A stretch of 64,000 bases of DNA. Origin: Octopus vulgaris (taxonomy: Eukaryota). The stretch is taken from NCBI GenBank assembly GCA_951406725.2, contig OX597819.1, positions 108,004,001-108,068,000 on the forward strand, in the 5' to 3' direction. How positions within the stretch are numbered: the stretch's first letter is position 1; every line of letters begins with the position of its first letter. A program made the translations under genes and the position numbers. The notes under the pieces are model-generated. The model saw only the letters and a list, made by a program, of their open reading frames with translations. It did no database searches and was not told the origin of the DNA. Below are positions 1 through 64,000 of this stretch, piece by piece.

Positions 1-130
1 CGTATGCTCAGTCAGATGCTTCCTGGCGAGTTCGTGTCCAAACGAGTAGGAGCAGGTTTTGCATTGCGAAAACGCAACCAGGGACATATATGGGTTAACT
101 ACTACTGCATCAAATATTTTATAGTATTAA

Positions 131-340
131 GAGGCAAGCTGGCAGAATTAACAACACTGGGGAAAATGGCTATCAACATTCTTACTGATGTTTTTATGTT
201 CTGAGTTTAAATGCTGTTGAGGTCAGCTTTGCTTTTCATTCTTTTAGGGTTGATAAAATAAGTACCAGTTGATCACTGGGGTTAATGTAATTGACTTCCC
301 CCTCCCCTCAAAATATCTCTCTTTTGCCAGAATTTAGAAG
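131..340 (+). mobile_element. Decayed copy of the same SINE family (others at about 14695, 22240, 22860, 37250, 40630, 53870)
   Basis: GGCAAGCTGGCAGAA...TTCTGAGTT...GATAAAATAAGTACCAGTT. Confidence 0.7.
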
Positions 341-1668
341 AATTGCATAAAGTATAAAGAATTACAGCAAGTGCATGAAAATGTGTGTATATATATGTTA
401 ATTTATGTTAATTTGAACTAAGAATCAGAATAATAGTTGTAACACTGGAAATTTTCAGTGAACACAGTGCTGGTGACTTTTTTCTCTTTGACATTGCTAT
501 TTTATCTGTTATACCTTGTATTCTTCTTGACACAACTACAGTAGCACTTCGACTATCACGGGTGTTACATTCCAAAACCCACCGCAATAGGTGAAAATCC
601 ACAAAGTAGAAACAGTACTGTACTGTATATTTTTTTAGCATTAAAATTTGTATATTTTATTATAAATGTAAAACAACACCACGGAGGAATCGACATAAGC
701 TTAAATGATAAGCTGCAATATGGCAAGGGATTACTGTATATGCAACTGTCCATGTGTGAATAGATCAGTATCATACATCACATATTTCTTTAGAGTTTAT
801 CTCTAAATATTGCCATGCAAATACTCATACACATTTTCACAAGCATATGATACTTCAGTAAATTTGCATGGCAGCAAATTTACAGATAGTAGCATGTTGG
901 ATACAGTTCAAATTCTACTAAGATCATTTGCTTGCCGCACCTTCAGGTTGATAAATAGAGTACCAGTCCAGAGTAGTGGATTGGTGGAATTAGATTGTTG
1001 GACTAGATGTTTTGCAGTGTTTGTGCTTGTTCTGAGTTCAAATCCTTCTACTCTTACAAAAAAAAAACAAAAACAAAAACAAAAAAACAGAAAGAAAAAA
1101 ATATGACAACACTTCTGTTATAAGTTGCAGCCTAGAAAAACCATTTCCTTCGGTTGATTAAAGAATCAGCTGTCATACTTCTTTGAACCACATATATTTG
1201 GCCATGCATGTATGTATGATAGATTACTCAGTTATTTTGTAATATTGTACTGTAGGTTATGTTGCATTAAATTTTGTTAAACACTCCTATCTCTTCTTTC
1301 ATGACCAGTGCATCAATTATGCCTCAAAAATTCAGCAGAGCAATGTTACTGGTCCTGTACAGTGCTATGTATCAATGATATTGTTAGGATGGAGTTTGAC
1401 TAGGATCTGAATGTTTGGTATTGTAATGATGCACTTTTGTTGACCAATAAAATAAAGCCCATGATATAACGAAGTTGATGAAGAACTTGAACTCACAGGT
1501 CAAGTTAACAGTTCTAAACATATACAACAGGTACTTAATTATCCATTTTTCACAACATCAAGTCACAGTGGAACTATTCATCAAATTCATCATCACACCT
1601 TTCTCATTTCTGATCTTACTTTTGAGCCCACTTTCTTTGTAAGATATTAAACCTTAAACTATTACTTA

Positions 1669-2255
1669 AAAATTGTCAAGAAGGCCAAGGGTGTCTTAGC
1701 ATCACTCAGCAAGACTTTTGTTAGCCGCTCTCCAGCCATCTATTTAAAACTGTATACAGCTATGGTACGACCACACTTGGAATTCGCATCATCAGTTTGG
1801 AACCCCTATCTTGCTCAGAACATTGACCTCCTGGAATCTGTCCAGAGACGTGCAACCAAACGCATACCCTCCATCAGACACCTACCATATTCTGAGCGCC
1901 TTGTTTCCCTGGGCATGGATTCACTGAAGCTCCGGCGTTAGGCGACGGACTTGGTAAACACCCACAAAGTTATCAACCACCTCACCAACAACAACACTGA
2001 ACACCTTTTTGACATGCCTACAAAGTCAGAAAACAACACAGCTCCCATGACTTTCGGAAACATTTTTTCACGCTCAGAGTTGCTGAAGCATGGAATAAAC
2101 TGCCTGCGTCAGTTGTTGACTGCCATGACACTGCATCCTTTAAGGCCTTCATGCTTTCCAAAATCCGCCGAAACTACACCTGATTATATATACACTTTAG
2201 ATGAGTTGTAGTGCACCTGAGCACTGTACACAATGTTTTATTATTATTATTATTA
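1669..2255 (+). mobile_element. 3' fragment of the same CR1 LINE
   Basis: Nearly identical to the reverse complement of about 5017-5630, with a ~25 bp deletion near 2012; TTA tail. Confidence 0.92.
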
Positions 2256-2984
2256 AAAACATTGATGTAATTAAGCCCCATCAAGGCTTTTTATCATTCT
2301 TAAGAATTAGTTGTCAATCTATGAATTAGTATACATTCTGAAAAATATTGTCCCTCATTTAGATTCTTATCATCCCTGCAGATTTTTGATAACTAAATTT
2401 ATAAGAGTTTTCAAAGTTTGGTCAATATCAAATTTGTTTTGAAAATATATAAATAGGCTACATTACACAAATGATTCACAGGCCTGAGTTTGCATAACTT
2501 ATCTTCTTTATCCCTTTCCTGTTTCTTTTCTTCCATTCATGTTTACTCCACTTTGGTGCTAACATCCTGTTTTTTCAGCATGGACTTGCTCCAATGAGAA
2601 AATGGTTGAGACTCTACAACTGTGGAAGGGGGTTGTTTCATTCCAGAGAATGATAAATTGACTTGGTAAATTTGAGACAATTTACAGTTGAAACATTTTC
2701 GACTCTCTATGAGTGTTCAATTTTCAGGGAATTTAATTGAGGCAAGAAGACAAATTGAAAATGCCTCAGCTGCCATAAGGTCATGCACAGTGAAAGAAAA
2801 AAAAAACATACAATATTTTAAAATCAATAACAATATTTAATTTTCATGCATATGTTGATGCATAACAATAAATTTGTAAAACATTAAACTGCATCCAATT
2901 TATTTACAAGTTTTCACATGCTTTTTATTTTATAAAAATTCAAAATTTTATATTTCTCAGTGATTTTACATGTGTGCGTAAAAT

Positions 2985-3360
2985 CACAATGTACTTCCAG
3001 TTCTTTCTTGTACCATCCTTTTCCATCTTGTCCTAAATCGTCTTTCCATCATCATGGAGATCTTCCAAGCAGCCTTTTTCAATTTCTTGGATACCACTTA
3101 ACAATTTCACAGGTCTACCTGTCGTCTGTGAGCCTTGCAACATGTCTGGCCCAGCAGAACTTGTGTTTGTGGTATTCTGGAATCACATCATTCACTTCAC
3201 TTTGTTCAAGAATTATTTCATTTCAAATACGCTCATGTAATGATATTCCTAGCATAAATCTCTCCATAGCTGATTAATGTTCTCCCTTTTGTAGTCTTAT
3301 TTACTTATAGACTGAACAAATGAATACAAGCTGCCTCTACGCATCACTTTATTTGACTAA
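2985..3360 (-). mobile_element. Decayed RTE-clade LINE ORF C-terminus
   Basis: Minus-strand translation gives WARHVARLTDDR...KRLLGRSP..WKDDL, resembling the RTE C-terminus. Confidence 0.55.
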
Positions 3361-3699
3361 AAAAAGGCCTTTTATGTATACATGTGTGTGTGTGTGTAAG
3401 TATATAGTAATATAGAAGGGATCAAATACATTGAGGCAAATCAACTAAGAAGTATCTCTGGCTAAACAGAACACTCAGAAAAATCCTGGGTAATTCAACT
3501 GGTCAATTCAGTATTCCATATGGAGGTAAACTGTTGTACACTGGTCCCAGGTATCCTGCAAATCCATGACTGTATCCAGACATAATTGGTCTTGTTATGA
3601 GATGTAATGCTAAGTAAACAAAAACTGAAAGTTTACATCACTACACGCATTTCGATAGTGTGGTTTAATCTAAATATGGCATATTAAGGTAGGGAGAGT

Positions 3700-4190
3700 T
3701 TTATAAGTGTTGGACATCTGGAGGAACTTGGCCTGTATTGTCCTCAATGAAAAACAGAGAGGCAGTTTGGGTCTGGGGACAACACCAAAAATCTTCCTTC
3801 AGATCAAAATAGAAGCTGTGGGTAAAATCCCAGACCTTATCCACCTGCCCAGCAGAGTGGAGCTGCAAGTGGTGTTTGCGGTCAGAAGAACCAAGATGTC
3901 ATGTGTGTAGTGCTGAAAAGCACTTAAGAGCTTCCTGTGTTTTTTGTTTTTTTTAAGTAGAGAGGAGGTCCTTCTCACTACTGCCAACACCAACATACAG
4001 CAGCAAAGAGAACAAGAAGCAGGAGCACCAACATCAACAATAGTGATAGCAACAGCAGCACAAACAATAGCAAGGCAGTACCAACACAAAATACAGTAGC
4101 AGCAACAGCAACACAAACAACTGCAACTGTGATAACAATGGCTGTAGTACCAAGACTAGCAGCAAGACCAACAACAGAACCAAGCTAAAA
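3700..4190 (+). mobile_element. Decayed retroelement ORF1/gag-like remnant
   Basis: CX2CX4HX4C knuckle CHVCSAEKHLRASC at 3897-3938, followed by a CAA/GCA-rich low-complexity tract. Confidence 0.45.
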
Positions 4191-5016
4191 TGGGTTGCTA
4201 AATTGTCTGATTTTATGATGTGGAATGTTGTAAAAGTGAACATAATCAGGCAGACATCTAAGGAATGTTTTCAAAGACAGAAAATGGCACAAGTTCAAAC
4301 CATCTCATTTACCAAACACCTTCAAGTAAGTTGCTAGAACTACACATAGTGATACTAGCCAAGCAGAAGTCATTTTGAGATTACAAGAAGACAGTTTTGT
4401 AAGAGATATTACTAAGAAGTTATGTCCATTTGCAATCAAGAAAGAGCAAATATCCATAGTTGTTAAGTTGACACAGGGAATTTTGATGGTGATATCTCCC
4501 AATTTTACATAGACTTTGCTAGAAGAGTCACACAAAGGGTAACTAGTTAGAAGATGGAAGCTTTTTTGCCATAGTAAAGAGCAGGAAGATGAGGGTGTTA
4601 CCTTTGCTAGCAACAAAAACTATGTCTTCTTTCATTGATAGAAAACTCACTGGAATACTTCTCACATTTAAGGAACAATGCTATTGCTACAAACACCCTA
4701 GTCTGTATTCATCATGTTGCTATCTCTTACTTATAAATCCAGTGCTTTTACCCAGTCTCTTTTATAGTTACCAGTGTCTGCTCCTTTATACTGTGAAGCT
4801 ATAAACATCCTCTACAGAGACCCACCCCCTGCTCCTTTTACCCCACATACCAGTCCCATATGACACTAGTCCTTTCAACCCAGAACTGCAAATTTTCTGA
4901 AATTCCCTTTCTACCCATGTTTTCTTTTTTTTCAAGGTATCAACAAATAGATGTTCTCAATATGGATCAATTGAATCTAACAAATCTAAGAATGCCTGTA
5001 AAAGTCTTGAGCATTT

Positions 5017-7558
5017 ATAATAATAATAATAATAATAATAATTGTGTACAGTGCTCAGGTGCACTACAACTCATCTAAAGTGTATATATAATCAGGTGTA
5101 GTTTCGGCGGATTTCGGAAAGCATGAGGGCCTTAAAAGATGCAGTGTCATGGCAGTCAACAACTGACACAGGCAGTTTATTCCATGCTTCAGCAACTCTG
5201 AGCGTGAAAAAATGTTTCCGAAAGTCATGGGAGCTGTATTGTTTTCTGACTTTGTAGGCATGTCCACGTGTGTTAGACACATGGAGATCAAAAAGGTGTT
5301 CAGTGTTGTTGTTGGTGAGGTGGTTGATAACTTTGTGGGTGTTTACCAAGTCCGTCGCCAAACGCCAGAGCTTCAGTGAATCCATGCCCAGGGAAACAAG
5401 GCGCTCAGAATATGGTAGGTGTCTGATGGAGGGTATGCGTTTGGTTGCACGTCTCTGGACAGATTCCAGGAGGTCAATGTTCTGTGCAAGATAGGGGTTC
5501 CAAACTGATGATGCGAATTCCAAGTGTGGTCGTACCATAGCTGTATACAGTTTTAAATAGATGGCTGGAGAGCGGCTAACAAAAGACCTGCTGAGTGATG
5601 CCAAGACACCCTCGGCCTTCCTGACAATCTTAGAGATATGCTTTGACCAACGCAAATCACTGCTGACAGTGATGCCTAGGTCACGCTCGCAAGAGGATTT
5701 CTTGATATCAGTGTTGTGGAGGGAGTAAGTGAACGCAGGGTTTTTTCTCCCAAAATGCATGGTGGTACACTTGTCCACAGCCAGTTTCAGTTGCCAGTCT
5801 GTGATCCATTGCTGCATTGTGTCTAGGTCTGATTGCAGGAAAGAGTTGTAGACATCAGGATCTGTCCTCTTGATTTCAAGGTACAGCTTGATGTCGTCTG
5901 CATATTTCAATACTGTGGCATTCTTTAAATTGGCATCTATGTCGTTAATGTATACCACAAACAAGAGGGGACCAAGGACAGATCCCTGTGGTACACCCGA
6001 TGACATCTCATATGGTGTAGAGTGCTGTCCTAGAACTGTGACTACCTCCTTTCGGCTGAGGATGAAGGATTTCAACCAGTTAAAAAGGTCATCCCCCACA
6101 CCCATTGCAGAGAGTTTCACCATAAGCCTTTTGTGTGGCACAGAGTTGAAAGCCTTAGCAAAGTCAAGGTAGACAACATCCACCCATGAGCCACTGTCAG
6201 TAATCTGAGTAATGTCCTCAAGGAACTCGACAAGCTGGTCACTGCAGCTGGAGTTAGGGACAAATCCATATTGTGAGGGTCGGATGAGACTGTGAGAGCT
6301 CCAGAAGTTCCAGAGTGTTTCTCTGACACACGATTCCATCAGTTTTGCAATACAGCTAGTGAGACTGACTGGGCGATAGTTGACAGGTGATGTGCGGTCG
6401 CCCTTTTTGAACAGAGGAATGACACTGGCAGTTTTCCACTGCTCCGGAGTAGCACCATTGTTGAGACAGTACTGGAAGAAAATAGAAAGCTGGTGTAAAA
6501 GGAAGTGCCTGCCACGTTTGAGAAGCAGGTATGTAACTCCATCGAGACCAGGGGAGGCATAGTTGCGCTTATTTTGAAGGTGACGTCGCAGCATTGCAGG
6601 TGTAAATTCCATAGTTGTTATGGAGTTTGCTGTTAGTGATGGTGAAGATGGTACATTTTGACTTTCAACAGTGAATGTTTGCATAGCACTCGGCAATGAG
6701 TTCTGCGCATTCCTTGGGGTCGTCAGTGATCTGGTTTGTGTGAGGGTTGCGAAGAGGGCCCACTGGAGAGTGAGGTCTCTGCTTTGAGTGCACATATTTC
6801 CAGAAAACCTTGCTGTCAGGATTGGCTGCTATGCACTGTTCAAATTCAAGCACTGCTTTTTTTGTCACTTGCTTGAGATGGTTGGAGGATTTATTCCGCT
6901 TCTTCCTGTTGGTGTCTGATTTATGCAACCTGTATTCCCGTTCAGCAGTCCGACGTTCCCTCCTGGCAAGTCGGACCGCTGAAGTTTCCCAAATTGCCCT
7001 TTTGGGGCGGTTCTTCTTTTTTTGTTTACGTGGCACTGATGCTGCACATGCTGCCCATATTGAGTCCAGGATACTCTGGAGTATAGTATTCACATCTCCA
7101 GAGTTGTAGAATTCACGCCAGTTTGGGTGCTGTAGTTCAGTGTGGTACAGGTTCCAATCTGCTCTCTTCCAATCGAAGGAAGCAGATTGGAGATGGTTCA
7201 GGTTTTTGTTGCCCGCAAGAGCCAGATTGGCGATGATCATAGCATGATCAGAGTCACCTAGAGGTTCCTCCGTAGTGCAATTGATAACCGCTTCAGGAGT
7301 TGTGGTGAAGAGCAGGTCCAAGGTGTTGTCGCCTCTTGTTGGAGAGGTGACTACTTGTGACCAGTTTGAGTCCAGCACAAGCTCAACAAAATCGTTTGCA
7401 CTCTGTGGCCAATGGAAGGTCTCCCAATCGATCTCAGGATGATTGAAATCGCCTGCAATAAACACATAAGTGGCTGTTTTCCTGGCAGCAGCTCGGAGGA
7501 CATTGCAAAGCTGTGTGTCCCGATGGTAACTTGGGGGACGATAAACAACGCCAAGCAT
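5017..7558 (-). mobile_element. CR1-clade LINE, 5'-truncated, with (TTA)n tail
   Basis: APE motifs YRPP, GDFNHP, LDL, SDH; RT motifs DFAKAF, GVPQGSVLGP, YADD; RPHLEFASSVW; (TAA)n at 5017-5042 on +. Confidence 0.93.
5092..7558 (-). pseudogene. LINE ORF2 (endonuclease + reverse transcriptase) split by one frameshift near 6680
   Basis: ORFs 6665..7558 (APE) and 5092..6795 (RT) overlap in different frames; no in-frame stops otherwise. Confidence 0.85.
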
Positions 7559-8067
7559 TGACTATTGACTATTTTCTTTAAAAAAATTGTGAAAAGCAGA
7601 TTTATGTACAAGAAATGTGATACAGTAAGGGTTTTAAAAACATCAGCAGCTGATGTATACAAGTGAAATACAGTTGTATCTCACTGGCATAGATGTGAGG
7701 TGACCAGATGGTGAGCCATCATTATAATTTAATATTCACTTTTCCGTGCTTGCATGAGTCAGATAGAATTTGTTGTAGCAGGTATACAACAGGTTTCTAT
7801 CCATTTTTATGAATCAAATTCACTCAAAAGGCTTTACTTGGTTGAGGGTTAGAGAAGGCACTTGTTCAAGGTGCTATGCAATGGGACAGAATTTGGGACA
7901 ACATGGTTGGGAAGCAAGCTTCTCAACAACACACCTATGCATGCACTTCTTATGTAAGCGCTGGATGAAAATATGCTACTGTTGTCAGTGGAGTGAATGC
8001 CTCATCGCAAAACATAGCGAGTCAGTTTTCAGAAATAAGAATCCTTATTAAAAAGAATTGTTTAAAT

Positions 8068-8432
8068 AGGCACAGGCACAGCTATGTTGTAAGACACTTG
8101 CTACCCAACCACGTGGTTCCGGGTTTAGTCCCACTGCATAGCACCTGGGGCAAGTATCTCCTACTGTAGCCTCGGGCTGACCAAAGCCTTGTGTGTGAAT
8201 TTGATAGATAGAAACTGAAAGAAGCCCATTGTATATAAAATGTGTCTTTGTGTTTGCCCCACCAGCACCATTTGACAACCAGTGTTGGTTTGATTGGCAA
8301 AAAGATATTGACAGAATAAGTACCAGGCTTTAAAAAAAAATTTGTAGGTCAATTGATTTGACTAAAGTTCTTCAAGGTGGTGTCCCAGCAAAGCCACAGT
8401 CTAATAACTGAAGCAGATACAAAATAAAAAGA
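8068..8432. mobile_element. Second SINE-like family (also at about 38866-39215, 45130-45515, 45670-46120, 53100-53550, 59480-59670, 63690-64000)
   Basis: Recurrent TAAGA..CTTGCT.CCCAACCAC.TGGTTC.GGGTT head and ACCAAAGCCTTGTG body. Confidence 0.65.
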
Positions 8433-8989
8433 TAAATTATTCAAAATATTAGTGAAACAGACAGTAAAAAGAAACTTAAGTTCAGATTAAAGAGACAGTG
8501 GAAATTACATTTATTTTTCTGTACATAATTTACATATTCAAAGAATGTATAAAAAATTACATTAAAACTGTATATACGTGTATAAAGAAACCAATTGGTA
8601 GTCATTCGAGCATCAAATAGATTGCTTTACAATAATCCTTCTAGCATTTGGTTTTGAGTTCAAATTCTGTCAATATCAACTTTCATCCTCTTGAGGTTGA
8701 TAAATAAAATGCCAGTCCTATACTGGGGTTGCTTCCCTTCCTTTCACTCTTTCTGCATAACAGTAGTAGTAGTTAATGTTTTGTCATTTTAAATTGTTTT
8801 GTTATCCATACAAAACTCACAGAAAATTATTTGTCTAAATTTTTTTTTACATCCAATAAACATATGTCTTAATACTCTCTCATATATGCTTTACCAGAAA
8901 TGTCACAGTTATGATTTTACTCTTGTGAATAAGCTTGAGTAAGAAAACTGGTAAATTATGTAAAAAATGCTTTCCTTCAAAACACAGTG

Positions 8990-10273
8990 CTAAGGTTTGT
9001 TTCCATTATCAATAGCACATTTATGAGTATATTTATAATCACTACGAGCAAACGATTTCCCGCAAGTAGCACAGTTGTATGGCTTTTCCCCAGTGTGAGT
9101 GCGTTTATGTCGTATTAAAGTACCAATTTGAGAAAATCTTTTGCCACAGATTTCACAGTGGTGCGGTTTTTCCCCAGTATGAATACGTGTATGTCCTATT
9201 AGGCTACCCTTTTCTGAAAATTCTTTCCCACAAACTTCACAGTGATATGGTTTCTCACCAGTATGAGTACGTCTGTGCACTGTTAGAAAAGTCTTTTGAG
9301 AAAAGGCTTTCCCACAAATATCACAGTGATGTGGTTTTTCCCCAGTGTGAATTCGTTTATGTTTTCTTAATATGGTATTATTTGAAAAATATTTTCCACA
9401 TATTTCACAGTGATATGGTTTTTCCCCAGTGTGAATCCGGTTGTGTCTCACTAAAGAACCATTTTGAGCAAATGCTTTGCCACAGATTTCACAATTGTGT
9501 GGCTTTTCTCCGGTGTGAACACGTTTGTGTCCTCTTAAGCTGCTCTTATCAGCAAATTTTCTTCCACAAACTTCACAGTGATATGGTTTCTCTCCCGTAT
9601 GGGTACGTTTGTGTATTGTTACAACATATTTTTCAGGAAATGCTTTTCCACAGATGTCACAGTGGTGCTGTTTTTCCCCAGTGTGAACACGCTTATGCTT
9701 TCTTAATACAGGTTTGTCTGAAAATTCCTTCCCACATGTTTCACACTGATACGGTTTCTCCCCAGTATGAGAACGTTTGTGTACTATTAAGGAAGATTTC
9801 ACAGCAAATGTTTTCTCACATATTTCACAGTGGTATGGCTTTGAGTGCACACTTTTGTGCCTTTGAAAGTCACTCACATTAGAAAAAGCTTTCCCGCAAT
9901 CGTCACACTTGAATGGTTTTTCGCCAGTATGAATACGTTTATGTCTTGTTAAGTTACCAAATTGAGTAAAAGGTCTCCCACATATCTCACAGTGGTATTG
10001 CCTTTCTCTAGTGTGAGTAAGTGTGTGTGCTGTCAGATTGCCTTTTGTAGAAAAAGTTCTACCACATATTTCACAGCGGTGTGGTTTCTCTCCCGTATGA
10101 GTATGTAAGTGAGCTTTTAGATGACCTGTTTTAGAGAATGTTTTCCCACATATTTTACACTTGTATGGCTTTTCCCCTGTGTGAGTGCACTTATGAATAG
10201 ATAATTTACATTTTGTAGTAAGTGTTTTCCCACAAATATTACATTTGTAACGCTTTCCAGCTTTCTGAAACAT
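8990..10273 (-). CDS. Tandem C2H2 zinc-finger protein (ZNF-A), 427 aa, 14 C2H2 fingers plus a terminal C2HC-type finger
   Basis: Uninterrupted ATG-initiated ORF of CX2CX12HX3H repeats with TGEKP linkers; no N-terminal effector domain. Confidence 0.93.
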   Translation of the reverse strand: MFQKAGKRYKCNICGKTLTTKCKLSIHKCTHTGEKPYKCKICGKTFSKTGHLKAHLHTHTGEKPHRCEICGRTFSTKGNLTAHTLTHTRERQYHCEICGRPFTQFGNLTRHKRIHTGEKPFKCDDCGKAFSNVSDFQRHKSVHSKPYHCEICEKTFAVKSSLIVHKRSHTGEKPYQCETCGKEFSDKPVLRKHKRVHTGEKQHHCDICGKAFPEKYVVTIHKRTHTGEKPYHCEVCGRKFADKSSLRGHKRVHTGEKPHNCEICGKAFAQNGSLVRHNRIHTGEKPYHCEICGKYFSNNTILRKHKRIHTGEKPHHCDICGKAFSQKTFLTVHRRTHTGEKPYHCEVCGKEFSEKGSLIGHTRIHTGEKPHHCEICGKRFSQIGTLIRHKRTHTGEKPYNCATCGKSFARSDYKYTHKCAIDNGNKP

Positions 10274-10348
10274 TCTTTGAACATAGAAACTTCAAACTTA
10301 AAATTCTGATCTTATTTTTCCCTTCTGTTAAGACATTTGCAAGTAAAT

Positions 10349-10642
10349 ATCATCATCATCATCATCATCGTTTAACGTCCACTTTCCATGCTGGCATGGG
10401 TTGGATGGTTTGACTGAGGACTGGCGAGCCAGATGGCTGCACCAGGCTCTTATCTGATCTGGTAGAGTTTCTACAGCTGGATGCCCTTCCTAACGCCAAC
10501 CACTCTGAGAGTGTAGTGGGTGTTTTTACGTGCCACTGGCACGAGGGCTAGTCAGGCGGTACTGGCGATGGCCATGCTCAAATGGTGTTTTTTATGTGCC
10601 ACCTGCACAGGAGCCAGTCCAGTGACACTGGCAACGACCTCA
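10349..10642 (-). mobile_element. RTE-type 3' end repeat with (TGA)n tail inside the predicted ZNF-A 5' UTR
   Basis: (CAT)n-CGTTTAACGTCC...GGATGCCCTTCCTAACGCCAACC; same family at about 19525-19880 and 52617-52940. Confidence 0.75.
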
Positions 10643-10991
10643 AAGACAACAATTTTCCAGCAATTTAATTTTTAGTAATTAAAAGAAATCAGAAGCACTG
10701 TTCTAAGCAAAAAAAGTACGACGCACATCTGAGAAGCAATTATATTGGGTACTCAAATCTTCAAGAACCATATATATATCAGCTCTGTTAACTGTAGAAC
10801 CTCTTCTATAGAAAATCCTCATAGATGTAGAAATATATCCTGAAATAAAATAAAATAAATATTAGATACATTTATCAATAAATTGTAGAATGTATGAATA
10901 ATTAATCGTATCATGTATAAATAACTAATCACATCAGTATCACATAGTTTCATAAACGTAGACAATAGATCAGTATTTCAAAGGAGATTAG

Positions 10992-11211
10992 CCCTTTAGT
11001 ATCCACATTATTCCGTCAAATGCAATGTATGTTTGCTTATATTGTTTTGAATTAATCATGCATTATCTTGTAGTTTAGAGATTTTGAGAATGTGATTGTT
11101 TAGTTTTAGAATGATGCTGTAGGGTCGAGGTGAGAGGCTGGATCTGGCCAGTTTCAACATGAAACAAGTTGTATATGTTGGCCAGGTATGGCCAGTTTGA
11201 ATGCTTAAGGG
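10992..11211. mobile_element. TTAA-targeting MITE (piggyBac-like ends)
   Basis: TTAG|CCCTTTAGTATCC ... GAATGCTTAAGGG|TTAA. Confidence 0.6.
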
Positions 11212-11882
11212 TTAAGACTTCACATGAAAATAGCACATTCATAATGAAATATTAAAACATATGAATGCTTGCCAATTTTGCAATAAAGTGTTATACACTG
11301 GCCAATTTATTAACAGATTTAAACCAGGTATACTTAGTTAAACAGAAGAGTTGATTTAATACAAGTAATAGAACTGTTAATAAAATTATTAGAACTATGG
11401 AACTCTTACTCCTAAAACAGCAGTGATACACAGTTGGTCATCCTACAACACATCAGAAAAAGATGATCAGAATGATTAGCATGAAGTCACTAATGTACTT
11501 TATTCTTTAGTGCCTTTTTTCTGAAACTTCATTGGCCTGTTTTCCAAGAGCAAAAACTGCATCACAGCCATCTCTGTGGAGACCATAGGCATAACTTTTC
11601 CTTTAGACCAAACCACGAAAAGCAAAAACCTTTCAATACTACTGTTGTTTTGAGAAATGAAGAACATTAATATGATTCAGTATAGTGTTCCTTCTTCAAA
11701 TCTTGATAAGAAACCAAAAGGAGAAAACCAATACAGGTTCAAATTATTGTTGTAGATAATGCTAGATACTTGAAAAACTGATTAACAACTTTTCTGGATG
11801 TTTATTGGTGAAATAAAATTATAATGGAAGTTCTGGTGGAAATATCATACCTGTATGATAATTTAACTCAGTACTGTATGTG

Positions 11883-13425
11883 GTTAATATATAGTTTAAC
11901 TCCTGGTCACCAAAGCAAAAAAAAAATCTAACAGGTGTAAATAAATGTGTAGAAAACGAATATGAAAACAAAAATTTGCGCAAATGGGTGTGTGGGGAAA
12001 GGACTTTTGGAAAATTCACAAGATGGGATTTTCCCCTCATAACTTTCAGGAAAATGGATATATATTAGTGAAATTTTATAGAAATACCTTTCAAATAGCA
12101 TAGACTACGATTTTAAAGAAATTTGTGGGGAAAATGCTTTCCCAATGGGTGGGGAGAGGATTTCGGAAAATTCACACAATCTGATTTTTGCTCTCAATGA
12201 AATTTTACAGAAACACCTTTCAAACAGCATAGATTACGATCGATTATAAAGAAATTTGAGGGGAAAATGATCCATTTTTTTCCCTCGTAACTTTCAGGAT
12301 CTAGTTTAGCACCCAGTCACCAAAACAAAAAAGGTCTAATAGGTGTAAAAAATGTGTAGGAAACAAATATGAAAACAACAATTTGTGCAAACATACATAT
12401 ACATACCTTCATCTTGGCTGGTAATTATTTGATGGCAACAATTCAAGAGAGGAAGGTATAACTTGGCTGCCTCTATGAAGAACTTGTGCAACAGACTTCC
12501 TTCATGTTGAGAAGTTATAAATAAATATCTTGCAAGATATTGTTGAAGATATTTTGATATTGAATTCCTGGCTTTTAGATTGATTCTTTTATGTCTCTCT
12601 ACGGTCTTTCAATATTTTGTGTGTGTATGTTTCTATGTGTGCTATCTTCAAAATTCTCGAGCACTAGTTTTCAAAGGTGACAATATCGAAAATGAAATGA
12701 GGGATAGGTTTCAAGTAAACCTTTCCATAGCCTTTCAAACGGCATAGATTATGATGAAATTTGTGGAATCTTGGTGGAATATAAACAACAATAAAAAAAG
12801 AAGGTGTGTGTATAAGAAAAAATATTTTCTATAAGAAAAGTATGCTAAACAGATCATGTGAATTTTCCGAGTCCTTTCCCCATCCTTTCAGAAAACATTT
12901 TCCACTCAAATTTCTTTATAATCGTAATCTAGGTGTTTCTGTAAAATTTCACTAAAAGGTATCCATTTTCCTGAAAGTTATGAGGAGAAAAAATTGGATC
13001 AGGTGAATTTTCTGATAGTCCTCTAAACACCCACCCTCCATTCGTTTGCGCAAATTTTTGTTTTCATTTTCGTTTTGTTTTGGTGACCGGGTGCTTAACT
13101 AGATCCTGAAAGCTATGAGGGGAAAAAACGGATCGTGTGAATTTTCCGACAGTCTTCTCCTCACCCCTTCAGAAAACATTTTCCCCTAAAATTTCTTCAT
13201 AATCGTAAGCTATGCGGTTTGAAAGGTGTTTCTGTAAAATTTCATTAAAAGGATATCCATTTTCCTGAAAGTTATGAGGGGAAAATCGGATCTTGTGAAT
13301 TTTCCGAAAGCTCTCTCACCACCGTAAATTTTTGTTTTCCTATTCGTTTTCTACACATTTATTTACACCTATTTACACATTTTTTTTTTTTTTTTTGGTA
13401 ACCGGGAGTTAAATTATATATTAAC
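11883..13425. repeat. Long imperfect inverted repeat (arms about 500 bp) built from a modular dispersed repeat
   Basis: GTTAATATATAGTTTAACTCCTGGTCACCAAA... mirrored by ...TTTGGTAACCGGGAGTTAAATTATATATTAAC; related modules at about 26200-26490, 38430-38650 and 58380-59020. Confidence 0.75.
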
Positions 13426-14574
13426 TCTGAATGCTTAATATTAATTTCTTAATTATACAGTTTTGAATATTAGGTTCACTCTCTCTAAGAAGAGGAGTAT
13501 ATTGTTCTTTAGTAACAGAATAATTACCATGTTCTTTTGTAGTCACCTTGTAAAGCACGTTACTTTGGGAATGTGCTCCGGCTCTTCCACCTCGCCCTCA
13601 ATTAATCTTTCTAACACCCTCCAAAAACAACAATAAATCCATTCCTCCCATCATACTGTAACTTCTTCCAACAATACATCCATTCCGCCCAGTATACAAC
13701 TTTTTCCAACACCTCACCTGAAGTTATAACTCCGTCCATTCTCTTTTTCACCCTCTAAGCTAGTGCTAGTGTCACGAAAAAAAAGCACAAATACAGTCTA
13801 TAAAGAGGTTTGTGTTAGGAAGGCCATCCAGCCATAGAAACCAAGCAAAATAACAGAGAAACTGGAGCAATCCATCTATTTATGTCTCGCTGTCCAAGCC
13901 ATATCAGCATGGAAAGTGGATGTAAGATGATGAAGACAACTGCATTTGAAAGCGGTATTGTTTCACTTCAAGAAATTATCAGCACTGTTATTTCATTTTC
14001 AGTTTATTACATATGAAAATGGAAAATCCCTGATGTTCAAAACATTAAAATCCGAGGACTATTTTTTGTAATAAAAAAAAGGAATACGTAATATAAAAAC
14101 CAGTGTTGTTTTAATTTTAAAAGAATCTACACCAAAACATATTGGCATCCGTCCGCCCATCCAAGAACATTATCCTTACCAAATCAATTTGCTGAGTTAG
14201 CAAGTGTCTTGGCGTCAACGTTCATATTTTGATTCACACAATAGAATTATAAAATGTATCAACACAGGTTGGAAAAAACTATCGATATTATGTAAATAAT
14301 ATGCAGGTGGAGTTTCGTCTGCCAATGTACATAAATAAATGTTATCTCACCTCAGTGTATTCTTTTCCTATCACTTGCAGTTTAACATCGATAAATAGCA
14401 GGATATAGGCGACACACAGCAGATCATTAGGTTTAAAACTATCACAAGTACTTCATTAAATTAATTTACAGTTATCCTACAGTAAATTAGTAATCATTTC
14501 TGTATTCTATATATATTTCTACGTTTTATATAGTTTTTCTTATATTAAGGTAAATAAATCTTTAGACGAACTTC

Positions 14575-14640
14575 GACGTGCACTTCCCGCTAGGGCTTAA
14601 TGAGCATGCGCAGGTCAAGTAAATCACTTCCGGAGCCGCT
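14575..14640. promoter_or_regulatory. Putative ZNF-A promoter
   Basis: Local CpG patch with NRF1-like GCATGCGCA, ETS-like CACTTCCGG and E2F-like TTCCCGC, about 250 bp upstream of the donor. Confidence 0.55.
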
Positions 14641-15648
14641 ATAATGTTTCTTGATATAGGTCAAATTCTATCTTAATTTAAGTATATTTTCTTTGCGAGC
14701 TGCTAGAATTATTAAGTACGCTGGGCAAAATCTCTTGCGACATTTCATCTGTCTCTACGTTCAAATTCCACCGAGGTCGACTTTTCCGTTCATCCATTCA
14801 GGGTCGATAAATCAAGTATCAGTGAAATTAAGTCCCCTTCCCCCAAATTTCAGATTTTGTGCGTACAGTAGAAAGGATTATTATTATTATTACTAGCAGG
14901 ACTCGTCAATATTTCATGGGATTAATGGTAAACTTATTGGGTTAGTTCAGAAAACTTTATCCAAAAAACCTGAAAGCAGCAGCAATAACAATAGCAGAAG
15001 CTCCACCGCCATCTGCCATGCCAGAATCTACACCAACACATGTAACAACACCACAGATAGAAGACATGTTCCTACCCAACATGGCACACTCAGTCACAGA
15101 GTGAAGGGGAGTAGAAAATTGTGAATAAAATAGGAAAGAAAAGAATAGATAATTCATCCATTAAAAAAATGACTGCAAAAATGCATCACAAACATAGGAC
15201 ACACAACACCAACATCAATCTACCATCACTACCAACAGCAACACCACCAAGCTCACCTCCACAACCAGCATCGACAATACAACAGACATTGTCCCAAACA
15301 CAACCAATCCCTCATCTGCAATAACAATAACAGCAAATACAACAAAAAGAACACATACTACACAGCAATAAACATTAAAAACAAAAAGCTACTCCACTAC
15401 ATGCAACACAACACTAGCATATCAGAAACAAATTACATATTGTCCAAAAAAATCGCACCACCAACACACATAAAAATTATTCCATCAGACCAAAACACAT
15501 ATCCAGTACTAAAAATGAAATTCCCCAAGGTAACTGGGGACTACTGAGAGACAATATCAAAAAGGATGTACACAAATATTCTTGTGAAAGAACGCACAAC
15601 TAACCAGAAGGATGGAGCAATCATCCTTCCTCCAAAAGACTAAGGTAA

Positions 15649-17700
15649 ATGGTCTTTCCCACATTTTTCCATTCTTTATTTAGCATGGCCTTACTCAGAA
15701 TAGGCAGCATAAATGCATGTGGCGTAGGGTCATCTTGGAAGCAGGGTCACCTGCTCAATGACCTCAGGTCACTGAACATAAATATGGTGGCCATCAGTGA
15801 GACCAGAATTTTCAAGGCAGGAGTCTTTGAACCCATTTTTGGCAGCTACAAGGTTTCCACATCTCCAAGCTGTCTGGGATCTGGTGAAAAGTTGTGTTGT
15901 TTCAGAAAGGCTTGGATCTCATAATATGGACGATCTTCCTAGACTCAGAAGGTAAGTTGGTGATGCTGGATATGACCAGCAGGGATGGCTATGTTTTCAG
16001 GCTAGAGACTGTCTACGCCCTGGCAGGGGCAGGATGGCTTGATTTCTTCAGATGCCTTGAGACCTTTCTAGGAAAGTCCTCCTCCTTAGTGCTAATGGGA
16101 AACTGGAATGGTATCTAAGATGCATGCTGGGACTGTGTGGAACTAGTAGATAGAGGAGAAGTGTGTAAAAAGCTTGCAAATCTGCTCAGACATTTCCAAT
16201 TCTCTGACAGGTACCAACTGAATTTCCTAAATGTGTCAATGTAGACATGAACTAGCTATATTGGGTCATCCAGATCATATCTAGACAGAGTTTATTTGTA
16301 GGGGAGTTGATAAGGTTAGCATAAGCCATCCACATTACAAAATAGTTGACTATACAAACTACACATTTGTGATCTAGGGTCCTGGTTACTGGAAGTTGAG
16401 CCCGTCTTTTCCAGTGTACAGACCTATTGAGACCAGATTAGTAAATTAGTTGAGTGGGCATTGACAAGAGCAATCATTAACAACAAATGGTGATTTGCTC
16501 TGAAAAGGGCAATTAGAGTAGAATCAATATGATTTTGTAAAGGAGTAGCGATTGAGAGAACTAGATTAGTGGGTGAGTTAGTTAAAAGCTAGAAGAGGTT
16601 TTTACAAAAGGCAGCACAACTGCTGTGCTTGCAGCAAGATTGGCTCTCAACCAATTCTTCAGCACAAAGTACAAAGGCTGTGTTGTCAGAGTTAAGGCAC
16701 GTGCTCTTAGACACGAGGAGACAAAAAGCTGTTTGATAGACCCAAGTGGCAGAGGTATGTCATGACAACAGAACCACTATCTGGTCTTTGACAGACCAAG
16801 ATGGGTGTGTGTTACTCAATCCCAAGTAGATGTGTGCAGCTTTTCAGCGGCACTTCACTCAACTGTTCAGGGGCAGTGGTGGGCCAGATCACAAGTTGGA
16901 CTTTAGTGCCTACCTCAACCCACTGCCGAGGCTCTCAACCACAGAGGTAGAGTGTTGCAAAAGGCCAGTAACAGCCAATGAAATGCAGGAGGTGATGAGT
17001 GGATGCATGAGAATCAAATTGCCTGGTTTAGATGATCTGCCCTACAAGCTTTATGTTTACATGCCAGACTGTTCAGTGATTGCTTGGCATATGTCTACTG
17101 CAAATGGCAGCAGAACAGAATTCCCAGTTCTGTGAGCAGTGGAGCAGTAATGCTGCTGAAAAATGACCTGTAAAACGAGGACCATATCAATAATTTTAGG
17201 CCCATAACTCTGCTAAATGCAGTGTTTAAGTTTTGGGCCAAAGTGTTAAACATGTGGTTAGCACTTATTGTTAGTGGTCTAGTGGGGGAGGTGCAGACAT
17301 GCGCTATCACTAACAGATCTATCCACAACAACCTCCACTTCATGTGATACATTATAGAGAGGGTGGCTAAGGAAAAGGCACGGATAGGGTTCTGATCAAC
17401 TTAGAATAATCAAAAGCTTTTAATAGAGTTGATCATTGTTAATTAGTGGCAGTCCTCAAAGTAACTGGCTTCAGACTTGTTTCCAGTGTTTGGTCTGCCA
17501 AAAATGTCCCTTCTCATCACTTTTCTATGTACTGATTCTGGAGCCAATACTACACATATTAGAGGTGTCGAGGGGCATTCCATGCAAACTAGGATGTGAG
17601 AGATCCATATCAGCATATTTCTACATCATCTTAGTGGTGTCAAGCACCAAACATATTGAGATGATTGGCACTGCTCTCAAGAGGTACAAGGCAGTAAAGA
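15649..17700 (+). mobile_element. Degenerate L1/Tx1-like LINE ORF2
   Basis: APE N-terminus IGSINACG...AISETR; VYA, MGNWN; KLPGLDDLPYKLY; NFRPITLLN; many stops and frameshifts. Confidence 0.8.
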
Positions 17701-17728
17701 AGCAAAAATTAGCCATAAAATTATACAT

Positions 17729-17830
17729 AAAAGCAGACATAGTGTCATGAATGCACATAAGTACCCCAAATATATCCATATCTATATATTTGGGGTACTT
17801 ATGTGCATTCATGACATTGCGTCTGCTTTT
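17729..17830. repeat. Hairpin with a 33 bp perfect stem and 8 nt loop
   Basis: TGTCATGAATGCACATAAGTACCCCAAATATAT - CCATATCT - exact reverse complement, extended by AAAAGCAGAC/GTCTGCTTTT. Confidence 0.9.
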
Positions 17831-18176
17831 CTATGGGTATGTATAAGCATTTCATTTATTTCCTTTGTGTTCTCTGATGAAGAAAAAACTTTTGGGTTAA
17901 TCCAGAAATTGGTCAGATCCAGAGATAATTCAATTTTATGAATTTCCATTAGCTTGTTCCCTTACTTTTCGACACGTGTGCAATAATAATAGTAATGATA
18001 TTTAATGTGGTTTGACGATTTAGTGTCTCCTTTCAGCATATAGACAAGAATTTTTTTCTTTGCCCTTAATTATAATTGCATTTATGATTTCACCTTAATA
18101 GGCCTGATTTTTTAATTGCTGGCCACTGATAAAATTTTAAACATTTTTATCCTTTTATATTATAATTATATATATA

Positions 18177-18212
<36 letters not shown>

Positions 18213-20451
18213 CATTTATCCATCTATCTATTCATATATCGTATCCAGAAAGTTTGCTGCAAACATTTTTGCTACACAAAAAAATATTGTCGAATGAATA
18301 AAGAAATTACTTTACCCCTTCTTATTGGTTGCAACAATTATATACTAAGTGGAGCAATTCATCTTTTGTCTTGCGGCAAACTTTCTTACGGCCAAAAATC
18401 CTGAGGTGAATTTTCCTACAGGAAACTTTCCTAGAACTGCCTAAGTGGTGGAGGCTAATCAGCTCCAAGAAACAGAGACCATTTCTGTAGCAAAAGAAAG
18501 GATAGAGAGAAGGACCAAAGGTTGGAATGTACCTAATAGTGTAACTATTTGAGTGGCCTATCTTAGGATGCAATCCAAGTTATTTGTGTGCATAACAGCA
18601 GTACTCCAATGTGGGCTTCACTTTAGCCTGTAGAGTATCAGTGGCAACCGGGGGCTGAAATATTTCCTAACCTCGAAAAGAAAGGTTAATTTTGGAGAGA
18701 TAGTCCTAGCTGTGCCCACTGTATATAAGTTTACCATTTACCACAGCTTTGTAATGACAACAATGTAATATTAAGAATTAAATTCAGAAATAAATACCAG
18801 TTTCACAAAGTATTTTATAAATTTATTAAATACATAAATTTTTTTAAAAATCAAAAATCTCCCTTTACCATTTTGATAAATTGGAGAAAAATATCACAAG
18901 AGATTGTCGCACTTATGTAACATTTCTAGCATATTTTTGTGTGATTACCTTCAGGACATCAGAAGATGGTACAGTATTGTCTCTACAGCAATTTAACAAT
19001 TATCCCTTAAAATATATTCCCTGTTCAGTTCTCATGTAGTTGTTGCTGATAAGCTCAAGAACAGCCCTAACCAAACACCTAGCATTCCAGCCAAGACCAT
19101 CCCATCTTTTTGTATATCTTAGACTACATTGTTCATTATGGTAGAGTTTGATTTAAGGAGGATTTGGTTGCTATTTCTAGTACATCAAGTGACTACATAG
19201 AGGCTCCCTTGCTAGTTCATTAGAGCAAAAATATCCTCTCCAGAAGATAAAGGTAGTTTAATTCTATGTGGTTGTTCAACCTGCTAGAAATAGCAGGTAA
19301 ATCTCCTTCAGACCATATCCTACCATCTTAAAAAATGGATACATAGAATCATGTAGTCCAGGGTACACAATATCAGGGGTAAAATGAGAGGGTCATGTTA
19401 GAAATGCTTGTGATAAACGTTTGTTGGATCAATGCTGATTTAAGACTAAACGAAAATATAACTCAATTTGATGTGGTTACTTTCATTCCCTCCAACAATC
19501 AAATACACAAAAGCACCCTTCAATTGTCAGGCAATATGCTGTGCTTGTGAAGACCTGTTGAACCAAGTGAAATCATAGCCATGGCTGATGCCAGGGCCAC
19601 CTGACTGGCACGTAAAAAGCACCATTTGAGCATAGCTGATACCAGTACCCCATGCCAGTGGCACATAAAAAGCACCATTCAAATGTGGACGATGCCAGTG
19701 TCACCTGACCAGCACCTAAAAAGCACCCATTACACTCTCAGAGTAGTTGGCATTAGGAAGGGCATTCAGCTGTAGAAACTTGGCCAAATCAGATTGGATT
19801 TGGTGCAGCCTCCCAGCTTGCCAGTCCTCAGTCAAACCATCCAACCCATGCCAGCAGTGAAAGCGGATGTTAAACGACAACAAAGTTCTTAATAGGAGTC
19901 TTTCTCTCCAGCATATCTAGAACTATGTTTGCTCCGAAGAGAACATTTCAAGGGAATGTTTTTCTAGGAACTTAACCATGCTATGGATTTTTCTAGTTCA
20001 TATTAGTCCATTGCTGATAAAATATCAAATATCCTATGTTTCATTCCTACACACATTTCAAGATATACTCTTCAGTACAAACTAGTTGAATTAGAATTCC
20101 AAACTTTACTATAGATATATGACTGTACACATGTATCAACTATTAGAGCCTCCATCTGGTTGCACAACTGCTTGAAATTGCAGCCAAATTTCCCTCAAAT
20201 TAAACTCCACCATCATAAATATTGGACACATTATATATAATGTAGTCCAAGATAACTCTAAAAAGATGAGATGGGTATGATTGGAATATTTTTGATGATA
20301 CATTTACTAAATCAAAGGTTGATTAGGAACTAAAGAACACCATTAAGTCTACTACATAACCCCAAACTTTATCACGTTATATTTTCTCTAATGTATGAAT
20401 GATTTAAGAGACCCTTCTATCACTATTGTGTGACAATGTTCAAACAAAGGC

Positions 20452-21756
20452 TCATAACAAGGATTTCTGTTTAGTATGAATCAGTTTGTGTTTTGTCACC
20501 AGACCTTTGTTTGAAAATGCTTTCCCACAGATATCACAGTCAAATGGTTTCTCCCCTGTGTGAACAACTTTATGGATCCTTACAGTATTTTTCCGAGCAA
20601 AGGTTTTCCCACAGATATCACACTGGAAAGGTCTCTCTCCACTGTGAATGACTTTATGACTAATTACTTCACTCTTTCTAGCAAATGTCTTATCACAGAT
20701 ATCACAGTCAAATGGTTTCTCTCCCGTATGAATCACTTTATGTAAACGTAAATAACCACTCTGTGAGAATGATTTACCACAAACCGCACAGTGGTATGGT
20801 TTCTCTCCTGTGTGAACCACTTTATGTTTCATTAGATGACCATTACTCGCAAACGTTTTACCACAAATATCACAGTGGTATGGTTTCTCTCCTGTGTGAA
20901 CCATTTGGTGTTTTCTTAAATTACCTTTACATGAGAATGTTTTACCACATGTTTCACAGTGATATGGCTTTTCTCCAGTGTGAACCATTTTATGTCGAGT
21001 GACATCACTTTTTCTAGAGAATGCTTTACCACAAACATCACAGCGAAATTGACTATCTTCTGTATGAATTATTTTATGGATGGCTAAACTACTATTGGAT
21101 GAAAACCTCTTATTACAAATAATACATTGGTAAGGTTTGTCTCCTGTGTGAACCACTTTATGCCGTGTTATTTGACCTCTTCTGGGGAATGCTTTACCAC
21201 AGATTTCACAGTTGAACGGACGTTCTCCTGTATGGACCATTCTATGAATACGTAAGTTACTATTAGATATAAATGCTTTTCCACAGACTTCACAAGTGAA
21301 TGGCTTTTCCCCAGTATGAATCATTTTATGTTTCTTTAAGTTGGTATTAGACATAAACGTATTATCACAAATTTCGCAACGGTATGGTTTCTGTCTCATA
21401 TGTGCAACTTTATGTGCATTCAATTGCCAATTACGTAAGAATTTTTTACTACAAATCTCACACTTGAATGGTCTTTCTCCTGTATGAACAACTTTATGTC
21501 TGGATACATCACCTTTGTTTGTGAACACTTTACCACATATTTCACAGCTGAATGGCTTTTCTCCAGTATGGATCATTTTATGCTTTCGCAAGTTGCAATT
21601 AAATGTGAACGACTTGCCACACACTCCACAGTGGTGTGGTTTTGCATCAGTGTGGGATTGCTTGTGCTTATTCAAGTGCCAAGAGCTTAGAAAGTTTTTA
21701 CTACAAATTTCACAGTGGTGGATTGGTTCTTCTGTAAGAATCATTTTGCCTTCCAT
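20452..21756 (-). CDS. Tandem C2H2 zinc-finger protein (ZNF-B), 434 aa, 15 fingers
   Basis: Open ORF with TGEKP/TGERP linkers; the track start at 21759 is TTG, the first ATG is at 21756. Confidence 0.93.
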   Translation of the reverse strand: MEGKMILTEEPIHHCEICSKNFLSSWHLNKHKQSHTDAKPHHCGVCGKSFTFNCNLRKHKMIHTGEKPFSCEICGKVFTNKGDVSRHKVVHTGERPFKCEICSKKFLRNWQLNAHKVAHMRQKPYRCEICDNTFMSNTNLKKHKMIHTGEKPFTCEVCGKAFISNSNLRIHRMVHTGERPFNCEICGKAFPRRGQITRHKVVHTGDKPYQCIICNKRFSSNSSLAIHKIIHTEDSQFRCDVCGKAFSRKSDVTRHKMVHTGEKPYHCETCGKTFSCKGNLRKHQMVHTGEKPYHCDICGKTFASNGHLMKHKVVHTGEKPYHCAVCGKSFSQSGYLRLHKVIHTGEKPFDCDICDKTFARKSEVISHKVIHSGERPFQCDICGKTFARKNTVRIHKVVHTGEKPFDCDICGKAFSNKGLVTKHKLIHTKQKSLL

Positions 21757-21958
21757 CAAGCTGCTATTTTCCCACTTTGAAGACCTAAATTAAGTAGGAT
21801 AATTATTGTTGGTGAATATATCTTCCGGAAAACAAAAGAATCTCTTTCACAGCTACCTTGAAGGATTTTTTAGAACTCTCAAGGGAGCTCTTTTTAGTTT
21901 TAAATCAGGAAATGACATCTTTGCATAGAAATCCTCTTTTCATGATGCAAACATCTTT

Positions 21959-23967
21959 CTGAAATACAAACAGAACCAACATTAATATGGGGTTCATGAT
22001 AAGTAAAATAACATTAAAAATTAATAGCAAGGATATCGTTTTAAATCTTGACTCTCTGCAACATATATGAAACATAAAAACAAACAGACTTTCACTGGAT
22101 TATCACATTTTAAAATGGCAACGATGATAATGTTCTCAACTTCTGATCAAATCATCATGCCATCAGCCATTATATTTTGACAACAGATAAAGTTAAGCTA
22201 TGAATATATAAACACCAATATTATACCCAGTACTTAGGGTGGTAAGTGGACAGAATCATAAGCATGCTGGGCTTAGTGACGTTTTGTCTCTCTTTATGTT
22301 CTGAGTTCAGATTTCGCCAAGGTTGATTTGCCTTCCATACCTTCAGAGGCGATAAAATACCAGTTGAGTGCCGAGGTTGATGTAAATGACTTTCCCCCTC
22401 TCCCAAACTTGCTGGCTTTGTGCTAAAATTTTAAACCAATACTATGCCCAGTAAAAATTCCTAAAAACAGTCTCCTGATCCAAGTATAGAACAATGGATG
22501 TCAATCAATGTGTATGTTGCATAAATTTTGTTAGTTTTTTTTTACATTTGTTCTTCCATGCTAGTATAAGTTACAGAAGCATTGTTTTAGTCTTTCTGTC
22601 ACTAACTCTCTACACATCCCACCACCATGTACCATTGCTGTTTGTATACAAGCATTGTACAATTTAACACACACATATACACACATTTAAAGATACAATC
22701 AAGAGGAAAGGGTACTCAATATGTACAATAAAAGTCAAGAAAATGACAGTATGAATTAATTTGAAGAAATTTCGGAAATACATCAAACCCTCCACTAAAA
22801 GTAGTGATAGCCAGCAATCTGAAGTTGGCAAAGAATGTAATTTTTTGCTTTCTTCTAAGTAAAGCCTGAAATTTTGGTGGGAGGGTGCTAGTCAATTACA
22901 CTTACCCCAGTGCTCAACTGGTATTTGTTTTATTGCTTGAAAAGGCGAAGTGAAACTCGGCAGAATTTGGACCAGAGCGTAAAGACGGACGAAACGAGAC
23001 AACATTTTGTCTGGTGACAACAGCTTAATGAGACTTGATTTTAAGGAAATCTATTAGCACACTGGACGAAGAAATGTTTAAACGTGTATACAGTACTGGT
23101 GATGCAGCATCTGTAACATGCAGAGAGTTGGTGACCTGATATTAAAATGGTATCTACACAAGGTGAAATGATAGAAAATGTACAATAGACCGCAAAACTT
23201 TTTCCCAATACTCACAGAACTCACATATGAGAAACATAAGAAGCTGTCTTTACTCAACGCTTTATTCATTTATTTGTTTTTAAGAAGATGAATGAACCCT
23301 ACGACAAAGAAGTTAGTGAAGATATATTTGTGAATAGGGAAGAAATGACACTGAGTGACTACGGCAAAATTTACAAGCAACAAGTGCGACTGAACATAGA
23401 AAACAAATCGTGACGAGTACTCGGAACAGCCTTCAGGAAGATATGGTAAATCAATGGAAGAAGATTGGAGCATATCTAGAAAAACAAAGCAAAAATTTAA
23501 CCAGAAGACAGATACAGTCAAATAAGCCACCAGCAAATGTGGAAGATCTTGTGTCGTTAGCGTTAAAGCAAGTCTACAACCGAAATCGCCGATGAAGTAC
23601 TCTCGATTGGACATGATTTGGGACTAAATAACAATATCCTACATTTGTCAGTTATTGGAAGGAACATTTAATTTGTATCGTTTCAATATATTTCGTTTTA
23701 CTTTTAATCTTGTAATTAATCAACAGAGTTTGAGGGATATTTGGCTGATATTTCTCGCAGGTCGAGTGAACACAGAGAAACTAGCTCGTTAGTTACGTAT
23801 GTAATTATGTATATAACACTAAAATCTTTAAAGAAAAAAAAAAAAAAACACCTTCAATAAACCTTGGCTGCTGTAAACAACACGTGAATCATGAAACAAC
23901 AGATGTCAACAATAAGACACTTGTTAAACGACAGCAACAGATTACAACACACTCGGAGTTGACTTAC
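21959..23967 (-). other. Putative 5' UTR intron of ZNF-B
   Basis: Donor GAG|GTAAGT at 23967; acceptor TGTATTTCAG| at 21959. Confidence 0.65.
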
Positions 23968-24161
23968 CTCAACATACCGCTCTTCTCTGTCTGATCTTCT
24001 TCCTTTCTCTTCTCCTTAAACACTCTACATAGTTAAACAACAACATATCCTTTGTGCTCCAACTTCATGAATCGCCACTGCCGACACTACACAGTATTTA
24101 CATGTGTACACTGGGTGCACCACACTAAATCAACAGAAATTTGAACGGCATGTTATGGCTG

Positions 24162-24195
24162 ACAGGAAGTATAGAATATACTAATCGATACTAAC
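24162..24195 (-). promoter_or_regulatory. Putative ZNF-B core promoter
   Basis: Sense TAGTATCGATTAGT...CTATACTTCCTGT, about 195 bp upstream of the donor. Confidence 0.55.
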
Positions 24196-24480
24196 ACTTT
24201 CTTCACGGGTCAATCAACAAGTGGCAAATTTGTAGTCTCTTGATCTGCAGGAAATAACAGCCAAATTTCCCTAAGAACAATCCCACTATTTTAATAAATG
24301 GAAAGGTGGAAAGACATTCATAAAAAATAGGATCGTCATTGTTATAATGTCCGCGTTAGTAGATTTTCTCAATCCGAATACACATTTACCCTCACACACA
24401 CGCTCTTTCTCTCTCTCTCACACACACATACACGTACTACTTTCAGTTTCACGAACTGTAGTTTGTACATTATTCATTTA

Positions 24481-24896
24481 GGATCTTTTCGGTTTGGCCG
24501 GCAGTTTTTAAAAATAATTTCCACGTAACTAAACACTTTTAAACTTCGTATACTGGTAGAATGTGTTTATAAAACAACTTTTTCTCTTGGCTTTATTGAG
24601 AAAATTCTATAGTTTGTAAGATATTTGTTGTTGTTTTTTCTTCAATTTCTGCAATTTCAACCAATCAATAACGTCTATTGAGGTGAAAACATTCTGTGCC
24701 GTATGAATATGTCCCTCGTTTAAGAAACAGATTATGTTTATTTACATTTCTGAAGAAAAAAAGATACCCTTTCCCTCACCACTAACCCTAACCCTAAAAC
24801 AGATTGAAATGCAATAGATCGATACTAGGGTCATAATTATGGGTGCCAATTTCATGACACCGCTAGAAAAAACTGCCGTTCAAACCGAAAAGATCC
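24481..24896. mobile_element. MITE with GGATC termini and 8 bp TSD (possibly Merlin-like)
   Basis: TIR GGATCTTTTCGGTTTG / CAAACCGAAAAGATCC; TSD TTCATTTA; internal CCCTAA repeats. Confidence 0.88.
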
Positions 24897-25699
24897 TTCA
24901 TTTACTATCTGTTTGTTTCTCTGTCGTGTGTTCTGTTCCTTCCATTTATCTTATTTTAATTGATTTTATTCATTTTTATCTTATCACTTCTCCAGTTCTT
25001 CATCTTCTATAAGCCAGACTTGACAGGACTTTGGTCAGTTTTTAAATACATTGGATTACCTAAAACTACCCATAATATGGTGGATATATTTAGGGCTCAT
25101 TATTGTCATCGATAATTAGATAAGAGGTCGTTCATTAGCTAGTATGACCATACAATTAAATATGCGCTTCCGTACATTTTCTATATTAAATAATTAACGG
25201 CAAGAGAATATGGAAGTTTATATTAACATGTACAAAATGTATTTATTCTTTTATACGTTTCAGCCCTAAGGCTGTGGCCATGCTGGAGCACCGCCAGTGT
25301 AATCACCTTTTCAATGGCCAATCTTATATGATTGGCTTTTGGTGAAGGAGATAGTTCGACACTGCTACTTTTTTTTGAGTTTCCTGCCTTCATCTGAGGC
25401 TTTGATAGTAGGAGGTCAAATTGTTTCATGAAAACATTTACTCCTACCCCATGAAGATCCCTCAGATGTTTTGGCTAGGCTGTTGACTAGCTGTAAATAG
25501 CTGTTGGCTCTTGAATCCCAAGTTATTGCAGTATGTGCTCCTCACTCTAGATGGGGTGGTTGGGACCTTTGAAACAGTGCAGTGACGTCCTGTTCGAGGG
25601 CTGGTATAGCTCTCGATACCAAATTTATATTATGTCATAGAACGTTTCTGTAATGTTATATGTGATTCTTAAAGGTTTACAATATAGAAGATATTCCTT

Positions 25700-26092
25700 T
25701 CTACTCTATGCACAAGGCCAGAAATTTTGGGGGACGGGGACAGTCGATTAGACTGACCCCAGTACGCAACTGGTACTTAATTTATCGACTCCGAAACGAT
25801 GAAAGGCAAAGTCGACCTCGGCGGAATTTGAACTCAGAACGTAAAGACAGACGAAATACCTATTTCTTTACTACCCACCAGGGGCTAAACACAGATGGGA
25901 CAAACAAGGACAGACAAACGGATTAAGTCGATTACATCGATCCCAGTGCGTAATTGGTACTTTATTTTTCGACCCCGAAAGGATGAAAGGCAAAGTCGAC
26001 CTCGGCGGAATTTGAACTCAGAACGTAACGGCAGACGAAATACGGTTACGCATTTCGCCCAGCGTGCTAACGTTTATGCCAGCTCGCCGCCT
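25700..26092 (-). mobile_element. Tandem (dimeric) tRNA-type SINE
   Basis: Two copies of the GAGTTCAAATTCCGCCGAGGTCGACTTTGCCTTTCATC module on minus; imperfect flanking direct repeat TTACAATAT..AAGATATT. Confidence 0.8.
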
Positions 26093-26702
26093 TACAATAT
26101 GAAAGATATTGAATATGTTCTAGTTAAATTGGTTATGTGCATGTATCTAGTGTTCTGGAAATAAAAGCAAGTAGATCAGACAATTGGATGGATGGATGGA
26201 TTTTTTAATGAAATTTTCTTCAAACAGCTCTCAGATGGCGTACATTACGATTATATCGGAATTTAATGTGAGAAAAAAATGTGGGTGCCCATACATTCAT
26301 ACTCACACACATCACAATTCTTTTCATTTCGTTGGGATATATGTAATGTATTTGCACCCACTACATTTTTTTTCACATTATATTCCAATATGATCAGAAT
26401 TTACACCATCTGAAAGGTATTTTTAGAGAATTTCATAAAAAAACATCCATTTCTCTGAAAGATATGAGAAAACAAAATCGGTGGGGCACACTTGTGTAGG
26501 TATACCAATTATACAGTGTACACCCCCCCCCCCCCTTTTAAAGACAATAAATTCTATTGAAGAAACTTTGGTTGCTATGTCTAGCATTATGAGAGACGAC
26601 GTTGAGGCTCCTCGTTAGCTAAGATTATTTTTTCTGTTTTAGCACGAGTTTGACAGTTAAAAATAAACACGTGTCTTAATGGGTGTGTCCTGTCTCATAT
26701 GT

Positions 26703-26727
26703 GGTTAGTTTAGCCTGTACTTCCGGT
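26703..26727 (+). promoter_or_regulatory. Putative ZNF-C core promoter
   Basis: GGTTAGTTTAGCCTGTACTTCCGGT (ETS-like core), shared with the sister genes. Confidence 0.55.
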
Positions 26728-26873
26728 GAACAACAACATGCTGTATTTCAGATCTCCTCTGATTTGTTTGGTTTGAGTCCAAGACTTTGCGTCAACAGAT
26801 TAAGGACATATAAGGAGGAATATGTTGTTTTCTAATGAGACAAGAAATACAGAAGTTAAGACAGAGAAGATCG

Positions 26874-29106
26874 GTATGTAGAAGATAGCTTTTATGCAGT
26901 GCGATTAAGTTAAATAGTTGCTGAAAGTTGTTGTTTAGCCCCAGGTCAGCGTTTTCCTGCAGACCTAAGATCAACAGCTGTGACAGTTATATCTTTTATA
27001 GTGAGGGCCACAGTATCTGGCGGAATTTTGGAATAGCTGTCACTGCCATATAGGGAAGGGAAAAAAAAAACAGAGAATTGGGAGGGGTGGAAAATGTTAA
27101 AAATGTTTGAAAAAATCTTTCAGAAACGTAATTCCTGTTACACAAAACAAAAATCCACCGAACTCCCCTACCCTTTTTCTTTCCTTTGGTGTAGTGATAG
27201 CTATTCCAAAACTCCACCGTTATCGACTGCGCCTGTCCTCTGGGGTGCTAAAAGAGAGAGATACGACTAATATTTCTAACAGGTTCACGTAGAGGCTCCT
27301 TCGTTCATTATTATTTTGCTCCAGGTTAACCATGATTAAAAGTTTTCCAGTTATGACCGTAGCCTTCCTTTTTTAAGATTGAAGTGTGTGATTTGGAGGA
27401 GATTTTGGCTGTTATTTATTTAACAAATATTTGTAATTACAGACGTATTTAATTGACACTTCAATTACATTTTTAACGATAGCTTCAACAAGGTTGTTAA
27501 AATTATCGACAAAACTTTTCCAAATCACATTCTATGATACTATCTTTTAAAAAAGGGACACATTGGAGAATTTGGCCCTTGTTAGATTATGTCTGAATAA
27601 AAGACGAGATGTGGTGACGGCTAGAATTTTGATAATTGCGGTTTGCACAATCAAGACAGACCTGGAGTTAAACAACAGCGGTCATTATATGTTTCAGTAG
27701 TGTATTATGTGTAGAAAGACATTGTATATTATCAGTTGTTACCTGAAATAGAATAACAATGCAAATTAACAATTTTGTATGGGAGACTGTCTGGATGTAC
27801 AGTTCTATTTCTGCTGTCATCACTTCCAATAATGAACTGCAAAAAGCAGTGAGTTCTTGTAGAAATGAGCGAGCAACACAAAACGCTATAGTTGTTTTGT
27901 TTTTTTTAATTAAAAAAACTTTTTTGGTCTGGAGAAAGAAACTGTGTTCATGACCTTTGATAACTCCCCAGAACAGGTGAGATTGATGCAGTATGTAGAA
28001 GATAGCTTTTATGCAGTGCGATTAAGTTAAATAGTTGCTGAAAGTTGTTGTTTAGCCCCAGGTCAGCGTTTTCCTGCAGACCTAAGATCAATAGCTGTGA
28101 CAGTTATATCTTTTATAGTGAGGGCCACAGTATCTGGCGGAATTTTGGAATAGCTGTCACTGCCATATAGGGAAGGGAAAAAAAAACAGAGAATTGGGAG
28201 GGGTGGAAAATGTTAAAAATGTTTGAAAAAATCTTTCAGAAACGTAATTCCTGTTACACAAAACAAAAATCCACCGAACTCCCCTACCCTTTTTCTTTCC
28301 TTTGGTGTAGTGATAGCTATTCCAAAACTCCACCGTTATCGACTGCGCCTGTCCTCTGGGGTGCTAAAAGAGAGAGATACGACTAATATTTCTAACAGGT
28401 TCACGTAGAGGCTCCTTCGTTCATTATTATTTTGCTCCAGGTTAACCATGATTAAAAGTTTTCCAGTTATGACCGTAGCCTTCCTTTTTTAAGATTGAAG
28501 TGTGTGATTTGGAGGAGATTTTGGCTGTTATTTATTTAACAAATATTTGTAATTACAGACGTATTTAATTGACACTTCAATTACATTTTTAACGATAGCT
28601 TCAACAAGGTTGTTAAAATTATCGACAAAACTTTTCCAAATCACATTCTATGATACTATCTTTTAAAAAAGGGACACATTGGAGAATTTGGCCCTTGTTA
28701 GATTATGTCTGAATAAAAGACGAGATGTGGTGACGGCTAGAATTTTGATAATTGCGGTTTGCACAATCAAGACAGACCTGGAGTTAAACAACAGCGGTCA
28801 TTATATGTTTCAGTAGTGTATTATGTGTAGAAAGACATTGTATATTATCAGTTGTTACCTGAAATAGAATAACAATGCAAATTAACAATTTTGTATGGGA
28901 GACTGTCTGGATGTACAGTTCTATTTCTGCTGTCATCACTTCCAATAATGAACTGCAAAAAGCAGTGAGTTCTTGTAGAAATGAGCGAGCAACACAAAAC
29001 GCTATAGTTGTTTTGTTTTTTTTAATTAAAAAAACTTTTTTGGTCTGGAGAAAGAAACTGTGTTCATGACCTTTGATAACTCCCCAGAACAGGTGAGATT
29101 GATGCA
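26874..29106 (+). repeat. Near-perfect tandem duplication: 26874-27990 (1117 bp) and 27991-29106 (1116 bp)
   Basis: Identical ORFs offset by 1116 bp; the only differences noticed are one C/T and A10 versus A9. Confidence 0.95.
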
Positions 29107-29952
29107 GTTGGAGAGTATGTCAGTCAATGAACAACGAAAGTTGATGCCTATGGGCAAGGAAGGAGTTTAGAAGGGTTCAGTAAGTGGGACTGGGCGTAGT
29201 GGTGACTGCAGGGTTAGAGTAAGATGAAGAGTAGAGATAGGTGTGACAGGAAGACTTTGATAGATGTGGCTTGCAAATGGTTAAGTCAGAGGAGCAGAGA
29301 CTGTCTGTACTACACTTCTTACTATTACCCACACTACAATATTTTTTTCTACCTACTCTACAACATCTACCATCTACACTACAATATATATATCACTGTC
29401 CATAGTCAACTGTTGTCAAAAATATATTTCTTCCCTACTGGATGTCTAAAATGTATATCCTTACCTAAACTGAATTTGCAACATATTACAGACTATCAAG
29501 GTAACACTTTTGATAACAGTCAGCCTGATAATTGTATACCATTTTGGAACTACAGCTCTCATATACTACATAGAGTTACAGCCATCATAGACAAAGACAC
29601 AACAATCATGTATTTAAATTATTGGTTCTATAATACAAAATTTCTTATTTAAAAATACCTTTATTTTAATTAAACCGTTTATAATAATTTTATGTAAGAA
29701 ATTTTTGTTATGTTCCAAACATAAGCTTAATAATGAAAACAATTTTCCTAAATTCCTGTAATTTCTTGATTATTTTCAAAATTAATTGAAGCACAAAATC
29801 TATGTTTTTCGTTAGAAATATTTTCAGGAAAAAGGTTTAACAAAATTAACAGTTATAAATCAGAAGTTTTGTATTCTCAGACAAAACCTTATTTAATTTG
29901 AAAGTTTGAATGCCAACCACTGGTCAATGTTTGTTTTCTTCTTGTATTTCAG
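26874..29952 (+). other. Putative 5' UTR intron of ZNF-C (donor uncertain)
   Basis: Candidate donor CG|GTATGT at 26874; strong acceptor TTTTCTTCTTGTATTTCAG| ending at 29952. Confidence 0.45.
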
Positions 29953-30097
29953 GTCATCTTACTGTGTTCATGAAATATATCTTGTGCTTCTGAAATACTC
30001 TCTCATAATGAGTATTTTTAAATGCAGAACATGTGGTTCATATTGAACACCTGAAATTGTAGTATATCCCTTTACAAACATCCTTGTTAAGCATAAA

Positions 30098-30150
<53 letters not shown>

Positions 30151-30264
30151 TATTCTATATTATTACGAGGGAAAATGTTCCTTCTTATGAAACAAGCTTG
30201 GCAACAGGAATTGCACCTGGCTGTAAAAATCCTATCTTAAATACTTCCTCTAAGTCATGCTAGC

Positions 30265-31485
30265 ATGGAAAAACAGTTATTAAGTGAACAAACAAATGAT
30301 TATGAAGAGAAATTATTTATTGTAAATAGCAACTTAATTAATACCAAAATGGTTAAATCAATAGCAAGACCATATCAATGTGACATTTGTGGCAAAGCAT
30401 TTACCAAAAATAGTCATTTGACAGATCATAGACGTACCCACACTGGTGATAAACCATTCCATTGTGAATTCTGTGCCAAGTCTTTCCCTGTGCAAAGCAG
30501 TTTAATTATGCATATATTGGTTCATACTGGAGAGAAGCAATACCATTGTGAAATTTGTAGCAAAGCATTCTCGCAAAACAGTAACTTGAAAAAGCATAAA
30601 CTTATTCACTCTGGTGAAAAACCCTATCAATGTGGAATTTGTGGAAAATCATTTGCTGTTGAAAATTACTTAATTCAACACAAATATATTCATACAAAAG
30701 AGAAACCATATCACTGTGGAATTTGTGGGAAATTATTTTCTTGTAAGAATTATTTATTGGTTCACAAGCGTGTTCACAAAGTAGTAAAACCGTTTCAGTG
30801 TCAAACTTGTGGAGAGAGCTTTTCTAAAGAAAAAGGTTTAATTCAACATGGAGTAATACACACTGGTGGGAAACCATTTGTGTGTGACATTTGTGGAAAG
30901 GCATTTTCTCAAAACAACTACCTGTTCATTCATAAACGAATTCACCAGCCAGGGAAACCTTATTGTTGTGAATTTTGTGGAAAAGCCTTCACTGTCAATA
31001 AAAATCTAATCCAGCATAAAGTTGTTCATAGTGGAAATAAACCTTACCACTGTGAAATTTGTGGAAAAATATTTTCCCGAAAGAATGAGTTAACTGTTCA
31101 CAAACGAGTTCACACTGGGGAAAAACCATACCATTGTGAAATTTGTGGAGAAGCTTTTGCTGAGAATAGTACTTTAATAAGACACAAACTGGTTCACACT
31201 GGAGAGAAATCATACTGCTGTGTCATTTGTGGTAAAGCATTTTCACTAAGAACTAACTTAAATAAACATAAACTGGTTCATACGGGAGAGAAACCTTTTC
31301 ATTGTGAATTTTGTGGGAAATTATTTGCTCAAAACAATAACTTAATTATACATAAACGTACTCATACAGGTGAGAAGCCCTACCACTGTGATTTTTGTAG
31401 GAAAACCTTCTCTTCAAATGGAAACTTAAAAAGACACAAACTTGTTCACATGGAGAAAGATATAAAAGCAAAGAATCTTAGCTAA
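30265..31485 (+). CDS. Tandem C2H2 zinc-finger protein (ZNF-C), 406 aa, 13 fingers
   Basis: Open ORF of C2H2 repeats; alternative in-frame ATG at 30349. Confidence 0.92.
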   Translation: MEKQLLSEQTNDYEEKLFIVNSNLINTKMVKSIARPYQCDICGKAFTKNSHLTDHRRTHTGDKPFHCEFCAKSFPVQSSLIMHILVHTGEKQYHCEICSKAFSQNSNLKKHKLIHSGEKPYQCGICGKSFAVENYLIQHKYIHTKEKPYHCGICGKLFSCKNYLLVHKRVHKVVKPFQCQTCGESFSKEKGLIQHGVIHTGGKPFVCDICGKAFSQNNYLFIHKRIHQPGKPYCCEFCGKAFTVNKNLIQHKVVHSGNKPYHCEICGKIFSRKNELTVHKRVHTGEKPYHCEICGEAFAENSTLIRHKLVHTGEKSYCCVICGKAFSLRTNLNKHKLVHTGEKPFHCEFCGKLFAQNNNLIIHKRTHTGEKPYHCDFCRKTFSSNGNLKRHKLVHMEKDIKAKNLS

Positions 31486-32103
31486 GTCACTTTTTGGATA
31501 GTTTCTTCATTAGATTGGTTCCTTAATCATTGAGAAATATTATTGAAGTTTTACTTAGTACTTGACCAACTAAACAGAATTAGTGAATATTCTTAATGTT
31601 GCCTGTGTTAATTGACCATCCACATTCTGTAGCCTTCAAGTAAAGAGAATCAATAATTCAGGGTTGGGTCTTTGGAAAAAATTCTCATTAAACAATATGT
31701 AAAAAGAAGTAAGTTGGCAGAGTCCTTGACTGAAAATGCTCTGAGATCAAATCTCACCATGGTCTCATATCCCTTCGATATTGATAAAAGAAGATACCAA
31801 TCTGGAATAGTTGATTGGTGACACCATAAGAACTTTAGTATTTGGTCCAGCTCTTTGCATTCTAAGTTCAAATTCGGCTATAGTATACTTGGGTGGTTGA
31901 CTTAATCCATTACCCAGTTTAACACCAACACTTGGCATTTTGGGTGCTTTTTCACAGAATCCTTTCTGCTGCAAGCATTCAGACTGGGTCTTTGATTTGA
32001 GCATACAATGAATTGAAGGAATTCGTTGCTATCTGTAGTCATTCTTTCTGGGTTGATAAAATAAAGCACCAGTAAAGTACTAGGTCGATGTAATGGACTA
32101 ACC

Positions 32104-32513
32104 CAGTGGTTCACAACCATTTTTTGCTTATGGACCCTCTTTGGTTCCTATTTTAATCTACTGGACCCCCCACCCCAGCCATTCAATATTTGAATAAAAT
32201 ATTATTATATTTTATAACTGAATATTAGGAGAGTCAAGACTATTGAAAAGGTTGCAAGACGCAACGAACATTTTAGGAAAATAAAAATAAGAAACAAGTG
32301 GAAATTTTACCAATGAGTGTGTTAAATTATAAGGCACAAAAAGAAAATGATTCTCCCCAGACACAACTGAATATTAGGAATTGTGTAAAAAAAAGTTGTT
32401 GAAATATTTTGTGTATTGTTGAAGTATAACCAATTTTATTTCACATGAATTTTAACAACAAAATCTTGTATGGACCCCACTATGGTCATATGAACTCCAG
32501 TTGAGAACCGCTG
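32104..32513. mobile_element. hAT (Charlie/Buster-like) MITE nested in a SINE
   Basis: CAGTGGTTCACAAC ... GTTGAGAACCGCTG; 8 bp TSD GACTAACC/GACGAACC. Confidence 0.75.
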
Positions 32514-33677
32514 GACGAACCCCTCCCCTAAATTTGCTGGCCTTGTGCCTAAATTTTAAAATATGGTCTAAGGGAAATAACTCTGAATTAGCAAGGACCA
32601 TGAAACTATGTTAACAGTCGCTTTATTTGTGATATATGAAGTTGAGGGTTTATATATCAATTGTTTCTAACAGGCACGAGGCCTGAAATTTGGGAGAAAG
32701 AATTATTCACTATCGTTAAATATAAAGTTGAACTCAGCACGTAAAGGATTGAAAGAATATCACAAGCCATTTCTTCTGATACTAATGGTTCTGCCAATTT
32801 TCTTCTCATAAATGTATTTATAACACTGATCTTTGAGATGGACACAAGGCGTCATATTTTGTAAGGAGGAAACACTCAATTATATTATCATCAATACTTG
32901 ACTAGTACTTACTTTATCAACCGTGGAAGAAGGAAAAACAAAGTTGTCACCAGAACAATCTAACCTCAGAATATAACCAGCTACCACAAGTCTGCCAAAC
33001 CACTGCTCTTAAATTCACTTCTCATAAGGTTTGCTAATACTGGCTCACACATTTTGGGAAAGGGTTTAGTTGATTTAACTGACATCCATACGTTACTGGT
33101 ATTGATTTTACTGTCTTTAAATGAAATTTTTATAATAAACAAGAAGCAGTTTATTACACATGAATTTTCTTTTTTAATGCGTCATCTACGAAAAAACATT
33201 TTTTCCTTATGTGTACTTAGCGTAATAAAACCAAATTTCAATGCTATGTATAGTTATAATGGACTGTTCATGAGCTTGAAGACTTTCTTTTCATATGTAA
33301 ATTGAAATATTTTTACATGATTTGGAGAAAATATTGCTGTAACCCTTTTACTGTGGAAAAACTCAAGAAGACGTTGACAATACAAATATTTCTTTTAAAT
33401 ATTTAAACCTTTTTGAAATGAAAATAAATGGCAAAGTTTTCATTGGTTAGCTGTAATGTTTCATTCAGGTTTTTGTAAATTTGTTGGGGACTAAATATTG
33501 TTTAACTAGAGGTGAGATCTGGGATCATAGGCATTCCTTTTTTAAGGCATAGTAAGTACAGGACTACATTCCATGAAGTGTTCTTCTTTAAGACAATAGG
33601 GTGAGAAATTTGGTTGCTATTTCTTATAGTTTGAGTGAGCACAAGGAGGCTCACAGGAACTAGAAATAGATGATATA

Positions 33678-34531
33678 CAGGGTCAGGCAAAATGATCTGA
33701 CACATTTGTAGGTTAAATAAAAGGCATTGTTTTTCGTTTCTTTTTCAGTTGCTGCCATGAATTGGACTGGTGAGCATCGCGCTTTCATTGTGGAAACGTT
33801 TATCAAAACAAACGATTCTGTAACTGCAACACAAAGAGCGTTCCGTTTGCGCTTCAATCTTGATCCCGTACCAGCTCGAAACACGATCTTGTTATGGGTT
33901 ACCAACTTCAGAGCTACTGGATCTGCATTGAAATGAAAATCAACCGGCCGACCTTGCACCGCCAGAACTCCAGAAAATGTGGCAGTGGTAAGAGCTTCAG
34001 TTCAACAGTCTCCACACCGTTCCACATTTAAACACGCCCAGGCTCTTAAACTTTCCGAAAGAAGTTTGCGAAGAATTCTTCACAATGATCTTCAAATGCA
34101 TCCATACAAAATGATGTTGGCACAAGAACTCAGCGAAAGAGACACTGAAACTCGCAGAGCATTGTGTTTGGAAATTCAACAACATGTCCCCCATGCAGCA
34201 GTTGTGTTGTTCAGTGACGAGGCACATTTTCACCTGTGTGGCACAGTGAATAAGCAAAACTTCAGATACTGGGCCGAGAACAACCCTCGTGAGTTGCATG
34301 AACGCTCTTTGCATTGTCCTCGGGTGACTGTATGGTGTGCTGTGGCAGAATTCGGTATATGGGGTCCGTACTTCTTCGAAGGATCCCATTTGACTGATTT
34401 AATTTTTAAAACATAATGAAACAAAATGGCATTATATGTACTTTTCAAAAATAAAAACACTTTTTTGTTTCTTTACTTCATTTGCCTTTTATTTAACCTA
34501 CAAATGTGTCAGATCATTTTGCCTGACCCTG
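33678..34531 (+). mobile_element. Tc1/mariner element (rosa/DD41D-like), internally deleted
   Basis: Perfect 49 bp TIRs CAGGGTCAGGCAAAATGATCTGACAC..., TA TSD; transposase from 33757 with one stop; FSDEAHF and VNKQNFRYW present, later catalytic residues missing. Confidence 0.92.
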
Positions 34532-35272
34532 TATGTAATTAAGTATGGAACATTTAAGGAAGGTGTGATTAGATGTGATGTTTAAATATGGAGGTGTATA
34601 AAAAGGTTGATGACAAAGATGAGCAGTATTTTGCAGTTAGGTCATAGGGCAGCCTTGATCTGGCAGACCCATGCACAAAGGCATGTATGGCATAGTTTAG
34701 TTGCAGCTTAGCCTTGACTGGAAGGACCTAGGATCATATATGTTGGCCATCCTGTCCAGTTATCTAATGTTTTTTTATTCTTTTATTAATGATAGGCTCC
34801 TCAACTCATTGTTTATTGTAGAAAGATGCCATTGGAAAGATTAGGATTCACCTCATGTTTTTGAATTTGTATTTTGCTGACACTTAATACAGGATTAGTT
34901 AAATGCTCAACCCTATTCCCACCAAGTTAATACATCACCTTAAGGTTTCTATGGTTTGGAACCCTATTCACCCCTAAACACATGGATACAAAAAAACTTC
35001 AGTAGGCATACTTTGATGGTCTTTTTTATCTATGCAAATACAAAGGAAGTAACAGTATATAGGTCCAAATCTAGAATAGAGGCTAGCTGCTCATGTAGAG
35101 ATAATGTGACATGGTCACTACAACACAGAAACCTGGAGATAGTGACAAAGGATTCCAACGGAACAACAGTACAATGGAAAGTTTCTGAACTTTAAAAATG
35201 AGTTTTTTCTTTTTGCTCCTGTTCTAGGTGAAGATATATTTAAGTGAACTGATTGGCTGCACCATAAATATA

Positions 35273-35793
35273 CTGCAAATCCTCGAGTATAATCTGCATT
35301 TTTTCCCAAAATTTAAAGGTCAAAATCCCTAGTGCGTACTATATACGAGGTTAAAAATGAAAAATATATTCTAAGCAATGTCCGAGTCTCTATTTGCTGT
35401 CCGGTAATGTCTATTCAGATGCATTTTGTGATGTCGGGCGCAAAAATACCTTAAGCTAAGCCTGAAAGCAATGAAGTCATAAAAGAATCATCCATAACTT
35501 GCAGTAAGCAACATTTATTAAAATAAAAGTATTCAGAACACAGAATAACATGTAACAAAAACAATTTTCAAACATATTTACATTCCCATATAACAGTTAA
35601 AAACATCACCATTATTGTATTACGCATGCACGGAAGTGTTTGTTCGACTAGGTGCTGCTGGCTTAATTATGCACAACTCAAGTTAGAGAAGTGGTGCATA
35701 TTATACACAAGGTTTAGGTTTTTCAGAGGTACAGCCCCCTAAAAATCCCCTGTGTATTATACTCAAGGGTGGACTATACTCGAGGATTTACGG
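35273..35793. mobile_element. Non-autonomous Tc1/pogo-type MITE
   Basis: TA|CTGCAAATCCTCGAGTATAATC ... GACTATACTCGAGGATTTACGG|TA. Confidence 0.78.
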
Positions 35794-36139
35794 TAAACAT
35801 TGGCTCTTCTCCCCTTGGTGTTTCCCTTACCACAATGTGAAGAATCACTATGAAGTTAGGTCCCTCTTCACACAAAGCCTTGATATATGCAAGCTAATAC
35901 ATGCATGTATATGGCTAGACATTTTAAAATTAATTCTTTACTACACTCAGCCTCATTTCCTCAAGTCTCTGTCTCACCCTACTCTTGCCCTACCCTACCT
36001 CACACTGCAAACCAATATCTTTACTGGGCGCTGGGGCTAAATTTGATAGTTTGCATAAAAGGAAAGAAAGCATATCTCATTCAAAAATAAAAGTATTTTT
36101 AGAAAATCAATAAATATCTATGGCTGAGAGATAATCTAC

Positions 36140-36790
36140 TCAAAGTAGCCAACCTCAGTTTCCACCACAACTTCATGATGGCTCTAGAACTTGAAGCATA
36201 TGTTCCTCATTGCGTCCCTGAGAAGATCTCCAAATACCTTCTTGATCTTGGCCACCAGCTCAGCCTTGGTTTTGCAGGTGGAGTGGTTGGTGTCTTTCTG
36301 AAACACGTCCCATACATAGCAATCTATGGGATTACAATCAGGAAATAGAAGGCCCGGAATTGGGGCTGGTGAAGTTGTAGAAATTATACTCCTAACTTTT
36401 TCCAAAGGTATGGCCTTCCAGCAGCATAACACAGCCGTCTGAAGTGAGTATATGGCCCTGTTCAAAGATGTAGGGTGGCATGACGTTTCCCTTACTGAAG
36501 ACACACCAAAAGATCATCACAGTTTGGGGGGAAACATAGTTTTCATGATACTTGGGACATTACATCGATTGTAGGCAAGCCATCTGTTGTGCAACTGGTT
36601 CTGGCAGAAGTCCTTTTTATCTGAGAAGAACCAAATCATCCCTGTCTCAACAGGATGCCTCAGGAGCTTCTTTAGCTTCGTCAAGTTCTCCTTGGCCTTA
36701 GCTAGCAGAATTTGACCCTGCACTTCTTGTATGAGTGGTAGCGAAGGTACTTGTTCAAGGTTAGCTTCATGGTGGCATTGCCAAATCCCA
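36140..36790 (-). mobile_element. Decayed mariner/maT-like transposase fragment
   Basis: WFFSDKKDF and PDCNPIDCYVW motifs in minus-strand ORFs. Confidence 0.75.
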
Positions 36791-37719
36791 GATTCCCTTG
36801 CTTGGATTTTCTGTCACCTTGTTGGGTGAATTACAGCGTTGAAGAGCATAAAGATTAAAGTTGTAGCTGAGAAAAAATTAGCTGATATCGAATACTAGAA
36901 GCCCTCTGAATATTGGAAAAGAGTTGTATCATGATGATTTGCATATCAAAATGTGACGTCATGACTGCTGCGAAGATCTCTGTGAACTCTGAAAAGCTCT
37001 AAGACGTGACATAGACGGCAGCAACGGAGACGTGGGCACCAAAGGACACAATAGGCGTTCCTGAAAAAAGGAAATAAGAAATCGTCAGATTTAACTCGAC
37101 CACCTTGTACACTGGCCAAGGGACGTAATTCTGATGAACTAAATATTCTTTTCGCTGGAGGGAGCTTATGATTTCATCTACGAATTTCGTTTCGGTTTTT
37201 TACAACCCCAGATATGACTCTGTCGCCTTCTGTGACAAAGCGCTCAGACTATACTCTTCCATTCAGTCATTTCTGATGATTGCTGGATTTGACTTCATTT
37301 CAAGCGTGAACACTGGGGTCTATGTAATCAACTCATCCCTTCCCCAAAAAATTGCTGGCCTTCTACTAAAATTTGAAACCAATTTATAACCCTGATTTGG
37401 TGCGAAACTGCATGGAATTTTCCATTACTCTTAACACACACAAAAATACACTAGAACAACTACTGTCTGAAATGTAGGATAAGATCACCTGACATGTTGT
37501 TGCCTTCGTCCATTACAGAACTGACAAGGTTTCAAATGCCAAATCAGCATACTTACACAAGTGTGCACTCCCACCAATTTATTTTCTCATAGGTGCACCT
37601 GAGCACTATATACAATAATTTCATTATTATTATTAGAAAAATGGGTATTTTTCAATAAAATTTTCTATAAATACCTTTCAGATGACGTAGATTACGATTA
37701 TATCAGAACTAAAAATTTT

Positions 37720-38039
37720 TGCATTATGTAGCTTGTTATTCTCTTTAAGTGAACATTTTCCTGGTTGAAATACACCGAAAAATGGCGACGCAGCAGTCAA
37801 AAAATTGTAAAAAAATAGGGATTTTCATAGATAAAAAGCACCCTTTTGATGTAAATAATTTTTGGTGTTAACAATGGTCCGATTTTAATTTTTTTTTCTT
37901 CTACGGAATGAAGGGCAAGCCTTCTATCATACTCTCAATTTTGGTCAACTTGCGCCGCAGGGTCTCGGAGGAGATAGTGTTAGTTGAAGGCTACCAAACC
38001 TGCCACACACACAGACAACTTCAGCTTTATATATATAGA
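37720..38039 (-). mobile_element. Helitron-like non-autonomous element, 5' end
   Basis: Minus strand begins A|TCTATATATATAAAGCTGAAGTTGTCTGTGTGTG, typical of Helitron 5' termini; left boundary approximate. Confidence 0.5.
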
Positions 38040-39217
38040 TTTTATGTGGGGGAAAGCATTGGGTGGGAAAATGCTCAGTGGTTAGAATGTTGGGCTCACA
38101 ACCATGAGGTAGTTAGCAGTTTGATTCCCAGATTGGGCTGTTTGTTGTGTGCTTGAGCAAGACACTTTATTTCACATTACTCCAGTTCACTCAGCTGCAG
38201 AAACGAGTTGTGATGTCACTGGTGCCAAGCTGTATCGACCTTTGCTTTTCCCTTGAATAACATTAGTGGCTTGCTGAGGGTAGACTGGTGAGCATGGGTG
38301 TCTCCTGGTCTTCCATAAGCAACATTGCCTGGACTTGTGCCTTGGAGGAGAACTTTCTAGGTGTAATCTCATGGTCATTCATGACCAAAGGGAGTCTTTA
38401 CCTTTTTATATGGGGAGAAAACTGTTGGGCGTCACGCATATATGCTGACATATTTTTTCAAACTTCCCAGTTTCCTTTAGTGTCACTATTATGTGTGTGC
38501 GCCCACCAATTTTCTTTTTCACTTTAGATTCCGATAAAATCGTAATGTACACCATCTGAAAGGTTGTTGCAGAAATTTTCATAGAAAAATATTAATATTT
38601 CTGAAAGCTCTGAGGATTAAACTTTGGTGGGGGGACACTTGCGTAGTTATGCCTACAGACACACACACACATTCGATATTTCAGCGGCCGTATCCCCGCG
38701 ATCTACTGTTCAAAAATGAGAAACGTGAAACTGAGTCACAGTTTTCAGTAAATATGATGAATTTTTATATCTCGTATTGGATACTTTCTTTTCTTCTCAT
38801 TCGACTTTTTTCTTTTGCTGAGATGGGAGGGGCAAAATGTAAACACACATACAAACATAGGCGCAGGCGTGGCTATATAATAAGAAACTTGCTTCCCAAA
38901 GATGTGTTTTAGGGTACAGTCTCAATGCGCAGCACTTTAGGCAAGTGCCTTCCATTATAACCCGGGGCCAACCAAACTTTGTAACAGGATTTGACAGACG
39001 AAAACTAAAAGAAGTCCGTCATATATATATGTTTGTGTTTCTCCCACACCACCGCTTGACAACCGGTGTTTGTTTGTTTACGTCCCCGTAAATTAGCAGT
39101 TCTGCAAAAACAGTACCACGTTTAAAATAAGTACCGGAGTCGATTTGTTTGACTAAACCATTCAAGGTAGTGCCCCAGAATGGCTGGAGTCCAATGATAA
39201 AAACAAATAAAAGATAT

Positions 39218-39503
39218 CATTATATATATATATTTATATATATATATATTTATATATAGGTATATATATATTTATATATATATAGATAGATATAGATATA
39301 TATATATATAGGTATATATATATAGATATATATATATATATAGGTATATATATAGGTATATATATATAGGTATATATATATATATAGGTATATATATATA
39401 TATAGATATATATAGGTATATATATATATATAGGTATATATATATAGGTATATATATATATAGGTATATATATATAGGTGTATATATATATATATATATA
39501 TAT
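39218..39503. repeat. (TA)n / TATAGG compound microsatellite
   Basis: Direct inspection. Confidence 0.95.
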
Positions 39504-39672
39504 AGTCTGGTCTTACAAAAAAAAAACAATATCAGATTTTCAAAGCCCTTGTTATTTAAACGATTTTTTAAAAAATAACGAAGTATTAAGAGACACGAAA
39601 TAAAAGGAAGTAGAAAAAGTTGAAGAAAGTAAAGTAAATTCAACATTAGTCTGTTTACTAATGTTTCATAGA

Positions 39673-39695
39673 TTAGTTTAGTCTGTACTTCCTGT
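39673..39695 (+). promoter_or_regulatory. Putative ZNF-D core promoter
   Basis: TTAGTTTAGTCTGTACTTCCTGT, 21/23 identical to the ZNF-C motif. Confidence 0.55.
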
Positions 39696-39917
39696 TCGCC
39701 GTCGCCATAGTCTGGTTTATTTAGTTTTCTGTTTAGGTTTCATGCTTAACTCCAATATTGGAGATATATATATTTAAATATTTAAATATTGGATAGTGAC
39801 AGTTGATAAGGGACTTTTAAAGAAGGTAAAGATGTGAACTATCCTGCCCCATTTAATTATACTGTTTAAGGAAATCCAAGAGAAAGCAGACAAGAGGGAC
39901 GAGAGCATTGTGTTGAG

Positions 39918-40177
39918 GTAGGGATAAGTTGTTTATTGTCAGACACTCAACGTGAGTTGAAAGGTTAAAAATCATAAGGAGTCAACGAACGAAAAATAAA
40001 CATTTTAATGACTCATATTTACTATGTATTCTTATTGTCACTGAATTATGTCATGACAAATGATGAAAAATTACGGGTTATGAAAAGTTTACGACAGATT
40101 AATTGACCTTTATATATATATAACTATATATATAATCAAAGATAATTGTTTTATATGCTTTTGACTGAACAAAGAAC

Positions 40178-40225
<48 letters not shown>

Positions 40226-43154
40226 GGCGGGGGACGGGCTTTTCTTTCAAACGTACGTCAAAGTCTAGTATGTTACCGTTATATGCGCGTGTAAAGTAGG
40301 ATTCGGTTGTCGGTTTATCACAAAACTTCGGTTTGTTTCTGTTCACTCCTATACCAGTTCCTGACTGATCGAACCCGTGATCAAAAGCGTTTCAAGTATA
40401 ATTATTCTAGTACGTTAGCGTGTCCCTCTTTTCAAGACACCGGAATTTAAGTTAAAGCACATTTGGCTGCTGTTTCTAGTAGGACATACGGCAACATTGG
40501 TGGTCCCTTCTTTCTTTCGACTTCAATTTATGGGAAGAAGATATGAAAATAAGATCTCACATGTTCATGCTTTTGTTTTATCTTTATACTTCCTCATTCA
40601 GCCATTAATACTTTACTCATTCTCTGCACATTCTGCGTTCCAATTCCACCGAGGTCGACTTTGCCCTTCATCCCTTCGGGATCGATAAAATAAGTACCAA
40701 TTGGACACTGGGGTTCATGTAATCGACTTATTCCTCCCCCGAAATTGCTGGCCTTCTACCGAAATTTGAAATCAATATTTTACACGCCCTCCATTCAAGA
40801 CATGCTCAGGCCAACTTTGTCGTTATCCTTCTTGGGGCCGATAAGTACTAGTCAAGTACTAGGGTGGACTGTCTCCCCACCCACTTTTTGCCTTATGCCT
40901 GTGTAAAATACGCAATACGTTGTATGGATGCTCTACTGTCCACATCCTCTCCTGGACCACTAACTCCTTGCGCTTACTGACCAGTATCAACAAGGAAGTG
41001 AAGGACTCTCTTCTGTGTGGTTGCTCAGCTTGCTAGAAATAACAGACAAAATCTCTATCACATTACCTTCTTCCGACTTAAAAAAGGAAGCCTACATAAT
41101 ATAATACTAGATATCATTAAGAAAGGGTTAGGTGGTCATGGTTGGAAATCTTTTGATTGTAAATTTACTCAAACAACATAGAAGTGAAATAGGCATTTAA
41201 TAATATTATATACAGGTACATAAGGTATTTGAGGACATACCTTTTTTGGGTCATTGCTGCACTTCTTGCTAACTGTATAATGTTTGTTTCAGAAAATAAT
41301 AATGGTAGACCCTCAACTTACTCAAGAAATGAAGAGGTATGTTGTTATTGTGGTTATAAAGGCTGAGCATAGCGATTTAGAAATATCTCAATTTTTCAAA
41401 GTTGCCAGATCTTTTGTCTGCAGAGTTTGTAGGAGCTAGAGACTGAAGATGGAAACATATCACCAGTATCAAAGTATGAAAAGTATTCTAAACGCTCTGA
41501 AATCATCAGAATACCAGAATTTATTCAGCAAGTTCAACAGACCATTGATTACAATCCCAGAAAGTCCATAAGGTCATTTACAAAAGATCTCCATGTGTTA
41601 GAAGGAACAGTCAGATATGTCTTATATGATGAGGAAAGGTCAATTTATCAGAAAAAAGATTTGATTTGATTTTTCTCAAACGAGAAAAACTTCAACCAAG
41701 ATCAAAAAGTTAACAGAAGAAATGACAGATGGTTATGTGCATACCCTTCTAAATTCCAAGTGTTATGCATAAAAAATTTCCTGCAACTGTCATGGTTTTA
41801 AGCGTTGACAGCAATGAAGGACATGTGATGCTTCCTTACTTTTTCCACAAAGCCTTAGAGTTAACAATGCCACCTACACTGAGGTCCTGGAAATAATTGT
41901 TAAGCCCTGGATAGACAGTGTATGCAATGGAAGGCCATATGTGTTTCAGTAAGACTGTACTATCACACATGGCTCTAGTAACACAGGAATGGATGGCTGG
42001 AAATTTTCATGGTCACATAACCCCTAATATTTGACCTCCTAATTCCCCAGATCTCAACCCATTGGACTATTACATGTAGAGTGTTGTTGAGAGGGAGGTC
42101 AATAAACATGCCCATAATACCAAAGATTCTTTGAAAGCCGCCATAGTCAGAATAATGTCCAAAATGAACCAGGACCACTTGATACGAGCATGTAGATGAT
42201 TTAGATCTCATATAGAAGCAGTTGTTGAAACTGAAGGCAACTTTATTGAATAACATTATAGAAAAGGTTTATTTTTATCCTCACAGCAATTTTTGATAAT
42301 AAAATTATGTGTTATTGTTTATCTGGGTTTTTTTTCATAAACATAAATCTGTCCTCAAATATCTTACACACACAGTACATTTTCCATGAATTTTCATTTG
42401 CAAAACCTTTTCATTAATCATTAAAATTAAAAGTATCCATGTCAGTGAAGGAGCTGCTAAGTGATTGCTTTGTCTCTTAGAAATGGCAGTCAAATTTCGA
42501 ATCATATCCTAATGTCTGCAAAATGGAGAGTCACATTGAATAATGTAACCCTGGGTTGGTGCTAGAAATAGCAGCCAAATCTCCCTCACACTACACTTTA
42601 TCATCTCAAAAACAGAAGAAAATAAAAAATATAAAATACAACAGCCAGCTTGTATGCCTTGGTCATTATATCGTAGATTTGCTCAATCTCAGCTGGTATG
42701 TGGCTAAAATGTAACAAGGACAGTGCCCTATTTTCCACAAGAATTTGCCAAAATTTTGAAGATAATATAGTTTGTAATGTCAACTATATTGCCCTGATAA
42801 GCTTTATTGTGAAAAACGTTGAGAAGAAACATGTTACATGAGGCTTTAGTCTTGTAGGATGTGAGATCCTCCTTTGCTCAATGTTGACCATGCATCTGCA
42901 AATATATGTGTAGGCCTGAGCAAGATTTTTTTTTTTAGAAAGACTAGCAGTTGCCCATTTATCTTTTGCAAGCCTCACTCTGACTTGTTACACTGATGCA
43001 GCCAATAGTCTAATAAAGACTATGTACTCAAATCATGCGAGGTTACATCACAAACACATATCTGTGAACTTAAATATATTGCATGTACCACATAACTGCT
43101 TTGCTAATCTACACCCCATTGTTACTTACTTAGAATTATTTTATTTAATTTCAG
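39918..43154 (+). other. Putative 5' UTR intron of ZNF-D
   Basis: Donor TTGAG|GTAGGG at 39918; acceptor TTTAATTTCAG| ending at 43154. Confidence 0.55.
41213..42375 (+). mobile_element. Decayed full-length mariner/maT-like transposon inside the predicted ZNF-D intron
   Basis: Imperfect TIRs (TAAGGTATTTGAGGACA / TGTCCTCAAATATCTTA) with TA flanks; FFSNEKNF, YVFQ*D and PPNSPDLNPLDYY motifs. Confidence 0.82.
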
Positions 43155-43713
43155 GTCTGTGTTGTGAAAAGTGGAATTCTACCAGATATCACCATTATTA
43201 GCTGAAATAACCAGTGTGTGATATTTAGTTCAGTTACCTGAGAGTAACAGTGTTATGTGGTTAATATTATGATTAATATTAGGGAAAAGTCTTTATATCA
43301 CAGACATGTCTTGAATTGACAAACATTACTTCATTGAAACAAACATTTGATCAATGGGACATTTCTGGAAATATGTTCCAAATTCTACATCTTCTAATTC
43401 AGAAATAGCAGTCAATTCTACTGCATATCATCATACCATGTCATCTTAAAAAATCCAAAATAAAGGACACATTGGACAATATAGTCCTGTATATTTTGAC
43501 TACTTCCAAGAAAAGATGGAAGGGTTATGGCTCAGCTATTTGATTATGGGACTGCTTGCTCAATCAGAGTTAACTTGGAGCTGAAGAACATCTGTAGAAA
43601 ATAAATTCTACTGTTAAGTTTACTGAAGTAATTTTTATTTGGCAAGAGAGTTGTTTTATAAGAAAAGTGTTCACAGGAAAAAATAAAAACATTATTGGTT
43701 GGAAAATATAAAA

Positions 43714-44811
43714 ATGGAGGAGAAACCTCATATATGTGATGTTTGTGGGAAAATATTCACCCATGAAGATCACTTAACAATTCATGTTCGTATTCACACC
43801 GGTGAAAAACCTTACCCCTGTGATATTTGTGGGAAAGCCTTTTCTTGTAACAGTTACTTATCTCATCATAAACGTATTCATAAAGAAAAGGTACACCACT
43901 GTGAAATTTGTAGGAAATCATTTTCTCGTAACAGTGAACTAATTTATCATATACGTGTTCACACAAGAGAGAAACCATATGAGTGTGATATCTGTGGGAA
44001 AGCATTTTCACGTAACAATAAATTATCTGATCATAAACGCGTTCACACTGGAGAAAAACCATACCAGTGTGAAATTTGTGGGAAAGCTTTTTCTCAGAAG
44101 AGTGCATTAACAAATCATACTTATAGTCACACAGGAGAAAAACCTTATCAATGTGGGGTCTGTGGAAAAACGTTATCTTCTAGCAGCACCTTATCATGTC
44201 ATAAACGTCTTCACAAAGAAAAACGATTCAGCTGCCAAATTTGTGATAGAAAGTTTTCTCGTAACAGCGAATTAATTTATCACATACGTGTTCACACAGG
44301 AGAGAAACCATATACATGTGAAATCTGTGGGAAGGCTTTTTTGCGAAACACGAAATTATCAGTTCATAAGCGTGTTCACACTGGTGAAAAACCGTACCAC
44401 TGTGAAATTTGTGGGCAAACATTTGCTTGGGACAGTCAATTAAAAGTTCACAAACATACCCATACAGGAGAAAAACCATACAAATGTCAAACCTGTGGAA
44501 AAGGATTTTCTTGCAGCAGTGGTTTATCAGATCATAAACGTGTTCACTCTGGAGAAAAACCATTTAGCTGTGAATTTTGTGGGAAAGCATTCCCTCGAAA
44601 TAGTGCATTAACAGATCATAGACGTATCCATACTGGTGAAAAGCCCTACCACTGTGAAATCTGTGGTAAATCATTTTCCAGTAGCAGCAGTTTGTCAGGG
44701 CATAGTCATATTCATTCTGGTCAAAAATCATTCCAGTGTGATATTTGTGAGAAAGGGTTTTCAAGAAACAGAAATTTATTATCTCATTATCGTGTTCACA
44801 TAGGAAAGTGA
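43714..44811 (+). CDS. Tandem C2H2 zinc-finger protein (ZNF-D), 365 aa, 13 fingers
   Basis: Open ORF; the track start at 43699 is TTG, the first ATG (aaaATGG) is at 43714. Confidence 0.92.
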   Translation: MEEKPHICDVCGKIFTHEDHLTIHVRIHTGEKPYPCDICGKAFSCNSYLSHHKRIHKEKVHHCEICRKSFSRNSELIYHIRVHTREKPYECDICGKAFSRNNKLSDHKRVHTGEKPYQCEICGKAFSQKSALTNHTYSHTGEKPYQCGVCGKTLSSSSTLSCHKRLHKEKRFSCQICDRKFSRNSELIYHIRVHTGEKPYTCEICGKAFLRNTKLSVHKRVHTGEKPYHCEICGQTFAWDSQLKVHKHTHTGEKPYKCQTCGKGFSCSSGLSDHKRVHSGEKPFSCEFCGKAFPRNSALTDHRRIHTGEKPYHCEICGKSFSSSSSLSGHSHIHSGQKSFQCDICEKGFSRNRNLLSHYRVHIGK

Positions 44812-47449
44812 TAATCTAATATGAATTTATTTTGGACTGAAGACAAATGTAACTGGTATTTTGTAGGTATTTTCTCAAAATTATTTCTTCTAATATATTT
44901 TTATATTCAAGGATTATTGTTTCTAAAAATGACAGAGATACATAAAAAATATTCAAATTAGGAAAAAGTTCTTAACCTATGACAGTTGTAGTATTTTTTG
45001 TTGTTACAACCAACCAGTTGTAACAATAAAACAAATATGTTATGTACTATTTTTCATCATTGCTAAATTGTTTAAATCCTTTTCTCTGTGTGTGTGAATG
45101 TATATTGATATATGATGCATATTTGTACATGCAGGCTTGGCACTGTGATAAGAAGTTTGTTTCCCAACCACATGGTCTCAGTTTCAGTTTCACTGCATGA
45201 CACTTTGGTCAAGTACCTCCTACTATAGGCTCTGCCTGACCAAAGCTTTGTGAATGAATTTGATAGACAGAAGCAATGAAGCCTGTTGTATATATATATA
45301 TGTGTGTGTGTGTTACTGTCTTCATGTAGTAGTTGTAAACAAATATCACCATCATGTAAGTGGTGTCCTTCATTTCCAACCATCTGTGAAAGTAATGTCT
45401 GGTCATGGGAAATATTACCTCACTTGGAAACCGGTAAGGGTTGATGACAGGAAGGACATCCTGCTGTGGAAAACAAACTCCGTCCAACCCATGCAAATAT
45501 GGGATATTAAATGGTGATATGTATGTGTGAGTCTGTATAGCTGCAGGTTTTATTTACTCATTTCTAAATATAACCACTGGAGAAATAATATATTGAAATT
45601 ATTGGAACATCGCAATAGATATATTTCAACCAAGTGGAGTTTGTATGTCTACGTTTATTTCTATATAGTGAGGCACAGGCATACTTCTGTGTTGTAAGAA
45701 GTTCACTTCTCAACCAAATAGTTTTGTGTTCAGTTCCTCTACATGATACCTTGGACAGGTGTCTTTTAGTATGGCCTCAGATCGACCAAGGCCTTGTGAG
45801 TAGATTTGATAGACAGATGTGTGTGTGTGTGTGTGTATACATACGGTGAGTAGATTTGAAAGACGTGTGTGTGTATACATATGTACACATATATGTATGT
45901 TTGTGTATATGTGTGTGCATATGTTTGTGTCTCCTTGTTTGACATCATGTGATAGTTGTAAACAAATGTCACTGTCAAATTATCCGTATCCTTTGTTTCC
46001 TATCATATATGGAAATATGTCTTGCTTGGTGACAGGACGAACATCTGGCTATTGAAAGCCTGCCTCAGCAAATTCTGTTTGACCCATGCAAGCATAGAAA
46101 AGTAGATGCTGAAACAATAATGATATAAACTGCTGTTATTATTAAAACACCTGCTGAAACTCTTGGACTATGTAAACACGCTTATCTCCAAACACTTGGT
46201 CCATTCATTCTGCTTGTGTATTTGTATATTATGCATTTCAAACCACATTTATCAAAGTATATTCTCATTCTAAAATTATATTTTATAAAGAGATGAAATT
46301 AAAAATCATTTTTACAGCAAAATGTTTTCTCTATTTTATTTATATTAAAAAAGAATGCACATCTTAGTCACAGAGCCACATATTTGGGAGAGATTGTAGT
46401 CAGTTTTTGACAGGTATTTGTTTTATTAATTACAGAAGAATAAAGACAGTCACCTCAGATGAGTTTTTAACTCAATACGTAAATGGATGCAACCAAATAC
46501 CACAAGATATTTTTTCCTCATGTCTGATTTTTCTCATTTACGGCTGTGACATTTGCAGCATCTTGGTGTAGCCTTCACCATTTCTGCCTCTTCCACAAGC
46601 TCCTTCCACTTGGCTTGCTTCACTTTTCACCCTTCATATACATAACACTCTTCTATCTTCTACATTACAGCTAATTTCTGTTACTCATTTTATTTTATTT
46701 TTCAGCTCTTTTGCACACCATTGTTTATTTGCACTAACACCACACATCTAATGGAGTTTACTCACCTCACTTCTCTGTCTTCTCATACCCTATTTATTCA
46801 GTGTTCATCTTTCATGATCATGCAATAGCACACTTCATACAGTGTTATGCAATGTTCTTTACTCAGAGAGAAAAACATTTTGTTGCCAACAAAGATAATA
46901 GCTAACTGAAATTTTGCCATTCCATTATTACTCTACCTCCTATGCTTCCATTATACTTTGGGCTGTTGTTGGCTAAATCACCTTCTGGACAGTTGAATGA
47001 TTGCATGTCATGGGTACTCTTATGCAGCCGTTGCAAATGTAGTCCTTCTCTGTCTGTCAGCTTGAGACCCCACTGCAACTTATAAGTTTGTTTGAAAATC
47101 AGCAACTTTATGTTGGTTAACTTAATTCATACGTTCTCCGGCATTTTAAACAGAAAATACTTTGTGCCTGTCCATGATCTCTCCTCCAACATATCCTAAC
47201 CATGAAGGTGTTGAATGAAGTCTACTACAAAAAAAAAAAAAAATTCTCTTATCTAAGCAGCAATTTTAGAATGTATTTCCAAACTCACAGAACTTGTATG
47301 AAATTAAAATTGTAATGTCATTTCACAGATTTGTGTTTTATACGCCAACATCTTTAGATTTCAACCCAATGTTGACCCTATTCACATTACCTACTGTTTC
47401 TCTTTGAGACACATATCTCTCTAATTTATATCTGCTGTTCAAACCACTC

Positions 47450-47769
47450 CAGCAACATCACTTTGTAGCCTCTGATGGTGGGATACGATTTAACAGAGAT
47501 TCTGGTACCAGAACATCCAGACATTATTTGCATAGAACAGTGAGAGGTAAGTCTTAGTTTGATATTTTTACAACACTAAAGATTCCGCTCGCATATTCAC
47601 AACAAACAAGGCACAGGGCCAGGGTTTAGATCATGTAGGTGTACTTTTACCCACTCTGATGTTTACACATGGCCAGTTATATGTGGCTATGAGTAGAGCA
47701 ACAGACTCCAGTAATTTGAAAATTAGTATCGACCAAACAGAAAATATCATTTACAAAGAAGTTTTGTAA
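47450..47769 (+). mobile_element. Helitron PIF1-helicase C-terminal remnant
   Basis: 47596-47769 translates as FTTNKAQGQGLDHVGVLLPTLMFTHGQLYVAMSRAT...NIIYKEVL*; upstream ITL*PSDGGIRFNR. Confidence 0.85.
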
Positions 47770-50034
47770 TCATATTGATATTACTGAAAGGAATATGATT
47801 CATAATTTAAATAAGGAAATTTGTGAATTTTGAATGTATAAGAGTATAAACAAGTATAAAATAGTGTAAACAACTAAAATAAAACTATATCTACATAACA
47901 TTTTTTCTTAATACTTTTTATGTAGTGGTCAACAGAAGCTCTGGCTTTCATTAAGAATGGTCCAGATAACCATTCATGATACAGAGGCTGGGAGCCTATT
48001 TCAATTTGGAAGTGAATTATCATCATGTCACTTAGTCGCAAACATATCATATAACTGCAATAGAATGCTGTATCACCAACAATAATGTGGCTTCTCTAAG
48101 ACATTACCAAGTAATCTAACAAGTCCATGTACACATTTCTCAATACATACTGCTGTTATGGCTTCCGTCCCTCATTTTATGCTTCCATCATAGATGCAGT
48201 CATGTGTGTGTGTGTATATACACACAAAATTTGATTTAATAAGTTTTATCATATACTCTACAAAAGGAGTTGAGTGCCACATATATATGCAGGTGTGTGT
48301 GTATGCACCTATGTGCATGTGTGTAAATATATACATATATAATTCATTTTCGCTTGTTTCAGGTATGTTGTCCAGACCAAAAACACTTTCTCTTTAAGCA
48401 TTTCCTTCTTCTATGGCAATTTTAGGTCTTCTATTTGTAACTCGACATCACAAGAGAGTTGATCAATGTACATCATTCTGGGTCATTTGACATGAGAATT
48501 CCCGTGGCTCAAGATCCAAAAGAGATTGAAGAATGGGAAAGCAGCTGGTCTGGATGAGGTGCTCCCTGAAGGCTGGAAGATGAGAAGCTTTAACGATACA
48601 CACATACATACACACACATATATACATATATATAGACACACACACATATATATATATATAGACACAAACACACAAGTTTAACTCTTAAAAGGAAGAGAAA
48701 GAGTTTTGACATTTTGGACATCTTTCATCAGAAGAGAAGTAAAGGAGAGTGAAAAAGAGAAAATGGTTGAAAAGAAAAAGAGACGGTGTTATCGGTGAGA
48801 TGGCAATGTGATTTTATGGGTGGAGTTAAGGCAGTGGAAGTAGGAGGCCCATATACAAGTGTATTGATGTATCTGAATGGGAACAAGGGGTGAAGTATGT
48901 GATTATTTTTGGAGTGTACATGTGCAAGTATGGAAATGTAGTGGCATGAGATAATGGAGTGTGTGGTTGGTTGATGATCATACTGTGTGAAGTAAGCATG
49001 AAAGGGGAGAGGTGGTAGCGAGTACAAGTGTGAGGTGAAAGGCAAGATGAGGGAAATCCAGAGTATGTGGTAGAAGTGGGTGCAAAGATATGTAGAAGTC
49101 AGCAGACAAGTGAGAGATGAAAAGAGAAAAAAAAATGGAGAAAGAAAAATATCAGTGCAAAAAAGGAAATTACTTTTGTATTTTAGAAAGAGGTGTGTAC
49201 ATATGTCAGAATGTAAAGCATGGAGAATATAAGCAAAAGGGAGAAAAAGAAAGTGAAAAAATATATGTATACACACACATGTAAGAGTGTGTGTGTATAT
49301 CTTCAAGGTGCCACACAGAGAGATTGAACCCAAAACTACATCATTGCAAAGTGGACTTCTTACCCACACAGTCATACTTAATATATATATTTAAGTTCAT
49401 TATTCTGAATATCTATTAACATGTCACAGAAATATTTAGTTTTAGGATCAGCATTCAATTGAGATTTGTACATATTTACAAGAAATAAGAGTTAACTGAC
49501 AAGAAATACAAACATTCCTGAAATAATTATCATGTTTATTAGGAAATATATTCAATAAATATTTTGTAATTATTTAGGACGTCAGAAATACCAAACAGAT
49601 TTATTTTGATATTTTGTGGCCATCGTTTGTTACCCAAGTAAAATATACTAAGAAATTGCTTGGTAACTGAGGAAAGCTCTATGTAGTAGCATAACCTGCT
49701 AGAAATAGCAGACAAATCTCTTCAAATCATACCTACCATCTCAAATAAGAAAAATACTCCTTGGACAATGTAATCCTAAACGTTCCAAAAATAGGCTAGT
49801 TTTTGTTGGAATCAATCTGGGCTGACTCAAGGTTAAACAACAATCAAATGGATTGTCAAGACATATAATATAAACTACAAGATATGGTGTTAAATACCAT
49901 AATAACTGGGAAGGTATATACAAACATCACAAGGATAAAGATTTATTTATTTACTAACTAGCAGTGTCTCTGTCGTTTGTTTAAATCCTTAAGGGAGATA
50001 ACTCTGCTCCCAAAGGATATATCTCCCTCAGTTA

Positions 50035-50264
50035 AGGCGGTGAGCCGGCAGAATCGTTAGCACGCCGGACGAAATGCTTAGTGGTATTTCGTCTGCAGCT
50101 ACGTTCTGAGTTCAAATTCCGCCGAGGTTGACTTTGCCTTTCATCCTTTCGGGGTCGATAAATTAAGTACCAGTTACGCACTGGGGTCGATATAATCGAC
50201 TTAATCCGTTTGTATGTCCTTGTTTGTCCCCTCTGTGTAGCCCCTTGTGGGTAGTAAAGAAATA
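50035..50264 (+). mobile_element. Young full-length tRNA-type SINE with 19 bp TSD
   Basis: B-box-like GAGTTCAAATTCC; TSD GATATATCTCCCTCAGTTA at 50016-50034 and 50265-50283. Confidence 0.9.
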
Positions 50265-50710
50265 GATATATCTCCCTCAGTTACTATATACTAATTAGTG
50301 TTATCTGACATATACTCCTGACATTAGAGATATACCCTTGCCACTGTGGTTAAAACCAGGTAATATTACATCTGTAACAGTATTACTGATCTAAAGAAAT
50401 TTGTTTCATTTCATTTAAATAAATATTTTCCTTTTCAAAATTAGTATTCATTTCATTGTATTGTATGAGCATGAAATCTCAATAAAGTAATGGTATTGTA
50501 TTTATAAAACATTACCTGATACTACACAGAATGGCAAAACTACGCCCCTGACATAACTTATCATATGACATGTTATGCTCAGTGTCAACATATTTCTTTA
50601 AAATTAAGAAACAGTTTTGAGAAAATATCTTATAATAATCTACCGCTACATTTGCTCTTTAAGCTGTGAAATGTGTAAAAGGTTAATTGATATTTAAATT
50701 TGAAGTTATA

Positions 50711-50932
50711 AGGTGGCGAGCTGGCAGAAACATTAGCGTGCCGGGCGAAATGCGTAGCCGTATTCATCTGCTGCTATGTTCTGAGTTCAAATTCCACCGA
50801 GGTCGACTTTGCCTTTCATCATTTCGGAGTCAATAAATTAAGGACCAGTTATGCACTGAGGTCGATGTAATCGACTTAATCTGTTTGTCTGTCCTCTCTG
50901 TGTTTAGCCCCTTGTGGGTAGTAAAGAAATAG
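50711..50932 (+). mobile_element. SINE of the same family just downstream of the ZNF-E stop codon
   Basis: High similarity to the 50035 copy; direct repeat TTTAAATTTGAAG at 50693 and 50936. Confidence 0.88.
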
Positions 50933-50978
50933 ATTTTTAAATTTGAAGACATTTTCACAAATTTCATAGTGATACAAT

Positions 50979-51749
50979 TCATTTTCTACTGTGAATGAGA
51001 TGATGTCGCGATAGATTTCCATTTTTAGAAAATGCTTCACCACAAATTTCACACTGGTATGGTTTTTCTCCTGTATGTGTCCGTATATGGATCGATAAAT
51101 GACTACTGCATGTGAATGCTCTCCCACAAATTTCACATTGGTATTGTCTTCCACTGTGAAGCCTTCTGTGATCTGACAATTTAGTACTGCGTGAAAATAC
51201 TTTCCCACAGATTTCACACTGGTATGGTTTCTCACCAGTATGAATATGCTTATGGTCTGTTAATGTACAATTCTGAGAAAATGCCTTGCCACAGATTTCA
51301 CATTGGTATGGTTTTTCTCCTGTGTGAATACGTTTGTGACACAATAACTTAGTACTACATAAGAATGCTTTACCACAGACTTCACAGTCAAATGGTTTCT
51401 CTCCAGTGTGAACACGTTTATGATACATTAAATCAGCATTACGAGAAAATTTCTTTTCACAAATTTCACAGCAGAATATTTTTTCTTTGTGAATACGTCT
51501 ATGATCTGACAAGTAACTTTTACAAGAAAAGGATTTGTCACAGATTTCACAATTGTAGAGTTTTTCTCTTGAATGAGTCCGTCTATGATCTGTAAGTCGT
51601 GTCATTCGGGAAAAGGTTTTCCCACAAATTTCACAGTGGTATGGTTTCTCACCTGTGTGAATACGAATATGAACTGTTAGGTGACTGTTTTGAGAAAACA
51701 CTTTACCACAAACCTCACATCTGTAAGGTTTTTCCTCTGTCTGCAACAT
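50979..51749 (-). CDS. Tandem C2H2 zinc-finger protein (ZNF-E), 256 aa, 9 fingers
   Basis: Open ATG-initiated ORF of C2H2 repeats; out-of-frame relic finger after the stop. Confidence 0.9.
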   Translation of the reverse strand: MLQTEEKPYRCEVCGKVFSQNSHLTVHIRIHTGEKPYHCEICGKTFSRMTRLTDHRRTHSREKLYNCEICDKSFSCKSYLSDHRRIHKEKIFCCEICEKKFSRNADLMYHKRVHTGEKPFDCEVCGKAFLCSTKLLCHKRIHTGEKPYQCEICGKAFSQNCTLTDHKHIHTGEKPYQCEICGKVFSRSTKLSDHRRLHSGRQYQCEICGRAFTCSSHLSIHIRTHTGEKPYQCEICGEAFSKNGNLSRHHLIHSRK

Positions 51750-52092
51750 TTTCCAATAAATAAAGCTTTCATAAAATATATTCTACAGAAGAATTTGTTT
51801 CATCCAAAGCACTTGTACTAGAAAATAGAATGTTCTCTTTGAATTGTTCCAGTGACTACTCATCTTAATGTACTAGTTTGTCTCTCAAGTTCAGCTATAT
51901 TTGTGATACCTTTTGCAAACTCGGTCACATTCTCATAAATGTGGTCTTAATCATTTAGTCACCCTCAAAGAGTCTGGTAAATCCCATACTCAAGACATTT
52001 TAACTGATGTTTTTTGATGACAACTTCTGGGATAATTTTCCTTAAAAATTCCAGTTAATACATCTATGAGCATTCCTCTTTTCAACATAGAT

Positions 52093-54485
52093 CTGAAATT
52101 AAATAAAACAAATCTTAGTATGTAGTAGGTAATGTAGTATATAATTGCCAATTAAGTCATGCCTGTAATTAAAAATAACATGTCTTTGTGTGATTGTATG
52201 AGTATGTACACTTACAATGTGTGAGCAATGAAAGTATACTTATGTGTCCAATGTTGAAAAATAGGCAACTGGTGCTTTCTATTACTATTAAAAAGCTAAA
52301 ATCACTAATACTGATAACATTATGGAAACCTCTAGGTAATCATTTAACCTGCAGAATATAAAACAACCAAATCTCCCTCAAATCACACTCTAGTATCTTA
52401 AAACAGAATAGACGTTTCCTATATATATGCAATACCTAAAATAAGACAAAAAGATTATGACTATAATGTGTTTGATCATAGGTCTCCTCAATAAGGGAAA
52501 TTTGCAGGGGCTGCAATCTAACAACAATGTTACATTTGAAAAAAATACTACCTTCTTGTTTGTATCATACAATACACATTTAAATGCTCCTAATAAAAAC
52601 AAATGTAAATTTGTTTATCATCATCATCATCATCATTTAACGTCCGCTTTCCATGCTAGCATGGGCTGGACGGTTCAACTGGGGTCTGGGGAGCCCGAAG
52701 ACTGCACCAGGCCAGTCAGATCTGGCAGTGTTTCTACAGCTGGATGCCCTTCCTAACGCCAACCACTCCGAGAGTGTAGTGGGTGATTTTATGTGCCACC
52801 GACACAGGTGCCAGACGAGGCTGGCGAACGGCCACGCTCGGATGTTGTTTTTTTATGTGCCACCGACACAGGTGCCAGACGAGGCTGGCAGACGGCCACG
52901 CTCGGATGGTGTTTTTATGTGCCACCGACACAGGTGCCAGATACATACATACATACATACATACACACACACACATATGGTGACTTATATTAGCAAAAGT
53001 ATAGAGATTAAGATTTTATAAGGGAGGATGGAGCTGAGTAAAACACAAATCAAAAATTTGGTCAGCAAGCACAGGAAATAAGATATACAGAAAATCAAGA
53101 CTCCTGGTACATGCATGACTACATGGTTTAAGAGGTCTGTTTCAAAATCATGTTTCCATGTTTGATTCCACTACGCATCACTCTGGTTAAATATTTTCTT
53201 CCCAACTACATGGTTTCAGGCTGTCTGAATGTGGCACCTTGGACAAGGGTTCTACTTTAGCCCCAAGCTGACCAAAGCCTTTATAGGTGGATTTGTGAGA
53301 GGAAACGAAAGCAGCCTGTTATGTATATATGTGTGTCCTTGTTTTGATATCACAGATGATTGTGAATTAGCGTCAGTGTCATTCATTTCCAACATATTGC
53401 GAAAACATGTCCGGCCATGATGAAATATTACCTTGTTTGGAAAGCGAGTGTTGGCAACAGGAAGGATATTCGGCCGTAGAAAATCTGCCTCATTAAACTT
53501 AGTTCGACCCACGCATGCATGGAAAAAAATGCACGTTAGATCAATAATGAAGAGGAATAAATAAACCAAAATAAAGAAGCATGTACACTCAGTCAATTCT
53601 ACAGAGCGAAAAACAACTGGAAATTCAAACATCGTTTTAAACTTTCACAAAGTGAGCCAATTCAGGCTTTCAAATGCGAATAAAATAAATGTATATACTT
53701 CAAATGTAAACAAATTACACGCACACACACAATTTATATCCATTTAAAAGAAAAGAAAATGGAGAAAAGGAAGTTAATGATTGTTTATCTATCTATCTAT
53801 ATATATAACGTTCTCCAACTCTAATTAGCTTCTAATTACAAATAGATATATCGTCAACTCTTGTAGTTCATAGAATCATTTGCACGCCGGGCAAAATGCT
53901 TAGCAGCATTTCGGCTGTCTTTATGTTCTGAGTTCAAATCCCGCCGAGATCGACTTTGCCTTTCATCCTTTCGAGATCGATAAAATAAGTACCAGCCAAG
54001 TACTGTGGTCGATGTAATCGACTTCCCCACGTCCCAAAATTGCTGGCCTTATACCAAAATTTGAAAGCATTACTATTAGTGGCTGTAGTTATGTCGAAAT
54101 TTGTTGAAATTCTTTTGATTTCTATTTTTATCTTTTGACATATCTTTATTGTAGTTGACGTAAACACCTCCTTTTGTGTGTTGCATTTCGTCCTTTGATA
54201 TTGTCTTAAGCTTTTACGGGGAATAAAAATTATCATCATTCATTAATATTTTGTTAGTAAGCATTAATGTTATTGACTGGTGCGGACTCTCAGAAATCGA
54301 AAGGAAGCTTTAAAAAAAACAATAAAAACGCGTTGAAGGCAATTCTTTCTTTTGAAGATCCACGCTAAAACCATTGTGTCGGGCTGGCAATGTTTAAGGA
54401 GGACGAAAGTTTGTTTTCAGAAAAAAACCATCAACACTAATTTTGAAATAACTATTATAAACATATGAAACGAAAGCTACCTCAC
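52093..54485 (-). other. Putative 5' UTR intron of ZNF-E
   Basis: Donor CTGAG|GTGAG at 54485; acceptor TTTAATTTCAG| at 52093. Confidence 0.62.
52617..52940 (-). mobile_element. RTE-type 3' end repeat containing ~63 bp internal tandem units
   Basis: (CAT)n tail; ATGTGCCACCGACACAGGTGCCAGA occurs three times. Confidence 0.78.
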
Positions 54486-54666
54486 CTCAGTATAACTATG
54501 TTCTCTGGATTATTTTACTATTCTCTGCTCCTTAAAAACATTAGCACTATTGAACATTGCTAAGGTGTTCAAGCCACTAAAATTATACACAGTGGTTTCG
54601 ATATCTGACCATTAAATGTCATAAACCATTTGACTGAATGTGGCAAAATCCCGCATGTTATCATCG

Positions 54667-54696
54667 ACCGGAAGTACAGTGATGTTTAACTGATAA
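54667..54696 (-). promoter_or_regulatory. Putative ZNF-E core promoter
   Basis: Sense TATCAGTTA...CTGTACTTCCGGT, about 180 bp upstream of the donor. Confidence 0.55.
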
Positions 54697-54865
54697 ACAA
54701 CGTTCGATATATTGTAAAACCCGGAATGTGAGGGTTTACTATTTCGTTTACTGTGAGGAATGAAGGGGAGGAAACGTTTCGAGTAATTGTCGTTCTTCAG
54801 ATATTAAATATAAGGTTGTTTAGTTTCGAGTCAGCACTGATCCAGTCGGCCTATGATCAAAGAAG

Positions 54866-55287
54866 GGATCTTTTCAGTTTGAACGGCAGTTTTTAACATA
54901 ATTTCTAGGTAACTAAAAAATTTTAAACTTCGTATACTGGTAGAATGTGTTTATAAAACATCTTTTTCTCTTGGCTTTATTGAGAAAATTCTATAGTTTG
55001 TAAGATATTTGTTGTTGTTTTTTCTCCAATTTTTGCAATTTCAACCAATCAATGACGTCCATTGAGGTAAAAAAAAAAAACATTCTGTGCCGTATGAATA
55101 TGTCCCTCGTTTAAAAAACAGATTGGGTTTATTTACATTTGTGAAGAAAAAAAGATACCCTTCCCCACCCCTAACCCTAACCCTGAAACAGATTGAAATG
55201 CAATAGATCGATACTATGGTTATAATTATGGGTGACAATTTCATATGACACCGCTAGAAAAAACCGCTGTTCAAACCGAAAAGATCC
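54866..55287. mobile_element. Second copy of the same MITE
   Basis: Same TIRs and body as 24481-24896; different 8 bp TSD CAAAGAAG. Confidence 0.88.
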
Positions 55288-55599
55288 CAAAGAAGTTCCA
55301 GTCTTGACCATAGTGTCTTTTTCTAGAAATAAAATATGTATTATCGATATAACTACAGCGTGGTGACCCCCATTGACTTTGTTTCCTCATGAGTTCTTTA
55401 AAATGCATATTTATGTTTTGAGGGTGCATATTAGGGTTATGTTGAGAAAATTACAAAATAAATAAATAAATGCAGTTTCGTGTTATACTACACACTTCTT
55501 TCTCGCTTCAAATCCTACTTTCGGTGTCGATCAATAAAATAGCAGTCCAGACTGGAGTCGTTTCTCTTTCTTCTTCTTTTCTTCCTCTTCTTTCTCCCC

Positions 55600-55602
<3 letters not shown>

Positions 55603-55630
<28 letters not shown>

Positions 55631-55631
55631 T

Positions 55632-55673
<42 letters not shown>

Positions 55674-55693
55674 AAGAAGAAGAAGAAGAAGAA
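55603..55693. repeat. (CT)n followed by (GAA)n microsatellite
   Basis: Direct inspection. Confidence 0.95.
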
Positions 55694-56156
55694 ATCGGAT
55701 GTGTTCGGACGTGGAGAAGTATGAGCTCCGCGCCGTTTAAAATGCCCAATATAGGACAGTGTAACCACAACTCAATCAAATGTTGAAAGTATCTATCTGT
55801 GTGTATGAGTGTGTGTGATACAGTTTGAGTGGGCGAGGAGGTCCGTCTATTTCTGTCCCTTATTAAGAAAGAACATGCAAAATTTTCTTTCCCTTGGAGA
55901 AGGACTTTGTTCGAAATGTCAGAAACTTCCTATCAAAGAAGCACATCCTATCAATTACATACTTAATCTTTTCTTCACGAAAATGTTTACTGTCTTACAC
56001 AAGGTAATCTGGCAACGATTTGCTACTTTCATACTCATAATTTTCTTATTGTATATAATATCATTATTATTAGTAATATTATTTTGTATATTTTTTATTT
56101 TTATATTTCTTTTATTTCTTGATTGATTAATTTTTTTTCCCACGGGTTTTGATAAC

Positions 56157-58055
56157 ATGCCGAAGCGAAACTATGACCCTGCGTACATAAAATATGGCTT
56201 CATTGCAATCGAACGTGGAGGAAAAGCTCTTCCGCAGTGTGTACTCTGTATGAAGTCCATTTCCAATGCAGCCATGAAACCCAGTCTGCTCAAACGTCAT
56301 CTTGAGACGAATCACATGGACAAGAAGGACAGAGATCAAGGTTACTTCCAGCGACTTGGCGAGAACGTAAAGCGGCAACGCATATACAAGACTGGCCAGA
56401 TATACCAGAAGAGAGCAGGAATTGTGAAAGCATCCTATGAAGTTGTTCTGGAGGCCAAAAACATGAAGGCGCATACTATTGCTGAGTCTATCGGTCATGC
56501 CAGCGGCAAAGACCTTGGTCAGGTACGTGATTGGAGAGGGAACGGCGGCGAAGTTGGAGAGTGTTTCTGTCTCTAACAACACTGTACAGCACCGTATCGA
56601 GATGTTCGACATTGCCGACCAAGTGAATGAGGGAGTGAGAGCCTCAAAGTACGAGTTTGCTATTCAACTCAACGAATCGACGGACATCACCAACTGCTGT
56701 CAACTACTTGCCTACATCCGCCTCATGCAGAATAATGCTGTGAAGACTGAATTATTGCTGAGCCAGGAGTTTTCCAGTACAACGAAAGGAAAGCATATTT
56801 TCGACGTTTTGGACAATTTCTTCAAGCAGAATGAACTGGATTGTGGAAAGTTGGTCGGATGCACGACTGATGGGGATCTATCTATGCTCGGTCGAAAGTC
56901 AGATTTTCAGGCTCATGTGAAAGCTATATCACCAAACGCCACCGCTGTCCATTGTTTCATACACAGGTTCGCTCTTTGTTCTCAGGTGCTCCCTCCAAAG
57001 TTTTTATCATGCTTGAACCGTGTTATCTGAATCGTGAATTTCGTCAAAACGTTGGCTTTGAATACTCGGCTGTTCAAGATGCTCTGCGAAGATTTCGGCT
57101 CCGACCACATCTGTTTCCTCTACCACACTGACTCTCGCGGGGTTATGCAACGAGGTGTTTATTTGAACTGAGGGATGAACTTCTTGTTTTCTTCATGGAG
57201 AAGGAACACGATTTTCTAAAAGATCTGGAGGATGAGGAGTTTATCTCAAGGTCGGCATACCTGTTGGACATTTTTGGAGCCTACAACTACTTAAACCTAC
57301 CGTTTCAAGGGCCCAACTGCACTGTCACAGAGTTCATCTCAAAGATGGGAGCATTTGTCCGGAAGTTGAATCTGTGGTTAAAGAACGTGGAGAGCAAACG
57401 CTACGGAATGTTCGAACTCCTGATTACACTTGAAGCGAACCCAATGATGAATTTACCCAAGTAATTGTCCGTCACCTTTCATTGTTCAAGACTGAGTTGA
57501 TGCATTACTTTCCGGACGTGACATGTTGTGCCTACATCGCCAATCCATTCTCCGTTGATCCAGCCGAGTTGCCTGTCGGGACCGGGGAACAAGAGGAACT
57601 CATAGATATCCAGGCTGACGAGACAGTAAAGATGAAACATAAAAGAATGCTCTCCTATAAACTTCTGCTTAAGCATGGCCTTCTCGTACCCGACGCTAGC
57701 CCGTCACGCTGTTCCCTAGCTACTGATTTTCTCTTCTACGTGTGAGTGTGAGCAGGGGTTCTTAGCCTTACTGGCCACCAAGTCGAAGAACCGGAACCAT
57801 CTTGCTGCGCCCGGCCATGATTTCCGATGCCCTGTGAGCAAGGCTTTGCCCCGTATTGACCAGCTGGTGGAGAAGAAAGAGATTCAGTCCTCGCATTCAA
57901 TTGAGTTGTGTTCTTTGTTGTTAGTTCATTTGTGTTTTCTACTTCTGATTGAATTGATATCTGATCGAATTGAGTTTTTCTAGAACCAGGTGGTACGCGG
58001 CGGCTGTACGAAATCTCTAAGTGGTACGCGATCACAAAAAGGTTGGTAACCACTG
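56157..58055 (+). mobile_element. hAT Buster/Charlie-type transposon, frameshifted transposase (about 56157-57900)
   Basis: BED finger PQCVLC...MKPSLLKRHLETNH, KAHTIAE, NESTD, CTTDG, HCFIHR; right TIR GGTTGGTAACCACTG ending at 58055; left TIR not found. Confidence 0.88.
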
Positions 58056-59237
58056 CTATATATAAATATACTATCCACCATATACACAAGTTCCACAAAG
58101 GTATATTCACCTAGACTTTTCCTTTTATTTTTTCGGGTTGACCTCGTCTTTCTCCACTTACTTTCCACTCTACACCCACACTCCGAAGAAAGACAACGTC
58201 TAAAAACATTTCATTTCTCTTAGTTCCAAACTAATAAGTTTGATAATAAAATTATCTCATTTTGTTGTTCTTTTGTTTGGAATTTTTTGCCCCCTCTCTC
58301 TTTCTCTCAGCTGTAAACAGTAACCCTGCAACGGACTAGCTTTCCGATATGAGTGATGAGCATACTTCCACACGTGTGCTATCCCGATTTTATTTTCTCA
58401 TAACGTCCAGAAAAATGGATATTTTTCAATGAAATTTTCAACAAATACTCTTCAGGTGATGTAGGTTCTGATTATACCAGAATTTGTGGTGAAAAAAAGA
58501 TTTTTTTTTCGTGAGTTGGGAGAGGAGTTTCGGAAAATTCAGACGACTCGACCTGACTTACTCAAACTTTCAGAGAAATAGATATTTCTTAATAAACTTT
58601 TCAATAAATACCCTTCAGAATGCGTAGATTACGATTATATCGTAATTTAACATGAACAAGAAAATTGGTGAGCACTCACACACACACACACACACACATA
58701 CTGTCACATATATATCTATAAAATGAAACTTAAAATTTTGTAAAAAACAAGAAAAAAAATTGTAGCGTATGTTTGTGTGTGTATTCACCAGTCTTCTTTT
58801 CCATATTGGATAACGATATCGTAATTCACACACTCTGAAAGGTATTTGTAAAAAATTTCATTAAAAAATATCCATTTTTCCAAAAGTTATGAGGAAACAA
58901 AGCTGGCTCCTGAGAATTTTCCGAAACTCTTCACCTCGGAAAATTTTTTCAACACTAATTCCGATTTCATTGAAAAATATTCATTTTCCTCAAAAGTTAT
59001 GAGGAAACAAAATTAAGGTGGAGGTACATATGGGGAGGTATGCCGGGGAATGTTGGCGTGCTCGACTAGCCAGTGGCGTGGCATTATTCGAAAGCTAAAA
59101 CGACGCAAAGTGCATTGTGACCAGCGATGTATAACACCCGATAATCTGGTCAATCACGCGATCACATGAGATATATATATATATATATATGTATGTATAA
59201 GAGAACAAAGTGTACGTACACCGCTATATATATATAT

Positions 59238-59434
59238 AATACAAAATGGGACAAGAACGCAAAACATCCAGATAATCAGCCGAAATTGCGAGGATGATCC
59301 GGTTCTTGACTGAGGATAAAAAGCTTCGAATGACCCGTCCTTGTTTTTTTGTATCGTCTATCTGGATGTTTTGTTGTCCCTTTTTGTATCACTTAGTTGT
59401 CCGGATGTTTTGCGTTCTTATCCCATTTTGTATT
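59238..59434. mobile_element. MITE with ~32 bp TIRs inserted in (TA)n
   Basis: AATACAAAATGGGACAAGAACGCAAAACATCC ... GGATGTTTTGCGTTCTTATCCCATTTTGTATT. Confidence 0.8.
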
Positions 59435-59699
59435 ATATATATATAAATATATATATATACACACACACACGTATGAGAGTGTGTGTATCTTTGTCACTCA
59501 CCACAGTTTGACAACCGGTGCTGGTTTGTTAACGCCTTCGTAGTTAGCAAAAGAGACTGAAACAATAAGTACCAGACTTAAAAAATAAGTATTGGGGTCA
59601 ATTCGTTCGACGGTGGGGTAGCGCCTCAGCTTAACCGCAGTCCAATAACTGAAACAAGTAAAAGATAGAAGGTGTGTACGTGTGTGTGTTTAGCTATAG

Positions 59700-59923
59700 T
59701 AGTATCGGTTAGTTTTCCCTCCTCTATACTTCCGGTCAGTGACACCTCATTCTATGTTGTGCTGCTAAGTTGATAAACCTTCTGTGTTGGTCGTAGTGGA
59801 CAATTAAAGACTGCTGTAGTATCAGCAGACCAGGGACACTTAGGGAGGATGCGTTGCTGTACAATAACTAACTGCAGAGGAGTGTTAAAATGAAGATAAA
59901 GTAGAAAAGAGTGATATTTCGAG
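59700..59923 (+). promoter_or_regulatory. Promoter and non-coding exon 1 of a probable sixth ZNF gene; coding exon not seen in the window
   Basis: TAGTATCGGTTAGT...CTATACTTCCGGT at 59700-59736, then a purine-rich exon ending GAG|GTAAG at 59923/59924. Confidence 0.5.
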
Positions 59924-60309
59924 GTAAGAAAGCTTTTGTTTGCTATGGATATGAAGAAACGTATATGTGTGAATATTTATGTATATTTATATGTAGGCGC
60001 CAATAGATGCGATTTTCTGAACAATAGCAATATAAGTGAACATATATATATAGTCAACATTTGTGCAACCGCAGAATAATGACGTGTAAATTGTTGATGA
60101 ATTTCTGCGAAGTAATTCTCACTTTGAAGCGGTTTCTTTTCCCACTTTTAAAATAACTTTTTAGAAATAATTGTGAATTCGTCACTTGCTTCCAGTATAT
60201 TATTGTATTTAATTCTGAGTGGTGGTCTCTTTGTCTTGTTGATGAGATGTAAAGAAGTTCTTTTTATTGTTTTTGTTGCATTACTTCACTGTTGTGGACC
60301 GCGATATAT

Positions 60310-60512
60310 TGTTGTTTAGCACCAAGTCAACTTTGATCCAGTAGACCTATGATCAAAGGCATTCTAGCCGTGACCATCTCGTTCTTTTAGAGGTATATAT
60401 CACTACATTATCTACCGTGTTTTTTACTTGCCTCAGAATAGCTGACTGTGTTTTGTGAGAAATTTAGCTGTTATTTCTAACAGTTTGAGTAACCATTTAG
60501 AGGCTCATTCAT
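60310..60512 (+). repeat. Abundant old ~200 bp dispersed repeat (more than 15 decayed copies in the window)
   Basis: TGTTGTTTAGC..CAGGTCA...GACCTATGATCAAAGGCATTC.AGC.GTGACCATC...ATTTGGCTGCTATTTCTAG...AGAGGCTC recurs at about 19040, 19260, 20150, 26925, 41010, 42450, 49680, 52330 and 62600-63140. Confidence 0.7.
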
Positions 60513-60979
60513 TAGTCCGATTTTGTAAAATGAACCGCCGAAGAAACTTAAACTTTGTAGGCGAATGCCACTTTGTATTTCTATATTTCATCCGCCTATG
60601 AAATAAAATACAATAAATTCATTTATTCGGAACACTCTTGGATATGTGAACACGCAAATGTAACCAGTATCTGGGGAGCAAAGCTGTGACACTTGCTTGC
60701 ATTATTGTGAAAACGATGCAAAAGTTCTAAAGTAGTCTTTTGTTGTTTTTTTTTTAACACTTCCCGTTTGAAGAAGGCTGAAATTTGGAGGTAAGTGCTC
60801 TGGTCGTAGAATTTAAGTTGTGATCCAGCATTCATTTGATAATGGATGAGTGCTCTCCCTTATTTAAGCCGGTTGTTAGGTTATATCTTTATATGATGGA
60901 TAAAGTATTTGGTATTAAAGATTTTATCTACTTAATGAATCAAATACACACAAATTTCTCTGCCTTCAAAATACAACCT

Positions 60980-61478
60980 GGACCTCACCTGGAATTTGCA
61001 TCACCGGTCTGGAACCCCTATCTTGCCCAGGATATTAATCGTCTGGAAACCGTTCAACGACGTGCAACCAAGAGAATACCCTCCGTCAGGCATTTGCCAT
61101 ATTCTGAATGCCTTACTTCCCTGGTCATGGATACATGGACGTCTGGCAGCTGACTTGGCAGACATCCATAAAATAATTAACCATCTTACAAACAATAACT
61201 CTGAGCACCTTTTCAAACTCCACCTGTCTAATACCTGTGGACATGTTTACAAAGTCAGAAAACAGCACAGCTCCCATGACTTTCGGAAACATTTTTTCAC
61301 GCTAAGAGTTGCTGAAGTATGGAACAAACTGCCGGCATCAGTTGTTAATTGTCGGAGCACTGCATCCTTCAAAATTTCCATGCTTCTTGAGATTCGCCAA
61401 CACTACACCTGATTTTCTCCCCTCTATACACACGCAAGCATGTATCTGACTCATACACTGTTCACTTTCCAAACATTT
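60980..61478 (+). mobile_element. Diverged CR1 LINE 3' fragment
   Basis: PHLEFASPVWNPY and HSSHDFRKHFFTLRVAEVWNKLP match the C-terminus of the 5092 ORF. Confidence 0.88.
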
Positions 61479-61639
61479 GGAGGAATTACAACCGTGTTTC
61501 ATGGTCTGCTACCACAACAGCTCCTTTATAGGATCCAGTTAGCTCAAGACATCATCAGGAGGAACCATGTCTGGTTTCGGCCCCTACTCCTCTTCAGTTT
61601 TTGGCTGATAAGGACCAGAAGATCTGTGAGCGCAGAATC

Positions 61640-61776
61640 ATGAAGTTGCCAGAAAGATGGCAAAAGATCATCGAACAAAATGGAAAATATATAATTATTT
61701 AAAGTTCATTCTTTGTATGAAAAAAATGACTTTTATTTCACACTAAAACACCAAAATTACTTTCTTGCCAACCCAA
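61640..61776 (+). mobile_element. Mariner 3' end fragment
   Basis: KLPERWQKIIEQNGKY, then the terminus TTACTTTCTTGCCAACCCAA|TA. Confidence 0.75.
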
Positions 61777-64000
61777 TATTATGTTCTTTTAATAAATAAT
61801 TGATGCATCATGTAGTGGACAAGTGCTCTCTCTTACGTAAACTGGATGTAGCGTTATTTGTTGAGTCTTTCATGCATGTTATAGCTGAGAGAAAAAGAGT
61901 AGGAAGACCTTGATTTGATGGTAGAGTGGACCTGACGTCTCTTAAAGCTTATACTACCCTTTTCACATGTTTCTCTTGAGATAATTATAACTTATAGGTT
62001 TATGTGAGCTTCAACTTGGAACCCTCAGTAGAGTAAAAGTTATGTACTATGCCAGCTGAGATATTACTGACATAGTGTCAAAAAGATCCCTAACAGTAGA
62101 CATCAACTGGCACGGTGAATGTTACATTGGATTGTAAGTGTAAAGATGTTGAATTCAAATCTGATGAATGTTGTGTATTTAGAAAGTATACTTTTTTTTT
62201 TACATAGATAAATATATTTCACTATTTCAAGATCATATACCAGATCAGTTGATAATGTGTCCTATTGAATATGTTTTTCTCCAAAGGAAAGATGTCTTTT
62301 TTTATCTATTTAATACCAGGAAACCAGATACAATCACTCCTTTCAGAGTTTTGTAATTTAAGGTTCCAAGAGTGCTGACACCCTACCCACTATTTCTGTA
62401 AATTTTTTTTCTCAGCTAAAATGTTGAATGTCTTGTAGTGGTTAAGCCATGACAGCACACACTCTATAATTACTGAAATGAAGAGTTTAGTTTCCTTTGA
62501 GTACCTTTTCGAAGTTGTAGATGAACTTTTTCACACTATTATGCTATTATAACTTAATTTCCTGGCAGACTGCAGTAGTTGATTGGTAGTTGATTAGTCC
62601 CAAGTTAGTTCTTAACAAGTATACTTATGATCAAAGCACTCTATGATATCATTTTCAAACAGTATAAATCTACATTATCCAAAGTGTCCTTCCTATTTTT
62701 AAAATAGTAAACTATGATTTTTGTTTGTTATTTTTAACAGATCTAGCAGCCATGTAGAGGCTCTTTCGTTGGCTTTAGATGAAAAAAAACAAAAAAAAAC
62801 AGCTGTTTGTTGAGATTTTATATTGACAGTTAAAATGCAATATTTTACTTTGATAATGTGACACTGTCTCTCTAGGACCACATCATTCAATGTGTCCTTT
62901 TCTTTTCAAGATTGTTGGGTGTAATTTGAGGGAGAGTTGGCTAGTATTTCTAGTGGACCGAGTGACAATGTAGTAACTCCAGTTGTGTAATGTTAATGCA
63001 GTTGTTTAGCTCCAGGTTAACTCTGATTGAATGAACCTAATAACAAAGATATCCCAGCTGTGACTATCTTGTCTTTTATTCAGATAGAATTACATTACCC
63101 AGTGCATCCTATTTCTAGATTAGTAGGGTGTCATTTCTAGCAATTAGACCAACTTCATTGAAGTAGCTGTTTTGGCTTGTGTCTGTAATAGGTGGAGCTG
63201 GAAACAAAGTGAGAGGCAAGAGTGGTAATTATGGAAATATGGAACATAGTAATGGGAGTAAAATATATTGCTTGGCAGTACCCAGGAGATGAGAAATGGA
63301 AATATATTTTGCTCAGTGGCAGTTCTAAAGATTTGACAAAGTTCTAGCTTATGTTTTGACTTAAGTAACTCGTGTATAAATTGTATGAATATATTTACTG
63401 ACATAAACAGCTAGAATATATAAAGTAAGATGAATGTGTTGATAATTTTTGTGTTGTAAGTTGTGAAGATGGGGGTATTTTTTTTTCATTTCATATTGCA
63501 ATTGGTTACCATTAGTGTCAGTGATAGTTACAGGCTTCCAACAAAGCAATCACAAGTTATCTCTATTTCTGATAGTGATTGTGCAGGACAAATATTGTAA
63601 AGAACTTTGTTTGAACAGCACTGTTTTTTTGGTTTCTTACTGATGTTTATGCCTCTTGATGAAAAATATCTACACACACTCACTTCATCATCATTATCAT
63701 TTTAATATCTACTTTCCTATTTTTGTATGGGTTAGATGTTTATTTGAGGCAGATTTTCTATTGCTGGATGCCCTTCCTGTCACCAACTTTCACTGTTACT
63801 AAGCAAAGTAATATTTCCTTATGGCCAAACATGTTCTTGCAGAATATTGGAAATGCATGACACTGCTTATATGACAGTGACATTCATTTACAACTATCCT
63901 ACCATTCACAAGGTTTTGGTTGATCCAGAGCTATAGAAGAAGGCACTTACCCAAGATGCCACACAGTAAGACTGAACCCGAAACCATGCGGCTAGGAAGC

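Follow-up and report, generated by a model that had tools for sequence, protein, structure and literature searches.

Thirteen arrays of C2H2 zinc fingers in Octopus vulgaris are each preceded, on the same strand, by a copy of a 40-nt block with the consensus TATCGGTTAGT-5 nt-CTGTACTTCCGGTCAGCCATAACA, and behind each block comes a non-coding exon 1 that is likewise homologous among the copies. The aligned copies lie at five places in the genome and were found by pattern searches, so that their number is a lower bound. We regard it as probable that the block is an ancestral housekeeping-type promoter, which was duplicated with each gene and kept by purifying selection. This is a real, yet fairly ordinary outcome of gene duplication, and co-regulation of the genes is not thereby shown.

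The window, i.e. the whole stretch of 64,000 nt that was analysed, contains five exact sites of the core motif CT[AG]TACTTCC[GT]GT, at 24162-24174 and 54667-54679 on the minus strand and at 26715-26727, 39683-39695 and 59724-59736 on the plus strand. With one mismatch allowed, no sixth site was found in the window. Shuffled sequences yielded a mean of 0.19 sites and a maximum of 2, a comparison that overstates the significance because the 13-mer pattern was derived from these same five sites. The search recovers all five sites of the earlier note; its minus-strand numbers hold, while its plus-strand numbers, which marked TACTTCC, are 3 nt off. As it had claimed, every site is oriented towards a zinc finger array, and the homology described upstream of the motif is found among the copies. 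The distance from motif start to donor, given there as about 150-225 bp, was measured to be 159-235 nt.

On the minus strand, cassette copy B (24151..24190) comprises the upstream block, the ETS-like core and the GCCAT block. It is followed by the non-coding exon 1 body of ZNF-B (23968..24150, from contigs and sequence comparison), an intron in the 5' leader (21959..23967) and the coding region (20452..21756; 434 aa, 15 fingers). Copy C (26699..26738, plus strand) stands head-to-head with copy B, 2.5 kb apart. Downstream of it lie the predicted exon 1 of ZNF-C (26739..26873), a tandem duplication of 1117 nt with 99.8% identity (26874..29106) that begins the predicted intron, a candidate acceptor at 29952 and the coding region (30265..31485; 406 aa, 13 fingers), all on the plus strand. 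Copy D (39667..39706, plus strand) precedes a predicted intron (39918..43154) and the coding region of ZNF-D (43714..44811; 365 aa, 13 fingers), which has a 90% identical paralog with a cassette of its own at C6:15.44 Mb. ZNF-E on the minus strand has its copy at 54656..54695, a predicted intron at 52093..54485 and its coding region at 50979..51749 (256 aa, 9 fingers). Both introns were predicted from sequence alone. Copy F (59703..59747, plus strand) has a spacer of 10 nt instead of 5 and is followed by a predicted exon 1 (59748..59923) ending in GAG/GTAAGA, with the array just beyond the window at +65678-66868.

ZNF-A, on the minus strand, is the exception that it had been taken for. Its promoter sites (14602..14633) are an ETS-like CCGGAAGT at 14626-14633, in the orientation opposite to that of B-F, and TGCGCATGC, which is presumably NRF1-like; no match to the cassette model was found in this promoter. 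The gene is nevertheless spliced and has a CpG pattern like that of the cassette genes. It consists of a non-coding exon 1 (14351..14583, the 5' end being a contig end and not a mapped start), an intron in the 5' leader (10840..14350, GAG/GTGAGA ... ATTTCAG) and a coding region (8990..10273) for 427 aa with 14 C2H2 fingers and no other domain seen.

Two of the proposed splice junctions are bridged by contigs. Contigs in X1 and X4 join 23967/21959 of ZNF-B exactly at the predicted bases, and an X2 contig joins 14350-14583 to 10612-10838, which fits junction 14350/10840 of ZNF-A within a 1-nt ambiguity. This support consists of listed pieces of contigs, assembled from four runs that are presumed, not recorded, to be RNA. 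The splice structures of ZNF-C, -D, -E and -F are predicted; the pieces listed include none that bridges ZNF-C, which does not count against its splicing. The family donor GAG/GT is present at A, B, D, E and F, but lost from the motif gene C, where the aligned place reads GAAGAT and the sole donor on offer is CG/GTATGT at 26873/26874. The acceptor ATTTCAG, a 7-mer that occurs 23 times in the window, holds for A-E, while the probable acceptor of F is CTTTCAG.

Neither exon 1 nor the first part of exon 2 is coding. The leader runs for 409-799 nt and through 8-18 upstream ATGs before the main ATG, which stands directly ahead of the fingers, and the proteins start 2-40 residues ahead of the first finger. 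With 9-15 fingers per ORF, TGEKP-type linkers and the whole array in one exon, the genes are of the finger-only tandem C2H2 type. The effector domain in an upstream coding exon that marks KRAB- or FiNZ-type genes is not present. Pfam matches in ZNF-B and ZNF-C (two of the five ORFs were scanned) are zf-H2C2_2 and zf-C2H2, with no match to KRAB in either. A search with the ZNF-B protein yielded generic zinc finger proteins with at most 50% identity and no ortholog among the 120 matches listed (7909 candidates scored).

The conservation of the block is what argues for selection. The letters of ACTTCC, which we take to be a known DNA-binding site of the ETS consensus type, are each kept in 12-13 of 13 copies, and ACTTCC[G/T]G matches the GGAA-core ETS consensus in 11 of 13. 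The best-kept letters of the upstream block are TTAGT (10-13 of 13), and its spacer to the core is 5 nt in all copies except F (12/13). No column of the aligned copies shows a conserved TATA. A resemblance to the DRE, proposed earlier, was not borne out: TATCGATA occurs in none of the 13 copies and TATCGAT in one. A DRE/DREF promoter was rejected as a candidate, TATCGAT being found 12 times in the window and just once inside a cassette. Identity among copies is 0.73 over 29 nt in 36 pairs or 0.68 over 40 nt in 78 pairs, values that are inflated because members outside the window were found via the motif. The flanking 30 nt upstream reach only 0.28. At fourfold sites identity is 0.44, compared to 0.47 for unrelated genes; for this figure best-matching fingers of unproven orthology were paired, and collinear pairs gave 0.41-0.47 for three old pairs. 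Selection on the block is therefore likely, since its copies have kept roughly 70% identity, whereas flanks, introns and fourfold sites look saturated. The short module is conserved, as had been proposed, in the form of a remnant of the probable promoter and exon 1 that is homologous across the 13 aligned copies.

Neutral persistence or homogenisation, in which the likeness comes only from recent duplication or gene conversion, is accordingly quite improbable. Two young pairs do exist (fourfold identity 0.66 and 0.83), the members were ascertained through the motif, and unmethylated promoter DNA mutates more slowly. However, most pairs are at the fourfold baseline, the flank directly upstream is at chance level, copies on separate contigs are unlikely conversion partners, and per-column identity peaks on the motif letters while the spacer varies.

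Homology does not end with the block. The bodies of exon 1 give alignments better than those of shuffled sequence (z>3) in 7 of 21 pairs, in contrast to 1 of 15 pairs for the 5' ends of introns and 0 of 36 for upstream flanks. Two contigs of ZNF-B reach past the motif on its upstream side, by 77 and 200 nt, so that the block may sit partly within exon 1. The block could therefore have been conserved as a transcribed 5' leader acting at the level of RNA or translation, with the true start farther upstream, and the homologous exon-1 bodies, the upstream ATGs and the single orientation in 13/13 copies agree with this. We consider such a role improbable, as the contigs show neither starts nor strand, the homology stops at the upstream block, and the core fits a DNA-binding site. 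In addition, the CpG observed/expected ratio, whose promoter value exceeds that of the 3' intron in 6/6 genes including the cassette-less ZNF-A, peaks at the block.

The signature had been called cluster-specific. It precedes 8 of the 12 arrays in the cluster of the window and is absent from A, G and two flanking arrays. Five more arrays that have it lie elsewhere on C6 and on C25, at four places that are as far as 93 Mb away or on a different contig. Judged from sequence, it is instead specific to a subfamily and follows descent. A matrix that draws on nothing but the five sites of the window scores 19.9-35.2 at four ZNF promoters outside it. The 85 other ZNF ORFs (71 with at least 4 kb upstream) reach at most 17.4, and the block was found in 0/85 of their upstream regions. 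A tight ETS+GCCAT pattern has 11 matches in the genome (reversed control 0, expected 2.5). All three new matches with the whole block have a same-strand array downstream, at 1.4, 4.5 and 9.9 kb, and two of these arrays are closest to ZNF-B and ZNF-D. Four matches lacking the full block have no ZNF within 10 kb; two further matches were inspected within 3 kb only. At C6:115 Mb, two block-bearing arrays group with C6 genes and a third array without the block groups with the C27-C29 radiation, in a neighbour-joining tree built on best-finger identity without support values or a test of monophyly. The C25 array is no closer to C6 genes than to other ZNFs, and the mean best-finger identity of C6 arrays (0.68) is not above that to outside genes (0.69). 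Distant copies retain the intron-type layout.

The bare 13-mer is not enriched in the genome, with 179 matches (267 expected, 427 for the control). The loose pattern TATCRVTTAST..ACTTCC has 33 matches (control 358), of which four are cassette copies, and one match at C22:31.39 Mb has no ZNF within 20 kb; an ETS site with a GAG donor 170-200 nt on has 8 matches (control 8), including three cassette genes. Promoters of genes other than ZNFs carry the ETS core as well. Among 19 proteasome and LSM loci, a poor promoter sample because most are internal exons, one has ETS sites and another has the core only inside a repeat; the cassette model detected the block in none of three such loci. ETS sites as a general signature of the ZNF family were rejected, as the ACTTCCG found in the other upstream regions was on the sense strand for 5 genes and on the antisense strand for 6 (C27 family counted once, repeats masked). 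In these searches the extended motif was not common at unrelated sites, and the 13 aligned copies of the block all stand ahead of ZNF arrays.

A transposable element that carried the motif ahead of ZNF genes is very improbable, and this origin appears already largely refuted. Elsewhere the bare 13-mer does lie within flanks that are repeated (the sets L002/L005/L011 and L010/L023), and near other ZNFs there is a repeat whose core is GTACTTCCGG. However, among the 30 outside 13-mer loci inspected, of 179, the best cassette-profile match has E=0.98. Three strict extended patterns have 2, 9 and 11 matches and recover 2, 6 and 5 copies of the cassette, respectively, and a 70-nt copy searched against the genome matches itself alone. 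These searches do not show the many dispersed, host-independent copies of a transposable element, and the homology runs on into exon 1 and the donor.

The whole gene had been proposed as the unit of duplication. This is seen directly in the C27 family, where 14 young units can be aligned all the way from promoter to array, introns included, with an identity of 61-100% per 200 nt. In the window family, promoter, first exon and splice sites are homologous among copies; introns, as claimed before, are not alignable and share only dispersed repeats and the last ~30 nt, and we infer their co-duplication. Even in a pair with 83% identical finger exons (Zm68/Zm8) the introns do not align. The ETS-like core recurs in the C27 family together with another partner motif, GTCACATGAC, and this combination occurs in 19 exact copies, all on C27.

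According to the explanation that we prefer, the block is likely the core or proximal promoter of one old ZNF subfamily. Duplication at the DNA level likely copied block, non-coding exon 1, intron and finger exon together, and purifying selection likely preserved the block while adjoining non-coding DNA decayed. An ETS-family factor would bind the GGAA core (ETS domains gave 15 matches in the genome), and the GCCAT block just downstream would be a YY1-like positioning site. The octopus GCCATAAC is only a partial match to the YY1 consensus. A second factor is predicted to occupy the TTAGT block, which lies upstream of the core at a distance of 5 nt; to our knowledge this block has no counterpart. 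Transcription would start at dispersed sites near the block, giving broad, constitutive expression. High promoter CpG ratios are the pattern reported for octopus genes with constitutive expression (PMC9476566), and in mammals housekeeping promoters are driven by ETS sites close to the start (PMC5358759).

Alternatively, TTAGT, ETS core and GCCAT at fixed spacing could bind a specific factor pair, possibly including one of the family's own ZNFs, and switch the 13 genes together by tissue or stage. The nearly constant spacer, the well-kept TTAGT letters, the survival of the block after relocation across C6 and to C25, and the C27 combination of the same core with another upstream motif fit such a code. 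We nonetheless consider it unlikely: descent alone would also give fixed spacing, ZNF-A has the same CpG profile without the block, and octopus paralogs of one clade fall into different co-expression modules (PMC12513265). The earlier inference of co-regulation of the family was too broad, given these modules, the generic ETS core and the 85 ZNFs without the block. Equally doubtful is a broader version, in which each octopus ZNF radiation has a heritable promoter code (an ETS core with a subfamily partner site that binds a dedicated factor) and subfamilies are switched as units after dispersal. The partner sites would then be the TTAGT block for the window family and GTCACATGAC for the C27 family.

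The human 8q24.3 KRAB-ZNF cluster (PMC2865497) resembles the octopus genes in that it is an old group of paralogs, with 5' untranslated exons and with all fingers in a single exon. Its promoters, too, are TATA-less and dispersed and have modules with ETS sites in common. It differs in that its SP1/EGR/ETS modules are predicted, lie in CpG islands and explain expression only partly, whereas the octopus block can be aligned letter for letter across 13 copies and the octopus proteins have no KRAB domain. The zebrafish FiNZ-ZNF 'sharp peak'/'broad peak' classes (PMC10547256) also comprise a subset of an expanded family with one promoter architecture, which is TATA-based with a measured expression wave, unlike the octopus block. 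In the mammalian housekeeping grammar (PMC5358759; bioRxiv 10.1101/2024.05.28.596138), ETS sites lie near the start with YY1 just downstream, and either serves as cryptic initiator; by analogy, the octopus block has an ETS-type core, a GCCAT block within ~10 nt and an unmethylated-looking promoter. Cephalopod C2H2 expansions are likewise clustered, lineage-expanded multi-finger genes (PMC12513265; PMC9068888). The words promoter, upstream, exon, intron and motif do not occur in the main text of PMC12513265, and no cephalopod account of the cassette was found in the literature covered.

As a mechanism, the duplication of whole genes that keep a conserved promoter of the ETS type is ordinary, with human and zebrafish ZNF families as precedents. 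The block is a usable lineage marker of octopus ZNF subfamilies, since repetitiveness makes the finger arrays hard to classify well, while the block led to relatives as distant as 93 Mb. It also outlines promoter bases that are likely functional, in a group for which our literature search found no promoter-motif study. For cephalopods it has been proposed that duplicated ZNFs diverge in regulation despite shared elements (PMC12513265). For this proposal, the 13 cassette genes and their cassette-less neighbours offer a direct comparison.

The window covers C6:108,004,001–108,068,000 of a genome that comprises 2.80 Gb in 227 contigs. Five intact C2H2 zinc-finger (ZNF) arrays, A to E, lie in the window with 9–15 fingers each; together with F, just beyond the window edge, the flank array G and five left-flank arrays, they form a cluster of 12 arrays across about 190 kb. 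All five sites of the 13-mer CT[AG]TACTTCC[GT]GT claimed by the earlier note were found, against 0.19 expected, and a search at one mismatch yielded no additional window site. By alignment, the 13-mer extends to a 40-nt element with the consensus TATCGGTTAGT TTAGT CTGTACTTCCGGTCAGCCATAACA. The 13 copies identified before ZNF arrays are a lower bound, since genome-wide runs were limited to tight patterns. The strongest-kept letters are those of TTAGT (each in 10–13 of 13 copies), CT, ACTTCC (12–13 of 13) and the GT behind ACTTCC. F has a 10-nt spacer, the other 12 copies one of 5 nt. The upstream block had been likened to a DRE, a reading that fails, as the full DRE site occurs in none of the 13 copies. 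Beyond the element, 7 of 21 pairs had exon-1 homology at z>3; upstream of it, none of 36 pairs aligned, and in the intron only 1 of 15 did. Apart from dispersed repeats and roughly their last 30 nt, the introns have nothing in common.

Within the cluster, a strong copy stands before seven arrays and a degenerate one before another, and no copy was found at A, G or two left-hand arrays. A matrix trained on the five window sites alone gave four promoters outside the window scores of 19.9–35.2, missed the degenerate cluster copy and reached at most 17.4 among 85 ZNF ORFs of other clusters (71 with at least 4 kb upstream). Pattern searches located copies at 115.06, 115.08, 15.44 and 95.88 Mb of C6, the contig of the window, and at C25:23.48 Mb, every one upstream of a same-strand array. 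The array at C6:15.44 Mb encodes a protein 90% identical to D, the nearest window relative of the one at 95.88 Mb is B, and the nearest relative of the one at 115.07 Mb is F; no special closeness was seen for the C25 array. At the four outside places, the block is absent from 1 of 3, 1 of 2, 5 of 6 and 1 of 2 neighbouring arrays. Contrary to what had been proposed, the signature is thus not cluster-specific; it follows descent, not location. Another degenerate copy (21.6 bits; L082:6948–6993, C6:115.052 Mb, + strand) has no same-strand ZNF array near it and is probably an orphan promoter.

A transposon origin was rejected, and the cassette is no general motif: the bare 13-mer occurs 179 times genome-wide compared to 267 expected and 427 control copies, none of 30 outside 13-mer loci inspected fits the cassette profile, and a 70-nt cassette copy matched only itself in the genome. 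Several of the 30 loci lie inside repeat families with different flanks. The ETS-like core by itself is not special. It also precedes a proteasome alpha subunit gene and a SAC3/GANP-family gene and occurs in promoters of a ZNF family on contig C27, and upstream of other ZNFs it shows no strand bias (5 sense, 6 antisense); the sample of non-ZNF promoters is small and gives no frequency for the core. The D paralog has the SAC3/GANP-family gene (L204:7270–8700, C6:15.438 Mb, − strand) as its head-to-head neighbour, and CCGGAAGTGACGT upstream of that gene resembles the ETS-CRE composite site. Loci L010, L023, L131, L140, L151 and L170 contain a dispersed repeat whose GTACTTCCGG core places ETS-like sites close to several genes, among them ZNFs and an intronless proteasome alpha gene. 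At L195, L198, L199 and L200, the ETS core is followed directly by GCCAT in CpG-rich DNA, the full upstream block is absent and no ZNF was found within 10 kb; L195 matches the cassette model partially (20 bits). These are possibly other promoters with an ETS-YY1-like pair. Mobile-element sequences in the window include a LINE at 5092–7561 (− strand; 578-aa reverse-transcriptase frame, Pfam RVT_1), with inverted partial copies at 1656–2234, and a broken frame at 56127–57030, in the DNA that separates the E and F promoters, themselves head-to-head. This frame had no Pfam match and resembles a hAT-type transposase.

The claimed GAG/GT donors and the acceptors match, except that C lacks a GAG/GT donor and A has one without the motif. 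Contigs from four runs, which we guess to be RNA, were compared with window positions 10250–30249. Two contigs (runs X1 and X4) join 23968 to 21958, as predicted for B, and one (X2) joins 14350/10840 in A with a 1-nt ambiguity; for C, no bridging contig was present among the contig pieces listed for this region. A further two B contigs break off at position 21958; 30 and 186 of their letters fall outside the alignments listed. At the candidate donor of C, a 1117-nt tandem duplication (26874–29106, 99.8% identical) begins exactly at the GT and could reflect either a recent event or a duplication in the assembly. Neither exon 1 nor the beginning of exon 2 is coding; in A–F, 409–799 nt of leader precede the main ATG. 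These leaders, of which that of B is bridged by contigs, are rich in upstream ATGs (8–18 each), by estimate about as many as base composition predicts, and mRNAs carrying them may be translated poorly. The ETS site of A is oriented to the + strand, where one contig begins at 14627 (region 14626–15644). Another (15055–15644, with 230 letters outside the alignments listed) ends at a + strand AAG/GTAAAT donor, immediately before a stretch (15645–about 17700) that we take, from its translation, to be decayed and LINE-like. The A promoter may be bidirectional, with a spliced divergent transcript.

The proposed unit of duplication, promoter plus exon 1, intron and array, was observed directly in the C27 family. 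At C27:24.15–24.35 Mb, 14 genes have a near-identical promoter with a sense TACTTCCGG, a donor 85 nt past it and, between −200 and +3000, successive 200-nt segments that are 61–100% identical. This identity from promoter through array shows that all four parts were duplicated together. The promoter core has 19 exact copies genome-wide, all on C27. The young family at C27:23.77–24.35 Mb (L101–L120) has a signature of its own, an E-box-like GTCACATGAC followed after 7 nt by TACTTCCGG. For the C6 family we infer the same whole-gene unit because homology is found at both intron ends. One pair of cassette-gene relatives, Zm68/Zm8, is alignable in promoter, exon 1 and finger exon (83%) and not in the intron, a pattern that would imply fast intron turnover or finger-exon conversion.

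The 40-nt block is probably a TATA-less, housekeeping-type promoter. An ETS factor, of which 15 domain matches exist in the genome, likely occupies the GGAA core, and PMC5358759 offers a precedent. The GCCAT block is likely a YY1-like site a short way downstream of the starts; TTAGT is the predicted target of a second factor. According to bioRxiv 10.1101/2024.05.28.596138, an ETS site can also serve as an initiator in its own right. CpG observed/expected ratios are 0.51–1.14 at six promoters versus 0.06–0.56 in their 3′ introns, a pattern that PMC9476566 reports for constitutively expressed octopus genes. Against the promoter reading, two B contigs reach past the motif on its upstream side, by 77 and 200 nt, and A, which has no block, shows the same CpG profile. 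The proposed co-regulation of the family would be a less likely reading; in PMC12513265, paralogs within one clade are assigned to different co-expression modules.

Identity among nine copies is 0.73 in the 29-nt core, a value inflated by ascertainment of members through the motif, and 0.28 in the 30 nt upstream; the five window copies and three flank copies are positioned by exon-1 homology and by their arrays as well. Fourfold-site identity in the best-matching fingers of nine copies is 0.44, compared to 0.47 for unrelated genes and 0.88 for the young C27 family. At fourfold sites, collinear alignments yielded 0.41–0.47 for three old pairs, whereas two younger ones reached 0.66 and 0.83. Purifying selection on the block is the simplest reading of these comparisons.

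Promoter features common to a paralog group are likewise described, in PMC2865497 and PMC10547256, for the human 8q24.3 ZNFs and the zebrafish FiNZ-ZNFs, respectively. Our literature search found no description of a cephalopod ZNF promoter cassette. The cassette is a real feature that can serve as a ZNF lineage marker and offers a useful test case.
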